DNA of 64,000 bases. Source: an uncultured Chloroflexia bacterium. GTDB taxonomy: Bacteria > Chloroflexota > Limnocylindria > Limnocylindrales > CSP1-4. The stretch is taken from positions 1-64,000 of the forward strand of contig CAVYIM010000005.1 in assembly GCA_963768655.1 (NCBI GenBank). Direction: 5' to 3'. Position numbers and translations under genes: made by a program. The notes beneath the pieces were generated by a model. That model was not told where the DNA came from. It did not search any database and worked only from the letters and a program-made list of their open reading frames with translations. Of this stretch, positions 1 to 64,000 are shown piece by piece. How positions within the stretch are numbered: position 1 is the stretch's first letter; each line of letters starts with the position of its first letter.

Positions 1-181
1 GGCGATCAGCGGCGAACCCCCGTGCGGCCGCAGCACGTTGCGCAGTCGCCGAGAGGACGCCCCCCATGGAGGTGCTCGGGAACGCCACGAGCGTGTTCCC
101 GAAGTCAAGCGTAATGGCCTCGATCGCCTGGCCCAACTCCACGACTCCCAGCTCGCGCGGCTGCACGTCCCGGCTCGTCAT
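1..181 (-). CDS. HAD-family hydrolase, 5' part (runs off window start)
   Basis: Manual translation MTSRDVQPRELGVVELGQAIEAITLDFGNTLV contains HAD motif I (DFGNTL); ATG overlaps the helicase stop (ATGA at 181-178). Confidence 0.7.
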   Translation of the reverse strand, partial: MTSRDVQPRELGVVELGQAIEAITLDFGNTLVAFPSTSMGGVLSATAQRAAAARGFAADR

Positions 182-3100
182 TTCGCCGCGCTCGAGGGGC
201 AAATATCGCGGAAAGCGCAGTATCCGCAGGCGAGGTACTCGGGCGTGGCTTCGAAGTTGAGCGACCGGATCCCCGCCGCCGCCAGCCGGATCGACGAGCG
301 CGCCTTGTCGAGCCGCTTCTCCTCTACCTCCACTCGCCCCACCAGGCCGGACTCGAGAAACCAGAGCTGCAACGCATCCGGCAGCCGGCCGGATTCTGCC
401 TGGAAGGCCATGGCGTAGATCTGGAGCTGCAGCGAGTCGCGGGCCCGCTCTTTCGCTCTGGCCGGGTCTCGCACGTCGCTCGACTTGTAGTCCGTGATCG
501 TGACCCGCTCCGGATGCAGCCCCGGCAAGGCCGGCGAGGTCACGTCGGCGTGCTGGCGCTCCTCGTCCCCATCGCGCCCCGGCGCTGCCGCGCCCTCGCC
601 GGGCGGCAAGCGTTCGATGTCCACCCGGTCCATCCGGCCGCGGATCCGGTCACCGTCGAGCAGGAAGCTGAACTCGCGCTCAACGTATGCAGGCACCACC
701 GCTCCGGGCCGCAGTTGCCCTTCTCGGAACCGGCGCAGCGCGGCCCGTCCCGCGGCCAGGCGCGCCTCCTCGTGCTCGCGGGTCAGGAACCCTTCGTTCG
801 ACCACGCCCGCTCGAAGGCTGCGTCGAGCTCCTCGTCGCTCATCAAGTAGCCCTTCGCCTGGCGGCGGTGGAACTCCTGCACCGCCTGGTGCAGCGCGGA
901 GCCGTAGACGATCGAGTGGTGGGGAGCGATGGGCACGCGCAAGACATGGACGTACTTGTACTTGAGCGGGCAGGTCAGGTAGTCGTCCACCTGGTAGAAG
1001 CTCAGGCTCAGCGGGCCCTCCACCACGCCGCGTCCAGGCTCTGCCGGAGCGGCCTTCGGCTCGAACGAGGCGAGGCGCTCCAACGGCGACTGGGCGGCGT
1101 CCGCGGAGATTCGGGCCGTCGAGCTCGCCGCGGGGAGGTCGAGCGCCTCGAGCACGAACTGGGAGACACGGCGCGCCCGCCGGCCCCCGTAGTCGGCGGC
1201 GTGGCTCAGGAACAGCTCGTCGCGGGCGCGGGTCATGCCCACGTAGAAGAGCCGCCGCTCTTCCTGCAGATGGGCGTCGCCTTCGGGCAGGACTTCGTTG
1301 ACCAGCTCCGTGGGCAGGCCGAGTGGCTCCCGCCTTGTCCGGGCGGGGAAACGGCCATCCACGAGCCCGATCATGAATACGACCGGGAATTCGAGCCCCT
1401 TGGCCTTGTGCACCGTCAGAACCGCCACGGCGTCGGCGTCCGGATCGACCTCAGCCGTGGCCGGGTCGTCGCCCGCGTCGATCAGCGTTTGCAGGTGGCC
1501 GGCAACGAACACGACCCGATCGTCCGGCAGCAGGTCCGACTGCGAGCGGACGATCTCGAAGAAGCGGGCGATGTTCTGGAGCGCCTCTTCGGCGGCGACA
1601 GACTCAGTGGACGCCAGCTTCGAGAGCATGCCGCTTCCGCGCAGGAACTGGTACAGGACCTCGCCGGCCGGCCGCTCGTGGGCCAGCTCGGTGTAGCGCC
1701 GGACGTCCCCGACAAGCCGCTCGAGGATTGCCCGCGTCTCCGAGCCGAGCCGCAGTAGCCCGGGTTGCCGGGTCAGCCCCTCCATCACGTCCCACAGCGA
1801 GCGGTTGCGGCGCCGCGCGGCGTTGACGATGGCAGTCAGGTCCTCGCCGCCCAGGCCGTACACCTCCGAGGCCGCCAGCGCATACATGTCGACGCTTGAC
1901 GAGAGGTCCGCGATAGAGCGCAGGAAGGCCAGCAGCAGCCGGATCTCGGGCCGCGAATACAGCCCCGACGTCCCCGAGAAGCGCCATGGCACGGCGGCCA
2001 GGTTCAACGAACGCAGCACCGGGTCCGCGTCGGCGTTGGCGCGCAGGAGGATCGCGAATTCCTTCGGACGGGCGCCCGACGCGACACGACCGGCGATCTC
2101 GCGAGCGACCCAGTCGGCCTCGTCCGAGCCCGTGGCGAAGGCCATGTGACGGACTGGGCGCTCTTCACCATGCCGCTCGGCGATGAGGCGCTTGTCTATG
2201 CCGTTGCGGAACTCGAGCCGGTCCGGGTCGTTGAATCTGACGAGGCGATAGCTCGCGTCGAGGATCGGGGCGCGAGAACGGTAGTTGCGTCGCAGCACGA
2301 CCTGGCGACAGTGCGGGTGGCGCCGCCTGAACTCCAGGATGTTGCTGATGGCGGCACCGCGGAACTTGTAGATCGACTGGTCGTCGTCGCCGACCACGAC
2401 CACGTTCCCGTGCGTGGCCGTGAGCAGCTCGACGAGCTCCGACTGGGCGCTGTTCGTGTCCTGGAACTCGTCCACGAGGACGTAGCGGAATCGGCGCTGG
2501 AGCTCCCACCGCGCCGCCGGCGACTCGCGCAGCAACCGAAGCGTCAGGCTCACCTGGTCGCCGAAATCGATCAGACCGGCCTCACGCAGCAGCTCCTGGT
2601 AGCGCGCGTAGGCTCGGGCCAGCTCGCTCTCCCGTCTGGCCCGCTCCCGCAACGCTTCGACCTCATCGGCAGCCACGCCGCCGGCCGCCACGCCGCCGGC
2701 CGCCACGCCGCCGGCCGCCGCACCGCCGGCCGCCTTCGCCAATCCGGCCGCGAAATCCAGGTACGACTGCGGACTGACGTCCTCGTCCTTGCAGCGGGAA
2801 AAGAGGCCCGCCAGGGCGCCGAGGAAGCGGGTCGGGTCGCCCAGCGGCCGGTACTCATCAAGCGCGAACTCGAAGAGGCGCTCCCGCAGGAAGATCACGA
2901 CTTCGGGCCGAGTGAGAACGCGCGTGTCGGTCGGCAGCCCGAGCTCCAGGGCGAACTCACGCACAATCCGGTCGCCGAAGGCATGGAAGGTGGAGATGAC
3001 CGCGTCCGTGTACCCGTAGGGCACGAGCTGGTCGACTCGGGCCTGCATCTCCTCGGCGGCCTTGTCCGTGAAAGTGAGCGCCAGGATCTCGGACGGGCGG

Positions 3101-3360
3101 GCGCGACGGGTGCCGATCAGCCACGCGATGCGGCGAGTGATGACCTGTGTCTTGCCGGTCCCGGCACCGGCCACCACGAGCAGCGGCCCTTCGTCATGAC
3201 AGACCGCCCGCCGTTGCTCGGCGTTCAGACCCGCCAGAAGCGTCCCGACACCGGACGGATCGGCTTCTTCGCGTGGCGTTTCCGGGGGACCGCCCCAGAC
3301 GGGAATCTGCTCCAGTCGGGCAGGTTCTCGCTGCCTGGTCTTGTGGGTTGGTCTAGGCAT
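178..3360 (-). CDS. UvrD/PcrA-family SF1 helicase with C-terminal PD-(D/E)XK nuclease (AdnAB/AddAB-like)
   Basis: AGAGTGKT, VDEFQD, GDDDQSIYKFRGA, TVHKAKGLEF, EERRLFYVGMTRA motifs; C-terminal RGRMDRVD...DYKS plus Cys cluster (TCP...CGYCAFRDIC). Confidence 0.92.
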   Translation of the reverse strand: MPRPTHKTRQREPARLEQIPVWGGPPETPREEADPSGVGTLLAGLNAEQRRAVCHDEGPLLVVAGAGTGKTQVITRRIAWLIGTRRARPSEILALTFTDKAAEEMQARVDQLVPYGYTDAVISTFHAFGDRIVREFALELGLPTDTRVLTRPEVVIFLRERLFEFALDEYRPLGDPTRFLGALAGLFSRCKDEDVSPQSYLDFAAGLAKAAGGAAAGGVAAGGVAAGGVAADEVEALRERARRESELARAYARYQELLREAGLIDFGDQVSLTLRLLRESPAARWELQRRFRYVLVDEFQDTNSAQSELVELLTATHGNVVVVGDDDQSIYKFRGAAISNILEFRRRHPHCRQVVLRRNYRSRAPILDASYRLVRFNDPDRLEFRNGIDKRLIAERHGEERPVRHMAFATGSDEADWVAREIAGRVASGARPKEFAILLRANADADPVLRSLNLAAVPWRFSGTSGLYSRPEIRLLLAFLRSIADLSSSVDMYALAASEVYGLGGEDLTAIVNAARRRNRSLWDVMEGLTRQPGLLRLGSETRAILERLVGDVRRYTELAHERPAGEVLYQFLRGSGMLSKLASTESVAAEEALQNIARFFEIVRSQSDLLPDDRVVFVAGHLQTLIDAGDDPATAEVDPDADAVAVLTVHKAKGLEFPVVFMIGLVDGRFPARTRREPLGLPTELVNEVLPEGDAHLQEERRLFYVGMTRARDELFLSHAADYGGRRARRVSQFVLEALDLPAASSTARISADAAQSPLERLASFEPKAAPAEPGRGVVEGPLSLSFYQVDDYLTCPLKYKYVHVLRVPIAPHHSIVYGSALHQAVQEFHRRQAKGYLMSDEELDAAFERAWSNEGFLTREHEEARLAAGRAALRRFREGQLRPGAVVPAYVEREFSFLLDGDRIRGRMDRVDIERLPPGEGAAAPGRDGDEERQHADVTSPALPGLHPERVTITDYKSSDVRDPARAKERARDSLQLQIYAMAFQAESGRLPDALQLWFLESGLVGRVEVEEKRLDKARSSIRLAAAGIRSLNFEATPEYLACGYCAFRDICPSSAAK
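2672..2734. repeat. 15-bp in-frame tandem repeat (GCCACGCCGCCGGCC x3 plus one variant copy) encoding GVAAG units
   Basis: Read directly from sequence. Confidence 0.9.
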
Positions 3361-3417
3361 GCCCCTAGGATCGCCGTCGCGGTGACATCTCGCGTGTCAC
3401 GACGTCCGGCTCCGACG

Positions 3418-4167
3418 TCAGGCCGTCGGCGCCGCGGAGCCTGTTTCGGTGGCCGCGGGCTCCAATTCGGCCGCCAATGCGACTGCGGCACCCGCAGCCG
3501 CATTGGCCGAAGGCTCGGCAGCAGCCTCAGCGGGCTTGGCCTGGCGACTCGGTTTGGCCGCGCCACCGGCGGGACCTGCCGGCCTGGTTCGGCCGGGGGC
3601 CTTGCCGGTCGGTCCACCGGCAGAGGCAGACTTGGACCCGCGAGCCGTCGCCGCTCCTCCGCCCTGGGAGACGGCTATCTGCACCGCCTGGGATTCCTCG
3701 GCGCCGAGAGTCGTCTCCGACTGGCCGTCGAACACGGCCTTGGCGTAGACCCGGGTGCCGGTGCGGGAATGGAGGCTCGTGACTACAAAGCCGTCGTTGT
3801 TGGCATCGAGGATCGCCAGCGCGAAGCTCTGATTGCCGCCCGTGTCGTCGAACGGGTTGAAGCGCACGAGGCCGAGCCGGCCGAAATGCAGCCGCGCCCC
3901 ACCCTCGAGGACCGCGGTCCGGGCCATCAATTCGTCGAGGTCGTGCGCCACGTGCACCACCGTGTCCAGGTGCGTCGCCAGCACGCCTTCGAGGCTCTGG
4001 CCGTCGGCGCCCCGCGTCAGGTCGTCCAGACGCTCGCTCAGCAGGGCGATCCGTCGCGACTGGATGTAGAGCATCAGGATGATCAACACCAGAACCACGC
4101 ACCCAAGGACGATGACAACGCCTATGGCGCCCAGGTGCGTGGACACGAAATCGTTGAGTTGCGACAC
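3418..4167 (-). CDS. DUF4446-family membrane protein with Ala/Pro-rich tail
   Basis: N-terminal TM helix; GLVRFNPFDDTGGNQSFALAILD...TRVYAK signature; GTG start with GGAGG RBS. Confidence 0.85.
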   Translation of the reverse strand: MSQLNDFVSTHLGAIGVVIVLGCVVLVLIILMLYIQSRRIALLSERLDDLTRGADGQSLEGVLATHLDTVVHVAHDLDELMARTAVLEGGARLHFGRLGLVRFNPFDDTGGNQSFALAILDANNDGFVVTSLHSRTGTRVYAKAVFDGQSETTLGAEESQAVQIAVSQGGGAATARGSKSASAGGPTGKAPGRTRPAGPAGGAAKPSRQAKPAEAAAEPSANAAAGAAVALAAELEPAATETGSAAPTA

Positions 4168-4307
4168 GTTTACCTCCACTCGGCTCCGGGCGAGTCTAGC
4201 AGCCACGGCGGCAGCACGGCTCGCGGACTCTCGGGCCGCTCACCGAGGTCGATCGGGATGCTATGCTCGACAGGCCATCCAACGATCACCGGAGGCCTCT
4301 CACTGAC

Positions 4308-4700
4308 ATGGCCAAGCGCAACCGCGGCTCGAATCGTCCCGGCCAGCGGCATCAGGACCGTCATTCTTCATCTCGGCAGCAGCCGCGGCCCGCGACTCGA
4401 CCCAGCCAGAGCCTTTCGGCGGCTGAGGAAGCGCGCGCAGCCGACCTCGAATCGCAGATCGTGGCCCAGGGACGCACCACTGGGCCGGCCGCCGAGCGCT
4501 CGCGCGACCGTTCGCGCGTTCCCGACTTCGGACCCGCCGGACGACCCCGGGGTCAGAGCCCGCTGGCGGTGCGCGCGGCCGAGGAGTACGGGTATGTGAG
4601 CCGCGACGTTCGCCGAATCGTGCGCGTCGGCGGCACCATGGTGGGGATCCTGGCCGTCTTCGTCGTCCTGATCGACGTCCTGCGCATCATCCAGCTCTAG
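4308..4700 (+). CDS. Small hypothetical membrane protein
   Basis: GGAGG RBS, basic N-terminus, EEYGYVSRDVRRI motif followed by a C-terminal TM helix. Confidence 0.65.
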   Translation: MAKRNRGSNRPGQRHQDRHSSSRQQPRPATRPSQSLSAAEEARAADLESQIVAQGRTTGPAAERSRDRSRVPDFGPAGRPRGQSPLAVRAAEEYGYVSRDVRRIVRVGGTMVGILAVFVVLIDVLRIIQL

Positions 4701-7163
4701 CGCAGGCCTGACCTCTCGCCGTTCGGGCTGCCGCGCCAGCCCGGCTCCGTCGGGCTGCTCGAGGCCCTGTCCTTTCGACCGTCACCCGCGTGCGACGAGG
4801 TCCGGTCCAGCGCCCGGCGCACGGCCTCGGCCAGCTGCCGGGCGTCGAACGGCTTTGCCAGCACCGCCCCCGCGGCGGCGGCTCCGCTGATCTCCCCCTC
4901 GCGGTCGCGCGGGTAGCCGGACATGAACAGCACCGGCAGTCCCGGCCGACGAGCGGTGAGAACGGCGGCGATCGTGGGCCCATCGAGCTCGGGCATCACG
5001 ACGTCCGACAGCAGCAGATCCAGAGAGGCTCCGAGCGTCGTTGCCTCATCCACGGCTCCCCTGGGGCCGGTCGCCACGACACGGTAGCCTTCGGCCTCGA
5101 GCGCCCGCTTGCAGAAGTCGCGCACGGCCGGCTCATCCTCGACCAGCAGCACCGTCTCACTGCCGCGCCGCGACGACCCCGGCGTGGCGGCCTCCGCGGT
5201 GGAGGCGATACCCTCGCCGAGCGGCAGGTCCACCTGGAAGCGCGACCCGACACCAACCGTCGACTGGACGTGGATGTGGCCGCCCATCGCCTCGACGATG
5301 CCATACACGGTAGCCAGGCCCAGGCCCGTTCCCTGTCCCAGGTTCTTGGTCGTGAAGAACGGCTCGAAGATACGGTCAATGACCTCAGGCGCCATGCCGA
5401 AGCCGGAGTCCACGATCTCGATGCGGGCCCAGGATGGTCCGGGCCGGCCGGCCACTCCGACTGGATCCGGGGGGAGCAGGCCGGTGTTCAGCTTCAACTC
5501 GCCGCCGCTCGGCATCGCGTCGCGGGCATTGACGACCAGGTTCATCACGACCTGATCGAGCTGGCTCGGATCGGTCTCCACGAAGCCGAGGCGCTGGTCG
5601 AGCGTCACCTCGAACTCGATGTCCTCCCCGAGGAGGCGTCGCAACATCGGGACGAGGGCGCCGATCCGGTCGTTCAGCTCGATCCGTTCGACCGACCGCG
5701 GAGCGCGCCTGCCGAATGCCAGGAGCTGCCCGGTGAGCTCTGTCCCACGCGCGCCGGCCCGCCTGATCTCCTGCGCGTCGGCGGCCCGTTCGTCGCCTTC
5801 GAGAGAAGCCACGAGTATGTCGGCGTAGCCGTTGACGACGGTGAGCAGGTTGTTGAAGTCGTGGGCAACGCCGCCCGCCAGCCGGCCCAGGGCCTCCATC
5901 TTCGAGGCCTGGCGGAGCCGGTCTTCGAGCTCCTTGTGCTCGGTGACGTCCTCGACCGTTACGACGGCCATGGATGGCGCGTCGCTCGAAATCCCGGACG
6001 GCGCTGACGTGAACCCGGGCCCAGACTAGGGTCCCGTCCTTGCGGATGTAGCGCTTCACGAGCTCGTAGCTGTCCACCCGTCCGTCGAACAGGTCGGCGA
6101 GAGCCCGCCGACTGACTTCGCGGTCGGCTTCATGCGTGTACTCGAAGACCGCCATCTTCGCCAGCTCTTCCTGGGTGAAGCCGACCAGCCGGTGGAAGGC
6201 CGCGTTGCTCTCCAGGGACCGACCCTGCCGGTCGGCCAGCATCATCCCGATCGCGGAGTCGTCGAAGATGGCCCGCATTCGCGCCTGGCTCTCCGCCGTG
6301 GCGCTCTCGGCGGCGACTCGTTCGCTGATGTCGCGCACGACGACCTCGACCGCGGGGCGGCCGTTGAAGACGATCGGCCGGGCCGCCGCCTCCACGTCGA
6401 AGACGGTCCCGTCGCGGCGCAGATGCCGCTCGCGCGACGCCTCGATGGCGCCGCCCTTGCTGACGATCTCGGCAACCCGATCGCGAATGGTGTCTTTGTG
6501 CGACGGGGCCACGAAATCCCAGACGCCGAGCCCAATCATTTCGGCCGGATCACCAGCGCCGTACAGACTGGCGGCAGCGCGATTGACGAACACGATCCGC
6601 CCATCCTGGTGGACCGCCACGGCCTCCGGGAGCAGGTCGAGAAGGGTCTCATAGCGAGCCTCGGTCTCCGCGAACGCGAGTGCCGCTCGTTTGCCGCGAG
6701 TCGTCTCCGACCCGATCGCTATGACGAATGTGACTGCTTCGGTGGCAACGAGCTCCGCATTCCAGGCGATGCGGGCTCTGCGGCCATCTTTGCGAATCCA
6801 TTGCGACAGGAACGAGATCCTGCGTTCCTGACCCGAAATCAGGCGATCGAGGGCCGCCTGTGCCTCGACGCGGAACCTGGACCTCAGCCGCATGAGATCC
6901 ACGAGCGGCGTGCCGGATACTTCGGCGAAAGGAAGTCCCGAGCTTTCCTCGCAGTGCCGGTTCCACAGCAGCAGAGAGCCGTCAGGGCGCGCCAGGACGA
7001 CGAGCGAGTCTACGGCATCGACGATCGCCCTCAGAGTGGCGATGTTCCGAGGCGTGAAGCCCGCGGCAGCGTCCTCGACGCCGGACGGCCCGGCGGGCGC
7101 GGCAGACCTTGCCGGGGCCGTTAGCTCGGCGCGGTCGTTCGGATGGGACTTCGGCATGGCCAT
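4697..7163 (-). pseudogene. PAS-PAS-PAS hybrid sensor histidine kinase/receiver, split by a 1-nt frameshift near 5990
   Basis: PAS domains in ORF 5385..7163; HisKA ([10 protein letters not shown]), HATPase (GTGLGL) and REC domains in ORF 4697..5971; the last PAC motif is broken at GGGATTTC. Confidence 0.8.
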
Positions 7164-7235
7164 ACGTTCTCCACTCTACCCTGCGGAGTTGTCGGACGCG
7201 CAGCCGGATCCCCGAGCGGCGAGTAGCATCCAGCC

Positions 7236-8732
7236 ATGGCCACTCGCCGCCCCAGCCGAACCGCCTCCCCCAGCCAGCAACCGATCTTCGCACCTCCGCC
7301 CGACCGCCAGCCGCTGGCCGCCCGGATGCGCCCGCGTACCCTTGACGAGGTCGTCGGCCAGGAGCAGCTGATCGGCGAACGCGGAGCGTTGCGTCGCGCC
7401 GTTCAACGTGGCCGTCTCGGCTCCATACTCCTGTGGGGACCGCCCGGAAGCGGCAAGACCAGCCTGGCTCGCGTCCTCGCCGATGCCGTCGGAGCTCAGC
7501 TGGTGACGATCTCGGCCGTGATGAGCGGCGTCGCCGAGGTTCGAGCCCTCGTGGTCGAGGCACGCGACCGGCTGGCCCTCAGCGGCCGCCAGACGATCCT
7601 CTTCATCGACGAGATCCACCGCTTCAACAAGGCCCAGCAGGACGCGCTGTTGCCCCATGTCGAAGAAGGAACCGTCACGCTCGTAGGCGCCACGACGGAG
7701 AACCCCTACTTCGAGGTGAACTCGGCGCTGCTCTCGCGCCTGCGGGTCTATCGCCTCGAGCCACTGACCGACGACCAGGTGGCCGCGGTGGTCAGGCGCG
7801 CCCTCGCGGACGAGGAACGCGGGCTGGCCGGCAGACTTGGGCCGGCAGGTGGCGTGGCGGTGGGAGGCGAGGCCTTCGACCATCTGGTCAGCCTCTCGGC
7901 CGGTGACGCACGCCAGGCCCTCAATGTCCTCGAAGGCGCGGTTTCGATCGCGGAAGTCGAAGGTTCTCGCGACGACCAGGGCCGCGTCGCACCCCGGCTG
8001 ACAGACGTCGAGGCAGCCGCCCAGCAGCGCGTGCTGGCTTACGATCGGGCCGGCGACGGCCATTTCGACACCGTCAGCGCGTTCATCAAGAGCATCCGCG
8101 GCAACGACCCGGACGCGGCCCTGTACTGGCTGGCCGCGATGATCGCCGCCGGTGAGGATCCCCGCTTCATCGCCCGTCGCCTGATCATCTCCGCCTCCGA
8201 GGACGTCGGCCTGGCCGACCCTCGCGCCCTGGAGATAGCGGTCGCCGCCGCGGCGGCGCTCGATTGGGTCGGCCTTCCGGAGGCCCAGTACGCCCTGGCC
8301 CAGGCCACCGTGTTCCTGGCCGCAACCGCCAAGAGCAACGCCGCGGGTCGCGCCTACTTCGCCGCGATGGACGACGTTCTGGGCCACGGGTCGCTGCCCG
8401 TGCCGGCGCACCTCCGCTCGAGCGGGCCCGGCCGGCGCAACTACCGCTACCCCCACGACTACGCCGGCGACGACGTGGCCCAGCAGTACCTGCCAGACGA
8501 GCTGGCCGATCGGCGCTACTACTTCCCAGGCGACGAGGGAGCGGAGAGCAAGATCCGCGAGCGGTTCGAGCGGCTGCTTGAGACTCGTCGCGATCCGCCG
8601 GCGCGCAAACGGCCAGCCGAGGGACAGCCGCAAGGGGATCCCATGGCCACGGGACCCGAAGGGATGCGCCGCCGCCAGGAGAGCATGCGCGAAATGGCCG
8701 ACGAGCAGCGCCGAGACGCCGACGGGGAGTGA
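7236..8732 (+). CDS. rarA: Replication-associated recombination protein A (MgsA/RarA AAA+ ATPase)
   Basis: [49 protein letters not shown] motifs. Confidence 0.95.
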
Positions 8733-9103
8733 TCGGACGAACGGCGGCCCCGAGGCGGCCGGCGAAGGTTCAACCCCGGGCGAGTGGTGCGGCCGCGTAC
8801 CGGATAGGTAGTTGTCCCTACCCGTTTGCCGGCCCGTTCGACTGAATTACCTCATTTGAGGTATTGCGATTGCATGAGGTCGGATCAAAGTCTGCCATGG
8901 AGTCGCAAAGGGCGACCGGGTTGAGACCCCACGCAGTCCGTGAAGCGCTCCGGCAGGACCAGATCTACAGCGTGGCGCTGCAGACGTTGAGCGGCTAAAC
9001 GGGATGCAACGAATCTGACACGGCGGCCGCAGCGCCGCCGGTACAGATTCCCGCCGGCCAGCCGAATACTCCGGTGCGTCCCTTGCTATTACTGGGGAGC
9101 GCA

Positions 9104-9511
9104 ATGTCTCGTGCGCACGCTGTCGCGCCCGCTGGCGCGAACGCTCCGTATCGGGGACCCGCTCAAGCTGCCCGGACTGCCAGGCCAAGAGTGGCGAGCC
9201 GCCCGCAGCGGCCCTCAGATTTCTGCTACGTCGAACGCGCGATGCTCCTGTGGCCACGGCTCGATCGGGCCAAGCTCCGCAAGGTCGCCAACGACCCTGC
9301 CCGGATCGCCGAAATGGTCGAACGACGGACCTCCCAGCCGTACGACGTGATCCTGGCGATGCTGACCAGGCAGACGGACCGGCTGATCTCCCCGACCGAA
9401 GAGACCTCCGGCTTCGACTCGGGTCGTTCCGAGGCCGCCCGAATGGCCCTGCGTATCGTCCGCAGCGAGGAAGGCGCTCAGATCGAGATCCAGGATCTGT
9501 TGCCTGCGTAG
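9104..9511 (+). CDS. Hypothetical protein
   Basis: ATG with GGGGAG RBS, GC3-rich coding bias; no recognisable domain. Confidence 0.55.
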   Translation: MSRAHAVAPAGANAPYRGPAQAARTARPRVASRPQRPSDFCYVERAMLLWPRLDRAKLRKVANDPARIAEMVERRTSQPYDVILAMLTRQTDRLISPTEETSGFDSGRSEAARMALRIVRSEEGAQIEIQDLLPA

Positions 9512-9723
9512 CCAGGGTCCACGGCTCTCCCGGCACCGTATCCGCGCCTCGTGGCCCGTTCGGGCGTCAGGCTGTGTCCAGACGCGGTAGAGCCGGTTCA
9601 CCAGAACCTGCAGCAGGAGATCATCTCGGGTGGATCTGCGTGGTTCGCTGGCGATCCGGCTCTGCGTCGGAGGCGTCGGGGTCTAGCTGGCCGACTTGAG
9701 CGCCGGCCGTCGGCGGCGGTGCG

Positions 9724-10137
9724 TCAGGGCTCCAGGTCCAGCGCCCGAACGTGGCGCGTCCGGAATATGGCGATCGGTCGACGGTCGAAGGCGGCGACGC
9801 GGGTTATGCCGAGCCGCTCGGCCGTGGCGACCAGAACTGCATCCGTGAGGCGGGGCCGATACTCGACCGTCTCGCGGAGCAGTTCTGCGGCCCGAGTCAG
9901 GTCGGCCTGGGTCGGGGCCACGACGCGCACCGCGCCGCTCTGGATCGACTCGAGCAGCGCCAGCGTCGCCCGCAGCCCCAGTTCTCGCTGGAGCAGGAGA
10001 TCCACCTCTCCCAACGTCAGCGCCCCGACCATCAGAGGCTCGTTGACCCGCCCGAACCAGGCCAGCGCGGCGCGGTGATTGAGATCCGACTGGTCCGCCG
10101 CGGCCAGGATCGCGCTCGAATCGAGAAGAATGGCCAC
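9724..10137 (-). CDS. PIN-domain (VapC-like) toxin
   Basis: ILLDSSA, DAVLVATAERLG, AFDRR PIN motifs. Confidence 0.88.
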   Translation of the reverse strand: MAILLDSSAILAAADQSDLNHRAALAWFGRVNEPLMVGALTLGEVDLLLQRELGLRATLALLESIQSGAVRVVAPTQADLTRAAELLRETVEYRPRLTDAVLVATAERLGITRVAAFDRRPIAIFRTRHVRALDLEP

Positions 10138-10140
10138 CGC

Positions 10141-10392
10141 TCAGGTCCCCTCCGGCCGGGGCCGCTGGCCGGCCTCTCGACGCGCGATCCCCCGCCCGTC
10201 GAGTGAAAGCCGGCCGTGGTCGCTCCGCCCTACCGCCAGAAACGGCAGATCGGGCGTGGTGTCGTTCGTCTCGAGATGGGCCTCCAGTGCGGCCGCGATC
10301 ACCGACGTCTTCGTCACGCCCGTCCGGGCCGCAAAGCGGTCGAGTCGCTCCAGAAGGTCGGCCTCGATCAGAATCGTCGTCCTCTTCAGCAT
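10141..10392 (-). CDS. Ribbon-helix-helix antitoxin (VapB-like)
   Basis: MLKRTTILIE...TKTSVIAAALE RHH pattern immediately upstream of the PIN gene. Confidence 0.82.
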   Translation of the reverse strand: MLKRTTILIEADLLERLDRFAARTGVTKTSVIAAALEAHLETNDTTPDLPFLAVGRSDHGRLSLDGRGIARREAGQRPRPEGT

Positions 10393-10480
10393 ATGCGGTC
10401 ATATATACCACACTGGCGCGAACCGGCGACGCCTCGTAGCATCCGCCCGTCGTCGTGCTATCCCGCATGAGGTGGAACCC

Positions 10481-11647
10481 GTGAACCGCTTCGAGGCCAA
10501 CCTGCGCATTCCCGGCCCCACGTCGCTCCCGGACGCCGTCAGAGAGGCCGGCGCCCGCCAGATGGTCAACCATCGCGGTCCGGAGTTCGCCGTCCTCCAG
10601 AACAGCATCATCGCCCGCCTGAAGACCTTCTATAAGACCGAGAACGACGTACTCATCATCACGGCGGCCGGCACCGGCGGGCTCGAATCTGCGATCGTCA
10701 GCTTCCTCTCCCCCGGGGACAAGGTCCTGGCAGTCACCATCGGCACCTTCGGCGATCGCTTCGCCAAGATCGCCTCGACGTACGGCGCGGACGTCACCAA
10801 ACTCGCCTTCGAGCTGGGCAAGGCCGCCGATCCGGAGAAGGTTCGTGAGGCCCTCAAGGCCGGCGGCCCGTGGAAGGCCGTCCTGATGACCCAGAACGAG
10901 ACTTCGACCGCCGTAACCAACCCCATAGAGGCGCTGGCGAAGGTCGCCCACGAGGTGGCTCCCGACGCGCTGGTGATCGTCGACGCCATCTCGGGCCTGG
11001 GCGCCGTCCCGTTCGAGACGGACGCGTGGGGTCTGGACGTCGTGGTCAGCGGCTCTCAGAAGGCCTGGATGGTCGCTCCGGGACTCTCGTTCGTCGCCGT
11101 TTCGCCGCGCGCCTGGGAAGCGGCGGCCGTGGCGAAGATGCCCAAGTTCTACTTCGACCTGCTCGCGCACAAGAGCAGCGCCGAGGCGGGCCAGACGCCG
11201 TGGACCCCGGCCGTGGCGGTCATGTTCCAGCTCGATGTAGCCCTCCAGCTGATGGAGCAGGAGACGCTGGCCGAGATCTGGAAGCGCCACGCGGCCGTCG
11301 CCGCCGCCGTTCGCGCCGGCCTGCAGACCCTCGGCTTCAAGCTCCTGGCGGACCCGGAGTTCGCCTCGGACACGGTCACCGGGGCCTGGATCCCCGAGGA
11401 TCTCGACTGGAAGGCCTTCAACGGCAAACTTCGCAAGTACGGCCTCATCGTTGCCGGCGGCCAGGGTGCCCTGAAGGGCAAGATCTTCCGGATCGGGCAC
11501 CTGGGCCACGTCACGATCCCGAACATCCTGAACGCGATGGCCGTCCTCGAGCAGACGCTCATCGAGCTCGATCGGCCCGTCACTCCCGGCGCGGCCGTGG
11601 CCGCCGCCCAGGTCGCCGCCCTCAAGGCCCTCGGCCTCGCTAAGTAA
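10481..11647 (+). CDS. Class V PLP aminotransferase (alanine-glyoxylate/serine-pyruvate family; probable phosphoserine aminotransferase role)
   Basis: IPGPT, NETST, VDAISGLG, SGSQKAW (PLP lysine), FRIGHLG; GTG start with GAGG RBS; adjacent to serA. Confidence 0.9.
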   Translation: MNRFEANLRIPGPTSLPDAVREAGARQMVNHRGPEFAVLQNSIIARLKTFYKTENDVLIITAAGTGGLESAIVSFLSPGDKVLAVTIGTFGDRFAKIASTYGADVTKLAFELGKAADPEKVREALKAGGPWKAVLMTQNETSTAVTNPIEALAKVAHEVAPDALVIVDAISGLGAVPFETDAWGLDVVVSGSQKAWMVAPGLSFVAVSPRAWEAAAVAKMPKFYFDLLAHKSSAEAGQTPWTPAVAVMFQLDVALQLMEQETLAEIWKRHAAVAAAVRAGLQTLGFKLLADPEFASDTVTGAWIPEDLDWKAFNGKLRKYGLIVAGGQGALKGKIFRIGHLGHVTIPNILNAMAVLEQTLIELDRPVTPGAAVAAAQVAALKALGLAK

Positions 11648-11657
11648 GGAGCATCCG

Positions 11658-13241
11658 ATGAAGATCCTCGTTGCGGAGCCTCTGGCCAAGTCGGGCCTCG
11701 AGATACTCCGGGCCCATCACGAAGTCGACGAGAAGATAGGCCTCTCGCCGGAAGAGCTAGCCGCCATCATCGGCGAGTACGACGCCCTGCTGGTTCGCAG
11801 CCAGGTCAAGGTCACGGCCGAGATACTGGCCCACGCAACGCGGATGGTCGTCATCGGCCGCGCCGGCGTCGGTGTGGACAACGTCGACCTCGAAGCCGCC
11901 ACGAGAGCCGGCATCGTGGTCGTCAACGCCCCGACCGGCAACACTATCTCGGCCGCGGAGCAGACCATCGCCCTGATGCTGGCGCTCGCCCGCAAGACCG
12001 CGGCCGCTGACGCCTCGATGCGAAGGGGCGAGTGGAAACGGAGCTCTTTCACCGGCGTCGAGCTGCGTGGCCGCACGCTCGGCATCATCGGCTTGGGCAA
12101 GATCGGTCAGGCTGTGGCCGACCGCGCCCGCGGCCTCGAGATGAACATCATCGGCTACGACCCCTTCGTGACCGCGGACCAGGCCGCCCTGCACGGCATC
12201 AACCTGGTCGACATCGACGCGATCATCGAGAAAGCCGACGTCATCACAGTCCACGTGCCTCTCAACAAGGCGACGCGCGGGATGATCGGCCCCGATCAAA
12301 TCGCCAGGCTCAAGCCGGGCGTGATGCTCGTCAACGTCGCCCGCGGCGGTGTCTACGACGAAGCGGCGGTCGCCGCCGCGCTCGCCGACGGCAAGATCGC
12401 CGGCGCCGCGTTCGACGTCTATGAGACCGAGCCACCGGTCGACTCGCCCCTCCTGACCGCCCCGAACACGGTTCTGACACCGCACCTGGGCGCTCTCACG
12501 GCCGAGGCTCAGCTGCGTGTAGCGGAGGAAGCCTGCGAGCAGGTCATCGACGTGCTGGCGGGCAGATCGGCCCGCTACGCGGTCAACGCCCCGCTGCTAA
12601 CCCCCGAGACCGCCCGCGCGATCGCCCCGTATCTGCCGCTCACCGAGACGCTCGGACGCATCGGCGCCCAGTACTTCCGCGGCGCGGTCAAAGCCCTCAC
12701 CGTGGACGTGGCCGGCGATCTGGCCAACTACGACGCCTCGCAGCTAACCGCGGCCGCGCTCCGCGGCATCCTCGACAACGCCGCGAGCGAGCGGGTCAAC
12801 CTCATCAACGCCGGCTTCCTGGCCAAGAGCCGGGGCCTGACGGTCAACGAGCGCAAGACCAACGACGCCGGCACGTTCGCGTCGCTGGTGACGCTGACGC
12901 TCGAGGGCGACACGGGCAAAGCCGTTGTGGCCGGCACGATCGCCAACGGAGAGCCCCGCCTGGTCCGTATCGACGACAACTGGCTCGACATGGCGCCGAC
13001 GCCGCTCATGGTCGTCACGCGCCACCAGGACAAACCCGGCACCATGGGTCGCATCGGACTCATGCTCGGCGAGGCGGACGTGAACATCAGCGCGATGCAT
13101 CTGGCCCGGACGGCGCCCAGAAAGGACGCGCTGATGCTTCTGGCCGTCGACGACGAAGTCCCCGACGCCGTGGCCGCGGCCATCCGGAACCACCCGGCGG
13201 TTCTCGACGTTTGGGTGATCCGGGCCGCCACCGACCGTTGA
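11658..13241 (+). CDS. serA: D-3-phosphoglycerate dehydrogenase
   Basis: GRAGVGVDNVD, GLGKIG, NVARGG, TPHLGA motifs; C-terminal ASB and ACT (DKPG) domains. Confidence 0.96.
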   Translation: MKILVAEPLAKSGLEILRAHHEVDEKIGLSPEELAAIIGEYDALLVRSQVKVTAEILAHATRMVVIGRAGVGVDNVDLEAATRAGIVVVNAPTGNTISAAEQTIALMLALARKTAAADASMRRGEWKRSSFTGVELRGRTLGIIGLGKIGQAVADRARGLEMNIIGYDPFVTADQAALHGINLVDIDAIIEKADVITVHVPLNKATRGMIGPDQIARLKPGVMLVNVARGGVYDEAAVAAALADGKIAGAAFDVYETEPPVDSPLLTAPNTVLTPHLGALTAEAQLRVAEEACEQVIDVLAGRSARYAVNAPLLTPETARAIAPYLPLTETLGRIGAQYFRGAVKALTVDVAGDLANYDASQLTAAALRGILDNAASERVNLINAGFLAKSRGLTVNERKTNDAGTFASLVTLTLEGDTGKAVVAGTIANGEPRLVRIDDNWLDMAPTPLMVVTRHQDKPGTMGRIGLMLGEADVNISAMHLARTAPRKDALMLLAVDDEVPDAVAAAIRNHPAVLDVWVIRAATDR

Positions 13242-14086
13242 ACTCCTCTCTCCGGGATGCGGAGCGGCCCTCTGGGGCCGCTCCGCTCATTCCGGACGGC
13301 CTCGACGCGATCCTGGTCCTGCTCCGTCATGGACAGACGCAGTTCATCGTCGAGAAGCGCTTCCAGGGTCAGATGGAGGCGCCGCTCACTCCTCTCGGCG
13401 AGCGGCAGGCCGAGCTGGCCGGCGCGCGGCTGGCCCATCCGCATGCAGCGCCTCCATTGCCAATCCCCGACACGGCGCCCTTCGCCATCGTCCACTCCCC
13501 GTTGGGTCGGGCACTCCGCACCGCCGAGATCGTGGCTGGAGCGATGGGCGCCGCCGGCCGCGCCATTCCACCGCTCCGGTCCGATGCGGGATTCCTGGAG
13601 ATAGGCCAGGGCGAGTGGGAGGGGCTCACGGACGCCGAGATCACGGCCCGCTTCGGAGAGTCGCTGGCCGCGTGGCGGCGCTGGCCGACCCGCCACCACG
13701 CCCCCGGGGGCGAAAGTCTCGAGCAGGTCCGAGCCCGTGTCGAGACGTCGCTGGCGGGTATGCTGGCTGACCTGGCGGATGGGACGGCCCGCGGAACGCT
13801 GGATCGACACCAGGTTCTCGGCTATGCGGATGCGGCCCATGAGAACCCGCGCTGGTCGCTAATCGTCGGACACGGCGGGGTCTTCCGAGTCGTCGTCTGC
13901 TCCCTTCTCGGCCTTCCGTCGGCGCACTTCTGGAACTTCGACTTCGGCCTCGCCGCGATCGCAGTCGTCGAGATCCGAGCCGGCCGCGCGGTTCTGCGTG
14001 CGGTGAACCTGGACGATCACCTCGGCCGGGAGGATGGCGCCGTCTCGGCCGAATCGCCGGCGCGGAGTCAGTCCGGCGCGCTCTGA
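13238..14086 (+). CDS. Histidine phosphatase family protein (possible phosphoserine phosphatase)
   Basis: LRHGQT, SPLGRA, GEWEG, PGGES, VGHGG motifs; TTG start overlaps the serA stop. Confidence 0.88.
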   Translation: MNSSLRDAERPSGAAPLIPDGLDAILVLLRHGQTQFIVEKRFQGQMEAPLTPLGERQAELAGARLAHPHAAPPLPIPDTAPFAIVHSPLGRALRTAEIVAGAMGAAGRAIPPLRSDAGFLEIGQGEWEGLTDAEITARFGESLAAWRRWPTRHHAPGGESLEQVRARVETSLAGMLADLADGTARGTLDRHQVLGYADAAHENPRWSLIVGHGGVFRVVVCSLLGLPSAHFWNFDFGLAAIAVVEIRAGRAVLRAVNLDDHLGREDGAVSAESPARSQSGAL

Positions 14087-14150
14087 GGGCCGGCTCGCCC
14101 GTTGATCATCGGTGCCCGTAACGGGCGCCCACCCCGCGCCCCACGCCGAC

Positions 14151-16559
14151 TCAGCGGCGTTTGGCTCGGCCTCTTTGCTGTCGCTTTGGGCCGCGGCTCG
14201 GGAAGTGGAGAAGGAGCCGCAGCAGGGCCTGGCGAACCCGACGCTGGGCCGCGGCCAGAGAGATGAGTCGCTCCGTCGGCAGCTGCCTCCGGCCGTATAC
14301 GACCTCGACCTGGGCGGTCGCGACTTCGCCCAGCGGATCTCGTGCCCTCGGGACGACATCGGCCAGCATGCCCGTGTACTCGTACACGGTCTGCGTTGGG
14401 AGTGGCTGGTAGCCGAGCCTGCTGGCCGCCCGGACTACGCCCCGATACAGCGCCTCGGGACTCTCCAGCCGGCGCGGCCGGCGCCGCCACACGACCAGCA
14501 GGGCGAGCAGAACCACGAGGAGGATCAGGGCCGGCAGCAACAAGCCAGTTCCGCCGGTGTCCGTCGGTGCGGGCGAGGTCGAGCCGCCCGCGGCACCGTG
14601 ACTTGGCCTGACGTTAGCCTCCGTGCCGCCGGCGTTCTGAGACGGCAACGGACTCGGCGTAGCCTTTGCCGGGCTGCCCAACGGGAGCTCGGTCGGCTGG
14701 CCCACCGAGCCGCCGGTCGGATCGAATGGTATCCAACCGTAGGTCGGGAAATAGACCTCAACCCAGGCGTGGCGCTGCTGCCCCGTCACGTCGATCGCGC
14801 GACTCGCCTGTTCCACATGGCCCGACAGGTAACCCTCGACGTAGCGGGCCGGGTACCCGTCCATCCGCATCAACATCGTCATGGTCGTGGCGTATTGCTC
14901 GCAGAAACCCCTCTTGAATGTGGCGAAGCAATCGACCGTTGTCAGCGACTCGCACGCCAAGTCCGAGATATTGGAGTCGTAGGTGAAGTTGTTGGGGTCG
15001 CGAAGGTAGGCCTGGATAGCATTCGCAGCGTCAAACGAGTTCGTGAAATGCCCCGTCTTGGGGTCGACGGCAACGCCGTTGGATTTCGCCCATGACTCGA
15101 TCTGGCGCAGCAAGTCCTGACCGGCTGACCCCACCAGGTCAGCGCCTTGCGTGTACCGGTCCAGCAGCCCCGGCGGATAGTTCGTGCCGGCCTGGCGGAG
15201 CAGCGACTCCGTGAGCCCCGTGCCAGAGAAGCTCAGGTTTGGCACCGAGGCCGTCACCGAGTAGTTTGTGGCGTTGGTCGGGAACCAGACAACGTCCGAC
15301 GCCGACGGCGATCCCCCGACCAGGACGCGAGTGACTGATATGGTCGCCGACACGGGCTCATTGGCAACGACGAGATGCTGGAGCGACGAGTCGCTGACAT
15401 TGACCGTGTACGTGACCGTGGTCCGGCCCGACGTGTCCGCGGCGACCTGGTCGAGTGTGCCCTCGTTCAGGCCATCGCCCGCCAGCACCGCGCTCTGCGA
15501 ACCTGCGCCCGCCGCCCAGCCGGTCGACTCGAATGTGTCGTAGGAGATCACCCGCCAGTGAGAGACGGGCGCTCCCTCGGGCGCCTGGATGGTGAAGACG
15601 AGGCTGCTCAATTCGTTGAACGTCGAGCCGATGACCGTGGAGGTCCCGAAATCGGCGCCCGAGGGGAAACGGGTCCTGCTCCCCGACGGCAGATAGGCGC
15701 TGATCCAGGTCGCGAAGTCGTGGAAGTTGCCGCCGAAACCGGACCAGGCACTGGCCAGCGGCGCCGAGCTCGCGACAGTCGTCAGAATCAACGCCCCGCA
15801 GATCGCCGCCGAAGCGAAACCGAGACCGTTCTGGAGCCGCGGCGCGTGGAGATCTCCCGCACGCCAGACGCGATGCCGCTGCAGGCTCGTGCGCTCATCG
15901 GCGGCATGGGCTCCGAGGAGCAGCACAAGTGCTGCGGCACTGAAGAGGACGAGGGCCGGAAACTGATCCTGGGCCGTGAGCGCCATGTTGGCAATCAGGA
16001 TGACCGCCATCAACAGGACGCCGTTTATTGCCCGATGGTACCCAAAGACGTCATACGCAGCCGCCTGGGCGGTCCCCCAGATGACGATGCCGATGATCAG
16101 GCAGAAGTGCCCGTATTGGGTGGTGGAGATCTGGTGGCGCCAGGTCAGGTCGAGATAGGCCTGGGCCACGGAGCTGGCGGCGGCCTGGAACCAGCCTTCG
16201 AGGCCCGGAGTCGCGCCCGGCATCAACGGGACCACCGAGCCCACGACCTCGATCAGAACGAAGGCGCCGACGGCTGCGCCCGTGACCTGGGCTATCCACG
16301 GCGCGACACCGAGGCGAGAGCTCAGATAGCCCCACAGGGCCGCAGCAACCGCGATCCAGATGACGAAGCTCGTAAGGTCGTCTCGACCGAGGATCCAGCG
16401 GGCGTCGGCGACCGACCAGGCCGTCGTGCCGGCCATCAGCAACACCAGAGCCAGGCTCAGCCAGCCCTCGTCCGGCCTCAACCGGTCCATCCATCTCCCA
16501 AGCGGGCCGGCCTCGTCGAATCCGCGATCCCAGTCGCGTGAACTCAGTTCGGCGGTCAT
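14151..16559 (-). CDS. Membrane transglutaminase-like protein (TgpA/DUF4129 type)
   Basis: Multiple N-terminal TMs; GFCEQYA...ARYVEGY...HAWVEVYFP...WIPFDPT catalytic motifs. Confidence 0.9.
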   Translation of the reverse strand: MTAELSSRDWDRGFDEAGPLGRWMDRLRPDEGWLSLALVLLMAGTTAWSVADARWILGRDDLTSFVIWIAVAAALWGYLSSRLGVAPWIAQVTGAAVGAFVLIEVVGSVVPLMPGATPGLEGWFQAAASSVAQAYLDLTWRHQISTTQYGHFCLIIGIVIWGTAQAAAYDVFGYHRAINGVLLMAVILIANMALTAQDQFPALVLFSAAALVLLLGAHAADERTSLQRHRVWRAGDLHAPRLQNGLGFASAAICGALILTTVASSAPLASAWSGFGGNFHDFATWISAYLPSGSRTRFPSGADFGTSTVIGSTFNELSSLVFTIQAPEGAPVSHWRVISYDTFESTGWAAGAGSQSAVLAGDGLNEGTLDQVAADTSGRTTVTYTVNVSDSSLQHLVVANEPVSATISVTRVLVGGSPSASDVVWFPTNATNYSVTASVPNLSFSGTGLTESLLRQAGTNYPPGLLDRYTQGADLVGSAGQDLLRQIESWAKSNGVAVDPKTGHFTNSFDAANAIQAYLRDPNNFTYDSNISDLACESLTTVDCFATFKRGFCEQYATTMTMLMRMDGYPARYVEGYLSGHVEQASRAIDVTGQQRHAWVEVYFPTYGWIPFDPTGGSVGQPTELPLGSPAKATPSPLPSQNAGGTEANVRPSHGAAGGSTSPAPTDTGGTGLLLPALILLVVLLALLVVWRRRPRRLESPEALYRGVVRAASRLGYQPLPTQTVYEYTGMLADVVPRARDPLGEVATAQVEVVYGRRQLPTERLISLAAAQRRVRQALLRLLLHFPSRGPKRQQRGRAKRR

Positions 16560-17785
16560 GCCAGCACCGTCCCGAGATCGTCGCCGGCCGAGACCTTGCA
16601 TGCCTTGAGATCGTATTCGGCCAGGGCGAAGCGAAGCGCCCTCCACTGCGCTGACTCGTTTGTCAGCTCGTCGCCGCTGCCGCGCCGTCCGGGTTGAGCG
16701 GCCCGCTCATAGCTGGCCGCGTCGACGGTCACGACTACCGCGGCCACTCCTCTGCTCCGCAGCGCCGCCAACGCCCGGATCCACGACCGGTCAAGCGACG
16801 GCGTCACGACGACTGCGGTCATGCCGCGTCTCAGCCGGGGCAGGCCCGCGAGGAGCACCTCGCCCAAAGGACTGTGCCCATCGCCATCGACGGCGGCAAA
16901 GAGCTGCATGATCTTGAATCGCTGACGCGGACCACGGTCCGCCGGGATGGATACGAGCCGATGCCCGCTGGTCGTCACACCCACGGCCCGATTCTCCACG
17001 ATCGCGTCGTGAGCGATGGAGGCCGCCACTCGCAGCGACTCCTCGACCGTCGAAACGTCGCCTTCCCCGCCCTGCACGGAGGTCTCCAGGTCCACGAAGA
17101 GCCACACGTCGGCAGTCTGCTCCAGATCGAATTCCTTGACCTGGATCTCGCCCAGGCGAGCGGTGCTGCGCCAGTGGATCCGGTTGAAGCTGTCGCCCGG
17201 GGCGTAGGGCCGGACAGTTGTGGCCAGCGGCGTCGTCTGGAGCGTCCGCTCCGGGGCCGAATGCGAGCCCTCGAGGTTCGCGTTCGGCAGGCGCCAGCGT
17301 GGCAGAGGCACGACACGCGGGAAGACGGTGACGACCGTGGGCCGGCCCACTGTGGCAGCCGCTTCGAAGAAGCCGAACGGATCGCCCGTCCGCACGACCA
17401 TCGGCTCGATCCGATACGTGCCGCGCCTCGTCAGTGGCACGATTGCGACCCAGGATCGCTGCGCCCAGGGCCGCAGGCCGAGGGCGCGCCCTGGAAGCGG
17501 CACCGGCAGATCCGTCGGGTTGTACACCTCGAGCCACGGCTTGGGCAGACGGCTGGCGTTGGAGATGCTGTAGGTGGTCCGGAGATCGTCTCCAACGTGA
17601 CCCTGGCGATGATCGACCCGATAGCCGGCCTCCAGATCCGCCAGACCGAAGCGGGTGAGCACATAGCTGCCGCCCACGGCCAGAAGCCCCAGATAGACGA
17701 CGTAGAACAGGAACGGCAATCCGGTCGAGAACGCGGCAAGGACAAGAACCAGCGCCACGACCAGGAACTGGAGCCGCCTGATCAC
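16556..17785 (-). CDS. DUF58 domain protein
   Basis: GDPFGF, VRPYAPGDSFNRIHWRSTAR, VKEF motifs; sits in a MoxR operon. Confidence 0.9.
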   Translation of the reverse strand: MIRRLQFLVVALVLVLAAFSTGLPFLFYVVYLGLLAVGGSYVLTRFGLADLEAGYRVDHRQGHVGDDLRTTYSISNASRLPKPWLEVYNPTDLPVPLPGRALGLRPWAQRSWVAIVPLTRRGTYRIEPMVVRTGDPFGFFEAAATVGRPTVVTVFPRVVPLPRWRLPNANLEGSHSAPERTLQTTPLATTVRPYAPGDSFNRIHWRSTARLGEIQVKEFDLEQTADVWLFVDLETSVQGGEGDVSTVEESLRVAASIAHDAIVENRAVGVTTSGHRLVSIPADRGPRQRFKIMQLFAAVDGDGHSPLGEVLLAGLPRLRRGMTAVVVTPSLDRSWIRALAALRSRGVAAVVVTVDAASYERAAQPGRRGSGDELTNESAQWRALRFALAEYDLKACKVSAGDDLGTVLA

Positions 17786-17806
17786 GAGGCTTCGCCCTTC
17801 TGGAGG

Positions 17807-18838
<1,032 letters not shown>

Positions 18839-19229
18839 CGGTTTCTCTTCTCCCCCAGAGGTGGGTTGATGATCCGCCAGCGGGCCGCGGCGTCGGTTTC
18901 TCGGCTATGCCCCCGTCCGGGTTCGTCTTCGGGGGACGCACCATACTACGCCGAGACGGCCGGACGCTGGCTCCTGTGACCGCAGTCGCAACATCATGCG
19001 GGTCGGCTCTCGTCGGCTTCCACGCGGCACAGGAACCTCGGCGGCTCGACACTCGCTGCTCGCCGCCCTATTCTGGCAGCCTTGCGAATCGCCTTGCAGA
19101 AAATGGGACCTTCGGACTCCGCCACGAGTACGAGCAGGGCGGCTCACCCGTGGGGTACAACGGCGTACCCTCCATCAACGAGCGTGATGTTGGCAGCGCT
19201 CGGAGCTGGCAGAGGACATCGGAGCACAC

Positions 19230-21233
19230 ATGCGCGAACTCACCGACTCGTACTGCGAGCGGTGTGGCACCCGCTACACCTTCGGTCCGAGCCCCACCAA
19301 GGGGCCGTCGCTGACCGGTGCGCGCCTCCTCGCAAAGGGTCTCAAGAACTTCGTCATGACCGACGGCACGTCGATCGACGAGGCCATGGCCGCGGCTCGC
19401 CTTGACGTCACGAAAGACGAGTCCTCTCGGGTGACCGAGGAGTTCCATCGGACCTTCAACTTCTGCATGACCTGTCGCCAGTATGCCTGCGACAAGTGCT
19501 GGAACGAGAATCAGGGTGCCTGCCTCTCATGCGCCCCCCTCTGGGACCAGAAGCCAGTCGCGCGCAATGGCTATCTGATAGTCCGCACGCCCGTCACGCG
19601 CCAGGATCTCGGAGACGCCGCGAAGCCGCGCTCGGCGGCAGATGCGGCCCCCGGGCCGGCCGGCCTCCCGGACGCTGTACCGTGGCCCGACCAGGATCCG
19701 CTGCCAGGACGGACCGCGCCTCCACCGGGCGGCAACGGCCACCGTCCGCCGGAGATGGCGCCGGCCCTCTCACCATCGCAACCCTCACTTGTGTCGCACG
19801 TACCGATGCTTGGGCCGGCAGAACTGCCTGAGCAGGAGCAGCCTCAGCCGGCAGGGCCTGTCGAGCGCCGCCTGCCCCAAGCACGGCCACAGCAGCCGCG
19901 CCAGCCGGCCAGACTCTCGGAGGAAGAGCGGTCGGCGGCCCAGCAGCTGCACGCTCAGGCGCAAGCCTGGAAGGTGCGCGACGACGGGTGGGACCTCTGG
20001 CCGATGAGCGACGAGCCCGCCAACGCCGAGATGACACTCACTCCCGAGGAGCTCCATCTCGTCCAGGCGCAGCTCGGCCACGTTCAGTTGCCCGACGAGA
20101 CAGATGACTCCCCCATTCTGGCCGCGGGCTCCGACGCGGGGGCGTTCGCACCGGCCCGCACGCTGGCCGAGGACGCGGCTCGGGTGACTGAGCCGCGACC
20201 GGACTACGTGACCGAGCCCGAACAGCCGGTCCGGGCCGCATGGGAGCCCGAGACGCCAGCCCCCCGGAAGGCGGCGTCGTCCGACTTCGACCTGCTGGGT
20301 TCGCTGCGGCAGCCGATCGAACTCCCGGAGCCGCAAGCGGACGCGGGGCCACACCGCCCACCGGTCATCGGCCGCCTGCTGGGTCACCGCGCGCCGCTTG
20401 ACGACACTCCCCGCCAAGCCGAGCCGAAACTGACGCAGCCGGTCAAGACGCCCCGACGCAGCAGCAAGGGACCGACGATGCCGTGGCCGACGGCGACGCG
20501 GTGGGTCGATCGTCCGATCGAGCCTCACGACTGGTGGGCCGATGCAGATGCCGCCGCTGTCGACCAAATGGGGCCCGAGGCAGTCCCGGCCGGAGCCCCG
20601 GAGCCCATTGCCGCCGAAGCTACGGCGGAGAGCACGAGCCCTGCGGCCGCCGAACCGGTGGCCTTCGCTACAGTCCGGCCCGAGCTCGAGGCCAGGTCGG
20701 AGCCCGCGCCCGAGCCCGTACCGGCGCGGGCCACCGAGCACGCTCCCGAGGCGGCGGCGCCGGCGCAGCAATCGCTCTTCACTCTGCCCGCCGTGTCCAC
20801 CGACCGATGGGCGCCGGCCAAACCCGACATGCCCACCGGCGCCCCGGGCGAGTGGCCCGTCAGCGACCCGCTCGACCCGGGGCTGGCGCCGCCGGCGAAG
20901 CCAGCCGGCCGCAGTCCCGTTCAGCCTGGCCCTGTCGCCGCCGACATCGCGGAGGAACCCGCTGCGTGGCCGCCGATCGGCGCCAGCTGGCCAGCTCCGG
21001 CCAGTCCGGCGGCGCCGTGGCCGCTTCCCGCCGCGGGCGTCCCTGCCTCGGTCGCGGCCGCTGCCCTGGCCGAGCAGGGCGAGATGCCGGAGTCACCGCT
21101 CGTGGCCGCCCTCTGGGCCGAGTCGGCTCAGCAGGTGCTGGACCGCGGCACGGTCCGCGTCTGCCACCACTGCGCCCTGCCGGTCTCGACTCAGGCCCGA
21201 TACTGCCGCCGCTGCGGTACTCGGCAGGCCTGA
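19230..21233 (+). CDS. Hypothetical protein with N- and C-terminal Cys-rich zinc-binding modules and a long Pro/Ala-rich linker
   Basis: CERC, CMTCRQYACDKC...CLSC, C-terminal CHHC...CRRC. Confidence 0.75.
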   Translation: MRELTDSYCERCGTRYTFGPSPTKGPSLTGARLLAKGLKNFVMTDGTSIDEAMAAARLDVTKDESSRVTEEFHRTFNFCMTCRQYACDKCWNENQGACLSCAPLWDQKPVARNGYLIVRTPVTRQDLGDAAKPRSAADAAPGPAGLPDAVPWPDQDPLPGRTAPPPGGNGHRPPEMAPALSPSQPSLVSHVPMLGPAELPEQEQPQPAGPVERRLPQARPQQPRQPARLSEEERSAAQQLHAQAQAWKVRDDGWDLWPMSDEPANAEMTLTPEELHLVQAQLGHVQLPDETDDSPILAAGSDAGAFAPARTLAEDAARVTEPRPDYVTEPEQPVRAAWEPETPAPRKAASSDFDLLGSLRQPIELPEPQADAGPHRPPVIGRLLGHRAPLDDTPRQAEPKLTQPVKTPRRSSKGPTMPWPTATRWVDRPIEPHDWWADADAAAVDQMGPEAVPAGAPEPIAAEATAESTSPAAAEPVAFATVRPELEARSEPAPEPVPARATEHAPEAAAPAQQSLFTLPAVSTDRWAPAKPDMPTGAPGEWPVSDPLDPGLAPPAKPAGRSPVQPGPVAADIAEEPAAWPPIGASWPAPASPAAPWPLPAAGVPASVAAAALAEQGEMPESPLVAALWAESAQQVLDRGTVRVCHHCALPVSTQARYCRRCGTRQA

Positions 21234-21263
21234 GACCCGCGCCGCGCCCGACGCGGTCCTCCC

Positions 21264-21506
21264 CTAGCGGTCGAGATCTTCGAACAGCCCGGGTTGCAGG
21301 TCCTCGCCGTGGACGGTGCCGTGCGGTCGCAGCAGCGATCGGACCTGGACCTTGCGCACGAAGCGCCGGTTGCCCAGCTTGATGCTCTGGAGTCTGCCAG
21401 TCCGGGCCCATCGGCCGATCGTGCCGGACGTGAAGCGCACGTTGGAAGCCGCGAGCAGGTCGGCCGCCTCCGAAAGCGAGATCCAATCGGTCGGTGGCTT
21501 CGACAT
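21264..21506 (-). CDS. Small helix-turn-helix (excisionase/MerR-like) DNA-binding protein
   Basis: ISLSEAADLL...TIGRWARTGRL...KLGNRRFV pattern. Confidence 0.75.
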   Translation of the reverse strand: MSKPPTDWISLSEAADLLAASNVRFTSGTIGRWARTGRLQSIKLGNRRFVRKVQVRSLLRPHGTVHGEDLQPGLFEDLDR

Positions 21507-21508
21507 GA

Positions 21509-21823
21509 TCAGTCCGAGTCCTTCTGCGCCGCGGCGCCGGACGACTCGCCGGACGACTCGCCGGCCGACTCGCCGGAACCGCCGCCGGCATCCGATGCCG
21601 CGCCCGACCCGGTTTCCTTTGGTCCGACCTTCGCCGGCTTTGCCGTGGACGACCGTTCCTTGCGGGCCCAGCCGGTGCCCTTGAAGTGCACGGTTGGAAC
21701 CCCGAAGGCCTTCTTCAGCGGCGCGCCGCACAAAGGACAAGCATCCGGTCCGTGGCCATGGACGGAGTGCCTGACTTCCATCTCGTGGCCGCAGCTGGTG
21801 CAGACGTAGTCGTAGGTGGGCAC
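21509..21823 (-). CDS. FmdB-family zinc ribbon protein
   Basis: MPTYDYVCTSCGH...CPLCG...VHFKGTGW. Confidence 0.9.
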   Translation of the reverse strand: MPTYDYVCTSCGHEMEVRHSVHGHGPDACPLCGAPLKKAFGVPTVHFKGTGWARKERSSTAKPAKVGPKETGSGAASDAGGGSGESAGESSGESSGAAAQKDSD

Positions 21824-21841
21824 GGGGCTCTCCAGGCGCCG

Positions 21842-22564
21842 CTAAGTGCGGATCATGCGCATGCCGCATTTGGGGCAGTAGAACGCCCGCACGTGCCCCG
21901 AGTTGAAGCCGCAGTGGCCGCACACGAGACCATCCGTCTTCGTGCCGGCGACGGGTCGCTCGACGGACACGACTCCCAGGGCGTGATGATCCCCCGCGAT
22001 GTTGCCGAACAACCCCGCCAGGATCCGCGAGGCATTCCGGTCCGTGTCGCCGCGCACGCCCTTCCCGCCCCAACCCACGACCGCCCGAACGATCATGTCG
22101 CCGGTCATCTCGTCCCAGTGCGACGCGACACCGCCGACTATGGTGTTGTATTCGGGGTACCCGGACGTGTCGAGCTCACCGTCCAAGAGGCCGCCCACGA
22201 ACGTGTCGAAAGCCAGATCGATCGCGTCGACGGCCTCCAGCACCACGAGGGCATGCCGCGTGATGGGCAGCCGCTTGCGGTGGTACGTCAGCCATTCCGC
22301 GGCGTCGGGCATGCGAACGATGAACGGGGCTGCCTTGCCCAGCTCGACCGGGTACGGCTCGACCAGCTCCGGCTCCCCCTTTACGTAGCCATCGAGCATC
22401 CGCGCCAGGCGAGCGACGGCGCTGGGCCCCGTCTTGATGCGCACGCTCTCGCTGCTCTTCGCCGAGTACGAGAGCTTCAGCGTGAAGTCCTGGGCAGGGA
22501 CCTCTTCGACAACTGGCTGTGGGTTGACCTGGGCGGGCTTGTTGCTCTTCCCGAAGAGCGGCAT
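21842..22564 (-). CDS. Hypothetical protein with C-terminal zinc ribbon
   Basis: ATG with GAGGA RBS; CGHC...CPKCG at the C-terminus. Confidence 0.7.
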   Translation of the reverse strand: MPLFGKSNKPAQVNPQPVVEEVPAQDFTLKLSYSAKSSESVRIKTGPSAVARLARMLDGYVKGEPELVEPYPVELGKAAPFIVRMPDAAEWLTYHRKRLPITRHALVVLEAVDAIDLAFDTFVGGLLDGELDTSGYPEYNTIVGGVASHWDEMTGDMIVRAVVGWGGKGVRGDTDRNASRILAGLFGNIAGDHHALGVVSVERPVAGTKTDGLVCGHCGFNSGHVRAFYCPKCGMRMIRT

Positions 22565-22737
22565 TGTCGTTCCTCGAAGGTGTGGCGAACCTGCACGTAT
22601 CCTATCGTGCGCCGCGGCCGTCTGCGCCGGTACCGTCGCGTATACAGGTAGCGCCAATGGGGCGTTGCGGCTCTCCAGAGGACCGCGGGGCGCCCGGCAG
22701 GCGGCCGCCGGGGCTCCGGGCCGCGCTGAGGGGCCGG

Positions 22738-25563
22738 CTACCTGCCGACCCGGCCGGCCAGCCTGGCCACCAGCTCCTCCAGCTCGGCGGCTCGCGCCTT
22801 CGCGCCGTCGACCACGGCCGGGGGCGCCTTGGAGACGAACGCCTCATTGGCGAGCCTGGCGCGGGCGGCCGCGAGAAGTCCCTGCGCCTCGGCCAGCTCC
22901 CGCTCGAGGCGGGCCCGGTCACGCTCGTCCTGGGCTTCGTCGCGGGCCGCGGGCCGGACCATGGCCTCGGTCTCGCCGGCGATCACCGATAGGCCGCCGG
23001 CCACTCCCCGTCGAACCAATTCTGGGCTCAGCTCGCGGCCGAGCGGCTTTGCCCGGGCCAGTCGCTCGATCGCCGGCCGGAGCGCCTCGAAGGTCGGACC
23101 GAGAGATTCGGGCACGTAGACGTCCAGAGGCAGCCACGCGGCCGGTTCGATGCGGGCCTCGGACCGGGCATTGCGCACGGCCCGCACCAGGTCGATCAGG
23201 GCGGCGACCTCAACCTCGGCCGCGGCATCTGCGGCATCGGCGTCGACGGTCGGCCAGTCGGCGACGATCAGCAGGGTCGGATCCTGGGCCCCGTGGGGAA
23301 GCCGCTCCCAGATCGTCTCGGTCACGAAGGGCATGATCGGATGGAGCAGCCGCAGGTACGTATCCAGGACCTCGACCAGCGTCCACCAGGTCGCCTCGCG
23401 CTCGTCCGGGCCGAGGTTGTCGTCGCCGAGGCGGATCTTCGCCAGCTCCACGGCCCAGTCGCAGTACTCGTTCCAGATCGCCTCGTAGAGAATCTGGCTG
23501 GCGTCACCGAACCCGTACAGGCTCATCGCCTCGTCCACCGCGGCCACCGTCGCCGCGGCCCGCGACAGAATCCAGCGGTCGGCTGGGCCGACCTTGTCGC
23601 GGGCGGGAAGTTCGCGCGGCGCGCCGGCGGGAATCGAGGCCGGGCGAGCGCCCAGGACGAACCGGGCCGCGTTCCAGAGCTTGTTGGTGAAGTTGCGGGC
23701 GTTCTCGAGCTTCTCAGCGCCCAGGCGGGCGTCGTTGCCGGGCGCCGTGCCGTTCACCAGCGCAAAGCGCAGCGCGTCGGCGCCGACCTCCTCGATCGTC
23801 TCGAGCGGGTCGACGGAGTTGCCCTTCGTCTTGGACATCTTCTGGCCGTACGGATCGCGGATAAGGCCGGACAGATAGACCGTGTGGAAGGGCGCCTCGC
23901 CGGTCAGGTGGATGCCCAGCATCATCATCCGGGCGACCCAGAAGAAGATGATGTCGTAGGCCGTCTCCATGACCGAGCCCGGGTAGAAGCGCTCGAAGTC
24001 GCGCGTCTTCTCCGGCCAGCCCAGGGTCGAGAACGGCCACAAGCCCGAGCTGAACCAGGTGTCGAAGATGTCCTCGTCCTGGCGCAGGTCGGCGGCCGGG
24101 CGGGCGCACACGTCGCACGCCTTCGGGCCGGCCGGGTCGGCCGTCACCGTCGTGTGGCCCTCCGGGCAGTACCAGGCCGGAATGCGGTGGCCCCACCACA
24201 GTTGGCGGCTGACGTTCCAGTCGCGCATCTCGGTCATCCAGTGCTCCCAGACCTTGACGAACCGTTCGGGCAGGATCTGCGTCTTGCCCGACCGCGTCGC
24301 TTCGAGGGCCGCGGCGGCGAGCGGCGCGACGCGGACGAACCACTGCGTCTTGAGGCGAGGCTCCACCGCGTCGTCGGAGCGCTGGCAGCGGCCGAGCAGC
24401 ATCTCGTGGGGCTTGATCGACTCCATGTCGCCGCGGGCTTGCAGGGCTTCCACGATCTGGCGGCGGGCCTCGTAGCGGTCAAGGCCGGCGAACTGGGCGC
24501 CGTTCTCGTTGACGCGGGCGGCGTCGTCGAGCACGGTGATCATCGGCAGGCCGTGGCGCTTGCCGGTCTCGTAGTCGTCCTGGTCGTGGGCGGGGGTGAT
24601 CTTGACCGCGCCGGTCCCGAAGGCTCGATCCACCACCGGGTCGGCGATGATCGGCACCACGCGATCGACGAACGGGATCATCGCCCGGCGGCCGACCAGA
24701 GCGGCATACCGCTGGTCCTCCGGGTTCACAGCCACGGCCGTGTCGCCCAGGAGCGTCTCCGGGCGCGTCGTGGCCACGGCGATCCACGCATTCGGGTCGG
24801 GGGCGCCCGTCGCCTCATCGACCAGGTGGTAGCGCATGGTCCACAGGCTGCCGGTCGTTTCGTGCGGAATGACTTCCAGGTCCGAAACGCTGGTCCGGCA
24901 GCCGGGGCACCAGTGGATCAGAGCCTCGGTCCGGTAGGCCAGGCCTTCGCGGTACAGGCGCAGGAAGGCCTCGCGAACGGCGCGCGCCGAGACGTCGTCC
25001 ATGGTGAAGCGAAGGCGGCTCATGTCGAGCGAGGCGCCGACCCGGCGCTGCTGGCTCAGGATCGTCTGGCGTGTCTCGCGGACGAACTCCCACATCGCCT
25101 CGAGGTACTTCTCGCGGCCGAGGGTCTGGCGGGTCTCGCCCTTCCTGGCCAGGATCTTGTCGAGCACGTACTGCGCGGCGATGGAAGCGTGGTCGAGGCC
25201 CGGCAGGAAGAGCGCCGGCCGGCCCTGCATTCGCGCGTGCCGGGTCATCAGGTCCTCGACCGTGGAGCGCTGGGCGTGGCCCAGGTGCAGCGAGCCGGTC
25301 ACGTTCGGCGGCGGCTGGATGATGACGAAGGGCGGCTTGCTCCAGTCGGCGCGCGAGCCTTTGCCCTCGGGGTCGAAGACGTCGGCGTCGAGCCAGCGCT
25401 GGAAGACGGCGTGCTCGACGTCGGCCGGGCGGTAGGCCTTCGCCAGCGCCGCTTCTTCGAGCGTGCCGCCGCCGCCGGCCGCGCCGCCGCCGGTCACGCC
25501 CGTCGAACTGCCGGCCCCCGTCCTCCGCGTCTCCGACTGCTCCGCCATCGCTCGCTCCGTCAA
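22738..25563 (-). CDS. valS: Valine--tRNA ligase
   Basis: PPPNVTGSLHLGH, DWNVSRQLWWGHRIP, DTWFSSGLWP, KMSKTKGN motifs and C-terminal coiled coil; true start may be the ATG at 25548. Confidence 0.97.
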   Translation of the reverse strand: MTERAMAEQSETRRTGAGSSTGVTGGGAAGGGGTLEEAALAKAYRPADVEHAVFQRWLDADVFDPEGKGSRADWSKPPFVIIQPPPNVTGSLHLGHAQRSTVEDLMTRHARMQGRPALFLPGLDHASIAAQYVLDKILARKGETRQTLGREKYLEAMWEFVRETRQTILSQQRRVGASLDMSRLRFTMDDVSARAVREAFLRLYREGLAYRTEALIHWCPGCRTSVSDLEVIPHETTGSLWTMRYHLVDEATGAPDPNAWIAVATTRPETLLGDTAVAVNPEDQRYAALVGRRAMIPFVDRVVPIIADPVVDRAFGTGAVKITPAHDQDDYETGKRHGLPMITVLDDAARVNENGAQFAGLDRYEARRQIVEALQARGDMESIKPHEMLLGRCQRSDDAVEPRLKTQWFVRVAPLAAAALEATRSGKTQILPERFVKVWEHWMTEMRDWNVSRQLWWGHRIPAWYCPEGHTTVTADPAGPKACDVCARPAADLRQDEDIFDTWFSSGLWPFSTLGWPEKTRDFERFYPGSVMETAYDIIFFWVARMMMLGIHLTGEAPFHTVYLSGLIRDPYGQKMSKTKGNSVDPLETIEEVGADALRFALVNGTAPGNDARLGAEKLENARNFTNKLWNAARFVLGARPASIPAGAPRELPARDKVGPADRWILSRAAATVAAVDEAMSLYGFGDASQILYEAIWNEYCDWAVELAKIRLGDDNLGPDEREATWWTLVEVLDTYLRLLHPIMPFVTETIWERLPHGAQDPTLLIVADWPTVDADAADAAAEVEVAALIDLVRAVRNARSEARIEPAAWLPLDVYVPESLGPTFEALRPAIERLARAKPLGRELSPELVRRGVAGGLSVIAGETEAMVRPAARDEAQDERDRARLERELAEAQGLLAAARARLANEAFVSKAPPAVVDGAKARAAELEELVARLAGRVGR

Positions 25564-25565
25564 TC

Positions 25566-25810
25566 AAGCGACCCGCTCGTCCAGCGGACGAACGGGTCGT
25601 GGTACCACCTGCTGGTTCGGCATCGCCCGGCACCGGTCATCCCGGTCGCCGCTGCTGGCGTCGCCCTCTCGGCGCGCTATCGGGCGCCTCCCGCACAGCT
25701 CGCGAGCTACGTTCGCGCCGTTCCGACTGCGGGGCTTTCAGCCTGCGCCCGTGGCGCCGGCCCCGCTCTCTGCTCGCCGGATGGCGGCGGTACTCCTCTC
25801 GGTCAACGCC
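25566..25810 (-). promoter_or_regulatory. T-box riboswitch with Val (GTA) specifier upstream of valS
   Basis: Minus strand: AGAGGAGTA, AGAGAG, GCTGAAAG, specifier GAAC-GTA (25708-25710), T-box AGGTGGTACCACG, then hairpin GACCCGTTCGTCC-GCT-GGACGAGCGGGTC. Confidence 0.88.
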
Positions 25811-26419
25811 GTGAAGGCGCCGATCGTAGCACAGGCTTAGTCACTGTCCGGTCGGCGTCGACGTGGGCTTGCTCGTTGGCACTGGAATCACCGACGAAGG
25901 GGTCGTCGATTGTGAAGGACCCGGCGTTGGCGTCGGCGGCGGCGCGATCGTGACCGCGGGACGAAGCGTTCCCTGGACGGGCGAGCCCGTCAGTGCTTGC
26001 CCGAAGAACAGCCAACCGCCACCAGCGTAGAGAACGCCATCCGGTAGGCGCCCGGCAGTTCCGGCTCAGCCAGCCGCATGAAAGCCGCGGACATGTCCTC
26101 CGCAACCTGCCCGATGACTAACCCTCAGTGCGCCCTCCACTTCGATCGGCTCCCATTCTGCGCGGCCCACCGGCCGCGAGGTGCATCCAGACACGGTCCC
26201 GGCCCAAAAGGTTCGAGGGACTCCCAGATAGACAGGCATTTGCCGCTTGTGCGCGTTCGGCTACGCGCCTACCGGGCTGCTCCGTAGGCGCCCGCCAGGA
26301 TCACGCCGCGCGGCATGACCAGGAAACCCCCGTAGCCGCCGTAACCAGCGCTCGACGGATCGCCGCCCGCCCATTCGACCGTCGACCAGGTGTGCCCGTC
26401 GAACGAGAGCCAGGCCTTC

Positions 26420-27910
26420 TTACCGCCCTGGCGTCGTGAATCCCGTGGCGGTCATCGTCGGGCCGGGCGACGCCGTGGCGGTCGCCTCGGCCGCCGGCGT
26501 CGAGGTTGGATACGGCAGCGTGGGCCCGGGCGATGGCGTCGTCGGCGGGCCCAGCGAACCCTCCGGCGCGACGCCCGCCAGCCCCTGCCCAAAGTAGACG
26601 CGATCGGCGGCGATCCAGAGAACCCCGTTGGGGAGCAGCACGAGCTGACCGTCGGCCGGCAGGCTACCGACGTCGCCGCCTTGCTGGAGCTGGGTCCAGT
26701 GGCCGTCGCCTTCGCTCAAGTAGAAGACTTCGCCCAATTCGGCGGCCATGACGATGCGGCTGCCGTTCGAGGCGGTCTGGTCGCTGCTGAGCGAACCCGG
26801 GAAGCTGTCATTGTCGACGAGCCACGTCAGGCCGCCATCCGTGGAGTGGATCAACCCGTTGCCGGCGCCGACCTTGCCCAGCTGCATCAACGCCCACGGC
26901 TGCTCATTGGAACTGACGGCGGTAGCGGGCAGCGCTGGATCGTAGGCCGTCCAGGTCAGGCCGTCTCGCGATCTCCAGGACCGGTACGAATAGTGGCGCT
27001 CGGCGCCCGCTCCGGAGCTGTAAACCACCTCGCCGTTCGGGTCGGAAACCAGCCCCACCGCGACGAACCCGTCGATGAACCGGCTGACGGTTACCCGATA
27101 GGCCGAGGCCAGGTCGGCCGGCAATGAGGCGCGAGTCCAAGTCTGCGCATCGGTGGTGAAGTAGATCTCGGATGGTCCGGGCGGATCTCCGGCCCCGGTC
27201 GTCACCGCGACGACGCCGGGCTCGCCGGCGACGAGATCGGAGACCTCCGCGACGTCAAACGGCACCGAGGCCGGCACCCACGTGGCCCCGTCCTCTGTAA
27301 GCCAGAGTCCCGCTTTCGAGCCGCCGTTGGCCATGCCGGCCACGAGGAGGCCGTCGCCAACGGCGACCGCGGCCGGGAATGTCGGGCCACCCGACGAACC
27401 CTTCCACGTGATCCCGTCCGTCGACAGCCACAGCTTGAAGTCACCGCCCAGCGCCGCGTAGCCGCCGCGCCACCGGACCACTCCCGAGCCAGCGGCCGCG
27501 GTGGTGAAGAACTGTGGTCTGGCCAAACCGCCGGCGGTTGGGGTGATGTCGTGCCACTGCAATCCCGTCCACTGGCCCTGGCCGGCGTCCGGGCGGAGCG
27601 TCCAGGACGCCGTGGTGGACGGGCCGCGCGTGGCGACGAACAACCCGGCCGCCGAGATGGCGATCAGCAGTACCGCGGCGAGAGCCGTCACGGCCCCGAT
27701 TTGCCGCAGGCCGGACGGTCCGCGTCGAACCGACTGTCCGCCTCCGACCAGACGAGCGCGCGCGGGTTCCAGACCATCGGCCCCGCGCGTCCCCTCGCCG
27801 TGCGCAACCCTGTCCACGGCCCGGAACAAAGATGCCGGAGCGTCTGGCTGCGGATCCGCAGCAACTCGGCGCAGGCGAGCCTCGAGTTCGGGATCGTCCT
27901 CGTAGCTCAT
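26420..27910 (-). CDS. Membrane-anchored putative anti-sigma factor with extracellular Asp-box/BNR repeats
   Basis: Short N-terminal cytoplasmic domain, one TM, repeated S-x-D-G-x-T-W motifs; start overlaps the ECF sigma stop. Confidence 0.75.
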   Translation of the reverse strand: MSYEDDPELEARLRRVAADPQPDAPASLFRAVDRVAHGEGTRGADGLEPARARLVGGGQSVRRGPSGLRQIGAVTALAAVLLIAISAAGLFVATRGPSTTASWTLRPDAGQGQWTGLQWHDITPTAGGLARPQFFTTAAAGSGVVRWRGGYAALGGDFKLWLSTDGITWKGSSGGPTFPAAVAVGDGLLVAGMANGGSKAGLWLTEDGATWVPASVPFDVAEVSDLVAGEPGVVAVTTGAGDPPGPSEIYFTTDAQTWTRASLPADLASAYRVTVSRFIDGFVAVGLVSDPNGEVVYSSGAGAERHYSYRSWRSRDGLTWTAYDPALPATAVSSNEQPWALMQLGKVGAGNGLIHSTDGGLTWLVDNDSFPGSLSSDQTASNGSRIVMAAELGEVFYLSEGDGHWTQLQQGGDVGSLPADGQLVLLPNGVLWIAADRVYFGQGLAGVAPEGSLGPPTTPSPGPTLPYPTSTPAAEATATASPGPTMTATGFTTPGR

Positions 27911-28461
27911 CGGGACACCTCCCCGCCCTGGCGATCGAGCTGCCGGCGGAGCTCTTTCATGGCGTAGTGAAGCCGCGACTTCACGGTTCCCTGAGGCACG
28001 TGCAATCGCTCCGCGATCTCGTCGAGCGAGAGATCCCGCCAGAAGCGGAGCGCGATGACCATCTGCTGATCGGGTGGCAGGTTCCGGACCAGGCGGCCGA
28101 CTTCGTCGCGCGACAGCGCCTCTCGAAATGGATCTCCCGAGCCTGGCACTCCGGCCGCCTCCGGATCAAGCGCCAGGACTCTGACGCCTCGCCGACCACG
28201 CAGCCTGTCCTTGCAGACGTTGGCGACGATGCGGTCGAACCAAGCCCGCGCCCGGTCCCGTTCACGAAGCCTGGACCACGCCTGCCACGCCTTCTCGAGT
28301 GCTTCCTGCGTGGCGTCCTCGGCTTCCGACGAGTCGCCGAGCAGGTAGCCTGCGAGCCTGTACGCGCCGGGGAGCGCCACCCCGATGAGACGAACGAACT
28401 CCGTGGCCTCGTCTGCTGCCGGAACGGTCAGCACCACCCTCCAGGCTCCTTCCCCGGTCAT
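27907..28461 (-). CDS. ECF (sigma-70 group 4) sigma factor
   Basis: AEDATQEA...AWFDRIVAN (region 2) and EIAERLHVPQGTVKSRLH (region 4); start uncertain. Confidence 0.9.
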   Translation of the reverse strand: MTGEGAWRVVLTVPAADEATEFVRLIGVALPGAYRLAGYLLGDSSEAEDATQEALEKAWQAWSRLRERDRARAWFDRIVANVCKDRLRGRRGVRVLALDPEAAGVPGSGDPFREALSRDEVGRLVRNLPPDQQMVIALRFWRDLSLDEIAERLHVPQGTVKSRLHYAMKELRRQLDRQGGEVSR

Positions 28462-28504
28462 GCTCGGCTCCCTGTCTGGCCACTCCTTCCCGGAGTGCTG
28501 TTCC

Positions 28505-28531
28505 AGACGGAACCGCGAGTCGAAAGGTTCA
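28505..28531 (-). promoter_or_regulatory. Putative autoregulatory ECF promoter TGAACC-N16-CGTCT
   Basis: Matches the typical ECF -35 GAAC / -10 CGTC pattern, just upstream of the sigma gene. Confidence 0.6.
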
Positions 28532-28778
28532 ACGCATCTGCAGACGATAGCGGCTTCCCGACCTCGGCCGAGTGGCTCGCGGTGAGTCAGCTGGCGGCGC
28601 GTGGTGGGCCGTTGCTGCTGGCGTGGGCCTGTGGTCCCCCCTGGACACGGGCCGCTCGTTGTTGCATCGCGTATACGCCAACGCGATCCCGAACACGGCC
28701 TTGCTGGTGGTGCTGGCGATCCCGCTGATCGGCACCTTCGGCGAGTTCCACTAGTCGGGCGGCCGGTATGCTGCGCCG

Positions 28779-31718
28779 GTGACACCGAACGCCGCCGCCA
28801 GCCGCGAGGCCGCTTCCCGCCGCGCATCTCTCGCCGCCGATCTGCGCGTCCACGTTCGCGGCGAGGTCCAGTTCTCGCCGGGCGACTGTGCGCTCTATTC
28901 CACGGACTCGTCCAACTACCGCCAGCTCCCGATCGGCGTGGTGCGGCCGTTCGACACGGACGATCTCACGGAAACAATCCGGGTCTGCCGCGACCACGAC
29001 GCGCCGGTCACGCTGCGTGGCGGCGGCACCAGCCTGGCCGGCCAGGCCACGAACCGGGCCGTCCTGGTGGACGTCTCGCGACACCTCACCCGCGTCCTGG
29101 CGTTGGACCCGGAGCGGCGCGTCGCCCGCGTCCAGCCGGGAGTGATCCTCGACGATCTGCGCGCGGCCGCGGAGGCGCACCACCTGACGTTCGGACCGGA
29201 TCCGGCCACGCATGACCGCTGCACTCTGGGCGGGATGCTCGGCAACGACTCGTGCGGCGCCCACTCGATCATGGCCGGGCGCACGAGCGACAACGTCGAG
29301 TCGCTGGACGTGCTCACCTACGATGGGCTGCGTCTGACGGTCGGCCGGATGGCGGACGGCGAGCTGGCCGCGATCTGCGCGGAGACAGGCCCGCGGGGCG
29401 AGATCTACCGATCCCTCCGCTCCCTCCGGGACCGCCACGCGGCGCTGATCCGCGAGCGCTACCCGAAACTGCCCCGGCTGGTCTCCGGCTTCCCACTTGG
29501 GGCGCTGCTGCCTGAGAACGGCTTCGACGTCGCCCGTTCGCTGGTTGGCACCGAAGGCACCTGCATCACCGTCCTCGGGGCGACGGTCCGGCTCGTTCCC
29601 AGCCCGCCCGGTCGAGCGCTGCTGGTCCTCGGCTTCCCGGACATCTTCGCGGCGGCGGATCGATCGCCCGAGATCATGACGGCCGGCCCGATCGGCCTGG
29701 AGGGTTTCGACGATCGATTGGTCGAAGCCTGCCGGCGAAAGGGACTGAACCGGGAGGCAACCCAGGGCTTGCCCACGGGCGCCGGCTGGCTGCTGGTCGA
29801 ATTCGGGGGCGAGACCGCCCGCGAAGCCGAGTCGAAGGCACGCCAGGCTGCCCGACGTTTCGGCGGCCGCGGGTCGGCCCGGGTGGTTCTCGACGGAGCG
29901 GAGCAGCAGGCGCTCTGGGCGCTGCGCGAGTCGGCCGTGGGCGCGACGGCCGTGGTCCCGGGCAAGCCCTCCACGTATCCGGGCTGGGAGGATTCGGCCG
30001 TCCCGCCCGATCGCCTGGGCGCGTACCTGCGCGAGCTGGACGCGCTGATCGGGCAGTTCGGCTTCGAACGTACCTTCTACGGCCACTTCGGCGACGGCTG
30101 CCTGCACCTGCGCTCCGAGTTCGACTTCCGAACTCCCGAAGGTCTGCGCGCCTTCCGCTCCTTCATCGAGCAGGCGGCCGACCTGGTGATCCGGCACGGC
30201 GGCTCGCTCTCGGGCGAGCACGGCGACGGCCAGGCGCGGGGCGAGCTGCTCGGGCGCATGTTCGGGCCGGAGCTCGTCGGGGCGTTTCGCGAGTTCAAGT
30301 CGATCTGGGATCCCCACGGGCGCATGAACCCGGGCAAGGTGGTCGATCCCCTGCCCCTGGACGCCGATCTGCGGCCCGCCATGCCACTCGCCGATCCGAA
30401 GACGCTCTTCGGGCTGCCCGACGACGGCGGCTCGCTGGCGCGGGCCGTAGCGCGCTGCGTCGGTGTCGGCAAATGCCGGCGCGAGTCGGGCGGGGCCATG
30501 TGCCCGACGTTCCAGGCCACGCACGAGGAACGCCACTCCACGCGAGGCCGCGCCCGGCTCCTCTGGGAGATGTTGGAGGGCGAGGCGCTGCCGGACCTGT
30601 GGCGCAGCGACGCGGTCCTGGAGGCCCTCGACCTGTGCATCGCCTGCAAGAGCTGCAGGAACGATTGCCCCGTCGGCGTGGACGTCGCCACCTACAAGGC
30701 CGAGTTCATGGCCCATCACTACGCCGGTCGGCTGCGGCCTCGGGTCGCGTATTCGATGGGCCTGATCCACTGGTGGGCGCACCTGGCCGCGATCGCTCCG
30801 GGCCTGGCCAATTCGGTCGGCGCCGCGCCGGGGGTCGCCGGGCTCGCGAAGCTGGTCGCCGGCGTGGACGGGCGGCGGTCGCTGCCGCGGTTCGGCGACC
30901 GGACCTTCCGCCGCGCGCTCCCCGAAGGCGTGGCGGACCTGGGCGGCGCCCGGGCGGCCGGCGATCGGCGCGTCGTCCTGTTCGCCGACACCTTCACCGA
31001 GGGCTTCGCGCCCTCGCAGGGACTTGCGGCGATGCGGGTGCTTGCGGCAGCCGGGTACGCCGTCGAAGTCCCCCGCGCCAACCTGTGCTGCGGCCGCCCG
31101 CTGTACGACCGCGGCTTCCTCCGGCAGGCCCGCCGGCTGCTCGGCCAGATCCTCGACGCCTTCGAGCCGGAGCTGGACTTGGGCGTGCCGATCGTGGTGC
31201 TGGAGCCCTCGTGCGAGGCCGTCTTCCACGACGAGCTGGTGAACCTGCTCCCGGCGGACCCTCGCGCCCGCCGGCTGGACGCGATGGCCACGGGCCTCGG
31301 CGCCTTCGTTGCGGCGCACCCGGACGAGTTCGCGGCCGCGTTGCCTGTCCGGCTCAGCGCCCCGACCGTGCTGCACGGGCACTGCCACCAGAAGGCGACC
31401 GTCGGGATGGCGGCCGAGGTGGCGACCCTGAGGTCGATCGGCCTGGCGCCGGCCCAGCCGGAACCCGGGTGCTGCGGCATGGCCGGCGCTTTCGGGTTCG
31501 AGCGCGGCGAGCACTACGAGCTATCGCAGAAGATCGGCGAGCGCGCGCTGCTGCCGGCGGTTCGAGCCGCCTCGCCTGACGCCCTGCTCGTCGCGGACGG
31601 CTTCAGCTGCCGCGAGCAGATCGCCCAGTCCGGCGGCCGCCGCGCCCTCCACCTCGCCGAAGTATTGGAGATGGCGCTGGCGCCTGCGCCCTCGCCCGCG
31701 GGCGCCGACCGCCGCTGA
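28779..31718 (+). CDS. FAD-binding and Fe-S-binding oxidoreductase (GlcD/GlcF fusion, YdiJ-like)
   Basis: RGGGTSLAGQ, GHFGDGCLH, SGEHGDG, CVGVGKC, CIACKSC...CP and CCG domains. Confidence 0.9.
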   Translation: MTPNAAASREAASRRASLAADLRVHVRGEVQFSPGDCALYSTDSSNYRQLPIGVVRPFDTDDLTETIRVCRDHDAPVTLRGGGTSLAGQATNRAVLVDVSRHLTRVLALDPERRVARVQPGVILDDLRAAAEAHHLTFGPDPATHDRCTLGGMLGNDSCGAHSIMAGRTSDNVESLDVLTYDGLRLTVGRMADGELAAICAETGPRGEIYRSLRSLRDRHAALIRERYPKLPRLVSGFPLGALLPENGFDVARSLVGTEGTCITVLGATVRLVPSPPGRALLVLGFPDIFAAADRSPEIMTAGPIGLEGFDDRLVEACRRKGLNREATQGLPTGAGWLLVEFGGETAREAESKARQAARRFGGRGSARVVLDGAEQQALWALRESAVGATAVVPGKPSTYPGWEDSAVPPDRLGAYLRELDALIGQFGFERTFYGHFGDGCLHLRSEFDFRTPEGLRAFRSFIEQAADLVIRHGGSLSGEHGDGQARGELLGRMFGPELVGAFREFKSIWDPHGRMNPGKVVDPLPLDADLRPAMPLADPKTLFGLPDDGGSLARAVARCVGVGKCRRESGGAMCPTFQATHEERHSTRGRARLLWEMLEGEALPDLWRSDAVLEALDLCIACKSCRNDCPVGVDVATYKAEFMAHHYAGRLRPRVAYSMGLIHWWAHLAAIAPGLANSVGAAPGVAGLAKLVAGVDGRRSLPRFGDRTFRRALPEGVADLGGARAAGDRRVVLFADTFTEGFAPSQGLAAMRVLAAAGYAVEVPRANLCCGRPLYDRGFLRQARRLLGQILDAFEPELDLGVPIVVLEPSCEAVFHDELVNLLPADPRARRLDAMATGLGAFVAAHPDEFAAALPVRLSAPTVLHGHCHQKATVGMAAEVATLRSIGLAPAQPEPGCCGMAGAFGFERGEHYELSQKIGERALLPAVRAASPDALLVADGFSCREQIAQSGGRRALHLAEVLEMALAPAPSPAGADRR

Positions 31719-31782
31719 GGTGACGGCGGGCCCTTGCTCGGGCGCCCGGCCGCTGCCACGATGGCTCGGAAAGAGGTGAGCC

Positions 31783-32166
31783 GTGGCCTACTTCGAAGAC
31801 GTCGTCGAGATGGCGAAGCACAACACCCTGTTCCGGAAGGTTCTCGCGACCGGCGAGCACAGTCAGGTCGTGGTCATGAGCCTCGCGCCCGGCGAGGAGA
31901 TCGGCGAAGAGGTTCACTCCGACGTCGACCAGGTCCTCGTCTTCGTGACCGGTGTCGGCGACGCGGTGATCGAGGGGAAGAAGACGCCCATCGGCCCCGG
32001 CTGGCTCGTGCAGGTGCCTGCCGGCGAGCGCCACAACTTCATCAACACCGGGCCCCAGGACCTTCGCCTCTACACGGTCTACTCGCCGCCCGAGCACGCG
32101 CCCGGTACCGTCCACCGCACGAAAGCCGACGCCGACGCCGCGGAGGCCGCCGAGCACGCCCACTGA
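31783..32166 (+). CDS. Cupin domain protein
   Basis: EIGEEVH...DQ...VPAGERHN...LYTVYSPPEH. Confidence 0.9.
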   Translation: MAYFEDVVEMAKHNTLFRKVLATGEHSQVVVMSLAPGEEIGEEVHSDVDQVLVFVTGVGDAVIEGKKTPIGPGWLVQVPAGERHNFINTGPQDLRLYTVYSPPEHAPGTVHRTKADADAAEAAEHAH

Positions 32167-32299
32167 CGGAGGCGCGAGGTCGCCAGACCTTCAGCGGCCG
32201 GGAGCAGAGCAAGAGACGCAGGTCACCTATCGAGATTCCTGGCTGCTAGCTCTGATCCAGGGCGGGCACCCACCGAAGGGTTCAAAGGGAGGCGGGACC

Positions 32300-32764
32300 A
32301 TGGGCTGGATACGAGAGCGCCCGTGGTTGGCTGTCGCTCTGTTTGCGGGGATGATGACGGGCTGCACGGGAGCTGGTGGTTCGGGTCCATCGAGCCCTCT
32401 GCCATCAGCGAGCAGCACTCCGATGACCCTGAGCATCGAGAACGACACGACGATCGCTGTCACGCTGGCCGTGAATGGCAAGGTCGTCGAGACCGTCCCG
32501 CCGGGCGGCTACCAGGACCCGATCAAGGCCGAGTCGCCAGCTCCTCCGTGGAACGTCGAGACTCGTTCACCCAGCGGTCGAGTGCTGTCCTCGATGACCG
32601 TCGGCGCAGGCGATGCCTGGCAGACAACCTACCCGAACGGCGCCGGAGGGGCCCACGGAGATGCCGTTCGGGTGGATCTCTCATGCGGCCGCCTGGATGT
32701 GTGGTCGGGGGCGCCGCTGCTCGGTCCGCCACCTGGTCCGGGCCAGTCGGGAGACTGCGCCTGA
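32300..32764 (+). CDS. Hypothetical lipoprotein
   Basis: GGAGG RBS; signal peptide ending in the lipobox MTGC. Confidence 0.65.
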   Translation: MGWIRERPWLAVALFAGMMTGCTGAGGSGPSSPLPSASSTPMTLSIENDTTIAVTLAVNGKVVETVPPGGYQDPIKAESPAPPWNVETRSPSGRVLSSMTVGAGDAWQTTYPNGAGGAHGDAVRVDLSCGRLDVWSGAPLLGPPPGPGQSGDCA

Positions 32765-32824
32765 CCATGGGCGAGCGTCCCGTCATCAGAGCCGCCCCAC
32801 GATCGGGACCGCGCCCGCCCTCAT

Positions 32825-34129
<1,305 letters not shown>

Positions 34130-34159
34130 GCGCCTGGACCTGTCCTTTGCGACGGGGCT

Positions 34160-34840
34160 CTATCCCCGGTCGAGTTCGGCCTCGGGAGGCTTCTGGTCTC
34201 CCTCGGCCTTGTCGACTCCGTCGGCGTCGCTCGCCAATGGGGTCAATGCAGTCAGCGGCGATCCTGTCGCGGAGTAGACAGCGTCGATGATGCCATACTC
34301 CTTCGCCTCCGTTGGGGACATGAAGTAGTCCCTTGAGGTATCGGCAACGATCTTCTCGATCGGTTGTCCACAATGGCGGCTGAGAATCTGGTGATTCGTG
34401 TTGACCAGAGTCTCCATCTCCTTGACCTGGATCATCACGTCCGGGGTGTTACCCCGGAATCCCCCCGACCCCTGGTGGATCATGATCCGGCTGTGGGGCA
34501 GCGCGAAGCGCTTGCCGGACGCGCCCGAGGCCAGGAGCACGGCCGCCATGCTGGCCGCCATGCCGATGCAGATCGTGCTCACCGGGGCCCGGACGTACTG
34601 CATCGTGTCGTAGATGGCCAGGCCGCTGGTGATCACCCCGCCTGGGGAGTTGATGTAGAGGCTGATGTCCCGCTCCGGATCCTCGGCGTCGAGGAAGAGC
34701 AGCTGGGCGATGACCAGATTCGCGACGTTGTCCTCGATGGCGTCGCCCAGGAAGATGATCCGCTCGCGCAGGAGCCGCGAGTAGATGTCGTAGGCACGCT
34801 CGCCACGGCTCGAGGACTCGATCACCATCGGCACGAGCAT
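34160..34840 (-). CDS. clpP: ATP-dependent Clp protease proteolytic subunit
   Basis: [32 protein letters not shown]. Confidence 0.98.
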
Positions 34841-34868
34841 CGGATCGTCTCCTCTTCGCTAGGTCGAG

Positions 34869-36299
34869 CTAGGCGCCGGGGGCACCCGCGGCCGGCGGGG
34901 TAACACTGACAGGTTCAGTCATTCCGGCCGACGCGGCAGCCTCGGCTGGCGGAGTCCCGACAGTTGAGCCTGGCCCGGCATCTTCGATGTGCTTCAGGCG
35001 CGGCGCTTCGGGGTGGGCCGCGAGCCACTCGTCCACCAGCTGTTCGACGGTCCGCGTCTGCCGGATGGTGCTTCTGATGGAATTCCGGCCGCGCTCGCTT
35101 TCGAAGTACTGGACCAGGCTGCGATTGCTCGCGTAGCGGGACCTCGCCTGGTCGACCTCGGCCTCGACCTCGGCCTCCGAGACCTCAATGCCCTTGACCT
35201 TCGAGATCTCCGCGAGAACGAGCAGGCTCCGTGCGCGCTGGTGGGCCTGCGGGCGGAACTGCTCGCGCATCTCAGTCTCGGACTTGCCGGTTGCCTTGAG
35301 ATACGCCTCTTCGCTGATCCCCTGGCGGGCCATGGCGGAGAGCACTTCGTCGCGCATGACCTCGACCTCCTGGTCCACCAGGACGTCCGGCAGGTCGATG
35401 GTGGCGTTGAGGGCGGCGTACTCGACGATCCGGTCGGCGAACTGATGACGAGCTCGGTCGAGGGCATTCTCCTCGAGGCGCTTGCGCAGCTCGAGCTTGA
35501 GGTGGGCCAGGTCCTCGAACCGGCCGATGGATCGGGCGAACTCGTCGTTGGCCTCGGGCAGGACCTTGCCGCGCAGTTCCTTCAGCGTCAGGTTGAAGTG
35601 CATGTGCGCGCCGCGCATCGACTCGACCTGGAAGTCCTCGGGAATGTCGATGTCGAATTCGCGGTCCTCGCCCTTCGCCATTCCGACGATGTGGTCCTCG
35701 AAGCCCGGGTACAGCCGGTGCTCGCCCAGGACGAGCGGCATGTTCTGTGAGGATCCACCAATGAACTTGGCGCCGTCGCGCGTGCCGTCGAACGCGACGA
35801 TCACGTAGTCGCCGATCCGGGCGGCGCGGTCCTCCACGGGTTCGAGGTGGCCCTCGCTGTCGCGCAGCTCGTCGACGACCTTCTCGACCATCGTCTCGTC
35901 GACGGGCTCGACCTCGGGCTTGAACGGGAAATGCTCGAAGTCGCCGAGAATGACCTCCGGCCGGACCTGCATCGTCGCCTTGAAGATTACCGGCTTGCCC
36001 TCCTCGGCCTGGGTGACTTCGACCTCGGGAGAACTCAGCGGCAAGAGCTTCTGGTCGCGCACTACCTCGCGCACCGAACCCTCGACCAGGAGATCGACGG
36101 CTTCCTCCATGACCGTGGAGGCGCCGACGACTCGCTCGACGACGGCTCGGGGAGCCTTGCCCGGCCGGAATCCGGAGATACGGTGCTGCTGCGAAAGGCG
36201 ACGAGCGGCGTCGTCCAGCGAGCGGGTCAGGCGCTCGGCCGGAAGCTCGAACTCGATCTGGAGGCGGGACCTGGGAAGGGGCGTGGTGGTCGTTTGCAT
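34869..36299 (-). CDS. tig: Trigger factor
   Basis: GFRPGKAP ribosome-binding motif, FKBP domain, tig-clpP-clpX gene order. Confidence 0.95.
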   Translation of the reverse strand: MQTTTTPLPRSRLQIEFELPAERLTRSLDDAARRLSQQHRISGFRPGKAPRAVVERVVGASTVMEEAVDLLVEGSVREVVRDQKLLPLSSPEVEVTQAEEGKPVIFKATMQVRPEVILGDFEHFPFKPEVEPVDETMVEKVVDELRDSEGHLEPVEDRAARIGDYVIVAFDGTRDGAKFIGGSSQNMPLVLGEHRLYPGFEDHIVGMAKGEDREFDIDIPEDFQVESMRGAHMHFNLTLKELRGKVLPEANDEFARSIGRFEDLAHLKLELRKRLEENALDRARHQFADRIVEYAALNATIDLPDVLVDQEVEVMRDEVLSAMARQGISEEAYLKATGKSETEMREQFRPQAHQRARSLLVLAEISKVKGIEVSEAEVEAEVDQARSRYASNRSLVQYFESERGRNSIRSTIRQTRTVEQLVDEWLAAHPEAPRLKHIEDAGPGSTVGTPPAEAAASAGMTEPVSVTPPAAGAPGA

Positions 36300-36397
36300 C
36301 GCGGGCGATTATAGGGGCCGCGGCCGGGCGCGGCCGGGAGCGGAGGTCGAGTCCGAGGCGGCGGCAGAGATAGCGCTATGGTGCGACGCCCGCCGGG

Positions 36398-36760
36398 TCA
36401 GCGGTCCTTCTCTTTGATCCAGCCGACGTGCTTGCGGAAATGCCCGACCATGCCCAGCTCGAACTGGCGCTCGTCGGTGTGCTCCGGCAGAGCGCCAAGC
36501 TCGCCGGCGCTGAGTGACACGTCGACGTGGGTAGCCGTCAGCGCGACGATGTCATCGGCCGCCACGAAGACGCGCCGCCCCTTCCGCTCGAGCTGGACGA
36601 CGATGCCGTGGAAGATGTCTTCTTCGTGGGAGCCCAGGAGGTCGTAGACCGTGCCGACCTGCTGGCCGTCCGACCGGACAGGGGTGTTTTCCGGCACCGC
36701 ACGCCAGGCGATCGGCTCGTCCGGGTCGCCGCCGGTTGCGGGGTTCGGGATCGGGTCCAT
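36398..36760 (-). CDS. Small hypothetical protein (PRC-barrel-like)
   Basis: AWRAV...SDGQQVGTV...DIFHGIVV pattern. Confidence 0.65.
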   Translation of the reverse strand: MDPIPNPATGGDPDEPIAWRAVPENTPVRSDGQQVGTVYDLLGSHEEDIFHGIVVQLERKGRRVFVAADDIVALTATHVDVSLSAGELGALPEHTDERQFELGMVGHFRKHVGWIKEKDR

Positions 36761-36790
36761 CGTTGCTACTCCTGACTCAGTTACTCGCCT

Positions 36791-38020
36791 TCACGTGGAG
36801 GGCGAGCTGGCGGGCAAGCTCGGCGACGGGCTCGGAGATGAGCCCGGAGATGAGCCCGCCGCCGGCCCGACCATGCGAGCGCCGATGATCCCGCAGATGT
36901 GCCGGACGATCTTGAAGCCCTCTCCGAACGACCTGTCGTCCATGGTGTACGCAGCGACGATGTACGTCTCGGGGCCGAGAGTGACGATCCCCGACGAGTT
37001 CATCACGTACAGGCCATCAGGCCCCTGGACCCAGCCGTCCTTCAGCGCGATCGTCGCGCCAGCCGGACTGCTGTCGCCCACCCCGACCCGCTGGTCGGCC
37101 TGGATGTGCTCCATCAGCTTGAACGCCAGGGCGCGGTCTGTCGCGTTCAGGACCTTACCCTCGTGCAGCAGGTCCAACAGCGAGACCATCGCCGCCGGCG
37201 TGATCGTGCTCCAGCCCCAAAAGCCCACGGGATTGACATGCGGTGTCAGACCGGAGATGCCGACCTTCTTCATGAAGGCGTTGAGCCCGGTCCGGTAGCC
37301 GATCTCCGCGTAGAGCGCCGTGGCCGATGCGTTTCTCGAGTTCTCGATCATCGTGGTCAGCAGCGACAGCTCGGTGGCGTTCGGCCCCCTGCCCTTCGCC
37401 TCGAGCTGCGTCAGCAGAGTCAGCATGATCGGCACCTTGATCGAACTCGCGACGACATACGGGCGGTCGGCGTTGTACGTATACGTCACGCCGCGAGTGA
37501 CGTCGAAGAGCTCGACGCCCACCCGAGTGCCGTAGTCGCTGAGGTATTCGGCCAGGGCCGTGTCGAGCGCGTCGAAGCTCGCCATGGCGCCGCCGGAGGG
37601 CTGGGTCATCGTCACCGCCGACGCCGGCAGCCAGCCCGTCCCCTGCCGGCCCGGCGTCTGCCAGGTGACCTGGTCCCAGACGCTGCCATCGACCGTGGCG
37701 GACTTCAGGGTCAGCGTGAGCGGGAAGCTCGCCCCGAGATGGACCTGCACGGCGCCGTCGTCGCTCGCCGTCGCGTACAGAGCCACTGCCCCGCTCGTCC
37801 AGGCCTGCGTCGGGACGGGTGTGGGGCTCGGTGTGGGCGAGGGCGTGGGGGAAGCGGTGGGCGACGAAGCGGGCGACGGGCCCGCCGAGCCCGCGGCGTC
37901 GTCTGTGGGGCTCGACGGGCCGGCCGAACCCGAGGCGGACGATCGCGGCGCAGTCGATCCGCCCCCGCAACCGAGCACGGCGCAGGCCACGAGACACACG
38001 AGCAGGCGACGAATTGCCAC
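36791..38020 (-). CDS. Serine hydrolase lipoprotein (class A beta-lactamase-like fold)
   Basis: Lipobox VLGC, P/S/T linker, SSIK (SxxK), SRN (SxN) and KDG motifs. Confidence 0.82.
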   Translation of the reverse strand: MAIRRLLVCLVACAVLGCGGGSTAPRSSASGSAGPSSPTDDAAGSAGPSPASSPTASPTPSPTPSPTPVPTQAWTSGAVALYATASDDGAVQVHLGASFPLTLTLKSATVDGSVWDQVTWQTPGRQGTGWLPASAVTMTQPSGGAMASFDALDTALAEYLSDYGTRVGVELFDVTRGVTYTYNADRPYVVASSIKVPIMLTLLTQLEAKGRGPNATELSLLTTMIENSRNASATALYAEIGYRTGLNAFMKKVGISGLTPHVNPVGFWGWSTITPAAMVSLLDLLHEGKVLNATDRALAFKLMEHIQADQRVGVGDSSPAGATIALKDGWVQGPDGLYVMNSSGIVTLGPETYIVAAYTMDDRSFGEGFKIVRHICGIIGARMVGPAAGSSPGSSPSPSPSLPASSPST

Positions 38021-38136
38021 AGTTTCGACACCTCTGGACGAGCCAGACCCCGACTCGACTGACTGCCGCCGACCGGTACGCGCCCCAGATCATAGTCGAC
38101 ACCAACGTTCAGGACCGTTCCTGCGAGAATTGACGA

Positions 38137-39726
38137 ATGACACACCTGCGTCGATCCCCGCTTGCATTGCTCGCCATCGTCGCGATCGTTTCGGCCTGCG
38201 GCTCCAATCCGCCGAGCCCGACGCCGAGCCAGGCCCCCAGCCCGACGGCGTTCGCATCGCCCTCGAGCGCGCCGACCGCCTCGGCGACGCCGCAGCCTAC
38301 GCCGCAACCCACGGTTGCCCAGGAAGTCCCGATCGTTCCGGTCGCGGATTTCAGAACGATCGCGACCTCGATCGATCAGGCCGGCGTGGCGGCCATCCTG
38401 GCCGGCACGAACAAGCAGTTCACGACGCTCGAGCTGGTGAGCGCCGACGCGGACGGCATCCTCGCGGCGCTCGGTCTGACCCAGCCGTCGGTCGCCAGCC
38501 GCCTCGTGCTCGCTCCAACGGCAGCCGCCCTCGAGACCGACCTCGACACCCAGGCAGCGCGGCTGGGCATCGTTCGCGCCACCGACGTCGGGCCGAGCGT
38601 GCGAGCGCTGGGCTGGGGAAACGTGTCGCTCTTCGGTGTCGCCAGGGTCAAGAGCCTGGCCGACTGGCCGTTGCAGGCCAGCCTGCCGGAGACGGCTTCG
38701 GCGACGGCATTCGACCCGTCTTCGATCTGGACGATCGTCGCGGGCGGCGACATGATGTTCGACCGCGGCGTGTACAAGGTGGTCAAGCTGGAGGGCAAAG
38801 GCGTCGATTTCCCGTTCTCCGGCGGGACCGCGACGATCACCAGCCGCTACTGCTGCTCATCGTGGGACTGGGTGATGCCGCGCACCAAGACTGACGACAC
38901 GACCCAGGACGTCCGCGCCCTGACGTCCGGAGCCGACCTGGCGCTGGCGAATATGGAGGGTCCGGCCCCGAACAACGCCTCGTACCACGCCACGGGGATG
39001 AGCTTCACCTTCAATCAGGCGCTTCTGGCCGGGCTTACATACGCCGGCATCGATTGGGTCGCCTTGGGGAACAACCACATCCTCAACGCCGGCAGGCAGG
39101 GCGTCGTCCAGACGGTCCAGGCACTGGATAAGCTCGGGATCGCCCACAGCGGTGCCGGCGCGAACATCGCTGCGGCGCGGGCTCCGGCGATGTTCACGAT
39201 CGACGGCGTGAAGGTCGCGGTCCTTTCCTACGATGCGATCTCACCCGGCGAGGCCGCCGGTCCGAATCTGCCGGGAACCGCCGAGCTTTCGGCGGGCACC
39301 GCGCCTGCCGACATCCGCGCGGCCAAGGCGGCCGGCGCGCAGGTCGTCGTCGTCTACCCCCACTGGGGCATCGAATACACCACCGGACCGACCGCGGCCC
39401 AGACGAAGTGGGCGCACGCGATGATCGACGCCGGCGCGGACATCATCATCGGCAACCACCCCCACTGGGCCGGGGCGATGGAGGTCTACAAGGGCAAGCC
39501 GATCTGGTACGCGCTCGGGAACTTCGTGTTCGACCAGACATGGTCGGAGCAGACCGAGGAGGGCCTGGTGCTCGAGCTCACGTTCAGCGGCTCGACCCTC
39601 GTTCAGGCGTGGACGCACCCGACGGTGATCCTCGACGGCGCCCAGCCCAACCTGCTAGATCCCGTGAGCGGCGAGGCCGTCATGGACCGCGTCTACGCCG
39701 CCTCCACGAAGACGCTGCCCTGGTAG
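38137..39726 (+). CDS. CapA-family (poly-gamma-glutamate synthesis-like) metallophosphoesterase lipoprotein
   Basis: Lipobox VSAC; GGDMM, ANMEG, LGNNH, PHWGIEY, GNHPH, YALGNFVFDQ. Confidence 0.9.
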   Translation: MTHLRRSPLALLAIVAIVSACGSNPPSPTPSQAPSPTAFASPSSAPTASATPQPTPQPTVAQEVPIVPVADFRTIATSIDQAGVAAILAGTNKQFTTLELVSADADGILAALGLTQPSVASRLVLAPTAAALETDLDTQAARLGIVRATDVGPSVRALGWGNVSLFGVARVKSLADWPLQASLPETASATAFDPSSIWTIVAGGDMMFDRGVYKVVKLEGKGVDFPFSGGTATITSRYCCSSWDWVMPRTKTDDTTQDVRALTSGADLALANMEGPAPNNASYHATGMSFTFNQALLAGLTYAGIDWVALGNNHILNAGRQGVVQTVQALDKLGIAHSGAGANIAAARAPAMFTIDGVKVAVLSYDAISPGEAAGPNLPGTAELSAGTAPADIRAAKAAGAQVVVVYPHWGIEYTTGPTAAQTKWAHAMIDAGADIIIGNHPHWAGAMEVYKGKPIWYALGNFVFDQTWSEQTEEGLVLELTFSGSTLVQAWTHPTVILDGAQPNLLDPVSGEAVMDRVYAASTKTLPW

Positions 39727-39791
39727 CCGAGCTCGGCGCCTTGGCACGTGCACGTGTCGCAGACGGATGGCCGTGGGCGGCTATGGACAGT

Positions 39792-39823
39792 GTGGTGGAA
39801 GGAGACTGGTCAGTATGCGAACC
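39792..39823. repeat. att-like repeat A1 (GTGGTGG-AAGGAGACTGGTCAGTATG-CGAACC; one extra A)
   Basis: Five copies in the array; 39792-39957 closely resembles 49443-49606. Confidence 0.85.
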
Positions 39824-39914
39824 AGCCTGGGGGCTCAATCCGGCGAACGCTGACCGTTATGAGAGTCACTCCGGCGCCAGCTGTCGCCCGCTCGCCTGAG
39901 GTCAGAACTGGGAG

Positions 39915-41186
39915 CTAGGGCCAGTACAGCTCGGCAGATGTCAGCCCGTCACCGACAATCATGACGCGCCCATCCTCCAGTTCGGCCGCATACGTGTAGC
40001 CCGGATACTCTTCGAGCATTGGTGCGGTCTTCTTGAACGTGCCAGTCACTGGGTCGTAGAGCTCGGCGGAATTGAGCGGCGTCGGTGGATTGTCGTCACT
40101 AAAGCCCGCCGCGACCAGGACCGAGCCGTTCTTCAGCAGGCAGGCGACCTGATCGCTTCGGCCGGTAACCATCGATCCGGTCGGGCTGAACTTGCCGCTC
40201 GCCGGGTCGTAGATCTCGGCGCTGGCCAACCCTACGCTATCGGCGTTCTCGCCTCCCGCGATCAGGACCCGACCATCGGGTAGCAGGGTGGCCGTGTGAT
40301 AGGCCCGTGCGGTGGTCATCGATCCTGTCGCGCTGAATTTGCCGCTCGTCGGGTCGTAGATCTCGGCGCTGGCCAGGTACTTGAGGTTGCCGTTGTCCTC
40401 GTCTCCGCCGACGATCAGGACCCGTCCGTCGGGCAGCAGGGTCGCGCTCTGGTTCTCTCGGCCAGTGATGAGCGAGCCGGTCGAGCTGAACTTGCCGGTT
40501 GACGGGTCATACAGCTCCGCCGAGCGCAGGAACACCTCGTCATCCTCGTTGTTCGCTCCGTGCACGCCCCCAACGACTAGGACCCTGCCGTCTTTGAGGG
40601 TCGTGGCCGTGTAGGGCGCCAAGAACCACTGGCCCTCCTCGGCCGCCCTATCCCCGTCGACCATCCGCCCGGCCAGGCTGAACTTGCCGCTCGTTGGGTC
40701 GTAGATCTCGGGGGCCGAGTCGGGAGATGCCCCGGTCACGAGCACTCGGCCATCGTTGAGCGGAGTCAGGACCTCGCCGACTCCTCCGGGTAAAAGCGAT
40801 CCGGTCAGGCTGAACGTGTTGCTCTTGGGATCGTACAGCTCGACGGCGTTCGATACGGGCCCATACTGAGGATCGGTTGGCCCATCGAGGACGAGGACTC
40901 GACCATCGGGCAGCAGGGCCGCCCTGAGGCTCTGATGGGTCGCCAGAAAGGGAGCCGCGAGCGTGAACACGCCGCTCGGGGTCGTGGGCGACGGTGTGGG
41001 AGTTGGCGCCAACGTCGGGCGTAGGCTGGCCGTCGGGCTCACGGCGGGGCTGGTCCTCAAGCTCGGGCCCGGAGATGGTGTTGCTGGGCTGCCGCCGCAG
41101 CCAGCAACGGCCAGCGCGAGGGTTAGCCCGGCGAATGCCCGCGCTGTGGAGCTGCCACCCAGAACGATCCGCGGACTGGCTCTCAC
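39915..41186 (-). CDS. Kelch-repeat beta-propeller lipoprotein K1
   Basis: GTG start with AGAGGGAG RBS, lipobox VAGC, P/T/S linker, repeats of ATLLPDGRVLIxGG...SAEIYDP. Confidence 0.9.
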   Translation of the reverse strand: MRASPRIVLGGSSTARAFAGLTLALAVAGCGGSPATPSPGPSLRTSPAVSPTASLRPTLAPTPTPSPTTPSGVFTLAAPFLATHQSLRAALLPDGRVLVLDGPTDPQYGPVSNAVELYDPKSNTFSLTGSLLPGGVGEVLTPLNDGRVLVTGASPDSAPEIYDPTSGKFSLAGRMVDGDRAAEEGQWFLAPYTATTLKDGRVLVVGGVHGANNEDDEVFLRSAELYDPSTGKFSSTGSLITGRENQSATLLPDGRVLIVGGDEDNGNLKYLASAEIYDPTSGKFSATGSMTTARAYHTATLLPDGRVLIAGGENADSVGLASAEIYDPASGKFSPTGSMVTGRSDQVACLLKNGSVLVAAGFSDDNPPTPLNSAELYDPVTGTFKKTAPMLEEYPGYTYAAELEDGRVMIVGDGLTSAELYWP

Positions 41187-41222
41187 GCTCTGTCTCCCTC
41201 TGCCATCGGTACGAACCAGGAT

Positions 41223-41246
41223 GACGGATCGAGGGAGCGCGCGTGA
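41223..41246 (-). promoter_or_regulatory. Conserved ECF-type promoter TCAC-N16-CGTC (K1)
   Basis: Same motif and spacing found upstream of all nine Kelch genes. Confidence 0.65.
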
Positions 41247-41282
41247 TGTCACGGCGGGCGGCAGCGACCGAACGGGAAGGAC

Positions 41283-41313
41283 GTGGTGGAGGAGACCGGG
41301 CAGTATGCGAACC
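41283..41313. repeat. att-like repeat A2
   Basis: GTGGTGGAGGAGACCGGGCAGTATGCGAACC. Confidence 0.85.
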
Positions 41314-41492
41314 GCATCCTCGGGCTGGTCCGACTATCGCTGGACCTCTCGCGGCGCAGCGGCAAGAGTGGGCCTACGTGCTTGGCCGACTGTCGCAAGA
41401 GCGAGGCGGCCGCCATCTGACAACAGGCTGGCGACTATCCGAGTTCCCAGGGCCTCGGAGTCCGCGCCAGCGCAGAGGAAGGTCCGCGCAGT

Positions 41493-42725
41493 CTAGGGCC
41501 TGTAGAGCTCGCAAGAGGTGAAGTCACCGCCACCACCGGTAACAAGTACCTCGCCATCTGCGAGCAGGGTCGCGGTGAAAGCCTGCCGCGGTGAGTGCAT
41601 CGAGCCAGTGGCGCTAAACGTGCCCGTGGCTGGATCGAACAGCTCCGCCGTTGCCAGGCCGTCGACCGGGTTGTCGTCGTTGATGCCGCCCGCCACCAGC
41701 ACTTTCCCGTTTGGAAGCAGGGCGGCCACGTCATCGGCTCGGGCCGTCGCCATCGATCCGGTAGGCGCGAACGAGTTGGTACTGGGGTCGAAGATCTCGG
41801 CGGACAAGGAATACAGACCGGTCAGATAGCTGAAGCCACCGGCGATCAGCACGCGGCCATCCCGAAGCAAGGTTGCGGTGTCCTGCTCGCGCTCGACAGT
41901 CATGTTCCCCGTGGGGCTGAACCTGCCAGTTCGAGGATCGTAGATCTCGCCCGTCGCGACGGTGGTCGCGGTTCCGGACTGAGGATCTCCACACGGTCCC
42001 CCGCCCGTGATTAGGACTCGCCCGTCCTGCAGCACCGTGGCCGTGGCGCCAGCACGCGCGGCCTCCATAGAGCCGGTGAAAGTGAACTTGTTCGACCTAG
42101 GATCGAATAGCTCCGCGGATGCCGTCAGGCAGTGGCCCGGACGCATGTCTCCGCCCCCGGCTATCAGAACGCGCCCGTCCTGAAGCAGGGCCACGGCGGC
42201 CTCGGACCGGTCGATGAGCGGCCTCACCGCAGCGAATTTGCCCGTGGCTGGATCGTAGATCTCGGCGCCCGTGTCCGTGGCCACGTGGGGTTCGTCCGGA
42301 TCCGCGGCACCGATGACAAGGACTCTGCCATCGAGCAGCGTTACCGCTGCCGGTTGCGTCCGGTAGTGCGAAAGTGAGCCGGTCGTGGTGAACGTCCCAG
42401 TCGAGGGGTCGTAGATCTCCGCTACCACACCACTTCCCACGACAAGGACTCGACCGTCACGGAGCATCGCCGCCGCATGCTGGACGCGGGGCTCGTGCAT
42501 TGAGCCGGTGAGCGTGAAGATTCCGTGGGCAGGAGTCGGCGAGAACGTGGGCGTCGAGGGCGAAGTAGGTTCGGCGCTCATCCTAGACGTAGGGCTGGAC
42601 GCAGGGCTCGTCGTCGGGCTCGGGATCGACGAGGGCAAGGCCGGGCTGCCTCCGCAACCGGCGACCGCCAGGACGAGGACTGCGGCGCGAAGGGGCCGCC
42701 CTGGCGAGCCAAGACCCACTCTCAC
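41493..42725 (-). CDS. Kelch-repeat lipoprotein K2 (paralogue of K9)
   Basis: Lipobox VAGC and Kelch repeats; 5' region identical to K9; GTG start chosen by RBS and promoter position. Confidence 0.9.
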   Translation of the reverse strand: MRVGLGSPGRPLRAAVLVLAVAGCGGSPALPSSIPSPTTSPASSPTSRMSAEPTSPSTPTFSPTPAHGIFTLTGSMHEPRVQHAAAMLRDGRVLVVGSGVVAEIYDPSTGTFTTTGSLSHYRTQPAAVTLLDGRVLVIGAADPDEPHVATDTGAEIYDPATGKFAAVRPLIDRSEAAVALLQDGRVLIAGGGDMRPGHCLTASAELFDPRSNKFTFTGSMEAARAGATATVLQDGRVLITGGGPCGDPQSGTATTVATGEIYDPRTGRFSPTGNMTVEREQDTATLLRDGRVLIAGGFSYLTGLYSLSAEIFDPSTNSFAPTGSMATARADDVAALLPNGKVLVAGGINDDNPVDGLATAELFDPATGTFSATGSMHSPRQAFTATLLADGEVLVTGGGGDFTSCELYRP

Positions 42726-42762
42726 CCTCTGTCTCCCACTGCCTTCGGACTGAATGCAGGAT

Positions 42763-42786
42763 GACGCATCCAGGAAGGGCACGTGA
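42763..42786 (-). promoter_or_regulatory. Conserved ECF-type promoter TCAC-N16-CGTC (K2)
   Basis: Motif conserved across the array. Confidence 0.65.
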
Positions 42787-42827
42787 CGTCACTGGGTAGT
42801 GTCGACCGACGGGCCGAGGAGACGGTG

Positions 42828-42868
42828 TGGGCGAGGTCGGGGTCGAACCGACACGCCGCTTACGCGGC
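42828..42868 (-). repeat. tRNA-Leu 3'-half copy T1
   Basis: 41 nt identical to 54332-54372 (variable arm, T arm, acceptor strand). Confidence 0.95.
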
Positions 42869-42963
42869 CAGCCCGGGGATGCTCTATCCAGTCCCTCGTG
42901 GCGGGCGATGCAAAATCGGCACTGTTAGCGTGTGAGTCGAACCCCGAGGAAGCCCAACGCAGC

Positions 42964-43093
42964 CTAGGCCGGTACAGCTCCGCCGAGGTGAGAACGATGC
43001 CGTCGAGGGCCTCGCGTCCAGGGATGAGAACCCGGCCGTCGGCGATCAGCGTGGCGGTCTGGTAGGCGCGCATGTCCTCATCGAGCCTGTCGG
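42964..43093 (-). pseudogene. Orphan C-terminal Kelch blade remnant
   Basis: RAYQTATLIADGRVLIPG...SAELYRP with indels; no start or promoter. Confidence 0.75.
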
Positions 43094-43109
43094 GTTCAAG
43101 CACCGCCCG

Positions 43110-44379
43110 TCAAGGTTTGAACAGCTCGGCGGAAGAGAAGGCTTCCTGACCGTCGCCTATGCCTCCCGCGATCAAAACGGTGCCGTCGGGCAGCAGGGTA
43201 GCCGTCTGATCGCTCCGGGCCTCGATCATCGAGCCGATCATGTGAAAGCCGGTTGCTGGGTCATATAGACCGGCCGAGTTCGCAGCACCGAGCCCGGTGC
43301 TTTCTGGAGAATTGAGGTTGCCACCCTCGAAGAGTACGCGGCCATCGGCGAGAAGAGTGGCGGTGGGACCGGACCATTGGTATGGTGTGGAGATCGATCC
43401 GGACATCGTGACCGAATTCTGTCGCGGGATCGTACGTGACCAGGTAGTCGTCGACACACAAGAGAACGCGACCGTCCTTGAGCACGGTGGCCGTGTCGGG
43501 CACTCCGTCGGCGGTCGGGATCACGGGCGGGAGCGAGAGTGAGATCGAGGTGGACTTGGCGCTGGCGGTGTCGTACAACTCCGCGTCAGGACCGCCGATC
43601 GTTCCGCCGATCACCAGGACTTTGCCATTGGGCAGGAGAGTCGCAGTGGCGCTGTCGTAGAAGTTCAGTAGCGAGCCATCGAGCGTGAACTTGCCGGTCG
43701 CCGGGTCGTACATCTCAGCTCGGGTTTCACCGCCATTGAGCATCAGGACGCGCCCGTCGGGCAGGAGAATCGCGCTGGCATCGGCGCGACCAACGGACAT
43801 CGATCCCGTGGGGGAGAACTTGCCCGTCGCCGGGTCGTACAGCTCGGCCGACGCAAGCGGGTCTGTTCCCGCCGTCACAGGACCGGGGGTGCACCCGCTC
43901 TTCCCAAGGCAGCCATAGCCACCGGCGATCAGGACGCGACCATCCGCCAGCAGCGTGGCAGTGGCATGGGAGCGAGCTGTCCTCATAGAGCCCGTGGGGG
44001 TGAACTGGCCGGTGCTCGGGTCGTACAGCTCTGCGGACGAGACGACCTCGTCAAACGACGCGGTCTGCACGTCGCCTCCTCCGGCGATGAGGACCTTGCC
44101 GTCCCGGAGCAGTGTGGCGGTGGCATCCATACGTGCGTCGTGCATTCTGCCGGTGGCGACGAACGTCGGAGTCGGTGTGGGAGTGGGGTTCGGGGTCGGC
44201 ATGGGCTTCCGGATCGGCGTGGCCGTGGGCGTCGAAGTGGAGCTGGTAGTCGGACTCAGGCTCGGCGAGGGCGAGGCCGGGCTTCCGCCGCACCCGGCGA
44301 CGGCCAGCACGAGAGCCACCGCGGCGAATGCCCGCCCTGTCGAGCCGCGGACCCTGTCGAGCCCCGGACTGGCCCTCAC
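43110..44379 (-). pseudogene. Kelch-repeat lipoprotein K3 with a +1 frameshift near 43415-43419
   Basis: ORFs 43261..44379 and 43110..43457 together align with K4; one extra base at ACAGAATTCG versus ACAGGCTCG in K4. Confidence 0.85.
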
Positions 44380-44416
44380 GCTCTGCCTCCCTCTGTCATC
44401 GAAACCACTGCAGGAT

Positions 44417-44440
44417 GACGCATCGGGGAAGCGCGCGTGA
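44417..44440 (-). promoter_or_regulatory. Conserved ECF-type promoter TCAC-N16-CGTC (K3)
   Basis: Motif conserved across the array. Confidence 0.65.
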
Positions 44441-44580
44441 TGCCACAGGATGGTGGCGTTGGCGGAGAGCGAAACGAGAATCGGCGGAGCTACCCCAGGC
44501 GATATGGTCTATGCGCGACGGCCTGGCGCTCCCTCAGGACTGGCACCATCTCGGTTCACGCTCAGTTCGGAGAGACGGTG

Positions 44581-44621
44581 TGGGCGAGGTCGGGGTCGAA
44601 CCGACACGCCGCTTACGCGGC
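44581..44621 (-). repeat. tRNA-Leu 3'-half copy T2
   Basis: Identical to 54332-54372. Confidence 0.95.
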
Positions 44622-44716
44622 CAGCCCGGGGATGCTCTATCCGGCCCCTCGTGGCGGGCGATGCAGAATCGGCCCTGTTAGCGTGTGAGTCGAACCCCGA
44701 GTAAGCCCAACGCAGC

Positions 44717-44847
44717 CTAAGGCCAGTACAGCTCCGCCGAGGCGAGAACGATACCGTCGAGGGCCTCGCCTCCAGAGATGAGAACCGGCCCATCGGCCAG
44801 CAGCGTGGCGGTCCGGTAGGCGCGCGGCCGGTCATCGAACCTGTCGG
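44717..44847 (-). pseudogene. Orphan C-terminal Kelch blade remnant
   Basis: RAYRTATLLADGPVLISGGEALDGIVLASAELYWP-stop, frameshifted at its 5' end. Confidence 0.75.
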
Positions 44848-44865
44848 TTTCAGGCGCCCCGCCCA

Positions 44866-46116
44866 TCAGGGTTTGAACAGTTCGGCAGACGAGAAGGCTT
44901 CCTGACCGTCGCCTATGCCTCCCGCGATCAAGACGGTGCCGTCAGGCAGCAGGGTTGCCGTCTGATCGCTCCGGGCCTCGATCATCGAGCCGATCATGTG
45001 AAAGCCATTGGCCGGGTCGTACACTCCGGCCAACCGGACGGCGGCTCCAGAGAGGTCGCGACCTCCCTCGAAGAGGACGCGCCCATCGGGGAGAGGTGTG
45101 GCGGTGGAAGCGGACCACGCGAGCGGGGGGGAGATCGACCCGGACATTGTGACCGAGCCTGTCGCCGGATCGAACGTGACCAGGTAGTCGTAGGCACTCA
45201 AGAGTACGCGGCCATCCTTGAGCAGCGTAGCCGTGTCGGGTGCTCCCCAGGTGGTCGGGATCACGGACGGGAGCGCGAATGAGATCGAGGTGGACTTGGC
45301 GCTGGCCGGATCGAACAGATCCGCTCTTGGGACGCTGTCATCGGCGATGACCAGGACCTGGCCATTGGGCAGGAGAGTCGCCGTGGCGCTGTCGTAGAAG
45401 TTCAGTAGCGAGCCATCGAGCGTGAACTTGCCGGTCGCCGGGTCGTACATCTCAGTTCGTCTGTCACCGCCATTGAGCATCAGGACGCGCCCGTCGGGCA
45501 GGAGAATCGCGCTGGCATCGGCGCGACCAACGGACATCGATCCCGTGGGGGAGAACTTGCCCGTCGCCGGGTCGTACAGCTCGGCCGACGCAAGCGGGTC
45601 TGTTCCCGCCGTCACAGGACCGGGGGTGCACCCGCTCTTCCCAAGGCAGCCATAGCCACCGGCGATCAGGACGCGACCATCCGCCAGCAGCGTGGCAGTG
45701 GCATGGGAGCGAGCTGTCCTCATAGAGCCCGTGGGGGTGAACTGGCCGGTGCTCGGGTCGTACAGCTCTGCGGACGAGACGACCTCGTCAAACGACGCGG
45801 TCTGCACGTCGCCTCCTCCGGCGATGAGGACCTTGCCGTCCCGGAGCAGTGTGGCGGTGGCATCCATACGTGCGTCGTGCATTCTGCCGGTGGCGACGAA
45901 CGTCGGAGTCGGTGTGGGAGTGGGGTTCGGGGTCGGCATGGGCTTCCGGATCGGCGTGGCCGTGGGCGTCGAAGTGGAGCTGGTAGTCGGACTCAGGCTC
46001 GGCGAGGGCGAGGCCGGGCTTCCGCCGCACCCGGCGACGGCCAGCACGAGAGCCACCGCGGCGAATGCCCGCCCTGTCGAGCCGCGGACCCTGTCGAGCC
46101 CCGGACTGGCCCTCAC
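44866..46116 (-). CDS. Kelch-repeat lipoprotein K4
   Basis: 416 aa, lipobox VAGC, Kelch repeats. Confidence 0.92.
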   Translation of the reverse strand: MRASPGLDRVRGSTGRAFAAVALVLAVAGCGGSPASPSPSLSPTTSSTSTPTATPIRKPMPTPNPTPTPTPTFVATGRMHDARMDATATLLRDGKVLIAGGGDVQTASFDEVVSSAELYDPSTGQFTPTGSMRTARSHATATLLADGRVLIAGGYGCLGKSGCTPGPVTAGTDPLASAELYDPATGKFSPTGSMSVGRADASAILLPDGRVLMLNGGDRRTEMYDPATGKFTLDGSLLNFYDSATATLLPNGQVLVIADDSVPRADLFDPASAKSTSISFALPSVIPTTWGAPDTATLLKDGRVLLSAYDYLVTFDPATGSVTMSGSISPPLAWSASTATPLPDGRVLFEGGRDLSGAAVRLAGVYDPANGFHMIGSMIEARSDQTATLLPDGTVLIAGGIGDGQEAFSSAELFKP

Positions 46117-46153
46117 GCTCTGCCTCCCTCTGTCATCGAAACCACTGCAGGAT

Positions 46154-46177
46154 GACGCATCGGGGAAGCGCGCGTGA
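46154..46177 (-). promoter_or_regulatory. Conserved ECF-type promoter TCAC-N16-CGTC (K4)
   Basis: Motif conserved across the array. Confidence 0.65.
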
Positions 46178-46317
46178 TGCCACAGGATGGTGGCGTTGGC
46201 GGAGAGCGAAACGAGAATCGGCGGAGCTACCCCAGGCGATATGGTCTATGCGCGACGGCCTGGCGCTCCCTCAGGACTGGCACCATCTCGGTTCACGCTC
46301 AGTTCGGAGAGACGGTG

Positions 46318-46358
46318 TGGGCGAGGTCGGGGTCGAACCGACACGCCGCTTACGCGGC
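46318..46358 (-). repeat. tRNA-Leu 3'-half copy T3
   Basis: Identical to 54332-54372. Confidence 0.95.
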
Positions 46359-46453
46359 CAGCCCGGGGATGCTCTATCCGGCCCCTCGTGGCGGGCGATG
46401 CAAAATCGGCCCTGTTAGCGTGTGAGTCGAACCCCGAGTAAGCCCAACGCAGC

Positions 46454-46584
46454 CTAAGGCCAGTACAGCTCCGCCGAGGCGAGAACGATACCGTCGAGGG
46501 CCTCGCCTCCAGAGATGAGAACCGGCCCATCGGCCAGCAGCGTGGCGGTCCGGTAGGCGCGCGGCCGGTCATCGAACCTGTCGG
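46454..46584 (-). pseudogene. Orphan C-terminal Kelch blade remnant
   Basis: Copy of 44717-44847. Confidence 0.75.
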
Positions 46585-46602
46585 TTTCAGGCGCCCCGCC
46601 CA

Positions 46603-47853
46603 TCAGGGTTTGAACAGTTCGGCAGACGAGAAGGCTTCCTGACCGTCGCCTATGCCTCCCGCGATCAAGACGGTGCCGTCAGGCAGCAGGGTTGCCGTCT
46701 GATCGCTCCGGGCCTCGATCATCGAGCCGATCATGTGAAAGCCATTGGCCGGGTCGTACACTCCGGCCAACCGGACGGCGGCTCCAGAGAGGTCGCGACC
46801 TCCCTCGAAGAGGACGCGCCCATCGGGGAGAGGTGTGGCGGTGGAAGCGGACCACGCGAGCGGGGGGGAGATCGACCCGGACATTGTGACCGAGCCTGTC
46901 GCCGGATCGAACGTGACCAGGTAGTCGTAGGCACTCAAGAGTACGCGGCCATCCTTGAGCAGCGTAGCCGTGTCGGGTGCTCCCCAGGTGGTCGGGATCA
47001 CGGACGGGAGCGCGAATGAGATCGAGGTGGACTTGGCGCTGGCCGGATCGAACAGATCCGCTCTTGGGACGCTGTCATCGGCGATGACCAGGACCTGGCC
47101 ATTGGGCAGGAGAGTCGCCGTGGCGCTGTCGTAGAAGTTCAGTAGCGAGCCATCGAGCGTGAACTTGCCGGTCGCCGGGTCGTACATCTCAGTTCGTCTG
47201 TCACCGCCATTGAGCATCAGGACGCGCCCGTCGGGCAGGAGAATCGCGCTGGCATCGGCGCGACCAACGGACATCGATCCCGTGGGGGAGAACTTGCCCG
47301 TCGCCGGGTCGTACAGCTCGGCCGACGCAAGCGGGTCTGTTCCCGCCGTCACAGGACCGGGGGTGCACCCGCTCTTCCCAAGGCAGCCATAGCCACCGGC
47401 GATCAGGACGCGACCATCCGCCAGCAGCGTGGCAGTGGCATGGGAGCGAGCTGTCCTCATAGAGCCCGTGGGGGTGAACTGGCCGGTGCTCGGGTCGTAC
47501 AGCTCTGCGGACGAGACGACCTCGTCAAACGACGCGGTCTGCACGTCGCCTCCTCCGGCGATGAGGACCTTGCCGTCCCGGAGCAGTGTGGCGGTGGCAT
47601 CCATACGTGCGTCGTGCATTCTGCCGGTGGCGACGAACGTCGGAGTCGGTGTGGGAGTGGGGTTCGGGGTCGGCATGGGCTTCCGGATCGGCGTGGCCGT
47701 GGGCGTCGAAGTGGAGCTGGTAGTCGGACTCAGGCTCGGCGAGGGCGAGGCCGGGCTTCCGCCGCACCCGGCGACGGCCAGCACGAGAGCCACCGCGGCG
47801 AATGCCCGCCCTGTCGAGCCGCGGACCCTGTCGAGCCCCGGACTGGCCCTCAC
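46603..47853 (-). CDS. Kelch-repeat lipoprotein K5 (protein identical to K4)
   Basis: Translation in the ORF track is identical to K4. Confidence 0.92.
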   Translation of the reverse strand: MRASPGLDRVRGSTGRAFAAVALVLAVAGCGGSPASPSPSLSPTTSSTSTPTATPIRKPMPTPNPTPTPTPTFVATGRMHDARMDATATLLRDGKVLIAGGGDVQTASFDEVVSSAELYDPSTGQFTPTGSMRTARSHATATLLADGRVLIAGGYGCLGKSGCTPGPVTAGTDPLASAELYDPATGKFSPTGSMSVGRADASAILLPDGRVLMLNGGDRRTEMYDPATGKFTLDGSLLNFYDSATATLLPNGQVLVIADDSVPRADLFDPASAKSTSISFALPSVIPTTWGAPDTATLLKDGRVLLSAYDYLVTFDPATGSVTMSGSISPPLAWSASTATPLPDGRVLFEGGRDLSGAAVRLAGVYDPANGFHMIGSMIEARSDQTATLLPDGTVLIAGGIGDGQEAFSSAELFKP

Positions 47854-47890
47854 GCTCTGCCTCCCTCTGTCATCGAAACCACTGCAGGAT

Positions 47891-47914
47891 GACGCATCGG
47901 GGAAGCGCGCGTGA
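47891..47914 (-). promoter_or_regulatory. Conserved ECF-type promoter TCAC-N16-CGTC (K5)
   Basis: Motif conserved across the array. Confidence 0.65.
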
Positions 47915-48025
47915 TGCCACAGGATGGTGGCGTTGGCGGAGAGCGAAACGAGAATCGGCGGAGCTACCCCAGGCGATATGGTCTATGCGCGACGGCCTGG
48001 CGCTCCCTCAGGACTGGCACCATCT

Positions 48026-48082
48026 CGGTTCACGCTCAGTTCGGAGAGACGGTGTGGAGGAGACTGGTCAGTATGCGAACCG
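48026..48082. repeat. Hybrid att-like site A3 (attP-like junction)
   Basis: Left arm as in T2/T3, right arm as in the A repeats; terminal inverted repeat CGGTTC...GAACCG centred near the GTGG core. Confidence 0.8.
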
Positions 48083-48203
48083 GACGGCCGGAATAGTCCG
48101 GCGTCCGTTAGCGGTCAGCCGATCCCGCCGCTCGGCATCATCGACGGCATGAGCACGAAGAACAGTGAGCCACCCCGCAACCCGAGCTTCGACCCAAAGC
48201 CAG

Positions 48204-49373
48204 CTACGGCCAGTACAACTCTGCCGAAGGGCCGCCGTCCAGTGCTCCACCGGCGATCAGGACTCGCCCATCGGTGAGCAGGGTGGCGGTCTGGTTGAAC
48301 CGGGCAATGGTCATCGATCCTGTCGGCGTGAACGTGCCCGTGACAGGATCGTACAGCTCGGCCGACGTAAGGGCCACCGAGTCGTCGTTCGCTCCTCCAA
48401 CCACGAGAACCATGCCATCGGCGAGCAGGGTGGCGGTGAAGTACTGGCGCGCATCGTGCATCGATCCGGTCGGGCTGAACTTGCCGGCGGCAGGATCGTA
48501 CAGCTCGGCCGAGGCGAGGGTCCCGGAGTCGTCGCTGCCTCCGGCGACCAGAACCTGGCCATCGGTGAGCAAGGTGGCGGTGAAGTCTGTCCGTGGCGAG
48601 TGCATCGATCCCGTCGGGCTGAACTTGCCCGTCGCCGGGTTGTAGATCTCGGCCGACGCCCAGTACTGTCCATCCACGGCTCCCTCGCCGCCGACAACCA
48701 GGACCCGACCGTCCGCCAATCGTGTGGCCGTGAAGTCCAGGCGCCCCGTCATCATCGACCCAGTCGGGGTGAACTTGCCAGTGGCCGGGTCGTATAGGTC
48801 GGCCGTGTTGACTAGATCACCTCCTCCTACGATCAGGACGTGACCGTTCTGCAGCAAGATGGCTCTTTGTCCGCCGTGCACCATCGATCCCGCTGGGCTG
48901 AACGTGCCTGTCGCGGGATCGTATAGCTCGGCCGTGTTGTCGATGCCGCCCGCGATCAGCACTCGGCCGTCCGAGAGCAGTGTGGCCGTGTGGTAGGCCC
49001 GAGCGGTCGTCATCGATCCCGTCGCACTGAACTTGCCGGTGGCCGGGTCATACAGCTCCGCGGTGGCCACCGCACTGTTGACCATGCCCCCGGCGACGAG
49101 GACCCGGCCATTGCCCAACAGAGTCGCGGTTTCGAAGGTCCGGTTGGTGCTCATCGATCCAGTGACAATGAACGTGCCGTGGGCGGGCGTGGGTGAAGGT
49201 GCGGGAGTTGGCGCGAACGTCCGGCTCGGGCCGGCCGTCGGGCCCACGGCGGGGCTCGTCGTCGGGCTCTGGCTCGGCGAGGGCGAGGCCGGGCTGCCCA
49301 CACAGCCTGCGACGGCCCAGGCGAGGACCGCTACGGCAAGCGGCCGTCTCACCGAACGACGCCTGACTCCCAT
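48204..49373 (-). CDS. Kelch-repeat lipoprotein K6
   Basis: ATG with AGAGGGAG RBS, lipobox VAGC, seven Kelch-like repeats. Confidence 0.92.
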   Translation of the reverse strand: MGVRRRSVRRPLAVAVLAWAVAGCVGSPASPSPSQSPTTSPAVGPTAGPSRTFAPTPAPSPTPAHGTFIVTGSMSTNRTFETATLLGNGRVLVAGGMVNSAVATAELYDPATGKFSATGSMTTARAYHTATLLSDGRVLIAGGIDNTAELYDPATGTFSPAGSMVHGGQRAILLQNGHVLIVGGGDLVNTADLYDPATGKFTPTGSMMTGRLDFTATRLADGRVLVVGGEGAVDGQYWASAEIYNPATGKFSPTGSMHSPRTDFTATLLTDGQVLVAGGSDDSGTLASAELYDPAAGKFSPTGSMHDARQYFTATLLADGMVLVVGGANDDSVALTSAELYDPVTGTFTPTGSMTIARFNQTATLLTDGRVLIAGGALDGGPSAELYWP

Positions 49374-49410
49374 GCGCCGTCTCCCTCTGCCATTGGAACG
49401 AACTGAGGAT

Positions 49411-49434
49411 GACGCATCGTAGCAAAGCAGGTGC
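49411..49434 (-). promoter_or_regulatory. ECF-type promoter variant GCAC-N16-CGTC (K6)
   Basis: Same spacing and CGTCATCC -10 region as the other copies. Confidence 0.55.
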
Positions 49435-49442
49435 CGCTCAAA

Positions 49443-49473
49443 GTGGTGGAGGAGACTGGTCAGTATGCGAACC
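49443..49473. repeat. att-like repeat A4
   Basis: GTGGTGGAGGAGACTGGTCAGTATGCGAACC. Confidence 0.85.
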
Positions 49474-49567
49474 AGCCTGGGGGCTCAATCCGGCGAACGC
49501 TGGCCGTCGTGCGAGCCACTCCGGCGCCAGCTCTCGCCCGCTCGCCTGAGGTGAGAACTGGAAGATG

Positions 49568-49606
49568 GGGCCAATAGAGCTCGGCAGATGTCAGCCCGTC
49601 ACTGAC
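49568..49606 (-). pseudogene. Remnant of a K1-type C-terminus (DGLTSAELYWP)
   Basis: Matches the last codons of K1 within the A1/A4 duplicated segment. Confidence 0.7.
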
Positions 49607-49733
49607 AGCCCGACGAGCATGCGCCACCTGGGACTCCGCATCTTCCCGACTCGTGCCAGCCTCATCCATCTCGTCGACACGGTCCTACCGACTCGGATGA
49701 CAAGTCGCGCTAGCCAGGCGTCGACGCTCGGAG

Positions 49734-50858
49734 CTAGCCAGTCAGCTTGTACACCATCGCCTGCCTCGTGCCCGGTGCGTCCTGATAGTCGGTCGATCCA
49801 CCAATCACGAGGACGCGGCCGTCGGCCAGCAGGGTCTGTATCTTGGTATCGCCGCCTGCTCCTCCACCTCCGATGACGCTGAAGGACTCCGAGCTCGGGT
49901 CATACAGGAAGGCGTCAATACTGCCAATGATCAGTACTCGGCCGTCTGACACAGCCGTCGCGCTTTCGGTCCCGTCTCCTGCGGGCTGCGAAATCGATCG
50001 AAATCGACGAGTCGACGGGTCGAAGAGCTCGGCCGAACGTGGCACAAAGACGCCCAGCTGGTTCGCGGTATCAGCCCAACCGCCGACCACGAGAACCTGC
50101 CGGTTGGGCAACAAGATAGCCGTGTGATCTGATCGCGCCTCTACCAGACTCCCGGTCGCGCTAAATGTTCCCGTCGCCGTGTCGTAGATCTCAGCGGAGG
50201 CGATCCTAGCTCCGTCGGTGGACACGCCTCCAGCGATCAACACTCCGACGCCCGGGATCAGAGTGGCGGTTTGGAGCTCTCGGGCCTGGTTCATCGACCC
50301 GGTCAGAGCGAACGCGCCAGTCGCCGGATCGTACAGTTCGGCCGTCGGCGAGCCGTGCGTACCGGTCTGCCCGGAACCACCTGCGATGAGCACTCGGCCG
50401 TCTGGCAAGAGCGTGGCGGTCCCGTTCCAGTGCGGCTCATGCATCGACCCGGTGGCGGCAAATGTGCTAGACCTGGGATCGAACAGCTCGGCGGTCCCAA
50501 GCTCGTCGCCCCCGGCAATCAGCACGCGGCCGTCCGAGAGGCGAACGGCCATCGCCTCTGAACGCGCCTGAACCATCGTTCCAGTCAGGGTGAAGGTGCC
50601 CGTCTTGGGGTCGAACAACTCTGCGGTGCCCTTGCCATCGCCACCCGCCACCAGCACTCGACCGTCCTGGAGCAGAGTCGCGGTCGGCCACCATCGAGCG
50701 ACGTTCATCTGCGTATGCGTGACCGCGAGCGATGGCCCGGTCGCGCCGCAGCCTGCAAGGACCAGGATCACCGCAAGCGCCATTCCGGCAGTAAGGACGT
50801 GGCGGCTCAGAGTGACGTGGGTCCTACGATCCGTGTTTGTGCCTCCTCCCTCTGACAT
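49734..50858 (-). CDS. Kelch-repeat lipoprotein K7 (start uncertain; lacks the long P/T linker)
   Basis: Lipobox LAGC and Kelch repeats. Confidence 0.85.
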   Translation of the reverse strand: MSEGGGTNTDRRTHVTLSRHVLTAGMALAVILVLAGCGATGPSLAVTHTQMNVARWWPTATLLQDGRVLVAGGDGKGTAELFDPKTGTFTLTGTMVQARSEAMAVRLSDGRVLIAGGDELGTAELFDPRSSTFAATGSMHEPHWNGTATLLPDGRVLIAGGSGQTGTHGSPTAELYDPATGAFALTGSMNQARELQTATLIPGVGVLIAGGVSTDGARIASAEIYDTATGTFSATGSLVEARSDHTAILLPNRQVLVVGGWADTANQLGVFVPRSAELFDPSTRRFRSISQPAGDGTESATAVSDGRVLIIGSIDAFLYDPSSESFSVIGGGGAGGDTKIQTLLADGRVLVIGGSTDYQDAPGTRQAMVYKLTG

Positions 50859-50875
50859 CGGCGCGAACACAGGAT

Positions 50876-50899
50876 GACGCATCGAAGCTAGGAGCGTGA
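50876..50899 (-). promoter_or_regulatory. Conserved ECF-type promoter TCAC-N16-CGTC (K7)
   Basis: Motif conserved despite divergent flanks. Confidence 0.65.
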
Positions 50900-51122
50900 G
50901 GCTTCAGGGGGTTGGTTGGTCCTCGCCCGATAGGCGGGCGAACCGCCCGGCTGGAACGGCGGGAAACTGCCGCGCAGGATCACGGCCTACCGTACTGCGC
51001 AGTCAGGTCGCTTCCCCCCATCTATGGATATCATCAGCTCGATAAGGTCTATGCGCGACGGCCTGGCGCCCCCCCCCAGGACTGGCACCATCTCGGTTCA
51101 CGCTCAGTTCGGAGAGGCGGTG

Positions 51123-51162
51123 TGGCGAGGTCGGGGTCGAACCGACACGCCGCTTACGCGGC
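51123..51162 (-). repeat. tRNA-Leu 3'-half copy T4 (one base missing in the acceptor strand)
   Basis: 40 nt matching 54332-54372 with a 1-nt deletion. Confidence 0.92.
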
Positions 51163-51261
51163 CAGCCCGGGGATGCTCTATCCGGCCCCTCGTGCCAGGC
51201 GATGCAGAATCGGCACTGTTAGCGTGTGAGTCAAAGCCCGGTCTCCGAGGCCCAACGCAGG

Positions 51262-51392
51262 CTACGGCCAGTACAGCTCCGCCGAGGTGAGAACGATACC
51301 GTCGAGGGCCTCGCGTCCAGGGATGAGAACCCGGCCGTCGGCGATCAGCGTGGCGGTCTGGTAGGCGCGCATGTCCTCATCGAGCCTGTCGG
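51262..51392 (-). pseudogene. Orphan C-terminal Kelch blade remnant
   Basis: Near-copy of 42964-43093, ends SAELYWP-stop. Confidence 0.75.
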
Positions 51393-51408
51393 GTTCAAGC
51401 ACCGCCCG

Positions 51409-52695
51409 TCAAGGTTTGAACAGCTCGGCGGACGAGAGAATGCTTACCTGGTCCGAGGTGCCTCCCGCGATCAAGACTGTGCCGTTGGCCAGCAGTGTTG
51501 CCGTGTGATCAGCTCGCGGCTGTGGCATGGAGACTGTGTCCTGGTAGCCAGAGGCTGGGTCGTACAGGCCTGCCGCATCGGTAGTGTCTTGGGAAACAGC
51601 GGTTACGGCATAGCCCCCTGCAAAGAACACACGCCCATCCGAGAGGAGCGTTGGCGTAGTCAACCAGTCGCCAGGAGCGGCGATCGATCCCGACTGCCTG
51701 AGCGAGCCAGTCACTAGATCGTAGGTCACAAGGTTGTCGTTTATACACAGCAGAACGTGGCCATCCCTGAGCGGAATGAGCGTGTATGGAGTGGGTGGAT
51801 AGACACCGGCGTCGGGATCGAGCGAGATAGAACTCGACTTGCCAGTGGCTGGATCGAACAGTTCAGCGGCCGGGCCATCAGCAACGGTGGGGCCAACTAT
51901 CAGGACCTTCCCGTCGGGCAGCACGGCCGCCGAGGTGGCGGCTCCGATACCCACGCCACTGACGTTGGGGAATACGTCCACATAGTCGTTCTGTAGCGAA
52001 CCGTCGCGCGTGAACTTGCCAGTAGTCGGGTCATACAGCTCAACCAGTTTCGACCCGCCCAGCAGTATCAGGACCTGCCCATCGGGCAGGAGCAGGGAAT
52101 TGGCACCGGAGCGAGCGACGGCCATCAAACCGGTGCGAGTGAACTCGCCAGTCGTGGAGTCATACAGCTCGGCAGACGCGAGAGGGCCTTCGCCGTCGGC
52201 TGTGTCGAGCGCACAGCTCCTGGTGACGCAGCCATAGCCGCCGGCCATCAGGACCCGCCCGTCGGGCAGGAGGATGGCAGCGGCGTCGGAGCGACCAGTC
52301 GCCATGGAGCCTGTGGGCGTGAACTTGCCAGTGGTCGGGTCGTACAGCTCGGCCGATGCGAGGACTGGTGCGTGCAGGAAGGGAACAGAAGGCATCGCCC
52401 GGGCTCCTCCGGCGATGAGGACCTCGCCGTCCCGCAGCAGTGTGGCGGTGGCGTAGATCCGGGGGGCGCTCATGCTGCCGGTGACGACGAACGTCGGGGC
52501 TGGCGTGGGCGACGGTGTCGGCGTGGGCGTGGGACTCGGCGACAATGTGGCGCTCGGGCGGGCAGTCGGGCTGGGGCTCGGCCAGGGCGAGGCCGGGCTT
52601 CCCCCGCATCCGGCGATGGCCAGCACGAGGACCAATGCGGCGCATGCCCGGCCCGTCGAGCCGCGGACCCTATCAATCCCCGGACTGGCTCTCAC
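51409..52695 (-). CDS. Kelch-repeat lipoprotein K8 (paralogue of K3-K5)
   Basis: GTG start with AGAGGGAG RBS, lipobox IAGC, Kelch repeats, ends SAELFKP. Confidence 0.9.
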   Translation of the reverse strand: MRASPGIDRVRGSTGRACAALVLVLAIAGCGGSPASPWPSPSPTARPSATLSPSPTPTPTPSPTPAPTFVVTGSMSAPRIYATATLLRDGEVLIAGGARAMPSVPFLHAPVLASAELYDPTTGKFTPTGSMATGRSDAAAILLPDGRVLMAGGYGCVTRSCALDTADGEGPLASAELYDSTTGEFTRTGLMAVARSGANSLLLPDGQVLILLGGSKLVELYDPTTGKFTRDGSLQNDYVDVFPNVSGVGIGAATSAAVLPDGKVLIVGPTVADGPAAELFDPATGKSSSISLDPDAGVYPPTPYTLIPLRDGHVLLCINDNLVTYDLVTGSLRQSGSIAAPGDWLTTPTLLSDGRVFFAGGYAVTAVSQDTTDAAGLYDPASGYQDTVSMPQPRADHTATLLANGTVLIAGGTSDQVSILSSAELFKP

Positions 52696-52732
52696 GCTCT
52701 GCCTCCCTCTGTCATCGAAACCACTGCAGGAT

Positions 52733-52756
52733 GACGCATCGGGGAAGCGTGCGTGA
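52733..52756 (-). promoter_or_regulatory. Conserved ECF-type promoter TCAC-N16-CGTC (K8)
   Basis: Motif conserved across the array. Confidence 0.65.
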
Positions 52757-52790
52757 TGCCACAGGGCGTCGGTCGAAAGTGAAACCAGAA

Positions 52791-52821
52791 GTGGTGGAGG
52801 AGACCGGGCAGTATGCGAACC
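52791..52821. repeat. att-like repeat A5
   Basis: GTGGTGGAGGAGACCGGGCAGTATGCGAACC. Confidence 0.85.
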
Positions 52822-53002
52822 AGCCTGGGGGCTCAATCCGGCGAACGCAGGCCGTTGTGCGAGCGCCATCTGACAACCGTCTTCGTTCCGACTGCTGCAT
52901 CTGATCTACGTCGACTACATCGCCGGTAGGTTCCGAGCGCAGTGGCGTGTGGCGAACGGCTGGTCAATTCGCCGACTGTTCGCCAACGCAGAAGCCGGTA
53001 GC

Positions 53003-54229
53003 CTACGGCCGGTAGAGCTCGCAGACGGCACTGTCGATTGCTCCGCCGGCCACGAGTACGTCGCCATCTGAAAGCAAGGTTGCTGTGAAGAACGACCGGG
53101 GCCAGTGCATAGATCCGGTGGCGGAGAACGTGCCAGTGGTCGGATCGAACAGCTCAGCGCTTGCTACGCCGTCTTCCTGGTTGTCGGCATTGTTGCCTCC
53201 AGCCACCAGCACCTTCCCGTCCGGAAGCAGGACGGCCACGTCGTCGGATCGGGCCGTTCCCATCGATCCAGTCGGTACGAATCGGTTGGTGCTGGGGTCG
53301 AAGAGCTCGGCGGACGAGTAATACTGGCCACTCAGGTAACTGAAGCCGCCGGCGATCAGCACGCGGCCGTCCGGAAGGAGCGTTGCTGTGTCTTCCTCGC
53401 GTTCGACACTCATGTTGCCTGCGGGACTGAACGTGCCGGTTCGAGGGTCGTAGATCTCCGCCGTGGCATAAGTAGTGGCCGTCCCGGATTGCGGATCTCC
53501 GCACGATCCTCCACCGGCGACAAGAACTCGGCCGTCGCTGAGTGCAGTGGCGGTGGCCCCCGCGCGCGCAGCCCTCATCGAGCCTGTCATCGTGAACTTG
53601 CCAGACGTAGGGTCGTACAGCTCTGCAGACGCCACGCAATCCTCTGAGCGAGAGCGGACATCCGCGCCACCAGCTACGAGGACGCGTCCGTCCTGCAGCA
53701 GGGCCACCGCCGGACCAGAGCGGTCCACCAGCGGTCTAGCCGGGATGAACTTGCCCGTGGCCGGATCGTAGAGCTCGGCGCCAGTGTCCTTGGCGTCGAC
53801 GTTGTCCGCAGCGCCCACGACTAGGACTCGGCCATCGAGCAGGGTTACTGCCGAGGGCTCCGTGCGGTCGTGCGAAAGTGAGCCGGTCGTGGTGAACGTC
53901 CCGGTCGAGGGGTCGTAGATCTCGGCGACCACGCCGCTCGCCACGAGAAGTACCCGCCCGTCACGGAGCATCGCCGCTGCGTGCTGCGCGCGGAGATCAC
54001 GCATCGAGCCGGTGAGCGTGAAGGTTCCGCGGGCAGGAGTCGGCGAGAACGTGGGCGTCGAGGGCGAAGTAGGTTCGGCGCTCATCCTAGACGTAGGGCT
54101 GGACGCAGGGCTCGTCGTCGGGCTCGGGATCGACGAGGGCAAGGCCGGGCTGCCTCCGCAACCGGCGACCGCCAGGACGAGGACTGCGGCGCGAAGGGGC
54201 CGCCCTGGCGAGCCAAGACCCACTCTCAC
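53003..54229 (-). CDS. Kelch-repeat lipoprotein K9
   Basis: Lipobox VAGC and Kelch repeats; first gene downstream of the tRNA. Confidence 0.9.
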   Translation of the reverse strand: MRVGLGSPGRPLRAAVLVLAVAGCGGSPALPSSIPSPTTSPASSPTSRMSAEPTSPSTPTFSPTPARGTFTLTGSMRDLRAQHAAAMLRDGRVLLVASGVVAEIYDPSTGTFTTTGSLSHDRTEPSAVTLLDGRVLVVGAADNVDAKDTGAELYDPATGKFIPARPLVDRSGPAVALLQDGRVLVAGGADVRSRSEDCVASAELYDPTSGKFTMTGSMRAARAGATATALSDGRVLVAGGGSCGDPQSGTATTYATAEIYDPRTGTFSPAGNMSVEREEDTATLLPDGRVLIAGGFSYLSGQYYSSAELFDPSTNRFVPTGSMGTARSDDVAVLLPDGKVLVAGGNNADNQEDGVASAELFDPTTGTFSATGSMHWPRSFFTATLLSDGDVLVAGGAIDSAVCELYRP

Positions 54230-54266
54230 CCTCTGTCTCCCACTGCCTTCGGACTGAATGCAGGAT

Positions 54267-54290
54267 GACGCATCCAGGAAGGGCACGTGA
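54267..54290 (-). promoter_or_regulatory. Conserved ECF-type promoter TCAC-N16-CGTC (K9)
   Basis: Motif conserved across the array. Confidence 0.65.
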
Positions 54291-54331
54291 CGTCACTGGG
54301 TAGTGTCGACCGACGGGCCGAGGAGACGGTG

Positions 54332-54416
54332 TGGGCGAGGTCGGGGTCGAACCGACACGCCGCTTACGCGGCACCAGCTCCTAAGGCTGGCGCGTCTGCC
54401 ATTCCGCCACTCGCCC
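54332..54416 (-). tRNA. tRNA-Leu(TAG), CCA not encoded
   Basis: GGGCGAG/CTCGCCC acceptor stem, GCGGAATGGCAGACGC D arm, CCAGC-CTTAGGA-GCTGG anticodon arm, long variable arm GCCGC-GTAA-GCGGC, GTCGG-TTCGACC-CCGAC T arm. Confidence 0.97.
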
Positions 54417-54485
54417 GTGGCCCAAGAGTCTAGCGGGCGCGGCAATGCCGCAATGCGCGACCGCCGCCCGCGGCGCGGAGCCGGC

Positions 54486-55118
54486 TCAGAGGTGGCGGAG
54501 CCGGTTGCGGCGCATGCCGGGTCGCCGCGACCCGGGAGCCGGTGAGGCCTTTCCGGGCCCGGCGGCTGTCTCGGCCAAATGCTCGGCCGTGTGCTTCTCG
54601 CGTCGAGCCCGAATCCGCTCCGTGGCGGCCGCGAAGCTGCTCGCGTCTGGGCTGAACAGCTCATTGGCCAGCCGCTTACCCGCCTCGGCGGTCACCGGCC
54701 GGAGGATGTTGCCGCCCAGCTCGGAGATCGTGCCTCTCAGGTCGCGCGCCTCGCGCTCGGGGCGGCTCTTCTCGAGGTAGGCGCCAAACTCGCGCTCGAG
54801 CAGACCGCGGACCTGCTCGCCGTCCTCGCCCAGCGAGCGCAGCGCCTTGTCGATCTGCTTTGGCAGCATCGACTTGGGCAGATCCGCCCTCGGGCCGAGA
54901 ATCGCCCGCCGAACGGCGCGATAGGTCCGCTTCGGCCCACCCAGGACGATGAAGGCCGTGCCGGCGGCGAGCGCGGCTGTCTTGCCAGGCGAGCGCCGGA
55001 TCTTGGCCGGGAAGTCGACCGCCGCGCGGCCGGCCGCCTCGAGCCCTGTGACCTCCTCGCGCAGGAGTTCGCGGCGGGCTACGACTTCCGCCCGAGCGGC
55101 ATCTGTTCGCGCACCCAC
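54486..55118 (-). CDS. Hypothetical protein (DUF3618-like), partner of the holin-like gene
   Basis: GTG start with GGAG RBS, overlapping the upstream gene; helical N-terminus and a short hydrophobic segment. Confidence 0.65.
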   Translation of the reverse strand: MGARTDAARAEVVARRELLREEVTGLEAAGRAAVDFPAKIRRSPGKTAALAAGTAFIVLGGPKRTYRAVRRAILGPRADLPKSMLPKQIDKALRSLGEDGEQVRGLLEREFGAYLEKSRPEREARDLRGTISELGGNILRPVTAEAGKRLANELFSPDASSFAAATERIRARREKHTAEHLAETAAGPGKASPAPGSRRPGMRRNRLRHL

Positions 55119-56008
55119 TCGATGGTCTCCTTGGTGGTCTCGATGGACTGATTGGGCAGCAGGCGGTTCTTGAGCTCGCCGAAGTCGGCCTTCCGCAACA
55201 CGAAGATCGCGGCCAGGATCGGGTACAGGACGAGGAAGACGGCCAGGGCGACGGCGATCGAGATCCCCCAGCTCATCGGAACTCCCAGCAACGCGCCGAG
55301 CAGGCCGCCGATGACGGCGCCGACGATGGCGATGCCGACCGCGGCACCGACGCGCTTGAGGATCTCGCTCGCCACGACCAGCCCGACGATCGCGCCCACG
55401 ATCGCGAACAGGACCGCCAGGACGATCACGCCGGCGGCGATCGGTCGGTCGGCGGCCGAAACGGCATGGCCGTCGAACCAGGTCAGCCCGCCGAAGAAGG
55501 TGCCGCCGACCCAGCCCAGGGCGCGGCTGGTCAGCTGCAGCCAGAGAATCACGCCGACGACGACGGCCACGACGAGCGCGACGAAGAACGCGATCCCGAG
55601 GCGAGGCGCAGCATTGGGGATGATCAGCAGGACGAGTGTGACGGCAATCGCGATCAGCAGCGTGGACCCGTGCAATGCGCCCCAGCCGATCGAGCCGAAG
55701 ACCCACTCGTCGAGCCACAGGATCGACCCGACGAACGCCACCATGCCGGCCAGGAAGAGGCACGCCAGGGCGGCGCCGCCGAGGGCGACCACACGCTTGA
55801 TCTCGCCCATGATCTCGGACAGTTCGGCCGAGAGGAGCTTGACATGGGCCGAGATCAGGCCGAGCAGGGCCTTGCGCGTTCGACTGAACTGCTCGCCAAC
55901 GCTCCGCGGCGACGGGCCGGCGCTCTTGCCAGGTCCCGCGCTCTTGCCGGAGTCCGCGCTCTTGCCGGTTGACGGTGACTGATCGGATGAGGAGGACTGG
56001 TCGGCCAA
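55079..56008 (-). CDS. Phage holin family (Holin-X/YhjD-like) multi-TM membrane protein
   Basis: LISAHVKLLSAEL N-terminal helix, several TMs, PNQSIETTKE C-terminal motif. Confidence 0.65.
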   Translation of the reverse strand: MADQSSSSDQSPSTGKSADSGKSAGPGKSAGPSPRSVGEQFSRTRKALLGLISAHVKLLSAELSEIMGEIKRVVALGGAALACLFLAGMVAFVGSILWLDEWVFGSIGWGALHGSTLLIAIAVTLVLLIIPNAAPRLGIAFFVALVVAVVVGVILWLQLTSRALGWVGGTFFGGLTWFDGHAVSAADRPIAAGVIVLAVLFAIVGAIVGLVVASEILKRVGAAVGIAIVGAVIGGLLGALLGVPMSWGISIAVALAVFLVLYPILAAIFVLRKADFGELKNRLLPNQSIETTKETIEWVREQMPLGRKS

Positions 56009-56198
56009 GGGACCTCCCAGGGATAGGGGTCAGACAGCACAGCGATCATAGCAGCGGGATGGCCGGCTTCGGCAAGTCCAGTGTGTAGAATGCGCCGGCG
56101 GAAGGCCGGGCGGGCGAGCCGGCGGACGCGAGAGCGGCGGGGAAGCCGCGATAGGCTCGCGCGAGACGGACGAGCGACGAACCGACTACGCTCCCACC

Positions 56199-57452
56199 AT
56201 GCCCGAACCGAAGCCATCCAAGCCCGAACCGAAGCCATCCAAGCCCGAAGCCGCGCCGGCGGGCCGCCCGCTACGGACTGCCGTGCTCCTGGCAGTGGGC
56301 AGCGAGCTGACCGCCGGCGAGACGCGCGACACCAACAGCGGCGACCTGGCGCGGTCGCTGGCCGACCATGGAGTCGAGGCCGAATGGATCGTGGCGCTGC
56401 CCGATCGCCTGGCCACCGTCGTCGAAGCGCTGCGGAACGCGCTGGCTGTGGCCGACTTCGCCGTCACGACCGGCGGCCTCGGACCCACGCCCGACGATCT
56501 GACCCGTGAAGCGATCGCCGCCGTCGTCGGGGAGCGGCCCGCGGTCGACCCCGAGCTGGAGCGCTGGCTGCGCCACCTTTTCGAGCGGCGCGGCATCGCC
56601 TACCACGGAGGCAACTCCAAGCAGGCGTGGCTCATCCCCTCGGCGACGGCGATCCCCAACGAGCGCGGCACCGCGCCGGGGTGGTGGGTCGATCGGCCGG
56701 ACGGGCGCGTCATCGTGGCGCTGCCGGGGCCCCCGGCCGAGATGCGACCGATGTGGGAGGGCTGGGTGCTCCCCCATCTCACCGCCCGCGGACTGGGACA
56801 GGAGCGCGTCACGCGGACGTACCGCCTGACCGGCATCGGCGAATTGGCGGTGGCCGCGCTGCTGGGAGAGCGGCTGCTCCGGGCCGAGAACCCGGTCGTG
56901 GCCACGTACGCGCGCTCGGACGCGGTGGACGTGCGCATCTCCGCCCGAGCCGATGGCGGCCGCTCGCCGGGGCAGCTCGTAGAGGAGGCCGAGACCGAGG
57001 TCCTGGCCGCCGTCGGCACGTACGTGTGGGGCCGCGAGGGCGACACGTGGCCCGGCGTGCTGGGCGGCGAGCTGTCGGCGCGCGGCTGGACTGCCGCGCT
57101 CGTCGAGGCGGGCACGGGCGGCGCCACGATGCGTCTCCTCGGCGACGCCCCGTGGCTGGTCTCGTCGCGCCTCCTCGCGCCGGCGGAGGCGGACGCCCCG
57201 ATCGCCGCGCTGGCCAATCAGGCTCGCGAGGCTGCCGCGGCGACCGTCGGTCTGGCGGTTCGCGCGGTCGAAGCAGGCGAGGATACGCAGGTGGAGATCG
57301 CCTTCGCCGGTCCCTGGGGCGCCCGTGAGACGCGCCAGACAGCGTTTCTGGGCGGCGGCGAAGGCCGGCGACGAGCCGGCGTCGCGGCCGCCGCGTTCCT
57401 CCATGCGGCGCTCCGGGAAGCGCCGCCCGCCCGCCAGGGTCAGAACGGCTGA
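56199..57452 (+). CDS. cinA: CinA-like competence/damage-inducible protein (MoCF-binding domain; degenerate C-terminal PncC domain)
   Basis: AVGSEL...RDTNS, TTGGLGPTPDDLTREA, GTAPG, LPGPPAEM. Confidence 0.88.
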   Translation: MPEPKPSKPEPKPSKPEAAPAGRPLRTAVLLAVGSELTAGETRDTNSGDLARSLADHGVEAEWIVALPDRLATVVEALRNALAVADFAVTTGGLGPTPDDLTREAIAAVVGERPAVDPELERWLRHLFERRGIAYHGGNSKQAWLIPSATAIPNERGTAPGWWVDRPDGRVIVALPGPPAEMRPMWEGWVLPHLTARGLGQERVTRTYRLTGIGELAVAALLGERLLRAENPVVATYARSDAVDVRISARADGGRSPGQLVEEAETEVLAAVGTYVWGREGDTWPGVLGGELSARGWTAALVEAGTGGATMRLLGDAPWLVSSRLLAPAEADAPIAALANQAREAAAATVGLAVRAVEAGEDTQVEIAFAGPWGARETRQTAFLGGGEGRRRAGVAAAAFLHAALREAPPARQGQNG

Positions 57453-57524
57453 TCGCGCGCAGGAACGCCCCTTCTGGCGGACAATACGTGGCGGTTGACG
57501 TGGGGCGCGAAGCTGGAGCGGAGC

Positions 57525-58007
57525 ATGACCACCAAGGAGAGGATCGAGGCGGCCGACCTCGCCCGACTGCCGCTGTTCGAGGGCTTGGAGCAGGCTGACC
57601 TTGCCTCTCTCGCCGCGGCGTCGTGCCGGCGTCAGCTGAACGACGGCGAAACCCTTGTCGAGATGGGCGACTCGATCTCCGAGGTCCACTGGCTCGAGAG
57701 CGGCCAGCTCGCCTTGCGCGTCCGCCACGACGGGCGCTGGGTCCTGGTTTCGACCCTGCACGAGGGCGACCTGCTCGGCTGGTCTGCCCTGCGCGAGGAC
57801 CCGACGGCCCTGTCCACCGCCAGGGCGATCGGACCGGCGGTGATGCTCTCTATGCCGGCCTCCGGCCTGCTTGGCCTGCTCGTCGGCAGCTCGTCCCAGT
57901 CGGAGCTGCTGCTGCGCCGGCTGTTCGGGATCGCGACCCAGCATCTGGACGAGAGCCGCGCCCAGCTGCTCCAGCTCGGACGCGAAGGGGTCATCTCGGC
58001 GGGCTGA
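57525..58007 (+). CDS. Cyclic nucleotide-binding domain protein
   Basis: LPLFEGL, GDLLGWSAL, STARA; no HTH. Confidence 0.8.
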   Translation: MTTKERIEAADLARLPLFEGLEQADLASLAAASCRRQLNDGETLVEMGDSISEVHWLESGQLALRVRHDGRWVLVSTLHEGDLLGWSALREDPTALSTARAIGPAVMLSMPASGLLGLLVGSSSQSELLLRRLFGIATQHLDESRAQLLQLGREGVISAG

Positions 58008-58129
58008 CGGGAGGCTGCTGCCGCGGGGCCGCGGGCTGACGGCGGGGAGCTCGCGGGGCCGCGGGCCTACGAGCCGCCGAGCAGGAGCGGGCCGACGGAT
58101 GGGCCGGCGGGCGCCATCCCGGGCGCACC

Positions 58130-58825
58130 CTAGCGGCGCGAAGCGCGGAGCAGGGCGTCCAGATCCGGGATCACGATCGTCTCGCGATCCATGCGCAGCA
58201 ACCCGTCGTCGACGAACTCGCCCAGCAGCTTGTTCACGCTCTGGCGCGTGGCCCCGATCATCGACGCCACGTCGCTCTGTGTCAGCGGGGCGTCGAGCCG
58301 GATCGAGCCGTCGGCGTCGCGAGTGCCGTGCTCCTCCGCAAGGCGTGCCAGCCGCGCCGCTAGTCGGCCGGTCAGATCGAGGAAGTGGAGCTCGGCCACG
58401 TGGGCCGTGAGACGCCGCAGCTCGGCCGCCAGCGCAGTCAGGAGCGCGTCCCGAATTGCCGGCTCGGCCGCCACCAGGGCATGGAACCGGTCGCGCGGCA
58501 GGGCCAGCGTCTCGGTCGGCTCGAGCGCAATCGCGCTGGCCGAACGCGGCGCGCCGTCGAGGAGCGCCAGCTCGCCCAGGAAGTCACCGCGGCGGAGGGT
58601 TGCCAGGATCGCCTCGTCGCCATCCTCCGAGGGCACCACCACCTTTACCGCACCCGAGGCCACGATGAACAGCGAGTCGCCGGGGTCACCCTCGTGGAAC
58701 AGCACCTCTCCCCTGCGAAAGCGCCGTGTCCGCAGGGTCTGCGCGAGGGCCCCGAGCGGCTCCGGGCCGAGCCCGCAGAAGAGGGCACAGCGGCCCAGTG
58801 CCTCGACGGCGAAATCGGTCGACAT
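58130..58825 (-). CDS. Crp/Fnr family transcriptional regulator
   Basis: LFHEGDPG, GELALLDGAPRSASA, LTQSDVASMIGATRQSVNK HTH. Confidence 0.93.
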   Translation of the reverse strand: MSTDFAVEALGRCALFCGLGPEPLGALAQTLRTRRFRRGEVLFHEGDPGDSLFIVASGAVKVVVPSEDGDEAILATLRRGDFLGELALLDGAPRSASAIALEPTETLALPRDRFHALVAAEPAIRDALLTALAAELRRLTAHVAELHFLDLTGRLAARLARLAEEHGTRDADGSIRLDAPLTQSDVASMIGATRQSVNKLLGEFVDDGLLRMDRETIVIPDLDALLRASRR

Positions 58826-58926
58826 GACCGAATGGTAGCGTCGAAGCGGGGCCGCGGCGGCACGTTTCGAGGGGCCGCCACGCAGGGCGCGAGACGCCGA
58901 TGGTGAGCGCCGCATACGATTGACCG

Positions 58927-60159
58927 ATGCAACGTCTCTCAGCGGAACGTGTCGTCGGAATCGGGCTCGCCGCCGGGGCAGTCGCGCTCGTGGTGGTGCT
59001 GGCGCTCGGTTTCGGATCGGACATGCTCGCCGGCCCGTCCTCCAGTCCGGCGGCCGGCTCCATCACGCAGGCCTCCGCGACCGCCACGGAGGCCACCTCG
59101 ACCGCGACGCAAGGTGCCTCGCCAATCCCCACCGCAACGCCGGCCACTTCGGCGGCACCGTCGGCGACGCCGGCTGCCTCTCCCGCCCCGAGCTCGTCAC
59201 CCGCTTCGCCCGCGCTGCCGGCGATGCTGGCGACGATCGGCGATTCGTACACCCAGGCCTGGAGCGTTTCGCCGGCCTACAGGAAGGATCACCCCGGCTA
59301 CTCGTGGGCAGTCGGCGACGTCAAGGGCGACGGCGTCTTCAGCCTGCGGGAGCGGTTCGAGGCCCTCGGCGACAACGTGGCTGTCGTCGACGCGGCGACC
59401 TCGGGCAAGAAGATGAGCGACGCCGCGCGCCAGGCCACGGAGATCGTGACCGCGGCCGCGTCCCTCGTCCCTGGCGCGACCGTCCTCGTCACGTTCGAGC
59501 TCGGCACGAACGATCTGTGCGACACCCCGACGACCGACCCGGCGACGTTCGAGACCCAGCTCCGCGCCGCGGTCGCCATCCTCCGCACCGGGCTGCCGAG
59601 CGGGAGCGAGATCCTGATGCTCTCGGTTCCGGACTTCTCGCATTTCTACGCCATCACACGGGCGAACGCCGAGGCCAGGACGATCCTCAACGAGGCATCC
59701 CACGCGGGGACCTGCGCGCCCTTCCTAGGTTGGGATAGCCCGCTCACGATCCCGGCGGCCCGCCAGTTGCTGGCCACATACAACGCGACCCTTGACCAGG
59801 TCTGCGACGAGATCGAAGCGACCGACGGTCAAGCCGGCAGGCTCCACTGCCGCAGCAACGAAGCGCTCCTGTCCGAGAAGGACTTCGGGATCAAGGACCT
59901 GAGCACGGTCGACTACTTCCATCCATCGCTCTCGGGACAGGCCAAGATGGCGGCGTCGGCCTGGGCGGCCGGCTACTGGGCCAACGTACAACTGCCTCCG
60001 GGAGCCGCCGCGCTGGCGCTCGGCGATGCGGGCGGGCCCGGCGGCGGAGACTTCGGCGGAGACTTCGGCGGAGTTGCGCCAGCGGGCATCGCTCCGATCG
60101 TGCCGTTCCTGGTGGCAAGGCGGCGGCGCCGCCGGCCGACCGGACACGGTGCGGGCTGA
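58927..60159 (+). CDS. Secreted/anchored SGNH/GDSL hydrolase
   Basis: N-terminal TM, S/T/P linker, IGDSY, LGTND, DYFHPS motifs. Confidence 0.88.
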   Translation: MQRLSAERVVGIGLAAGAVALVVVLALGFGSDMLAGPSSSPAAGSITQASATATEATSTATQGASPIPTATPATSAAPSATPAASPAPSSSPASPALPAMLATIGDSYTQAWSVSPAYRKDHPGYSWAVGDVKGDGVFSLRERFEALGDNVAVVDAATSGKKMSDAARQATEIVTAAASLVPGATVLVTFELGTNDLCDTPTTDPATFETQLRAAVAILRTGLPSGSEILMLSVPDFSHFYAITRANAEARTILNEASHAGTCAPFLGWDSPLTIPAARQLLATYNATLDQVCDEIEATDGQAGRLHCRSNEALLSEKDFGIKDLSTVDYFHPSLSGQAKMAASAWAAGYWANVQLPPGAAALALGDAGGPGGGDFGGDFGGVAPAGIAPIVPFLVARRRRRRPTGHGAG

Positions 60160-60170
60160 CGGCCGCGGAT

Positions 60171-62246
60171 TCAGGAAACCGGGCTTGCCAGCGTCCTGCC
60201 GTCTCTCAACGCCGCCGCCGCCTGCCTGAAGGCCTCGGCCTCGACAGGGGCGCCCATGGCCTCCGCCTCGGTCGCCGCCCGCTCCAGTAGCGGCAGAGCG
60301 CGAGGCACGTCGCCGGCCGCGATCCGATGCCGTGCCAGTTCGGCGGCATCCGTGGCCGGTTCCACCGCCTCGAGCCGGTCGGCCAGGAAGGCGTGCAGAT
60401 GCTGCTTTCTGTCGGTGAGCAGGCGTCCGTACGCGGCGTCGTGGAAGAGCTGGTGCCGGAAACGCCAGCAACCCGTCGGCTGGCCCTCTCCATCGCGTTG
60501 CTCCGACTCGCCCTCGCAACGTACGAGTACCCCCGCGTCTGCGAGCTGGCACAGGTCGTCGCCCAGGTCCGACCGGCCCTCGAGCTCGCACAGCAGCCAC
60601 TCCGGGAACGTGACGCCGATGACGGCCGCGACTTCCAGAGCCGACCGCTGGCCCGGCGGCAGGGCGTCGATCCGGGCCCCCAGCAGCGCCCGCAGGCTGA
60701 GAGGCACGCTTCGCCGCGCGGCCTCACGATCGATCCGCAGCCGCTCGCCGACATGCTCCATCCGCCCGCTGGCCCGAAGCATCCGAATGACCTCGCCGAT
60801 GAACAGGGCATTGCCGGCGGTTCGCTCGAAGAGCCAGTGAGCCGAATCCGGCTCCAGCTCGGCGCCGCACACCGCCGTTCCCAGCTCTTCGGTCGCCGCC
60901 TCGTCCAGGCCGCTGAGCTCGATCACCTCGACGTGGGGCAGGTTCGTCCATTCGGGCTCGAGCGGCGGCCGGATGCTCGTGAAGACAACGATCGGCAGCT
61001 CGGCAGCCAGCCGGACCATCTCCGCCAGCATCAACTGGCTCGACGGGTCCATCCAGTGGTAGTCGTCGAGAACGAAGCAGCGGGGCTGAGTCGCGACGAG
61101 CCCCGAGAGGAACGACTTCGCCGCGAGCCGGAGCCCGGTGGCCAGCTCGGCTGGGTCCGAGAGCCCGGCGAACCGCTGATCCCAACCTTCCTCCGGCAGC
61201 AGCATCATCTCGGAGTCACGGGCAATGACCGCCGCCGCGCCGAACAGCAGGCGCGCCGTCTCTTCGTCCATCTGCGAGCCGACGGCCTGGCGAGCGAGGA
61301 TCCCGGCCTTGACGCCGAACTCGTCGGCCAGGGCATCGATCATGGCCCGGACCGTGTGGTACGGAGCGCCCATGCGGTGGGGCGGATTGTCGATCCAGAC
61401 CCAGCCGAATCCGGCCGCCCGCGCCTCCGACTCCATCTCCGAAAGGAGTCGCGACTTGCCGATCCCGGCCTCGCCACAGACGACGACCGCCCCTCCGCGG
61501 CCGGTTCGCGCGGTACGGCGGATCGCCTCGGCCAGGCGGCGCCGCTCCGCCTCCCTGCCGACCAGCCGAACGCCCCGGCCGAAGCTCCCCCGGCGGCGCC
61601 GCTCGTCGCGCAGGCGGTGGATCAGGATCGGCCGGCTCTGGCCGCGCAGCAGGCGCTCGCCGACGCGCTCCACGCCGATCCTGGGTTCCGCGGCCTGGAC
61701 GGTGGCCTCGTCGAGCAGCGCCTCCGCAGGCTCGGCGAGCTGCTGCAGCCGGGCCGCCGTCGTCATACAGTCGCCGGTCAGAGCCACGGAGCGGATTCCG
61801 GCCAGATCGCGCACCGCCGCGACGACCTCGCCGGTGGCGATGCCGACTCGCAGCCGCAGCGGCCTGTCGCTCCCCTCGCCGAGCCGTGCCAGCGCCGCCT
61901 GCATCTCCAGGGCGCACAGGCATGCCCGCAGGGCGTCGTCGTCGTGAGCCGTGGGGGCGCCGAAGACGGCCAGCACGGCATCCCCGACGAACTTCTCGAG
62001 CGAGCCGTCGAATTGGACGACAGCGTCGCCAAGGACCGTCAGGGCACCGTCTACGCGGGACCGGACTTCCTCGGGATCGAGCTCGTCGACGAGCTGCGTG
62101 TAGCCCACCAGATCCGCGAACAGGGCGGTCACCACGCGACGATCGCCGGCTTTCAAGCCGGTCGAGGTGGATTCCAGCTTCCTGCCGCACTGGTAGCAGA
62201 AGCGTGCTGCCGGCGCCTTCGGCGCCGCACAATCGGGACACAGCAT
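60171..62246 (-). CDS. Class III adenylate/guanylate cyclase with N-terminal zinc ribbon and AAA/STAND ATPase
   Basis: CPDC...CYQCG, LFADLVGYT, KFVGDAV, AARLQ, GEAGIGKSRL, LDDYHWMD. Confidence 0.9.
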   Translation of the reverse strand: MLCPDCAAPKAPAARFCYQCGRKLESTSTGLKAGDRRVVTALFADLVGYTQLVDELDPEEVRSRVDGALTVLGDAVVQFDGSLEKFVGDAVLAVFGAPTAHDDDALRACLCALEMQAALARLGEGSDRPLRLRVGIATGEVVAAVRDLAGIRSVALTGDCMTTAARLQQLAEPAEALLDEATVQAAEPRIGVERVGERLLRGQSRPILIHRLRDERRRRGSFGRGVRLVGREAERRRLAEAIRRTARTGRGGAVVVCGEAGIGKSRLLSEMESEARAAGFGWVWIDNPPHRMGAPYHTVRAMIDALADEFGVKAGILARQAVGSQMDEETARLLFGAAAVIARDSEMMLLPEEGWDQRFAGLSDPAELATGLRLAAKSFLSGLVATQPRCFVLDDYHWMDPSSQLMLAEMVRLAAELPIVVFTSIRPPLEPEWTNLPHVEVIELSGLDEAATEELGTAVCGAELEPDSAHWLFERTAGNALFIGEVIRMLRASGRMEHVGERLRIDREAARRSVPLSLRALLGARIDALPPGQRSALEVAAVIGVTFPEWLLCELEGRSDLGDDLCQLADAGVLVRCEGESEQRDGEGQPTGCWRFRHQLFHDAAYGRLLTDRKQHLHAFLADRLEAVEPATDAAELARHRIAAGDVPRALPLLERAATEAEAMGAPVEAEAFRQAAAALRDGRTLASPVS

Positions 62247-62410
62247 CGGGCAACCACAGAATGGACGGGTGCCCCGATGGTACCCCGTCGCAACACTGCC
62301 TGAAAGGTCAGATCGCGCTTGACCGGACGGTCACACTTCGCGCTGCGGACCAGAGAGCCCGCCCGATAGCGGCGGCATCCGGACCCGTCCGCATCGGCGA
62401 GTTCGCCAGG

Positions 62411-63481
62411 TCAGGAGATGGTCAGGACCGGCTGCTCGTTCGCGGCCTGGACGCTCACCTTGCCGGCGATCGCGCGGGCGACGTGGGTGAGGGCCTTCGC
62501 CGCCGGTCCCGGCTCGCGCTGGGCCACCGCCGGCACGCCCACGTCGGCGCCCTGGCGAACCGTTATGTCGAGCGGGACGGCGCCCAGGAAGTCGATGCCA
62601 TTCTCCGCCGCGAAGCGCTCGCCGCCGCCCCGGCCGAAGATGTCGGTCGTCTCGCCGCAATGGGCGCAGACGAAGCCAGACATGTTCTCCACGATGCCGA
62701 GGACGGGAACGCTGACCCGGCGGAACATCGCCAGGGCCTTGGTCACGTCCGACAACGAAACCTGCTGGGGCGTGGTGACGAGAACGGCGCCGGTGATGGG
62801 CACCGATTGGGCCAGGGTCAGCTGCGCGTCCGAGGTTCCGGGCGGCAGGTCAACGACCAGGTAGTCGAGGTCGCCCCATTCGACGTCGCGCAGAAACTGC
62901 TGTATCGCGCCCCCGACCAGCGGGCCCCGCCAGACGACCGGCTGGCCTTCCGGCAAGAAGAACTGAATCGAGATCACCTTGACGCCGTGGGCCTCGATAG
63001 GCGTGATCTTCCCCGCGGGGCTGGCCACCGGCTGGCCCTCGGCCCCGATCATCATCGGGATGTTGGGGCCGGTGATATCGGCGTCTAGCAGGCCCACCGA
63101 TGCTCCTGCCTGGGCCAGCGCCACGGCCAGGTTCACGCTTATCGTGCTCTTGCCCACGCCGCCCTTGCCGGAGGCGACAGCCACGATGTTCTTGACACCG
63201 GGCAGGAGCTGCGGTGTCGCGGGCGTGGCACGGCGAACCGTGGCGCCCCAGGCAACCTCGATCGTCTCCGCCCCAATCGGCCGCAGTGCCCGTTCGACGA
63301 GGACCTGGATCTCGTCCTTGAGAGGGCAGGCGGGCGTCGTCAGCTCGATCGTGAAGGCGACCCTTGTCCCGTCGATCGTGAGGTCCCTGATCATGTTGCG
63401 CGAGACGAGGTCCCCGCCGAGCTCGGGCTCCTGGACGGTGGCCAATGCCTTGAGGACGGCTGCTTCGGTCAGTGTGGGCAT
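62411..63481 (-). CDS. mrp: Mrp/ApbC (NBP35) Fe-S cluster carrier ATPase
   Basis: DUF59 N-terminus (TPACP), ASGKGGVGKST, VWRGP, DLPPGT, ENMSGFVCAHC. Confidence 0.95.
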   Translation of the reverse strand: MPTLTEAAVLKALATVQEPELGGDLVSRNMIRDLTIDGTRVAFTIELTTPACPLKDEIQVLVERALRPIGAETIEVAWGATVRRATPATPQLLPGVKNIVAVASGKGGVGKSTISVNLAVALAQAGASVGLLDADITGPNIPMMIGAEGQPVASPAGKITPIEAHGVKVISIQFFLPEGQPVVWRGPLVGGAIQQFLRDVEWGDLDYLVVDLPPGTSDAQLTLAQSVPITGAVLVTTPQQVSLSDVTKALAMFRRVSVPVLGIVENMSGFVCAHCGETTDIFGRGGGERFAAENGIDFLGAVPLDITVRQGADVGVPAVAQREPGPAAKALTHVARAIAGKVSVQAANEQPVLTIS

Positions 63482-63598
63482 TCGGTGGGCTACCTCGGGT
63501 TTTGCGGGTTTCGCAGGTCGTCGGGCGCGGACGGTGCGCGCCTCGTCGCGGATATCCTACGGCTTTGGTAGGGAATACGCCCGCGGGGCGGGCATGGC

Positions 63599-64000
63599 CT
63601 ATTGGACGCAGAACTCGTTGTCCTCCGGGTCGTTCATCCGGACCCAGAACTCGCCTTCCTGCTCGATGGCGCCGCGGCGATCGCTGGCGCCCAGCGCCTT
63701 CAGGCGGGCAACCTCCGCCGCGATCCGGGCCTTGCGTTCCTCCGACGGCGCCTGGCTTCCGCCGCCGACGTCGAGGTCGAGGTGCATCCGGTTCTTTGCG
63801 ACCTTGCCCTCGGGCACGCGCTGGAAGTAGAGGCGCGGGCCGGCTTTCCCGGGATCCTCGGCCGCGGCCCAGTCATTCCAGCGCTCCTCGGGGATCCCCT
63901 CCGCCCGGGCCCAGTCCCGCCAGCTCGAGAAACCCTCGGGAGGCTCCTGCAGGCGGTAGTGCAGCGCCTCTGCCCAGAACTGCGCCTGTCTGCCTGGATC
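63599..64000 (-). CDS. VOC/glyoxalase family protein (5' end beyond window)
   Basis: Frame open to the window end: AQFWAEAL...PRLYFQRVPEGKVAKNRMHLDL...DPEDNEFC. Confidence 0.88.
   Translation of the reverse strand, partial: DPGRQAQFWAEALHYRLQEPPEGFSSWRDWARAEGIPEERWNDWAAAEDPGKAGPRLYFQRVPEGKVAKNRMHLDLDVGGGSQAPSEERKARIAAEVARLKALGASDRRGAIEQEGEFWVRMNDPEDNEFCVQ

Follow-up and report, generated by a model that had tools for sequence, protein, structure and literature searches.

Kelch lipoprotein genes stacked behind a tRNA-Leu(TAG) gene: a probable accretion array of two families of integrative elements

How does a series of nine genes of one family, each enclosed by short repeats, come to stand behind a single tRNA gene, and is it, as a first-pass annotation of the locus had proposed, a new integron-like system? 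The window (the whole 64,000-nt stretch of DNA that was analysed) belongs to G000, a metagenome-assembled genome (MAG) of 3.37 Mb and 88.6% completeness from an uncultured peat-soil lineage of the Chloroflexota (Candidatus Limnocylindrales). We consider it likely that two families of integrative elements, inserting at a tRNA integration hot spot, built up the interval as an accretion array; known mechanisms thus account for the array, whose single-gene form is unusually compact, and it is not a new integron-like system.

Layout of the array and its genes

Nine co-oriented open reading frames (ORFs) occupy positions 39915-54286 of the minus strand downstream of tRNA-Leu(TAG), of which eight are intact Kelch lipoprotein genes and one is a frameshifted copy. 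The initial description of nine such genes, of units consisting of single Kelch genes bounded by recombination-site sequences, and of their order, A1-K1-A2-K2-T1-K3-T2-K4-T3-K5-A3-K6-A4-K7-T4-K8-A5-K9-tRNA, agrees exactly with ours, with the proviso that K3 is a pseudogene; the flanking gene that had been taken for tig is instead a PGA_cap-family gene. In the list below, A and T denote the two kinds of repeat, and LSR stands for large serine recombinase.

38137-39726, plus strand: PGA_cap-family gene, conserved flank, convergent with the array
39796-39914, minus strand: A1 (39796-39823) with LSR-tail remnant; distal border of the array
39915-41186, minus strand: K1, Kelch lipoprotein gene; start by homology, ORF open to 41252
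41286-41313, minus strand: A2, putative LSR P half-site; third tail lineage
41493-42725, minus strand: K2, Kelch lipoprotein gene; paralogue of K9
42819-42950, minus strand: T1 (42819-42868) with P arm (core pattern 42875-42901)
42819-48057, minus strand: tandem triplication of K3 (pseudogene), K4 and K5, period 1,737 bp
43110-44379, minus strand: K3, Kelch pseudogene; frameshifted and mosaic, C-terminus in another frame down to 43110
44572-44703, minus strand: T2 (44572-44621) with P arm (core pattern 44628-44654)
44866-46116, minus strand: K4, Kelch lipoprotein gene; Kelch match by Pfam
46309-46440, minus strand: T3 (46309-46358) with P arm (core pattern 46365-46391)
46603-47853, minus strand: K5, Kelch lipoprotein gene; protein identical to K4
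48054-48081, minus strand: A3, putative LSR P half-site; distinct tail lineage
48204-49373, minus strand: K6, Kelch lipoprotein gene; orthologue of the units nearest the tRNA gene in G004 and G046
49446-49607, minus strand: A4 (49446-49473) with LSR-tail remnant and a K1-like Kelch 3' end fragment
49734-50882, minus strand: K7, Kelch lipoprotein gene without P/S/T linker; orthologous to G046 unit 2
51114-51408, minus strand: T4 (51114-51162, 1-nt deletion) with P arm (core pattern 51169-51195) and a Kelch 3' fragment ending in ...AELYWP*
51409-52695, minus strand: K8, Kelch lipoprotein gene; start GTG at 52695 by homology, mechanical ORF extending to 52869 and crossing A5
52794-52821, minus strand: A5, putative P half-site and attR scar; the opposite strand, to ~52904, encodes a remnant of the LSR C-terminal tail
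53003-54229, minus strand: K9, Kelch lipoprotein gene; start by homology, ORF open to 54286
54331-54416, minus strand: tRNA-Leu(TAG), predicted by ARAGORN

Pfam Kelch families (Kelch_1/4/6) match all five proteins scanned (K1, K4, K6, K7 and K9), K2, K3 and K8 being assigned by homology and K5 by its identity to K4. A lipobox of the form L-x-[AG]-G-C occurs in 9/9 translations, so that lipidation is predicted, and a P/S/T-rich linker in all but that of K7. Every unit has an upstream region with its own conserved box, a short upstream ORF (uORF), as seen ahead of K9, and a Shine-Dalgarno sequence; promoter activity is predicted, and since the units carry these regions themselves, expression need not depend on a platform promoter. 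Further Kelch 3' gene fragments are present in the spacers. GC3 is 0.73-0.79 in the eight array genes measured in frame and 0.81-0.93 in neighbouring ORFs, the latter taken with a cut-off at GC3 0.80. The earlier statement that the array lacks an integrase holds for the entire window, in which profile and query searches returned no Phage_integrase, Resolvase or LSR match, the nearest PF00589 match lying at C5:270 kb.

Two kinds of scar between the genes

The repeats reported between the genes are real, but the shared motif GTGG...CGAACC does not define one site type: it reflects the T-loop and acceptor end of tRNA-like sequence, and behind it stand two unrelated site types. Neither is a new kind of site; both read as attR-type scars of ordinary recombinase classes that are seen together with their recombinases in sister species, and on sequence grounds tRNA-Leu(TAG) appears to be the attB target of both element families.

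The four T copies correspond to tRNA positions ~45-86 (the 3' 42 nt) plus 8 nt of flank, 50 nt in all; T2 and T3 match the tRNA gene at 100% over the 50 nt, and T1 is followed on its right by the same sequence as the real tRNA gene. T is the attR scar of a tyrosine-integrase island. Of the hallmarks of a tRNA-targeting island of this class, the far-end direct repeat of the tRNA's 3' portion is present in four copies, whereas the integrase adjoining the regenerated tRNA gene is missing from G000 and present in G012 (L031:14193-15155). In this closest relative, with flank DNA 86% identical, a Phage_integrase gene (PF00589, 3.9e-25) directly adjoins the same tRNA gene, whose 3' half differs, being supplied by the element; a T copy with the same P arm abuts the orthologous PGA_cap flank on another contig, the island being seen in these two separate pieces, one for each end. 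Two sequence blocks of the P' arm in the G000 and G004 units recur, at conserved spacing (37-38 nt), in the G012 leader between tRNA and integrase. Between species, the non-coding P arms (80 nt) are 88.8-97.5% identical (mean 93.1, 46 pairs), as against ~83% for flanking DNA and 72-75% for orthologous Kelch genes; within G046, P arms at least 93.8% and P' arms 90% identical enclose genes that are 62% identical. As in cis-mobilisable elements (CIMEs) and accretion arrays, att-type sites enclose a stretch devoid of recombination genes: one Kelch gene is flanked by a P' arm on one side and by a P arm plus T on the other in the T-type units U3-U5 of G000 and in the units of G004 and G046, and the upstream region of K7 retains 84 nt of a type-2 P' arm (51040-51125).

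A, for its part, appears to be the P half-site of an LSR attachment site. Within G000 the motif occurs at up to three mismatches in only five copies, all in the array, with one weak copy (5 mismatches) on another contig. Reversed-pattern controls for the repeats gave 0 matches in 51 genomes. At 13/13 A sites examined the opposite strand encodes a conserved tail, VEETGQYAN..G.IRRSLAVAR, which in G000 exists in three distinct versions (A1/A4/A5, A2 and A3). In G024, G042 and G057 the A core recurs as an inverted 14-nt copy 6 nt beyond the tRNA CCA, with the A motif 7.5, 2.0 and 5.6 kb downstream of it, respectively, and the ORF adjoining the inverted copy is an LSR (Recombinase plus Zn_ribbon_recom). 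Intact LSRs (Resolvase, Recombinase and Zn_ribbon) are found at tRNA-Leu(tag) in G051, in an element of ~2.9 kb, and at tRNA-Ala(ggc) in G005, and in sister species intact LSR elements of the A family are found at tRNA 3' ends of five kinds; the family would read across its own attP. The G000 array contains no LSR gene, only C-terminal tail remnants opposite the A motifs. With regard to an attP of ~50 bp, relatives have the 14-nt inverted copies at both element ends (beside the tRNA and at A) and G000 has the P half only, the crossover point being placed by inference. No left-end (P') copies of the LSR site were found in the G000 array, and hence its A-type units would be half-scars rather than complete elements. 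A Kelch gene is absent from the intact LSR elements inspected (G005 contig C13, G063 and G051); only the decayed G024 element carries one.

To the right of A1 the sequence is homologous to chromosomal DNA that in G012 comes after the T copy, and it probably represents the ancestral chromosomal flank, the A4 stretch is 92% identical to 39800-39957, and the right side of A3 is identical to the sequence following T2 and T3.

Accretion, duplication and the sister genomes

What the scars are and how the species differ is shown by the sequences themselves; the order of events is inferred from them, and the one that we propose begins with two site-specific integrative-element families using tRNA-Leu(TAG), or displaced copies of it, as attachment site. 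The T type would consist of tyrosine-integrase elements recombining within the tRNA 3' half, each insertion leaving the displaced 50-nt tRNA fragment with a conserved P arm before it (attR) and a P' arm after it, and the A type of LSR elements recombining at the CCACCA end of tRNAs and leaving the P half-site at the far end. Both types would have carried a Kelch lipoprotein gene beside that far end, and as insertions accumulated and the recombinase modules were subsequently lost, a single Kelch gene would have remained at each scar. Homologous unequal crossing-over would then have triplicated one unit (K3-K5) and given rise to the chimeric pseudogene and several gene fragments, the outcome being a variable repertoire of putatively membrane-anchored Kelch beta-propeller proteins.

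The comparison of relatives, which the first-pass annotation had called for, reveals that unit number and order do vary between sister genomes with both flanks in common, which contain 0, 2 or more Kelch units, differently ordered: G046, with both flanks syntenic on one contig, contains exactly tRNA-unit-T-unit-T, that is, two units against the nine of G000, and Kelch units bounded by T at tRNA-Leu are also found in G004 and G005. The PGA_cap flank abuts a T copy in G004, G006, G012 and G046 and the tRNA gene itself in G007. A quick gene tree (SH-aLRT support only) groups K7 with G046 unit 2 (support 100) and K6 with unit 1 of G004 and G046 (support 99); the order of the K6-type and K7-type units relative to the tRNA gene is reversed between G000 and G046. 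The array genes belong to at least four old clades, all of them with orthologues in the arrays of other species.

It could be argued that a single tRNA-adjacent Kelch gene was multiplied by RecA-type tandem duplication and divergence, the tRNA 3' part being included by chance and no site-specific step being involved. Part of the array certainly invites this explanation. Each triplicated copy consists of a P' arm, box, Kelch gene, Kelch 3' fragment, P arm and T copy, the copies are 99.2-99.7% identical from 43608 onward, and the near-identical (99.7%) triplication requires no site-specific step; we read K3-K5 from these alignments as an ordinary homologous tandem duplication. The upstream region, T included, is common to K2 and K9, which are 82% identical overall and 94% across the 5' 550 nt with the upstream region included, and the Kelch 3' fragments and the chimeric K3 point to recombination within coding sequence. 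What duplication leaves unexplained is the A motif, an LSR element end at other tRNAs in other genomes that is accompanied here by three diverged recombinase tails, as well as the occurrence of the P and P' arms in an island that bears an integrase, the old clades with orthologues elsewhere and the junctions exactly on the CCAC core. The expectation that breakpoints fall on the sites is borne out at one informative boundary, the 1,737-bp repeat ending exactly at the CCAC of A3. As the sole mechanism RecA-type duplication is largely refuted, and it strikes us as very improbable in that role, while it stands as a contributor to the accretion array.

An even less credible possibility, which we regard as negligible, is that repeats were collapsed or chimerically joined during assembly or binning. 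The genome is a MAG and near-identical tandem copies are difficult to assemble; against this, the same architecture recurs in the independent assemblies G004, G005 and G046, the flanks are syntenic on both sides, and eight places of the stretch have 100% identical counterparts among the short contigs of a public run.

Present-day mobility and known systems

The T-type units are now miniature recombinase-less elements with both arms, comparable to CIMEs, which a cognate integrase may still mobilise in trans. A stronger version, in which the tRNA gene is an active cassette platform whose non-autonomous single-gene units continue to be cut out, re-inserted and reordered by a recombinase whose gene lies elsewhere, as a functional analogue of an integron, draws on the retention of both arms by the T-type units, on arms better conserved than cargo genes and flanking DNA, on the variation in unit number and order between species with identical flanks, and on the different Kelch genes enclosed by near-identical arms in G046. 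It has to contend with the lack of a left half-site in the A-type units, with pseudogenes and gene fragments indicative of decay, with public runs that gave only short contigs without usable junctions, and with the recombinase search. No recombinase cognate to T or A was found in G000 (its best relative of the G012 integrase, at tRNA-Gly(ccc), is 52% identical, and its LSRs are remnants at two tRNA-Ala genes), and a cognate recombinase was likewise not found in G004, G005, G046 or G006, the best matches across these five genomes being 47-54% identical to the G012 integrase; in G000 this negative rests on an 88.6% complete MAG, in which the gene could be unassembled. With no recombinase in the array and no cognate one found in the genome, present-day mobility is unproven, and we judge the active platform unlikely. 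Slightly less doubtful, albeit still speculative, is a narrower combination whereby the T-type units are single-gene recombinase-less mini-islands with att arms under selection, still moved by a trans-acting tyrosine integrase like that of G012, tRNA-Leu(TAG) acting as a platform that varies the surface Kelch repertoire and sharing its site with a family of LSRs, the gene of which extends across its own attP, such that integration swaps the C-terminal tail.

Integrons have IntI next to attI and promoterless cassettes, each ending in attC, an imperfect inverted repeat. The array resembles them in its co-oriented single-gene units with recombination sites in between, yet it lacks a platform integrase beside attI, the repeats between its genes are LSR half-sites (A) or derive from the tRNA (T) and are not attC hairpins, their sources being the tRNA gene and the attP arms of elements, and its units have their own upstream regions; the integron-like system first proposed is therefore set aside. 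CIMEs, known from the accretion of integrative elements (ICEs and IMEs) in streptococci, are likewise flanked by att sites, have neither recombination nor transfer genes and stand next to related elements in tandem. The Kelch units share the flanking att-type sites, the missing recombination genes and the tandem arrangement, whereas they are far smaller, have no conjugative partner identified and are only putatively mobile.

The closest precedent is provided by the tandem ssrA genomic islands of Dehalococcoides, also of the phylum Chloroflexota (McMurdie et al. 2011, PMC3146451). There, several islands follow one another in tandem behind a tRNA-like gene, the 3' end of which is repeated directly at the border of each, with a large serine recombinase adjoining attL on the reverse strand; many have no integration module and were read by the authors as cis-mobilisable elements joined by accretion, and the site accumulates one paralogous gene family, rdhA. 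These features are common to our array, which differs in its target (a tRNA-Leu gene instead of ssrA), in the use of one site by two recombinase classes, in an LSR family that appears to read across its own attP and uses at least five tRNA species, in units that are single genes of 1.4-1.8 kb instead of multi-gene islands, in its Kelch lipoprotein cargo and in a recent triplication, no duplicate islands within a strain being described there. The tRNA- and tmRNA-targeting tyrosine-integrase islands of the Islander database (PMC4383910) carry sequence that regenerates the target gene and leave a displaced 3' fragment at the far end, a scheme into which the T copies and G012 fit; unlike those islands, the ones in G000 have lost the integrase, hold one cargo gene between arms and are stacked four deep.

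The locus illustrates how this lineage builds and varies ~30 Kelch lipoprotein genes. For the study of mobile elements its interest lies in integrative elements cut down to one cargo gene, with arms more conserved than the gene, and in a tRNA gene that is a common target of tyrosine and serine recombinase families; the compact LSR, which targets at least five tRNA species at their 3' ends, could appeal to collectors of serine integrases for genome engineering.

The Kelch genes and their upstream box

The array lies in a window, C5:1-64000, of a 3.37-Mb metagenome-assembled genome (MAG; G000) of nine contigs and ~69% G+C. By protein search, its nearest relatives are fen and peat MAGs whose records name Chloroflexota / Candidatus Limnocylindrales. 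The Kelch lipoprotein genes of the array, K1 to K9, are numbered toward the tRNA:

39915-54286, minus strand: nine array ORFs (K1-K9), directly downstream of tRNA-Leu(tag)
54331-54416: tRNA-Leu(tag)
38137-39726, plus strand: PGA_cap gene, the conserved flank far from the tRNA

Pfam Kelch families were matched in all five array proteins scanned and, as read from the translations, a lipobox of the form L-x-[AG]-G-C is present in all nine and a Pro/Ser/Thr-rich linker in eight of them. The K4 and K5 proteins are identical, and K3 contains a frameshift, its C-terminus running on in another frame. GC3 amounts to 0.73-0.79 in the eight array genes measured in frame (K8 was left out), compared with 0.81-0.93 in neighbouring ORFs, which were listed with a GC3 cut of 0.80.

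A conserved box, CGATGCGTCATCCTG, is found upstream of every array gene; these nine copies belong to a total of 14 in the G000 genome, against 0 in the reversed control, and at least four of the five non-array copies stand at dispersed Kelch paralogue loci.

46113-46160 and 54226-54273: examples of the box within the array
G000 contigs C5:158295, C3:689740, C4:531368/531702 and C5:165034: the box outside the array

The ATG within the box begins a short uORF (MRHP...) that comprises 15 codons in K4 and K9, its TGA overlapping the GTG start of the Kelch gene, runs on in K6 and is fused in frame in K7; box and uORF may represent a leader peptide or a device for translational coupling.

The T repeat and tyrosine-integrase islands

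Two repeat types, T (T1-T4) and A (A1-A5), separate the Kelch genes in the order A1-K1-A2-K2-T1-K3-T2-K4-T3-K5-A3-K6-A4-K7-T4-K8-A5-K9-tRNA, exactly as the first-pass annotation had read it. T, present in four copies, repeats 50 nt from the 3' part of the tRNA itself (positions ~45-86 and 8 nt of flank). T1-T3 match the tRNA at 100% identity and T4 has a 1-nt deletion. A conserved non-coding arm of ~80 nt (the P arm) stands before each copy, and before each such arm a last-Kelch-blade fragment of another gene, ending ...AELYWP*. When the repeats are aligned at CCAC, their left sides fall into two families and their right sides mix freely: T1 is followed by the sequence that stands after the real tRNA, A3 by exactly that which stands after T2 and T3, and A1 by chromosomal flank. 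The T-arm pattern occurs in 6 of the 51 genomes of the genus, and reversed-pattern controls for the repeats gave 0 matches in 51 genomes; no further T-arm or spacer copies were found in G000 outside the array, where the matches are Kelch coding sequence or the upstream box.

The closest relative, G012, with flank DNA 86% identical, carries a Phage_integrase gene (PF00589, 3.9e-25; L031:14193-15155) directly beside tRNA-Leu(tag); beyond it come a DnaB-like helicase, a RES-domain gene and a second integrase. At 6 of 28 positions the 3' half of its tRNA-Leu(tag) departs from T, a sign that this half was supplied by an element, and on another contig the orthologous PGA_cap flank adjoins a T copy whose arm is the same but for 1 mismatch in 27. 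The post-core sequence of the units in G000 and in the sister genome G004 has two blocks in common with the tRNA-to-integrase leader of G012, TGAGCGTGAWC and CGCATAGACCATA, 37-38 nt apart. On these findings, T and its arms (P before and P' after the core) are the attR/attL pair of a tyrosine-integrase island family. The available text of the Islander paper (PMC4383910) describes tyrosine integrases as the usual catalysts of tDNA islands, with a displaced fragment left behind. A search of G000, G004, G005, G046 and G006 found no cognate integrase, the best matches there being 47-54% identical to the G012 integrase.

Two integrase sequences in G000 deserve separate mention. A tyrosine integrase at C4:253341-254453, 52% identical to the G012 tRNA-Leu integrase, stands directly beside tRNA-Gly(ccc) and is probably part of another integrated element, and an integrase fragment at C3:289454-289606, which shares 63% identity with the G012 integrase across 51 aa, adjoins the dispersed Kelch paralogue C3:287608-288810.

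The A repeat and a family of large serine recombinases

A is a 28-nt motif whose five array copies are the only ones in G000 at up to 3 mismatches, and it is present in 7 of the 51 genus genomes. In G024, G042 and G057, respectively, the CCA of tRNA-Leu(tag), tRNA-Val(tac) and tRNA-Val(cac) is followed after 6 nt by an inverted 14-nt copy of the A core, with the A motif 7.5, 2.0 and 5.6 kb downstream of those tRNAs; the three elements are alike at their ends only (left, 77-197 nt; right, 30-72 nt) and their cargo is unrelated. The ORF that runs through the left end toward the tRNA is a large serine recombinase (LSR; Recombinase, 2.9e-17; Zn_ribbon_recom, 2.9e-11), N-terminally truncated in G024. 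LSR matches at E <= 1e-30 occur in 9 of 51 genomes, with copies at tRNA-Leu(tag) in G051, tRNA-Ile(tat) in G001, tRNA-Ala(ggc) in G005 and tRNA-Val(cac) in G063, where CCA and 6 nt are in each case followed by the inverted core; the A motif lies 12.6 kb from the tRNA in G005 and 11.6 kb in G063. All three LSR domains are present in the G051 and G005 copies, and the G051 element, only ~2.9 kb long, apparently contains hardly anything besides the LSR gene.

L196:1036-3252: LSR gene (G051)
L198:796-2643: LSR gene (G005)

The family loci (L196, L197, L198, L199, L200, L082, L084 and L034) have tRNA-Leu(tag), Ile(tat), Ala(ggc), Val(cac) and Val(tac) as targets, and all display CCA, 6 nt and then the same 14-nt half-site.

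At 13 of 13 A sites examined, the opposite strand codes for a conserved peptide, VEETGQYAN..G.IRRSLAVAR, whose frame is that of the recombinase continued through the site; the LSR gene thus appears to extend over its own attP. The integrated form has its LSR ORF running into the tRNA in antisense, and that of the circular form would draw its last 30-45 codons from the A arm; integration would swap the C-terminal tail of the recombinase, which might constitute a switch for directionality or expression. Its link to the LSR ends and to the recombinase tail marks A as the putative P half of an LSR attR scar, and the three distinct tail versions among the five G000 copies (A1/A4/A5, A2 and A3) point to at least three separate integrations. 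No left-end LSR-site copies were found within the array, nor any intact LSR of the A-motif family in G000, which holds only remnants next to two tRNA-Ala genes. Decayed ends of the family in G000 are as follows:

C3:575957: decayed LSR-family end, tRNA-Ala(ggc)
C3:603294: decayed LSR-family end, tRNA-Ala(cgc)
C9:169957-171116: decayed LSR-family end, tRNA-Ile(tat), with an A-like motif

Frameshifted remnants of the recombinase C-terminus are among these decayed ends beside three tRNAs. Among the papers listed on large serine recombinases and tRNA genes, no title describes this family, which is not proof of its being unpublished.

Other readings of A were set aside. The motif holds GGAGG and an ATG and could thus pass for the start of an opposite-strand gene, but the ORFs from this ATG are short and arginine-rich, on which ground the reading was rejected; the true frame is that of the LSR tail. 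A sigma-70 promoter, suggested by TTGAC-like and CATACT-like hexamers, was dropped as superfluous given the LSR link, A1 moreover pointing at the end of a convergent gene. No Rfam family at E <= 1 matched A on 11 loci with the motif; the sole match over these loci was an ALIL pseudoknot, borne by an IS3 element of G024. The IS3-family transposase with this frameshift pseudoknot is part of the decayed LSR element at tRNA-Leu (L034, 1572-6460), which also contains an RHS-repeat ORF and an IS256-family transposase; the IS3 copy removes the 5' end of a Kelch gene, and three relatives of the IS256 copy (77% identical) lie on G000 contig C5.

Unit content among sister genomes and the origin of the array

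In 21 sister genomes the sequence after tRNA-Leu(tag) was inspected for 1.4 kb or more; 16 of them have no Kelch gene there, the tRNA of several being directly followed by orthologues of the window genes at 36.3-32.8 kb or by the PGA_cap gene. Kelch units stand directly after the tRNA in G004, G005 and G046; G024 has a Kelch fragment 6.6 kb and G001 a Kelch gene 5.5 kb away. The whole G046 locus lies on one contig, with both flanks ~83% identical to the window, and consists of the tRNA, two successive units of P' arm, box, Kelch gene, P arm and T, and PGA_cap, with nothing else; G004 has the same first unit together with a last unit adjoining PGA_cap, and G005 at least four genes separated by T arms. 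Identity of K6 to its orthologues in G004 and G046 is 74-75% and that of K7 to its G046 orthologue 72.5%, and a quick tree, from which one of 40 rows (G000_C4_529978, 151 aa) had been removed beforehand as too short, places K7 with G046 unit 2 (SH-aLRT 100) and K6 with G004/G046 unit 1 (SH-aLRT 99). The tRNA-proximal type of this pair is the K6-type in G046 and K7 in G000. From these layouts it follows that unit number and order, and hence array content, differ among species that share these flanks. Identity of the 80-nt P arms from one species to another ranges over 88.8-97.5% (46 pairs, mean 93.1), and the two G046 units have P' arms 90% and enclosed genes 62% identical; arms so well conserved speak for constraint or recent exchange.

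K3-K5 form a 1,737-bp tandem repeat, 99.2-99.7% identical over 43608-48057, that stops exactly at the CCAC of A3. The 3' part of the frameshifted K3 is a mosaic (86-95% identical), K2 and K9 share 82% identity overall, rising to 94% in the 5' 550 nt, and Kelch 3' fragments lie upstream of T1-T4 and A4. Homologous recombination, to judge from these patterns, has also shaped the array.

Judged from sequence, comparison with sister species, in which both recombinase families are intact at tRNA-Leu(tag) or other tRNAs, shows the array's repeats to be scars of these two families. Elements of both kinds, with a Kelch gene next to the far end, would have inserted again and again, their recombinase modules would afterward have been lost, and unequal crossing-over would have multiplied one unit. 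The first-pass annotation had proposed a new integron-like system of non-autonomous single-gene cassettes mobilised in trans. Its site-bounded single-gene units, with content varying between sister genomes, stand; the integron-like system does not, as the array differs from an integron in recombinase, attI/attC and promoterless cassettes, and mobilisation of the Kelch units in trans as single-gene cassettes appears unlikely. One run of public reads contains 21% of the words sampled, in short contigs of low depth, and its apparent joints, with sides of just 20-32 nt that all come from Kelch-repeat cross-matches, are uninformative for or against excision.

The array is instead a compact two-recombinase variant of tRNA-site accretion combined with ordinary duplication. 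No Kelch arrays in Limnocylindria were found in the literature searched, and the nearest precedent, as far as the available text goes (PMC3146451), is provided by the tandem ssrA islands of Dehalococcoides, which are bounded by ssrA 3'-end repeats with a serine recombinase next to attL and at which rdhA paralogues accumulate; fifteen of them are without an integration module and were read by the authors as cis-mobilisable elements joined by accretion.

Outside the array, G000 has ~20 further Kelch loci and one short fragment. That these dispersed paralogues are themselves tied to tRNAs was considered and dropped, a tRNA lying within 6 kb of only 3 of the 21 loci and being present at 6 of 80 loci of K6 relatives in other species; at the thresholds used, those 80 loci have no A, T or arm motifs except for one 5-mismatch T-like match. 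A K6 relative in a Proteobacteria-labelled MAG (L149, 5594-7065) has a tRNA-Leu(tag) ~320 nt upstream, a pair that may reflect a like association in another lineage or a binning error.

Follow-up and report, generated by a model that had tools for sequence, protein, structure and literature searches.

Large serine integrases (LSIs) are the main tools for the insertion of large DNA, their use being restricted because a landing site has to be put in place beforehand. The SSV1-type integrases are archaeal tyrosine recombinases, the gene of which is split by attP near its N-terminal part. The closest precedent found for the sites described here is provided by the ssrA islands of Dehalococcoides, in which, according to the description by McMurdie et al. 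(2011, PMC3146451), the 540-aa serine recombinase DsiB adjoins attL and the att repeat resides inside its gene. The same description presents these islands as tandem, with 15 of them being without the integration module, which combines DsiB with DsiA, ParB, Mom, and other genes. In the model described for LI integrase (PMC3783163), the distal motif occupies base pairs 16-24 in attP and base pairs 11-19 in attB. Serine integrases mostly target protein genes, as described in PMC5704250, PMC2440964, PMC12884075, and the tycheposon preprint, and 27 of the 937 elements described in that preprint carry a large serine recombinase (LSR). The main text of Durrant et al., the supplements of which may list tRNA targets, contains 0 occurrences of the word 'tRNA', and the literature surveyed, with subscription journals and supplements outside its scope, holds no description of an LSI reading the tRNA T-loop or of a tail exon across attP.

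The DNA analysed here (the window) is a stretch of 64,000 nucleotides from an uncultured Chloroflexia bacterium, in which a 14.5-kb array of Kelch-repeat genes lies between tRNA-Leu and a convergent PGA_cap gene, with trigger factor and clpX farther out. Two kinds of short sequence punctuate the array (Table 1): a 24-nt element, termed A, and copies of the 3' end of tRNA-Leu, termed T. The A element is exact at 39800, 48058, and 49450, and two-base variants of it end at 41313 and 52821; all five copies have one orientation, and each is followed by a conserved remnant of an integrase tail. These five arms and four attB-like copies fall within 14.5 kb from which the integrase is absent. A motif of ~75 nt with the near-palindrome GATGCGTCATCC (family D18; for example at 47853-47927, 49373-49447, and 54229-54303) is found just upstream of the ribosome-binding site of eight Kelch genes, and it may serve as a shared operator or promoter element.

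Table 1. Positions of the attachment-site relics, tRNA-derived sequences, and cargo genes in the window; functional names are assignments from sequence.
Feature	Position	Strand	Remark
P half-site, probable outermost attR-like relic	39800..39823	-	1-nt insertion beside core; convergent PGA_cap gene next
P half-site relic, variant inner bases, with putative tail-exon relic	41290..41313	-	
Probable B' arm of A3, tRNA-Leu-type attB trailer	47974..48055	-	"U2d", distal upstream region of next Kelch gene
Putative central dinucleotide of A3	48056..48057	-	CC on tRNA strand, GG on +; centre of 24+2+24 architecture
Probable P half-site of A3, 24 nt	48058..48081	-	the "A arm" of the sequence-only reading; outer 13 nt are the conserved arm
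Putative relic of integrase C-terminal tail exon at A3	48057..48152	+	outward from core through P arm; 30 codons open past split codon
P half-site relic with putative tail-exon relic	49450..49473	-	
P half-site relic, variant inner bases, with putative tail-exon relic	52798..52821	-	
Genuine tRNA-Leu(UAG)	54332..54416	-	ARAGORN; Rfam tRNA 55.6 bits; T-loop-to-acceptor part is the putative B half-site
T1, attB-like copy	42819..42868	-	3' 38 nt of tRNA-Leu + core + 12 nt trailer; then U1/A' gene as at real tRNA
T2, attB-like copy	44572..44621	-	100% identical to 54323-54372
T3, attB-like copy	46309..46358	-	100% identical to 54323-54372
T4, attB-like copy	51114..51162	-	96%, one base absent at core
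Three tandem units, 1753, 1737, and 1737 bp	42819..48057	-	each with tRNA fragment + Kelch gene + trailer; A3 is the array end
Ten Kelch-repeat protein genes, head-to-tail, likely cargo	39915..54286	-	ORFs; Pfam Kelch_1/4/6 in 6/6 tested

The A element at 48058 belongs to the site A3, which is probably a fossil attR composed of the 24-bp P half-site of an LSI element, a central CC, and a tRNA-Leu(UAG)-type trailer (B'). A left arm ending in ...GGAGAGACGGTGTGG occurs unchanged at 44569, 46306, and 48043 and with 1 mismatch at 51111. At 44584 and 46321 (T2 and T3), it continues into the 38-nt 3' part of tRNA-Leu(UAG), and at 51125 (T4) into a copy minus one base, whereas at 48058 the same left arm is joined instead to a different arm, the 24-nt A element. 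A sequence-only reading of this DNA had proposed that the arms switch at a GTGG core, the left arm being joined to the tRNA arm at T2 and T3 and, slightly altered, at T4. Both proposals agree with the present alignments, in which one left arm joins both arm types, and the reading's distances between GTGG and CGAACC, 13 nt for the tRNA type of arm and 18 nt for the A type, were confirmed by count. A3 is like the other A sites as far as CCAC and like the T sites from CCAC on, and the meeting of this two-sided agreement at CCAC narrows the exchange point, which would lie within the CCAC at 48054-48057 (GTGG on the + strand). The 12-mer core in this context is found at six sites in the 3.37-Mb genome, all of which reside within this locus, and a search for the 15-mer with at most 3 mismatches gave 12 matches compared with 4.15 expected, a count that 0 of 100 shuffles reached. 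The trailer that forms the left side of A3 also occurs after the tRNA fragments at T2 and T3 (100%) and at T4 (93%), and in the congener G004 it is located directly 3' of a complete tRNA-Leu, with 91% identity. The A3 junction is spanned with 0 differences by a public metagenome contig (run X2, record 12, covering 47966-48116), which may derive from the source sample.

The identity of the other arm of A3 emerges from related genomes, as the A element is kept in further species of this genus, where its surroundings are unrelated. A genus-wide scan with the outer 13-mer returned 27 exact matches in 16 of 51 genomes, compared with 1 for the reversed control, and these matches consist of 10 P' arms, 14 P arms (five of them in this window), and 3 unrelated sequences. 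The P' arms are inverted copies situated 7 nt past the CCA end of a tRNA gene, and the tRNAs targeted are Leu-tag (two), Ile-tat (two), Ala-ggc (two), Val-cac (three), and one unnamed tRNA 3' end. At seven of the 10 P' arms, an LSR gene (E<=1e-20) is the neighbour, and two more retain its last codons alone; the expectation of the sequence-only reading that a serine recombinase is tied to such arms in this lineage is thereby borne out. The 509-aa integrase of G001 contains Resolvase, Recombinase, and Zn_ribbon_recom domains, and a truncated integrase copy in G024 contains the Recombinase and zinc-ribbon domains. Four elements have P' and P inverted on one contig, 5.6 to 12.6 kb apart, and empty sites exist in G001, G061, and G060, where tRNA-Leu(tag) is followed directly by the gene found past the 7.5-kb element of G024. 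Across the phylum, homologues at E<=1e-40 are present in 16 of 401 genomes, and the 3' end of the integrase gene meets an antisense tRNA at 15 of 18 homologue loci and a tRNA-like fragment at two more; the sources of the close homologues are named 'Candidatus Limnocylindrales'. On this evidence, the A arm is identified as the P half-site of an LSI family whose elements are inserted at the 3' ends of tRNA genes, and the A elements are called P arms hereafter. For integrases in the phage collection, identity to this family does not exceed 34%, over 70% of the protein. To our knowledge, the known phage LSIs target protein-coding or intergenic sites.

Two of the loci in related genomes have further contents. 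The G024 element at tRNA-Leu (L036, G024:C10, 12000-19500) encodes, along with its truncated integrase, an RHS-repeat gene, a Mutator-family transposase, and an IS3-type transposase, and a truncated Kelch gene stands beside its P arm. At L079 (G017:C4), the tRNA-Leu trailer holds a tandem repeat with a ~21-nt unit in at least 5 copies.

The P and P' arms each extend 24 nt from the central dinucleotide and have an identical outer 13-mer, and when joined they give a 50-bp site. The T-loop motif GGTTCG ends 19 nt from the centre in all nine complete attL sites of the congeners (the tenth ends at a contig edge), whereas the same distal motif lies at 24 nt in all 24 P and P' arms, a difference that equals the 5-bp shift described for LSIs (PMC3783163). 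The attB/attP offset and the supply of the distal motif by the T-loop, both of which the sequence-only reading had put forward from this window, are thus found again in the congeners. The Leu, Ala, and Val targets have CC as the central dinucleotide, and the tRNA-Ile attL sites and three CT-class P arms have CT; this pairing with the matching tRNAs is expected if partner sites must match. An intact 24+CC+24 site, which belongs to a sister arm type and not to the exact type of the window, is present at G005:C72:6246-6295 (L046, L102), where 11 of 13 outer positions match as an inverted repeat and the site sits within a contiguous 548-aa integrase ORF. The contig concerned is 16.9 kb long, without a tRNA and without terminal overlap, and could be an unintegrated element. 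No common distal motif was found in the B' arms that flank the 14 P sites, so that only one attB half-site fits the LSI model.

The A arm itself resembles the 3' end of a tRNA; of 51 tRNAs compared, tRNA-Met on C7 matches it best (T-stem and CCA end; the gene is at C7:19050). This resemblance is read as likely mimicry of the target by a half-site, not as RNA. As a candidate RNA gene, the A element was rejected: over 36000-60000, Rfam gave nothing at E<=1 but the real tRNA, and ARAGORN gave one tRNA; ARAGORN found no tmRNA in the window. A role as a Kelch promoter or terminator was likewise rejected, the element being located between convergent genes in G024 and upstream of unrelated genes in G005.

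The reading frame of the integrase crosses the P' arm and, when integrated, extends into the antisense strand of the tRNA, and a T-loop-antisense signature, G-x-E-P, is found within the last 32 residues of 91 of 120 database homologues. When the integrase frame is carried on from the core through the 14 P arms (an extra short row comes from a locus cut short), a conserved peptide is obtained that reaches a stop after 21-53 codons, and this tail peptide is retained even at A3 and 41301, where the DNA has diverged. Beyond the arm, the mean pairwise amino acid identity is 0.36 in the integrase frame versus 0.20 and 0.24, with six of the 14 tails stopping within the 20 codons scored, and this frame test is modestly in favour of coding conservation. 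An ORF on the + strand that starts from an ATG inside the arm was rejected as the conserved product, because it varies from 7 to 157 aa and is not conserved, the integrase frame being the conserved one. Hairpin-like sequence beside A3, considered as a terminator, belongs to the tail exon.

Within the window, the four other P arms join four different trailers, one of them similar to the trailer of tRNA-Leu in G005, all at one same nucleotide; these four sites are assigned as attR-like. The flanks of the P arms labelled 'X' were also considered as P' arms of integron-like cassettes and found unsupported, the flank at 41288 matching the outer 13-mer of P' at 4 of 13 positions by eye. T1-T4 have one common non-tRNA flank on their other side (88-99.6% over ~280 nt), and they are thus copies of one ancestral fragment and not four independent events. 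Both the T sites and the real tRNA appear to consist of B, core, and B', and are accordingly described as attB-like. The sequence-only reading had labelled the T sites and the other A sites as attL/attR hybrids, which stands for the A sites, as attR-like, and falls for the T sites. Within the segments compared, tandem units 2 and 3 have 99.6-100% identity. Next to the outermost P arm (39800) comes the convergent gene, as at the empty sites of relatives, from which it seems that the Kelch array as a whole is inserted DNA.

Several observations accompany these sites. In the tRNA-Leu of the window, CAC follows the discriminator (54329-54334) and CCA is not encoded, whereas the congeners G024, G004, and G005 encode CCA, and CCA also terminates each of the 12 tRNA 3' ends that score best in this genome. 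The CAC variant is common to all attB-like copies in the window, and CCA is kept at four of the five P junctions. A tandem unit of the same type exists in G004, where the contig ends at a second fragment, possibly the sign of another array.

The cognate integrase has 0 matches at 1e-20 in this genome (G000), the best tblastn match being 27% identical on contig C7, and the genome has no P' arm of this arm type, its five copies of the 13-mer all having one orientation. With neither a P' arm nor a cognate integrase, the five P arms of the window are regarded as fossils, that is, inert relics, and a candidate enzyme must come from a relative. The window contains no serine or tyrosine recombinase gene. 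Elsewhere in the genome, C3:602959-603370 holds a decayed fragment from the C-terminal part of a related serine integrase together with a sister-type P' arm that abuts tRNA-Ala(cgc), and is, judged from these features, a second fossil attL-type site. At C7:36-40 kb and 69-73 kb, a large serine recombinase is in each case paired with a tyrosine recombinase ~2 kb away, and these two loci may represent the duplication of a mobile element that has no relation to the arms described here.

Other explanations of A3 and its neighbours have to be weighed against a fossil attR. The sequence-only reading had taken A3 itself for an attP-like site, which would mean two P-type arms, with the T sites and the other A sites derived from it, and had pointed to terminal inverted repeats, CGGTTC...GAACCG, flanking the 57-bp site. 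The 6-bp repeat is indeed present, but some comparable repeat (any 6-bp inverted repeat with a span of 40-70 and a centre within 4 bp of the sampled point) occurs at 1086 of 9115 sampled points of the window (12%), which is chance level for the one at A3. Its centre at 48054 is 2.5 bp away from the centre defined by the half-sites (GG at 48056-48057), and when the 24 nt left of the A3 centre are compared with the reverse complement of those on the right, 5 of 24 positions agree, so that the repeat is uninformative. The family's true P' carries the 13-mer in inverted form, which is absent from the window, and since the left arm is instead the trailer of tRNA-Leu, as it stands in G004, A3 combines P with B' and is attR-like, which leaves an attP at this position scarcely credible. 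A3 might alternatively be the mere outer junction of a three-unit tandem duplication that arose by unequal or microhomology recombination with no site-specific recombinase involved. A3 is the exact right end of the 1753/1737/1737-bp array, in which units 2 and 3 are near-identical, a core repeat of 12-15 nt flanks the tandem unit, and the integrase is absent from the genome today. This explanation nevertheless seems improbable, as the other arm of A3 is identical to the P half-site at the borders of integrase-bearing elements in congeners, complete with the conserved tail exon, as the four other P arms of the window meet four different sequences at the same nucleotide, and as the identity between partners at the A3 junction is confined to CCAC.

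A fossil status of the sites would be mistaken if the P arms and attB-like T sites were still used by an unrelated serine recombinase (C7, C9, C4, or C6) that shuffles, deletes, or amplifies Kelch cassettes, and this is very unlikely. Across the whole genome, six loci match Resolvase and four match Recombinase, the P arms are perfect in three of five copies, and the Kelch array is mosaic; however, the resident recombinases are at most 27% identical to the arm-linked family, and none is located in the same contig region. Two public runs contained no alternative joints with sides of at least 30 nt, which is a weak test given low-depth contigs and runs that covered 0.18 and 0.07 of the words, and LSIs normally do not recombine attR with attB, as described in PMC3783163. 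For the order of the insertions and the origin of the first tRNA fragment, displacement by a tyrosine integrase, a microhomology duplication, and a homologous 'reset' between tRNA and fragment were considered as possible models. When the T fragments are set against a tyrosine-integrase tRNA island, tRNA 3' fragments are present, but all four have one common non-tRNA flank, as copies of one event; the tyrosine integrase profile has 10 matches in the genome and none in the window, the nearest being at C5:270 kb.

With A3 taken as a fossil attR, a mechanism can be proposed in which the sequence architecture, the association with integrase genes, the empty sites, and the coding conservation of the tail are the observed parts, and in which we infer binding, the position of cleavage within CCAC, and the order of events. 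By analogy with the LSI paradigm, integrase dimers would bind the 50-bp attP as two inverted 24-bp half-sites around the central dinucleotide, and would also bind attB, the left half of which would be the last 19 bp of the tRNA gene before positions 71-72. In attB, the tRNA T-loop would provide the distal motif GGTTCG, which would lie 5 bp farther out in attP. Exchange at the central dinucleotide would leave the tRNA intact, with the sequence up to position 72 coming from the host and the discriminator and CCA coming from P'. Because attP lies within the integrase ORF, the last 20-50 codons would be left at the element's far (P) end, and read-through of the tRNA antisense strand would replace these lost tail codons once the element is integrated. 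The sites in the window would then be P-type junctions left from past insertions downstream of tRNA-Leu and interleaved with Kelch genes, the T sites would be duplicated attB-like copies of the tRNA 3' end, and the three 1.7-kb tandem units beside A3 would have a separate origin in unequal crossing-over.

A broader reading, which is offered tentatively as one possibility, would join these features into a large clade of serine integrases that dock the zinc ribbon on the universal tRNA T-loop, in which the gene is split by attP, the swap of the tail acts as a directionality switch, and the loss of integrase ends gives rise to cargo arrays. Relatives that are 69-76% identical would hop among tRNA-Leu, Ile, Ala, and Val through changes in the inner bases and the central dinucleotide only, and integration would exchange the conserved tail at the C terminus for a tRNA-antisense peptide. 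Integrase-less arrays such as the Kelch array would be produced by repeated insertion and subsequent loss of the integrase end.

The interest of the family lies in the docking geometry at the T-loop and in the split integrase ORF. An attB half set by the invariant T-loop, together with close relatives that appear to have been retargeted, would make this a readable case of how specificity is divided between inner and outer bases, and the family offers candidate enzymes with ready-made targets in many genomes. An attP that splits the integrase ORF suggests a control of directionality that does not rely solely on a separate factor. For annotation, the 24-nt arm with a tail-exon relic would mark the ends of old integrase-less islands, and this interpretation of arms and relics would explain the short tRNA-like pieces that punctuate a paralogous gene array in this Chloroflexota lineage.

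Among known systems, the SSV1-type integrases are similar in that the attachment site resides within the integrase ORF and integration alters the encoded protein; unlike them, the enzyme here is a serine integrase that would lose its last 20-50 residues only and gain a tRNA-antisense tail. The tRNA islands of tyrosine integrases (Islander/TIGER), as described in PMC4383910, share the use of the 3' part of a tRNA gene, the regeneration of the tRNA, end repeats derived from the tRNA, and tandem accretion. They differ in the enzyme family, in an identity block of tens of bases compared with a few bases here, and in the far end, which there is a displaced tRNA fragment and here a P half-site. The integrases LI (A118-type), Bxb1, and phiC31, as described by Rutherford et al. 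(2013, PMC3783163), resemble the present family in the three-domain integrase, the 50-bp attP with inverted halves, the matching central dinucleotide, and the distal zinc-ribbon motif lying 5 bp nearer the centre in attB, in keeping with the half-sites of 24 and 19 nt here. In contrast to these enzymes, the motif here is the universal tRNA T-loop, it is present in one attB half-site only, and the integrase ORF crosses attP.

The DsiB islands of Dehalococcoides, likened here by their published description, belong to the same phylum and share a serine integrase of ~510-540 aa beside attL with the att repeat embedded in its gene, as well as the targeting of the 3' tRNA-like end of an RNA gene. 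In both systems, tandem insertions are located downstream of the target with repeated att copies between them, and the integration module can be absent, as in 15 islands there and at all five sites here. The target of DsiB is, by that description, the tmRNA gene (ssrA) with a 20-bp direct repeat, whereas tRNA genes with a core of 4-12 nt are used here; and the description of DsiB puts the insertion in the T-loop, whereas the centre of symmetry and A3 would put the exchange here at acceptor positions 71-72. The explicit 24/19 geometry and the conserved tail exon further distinguish the present family from the DsiB islands as described.
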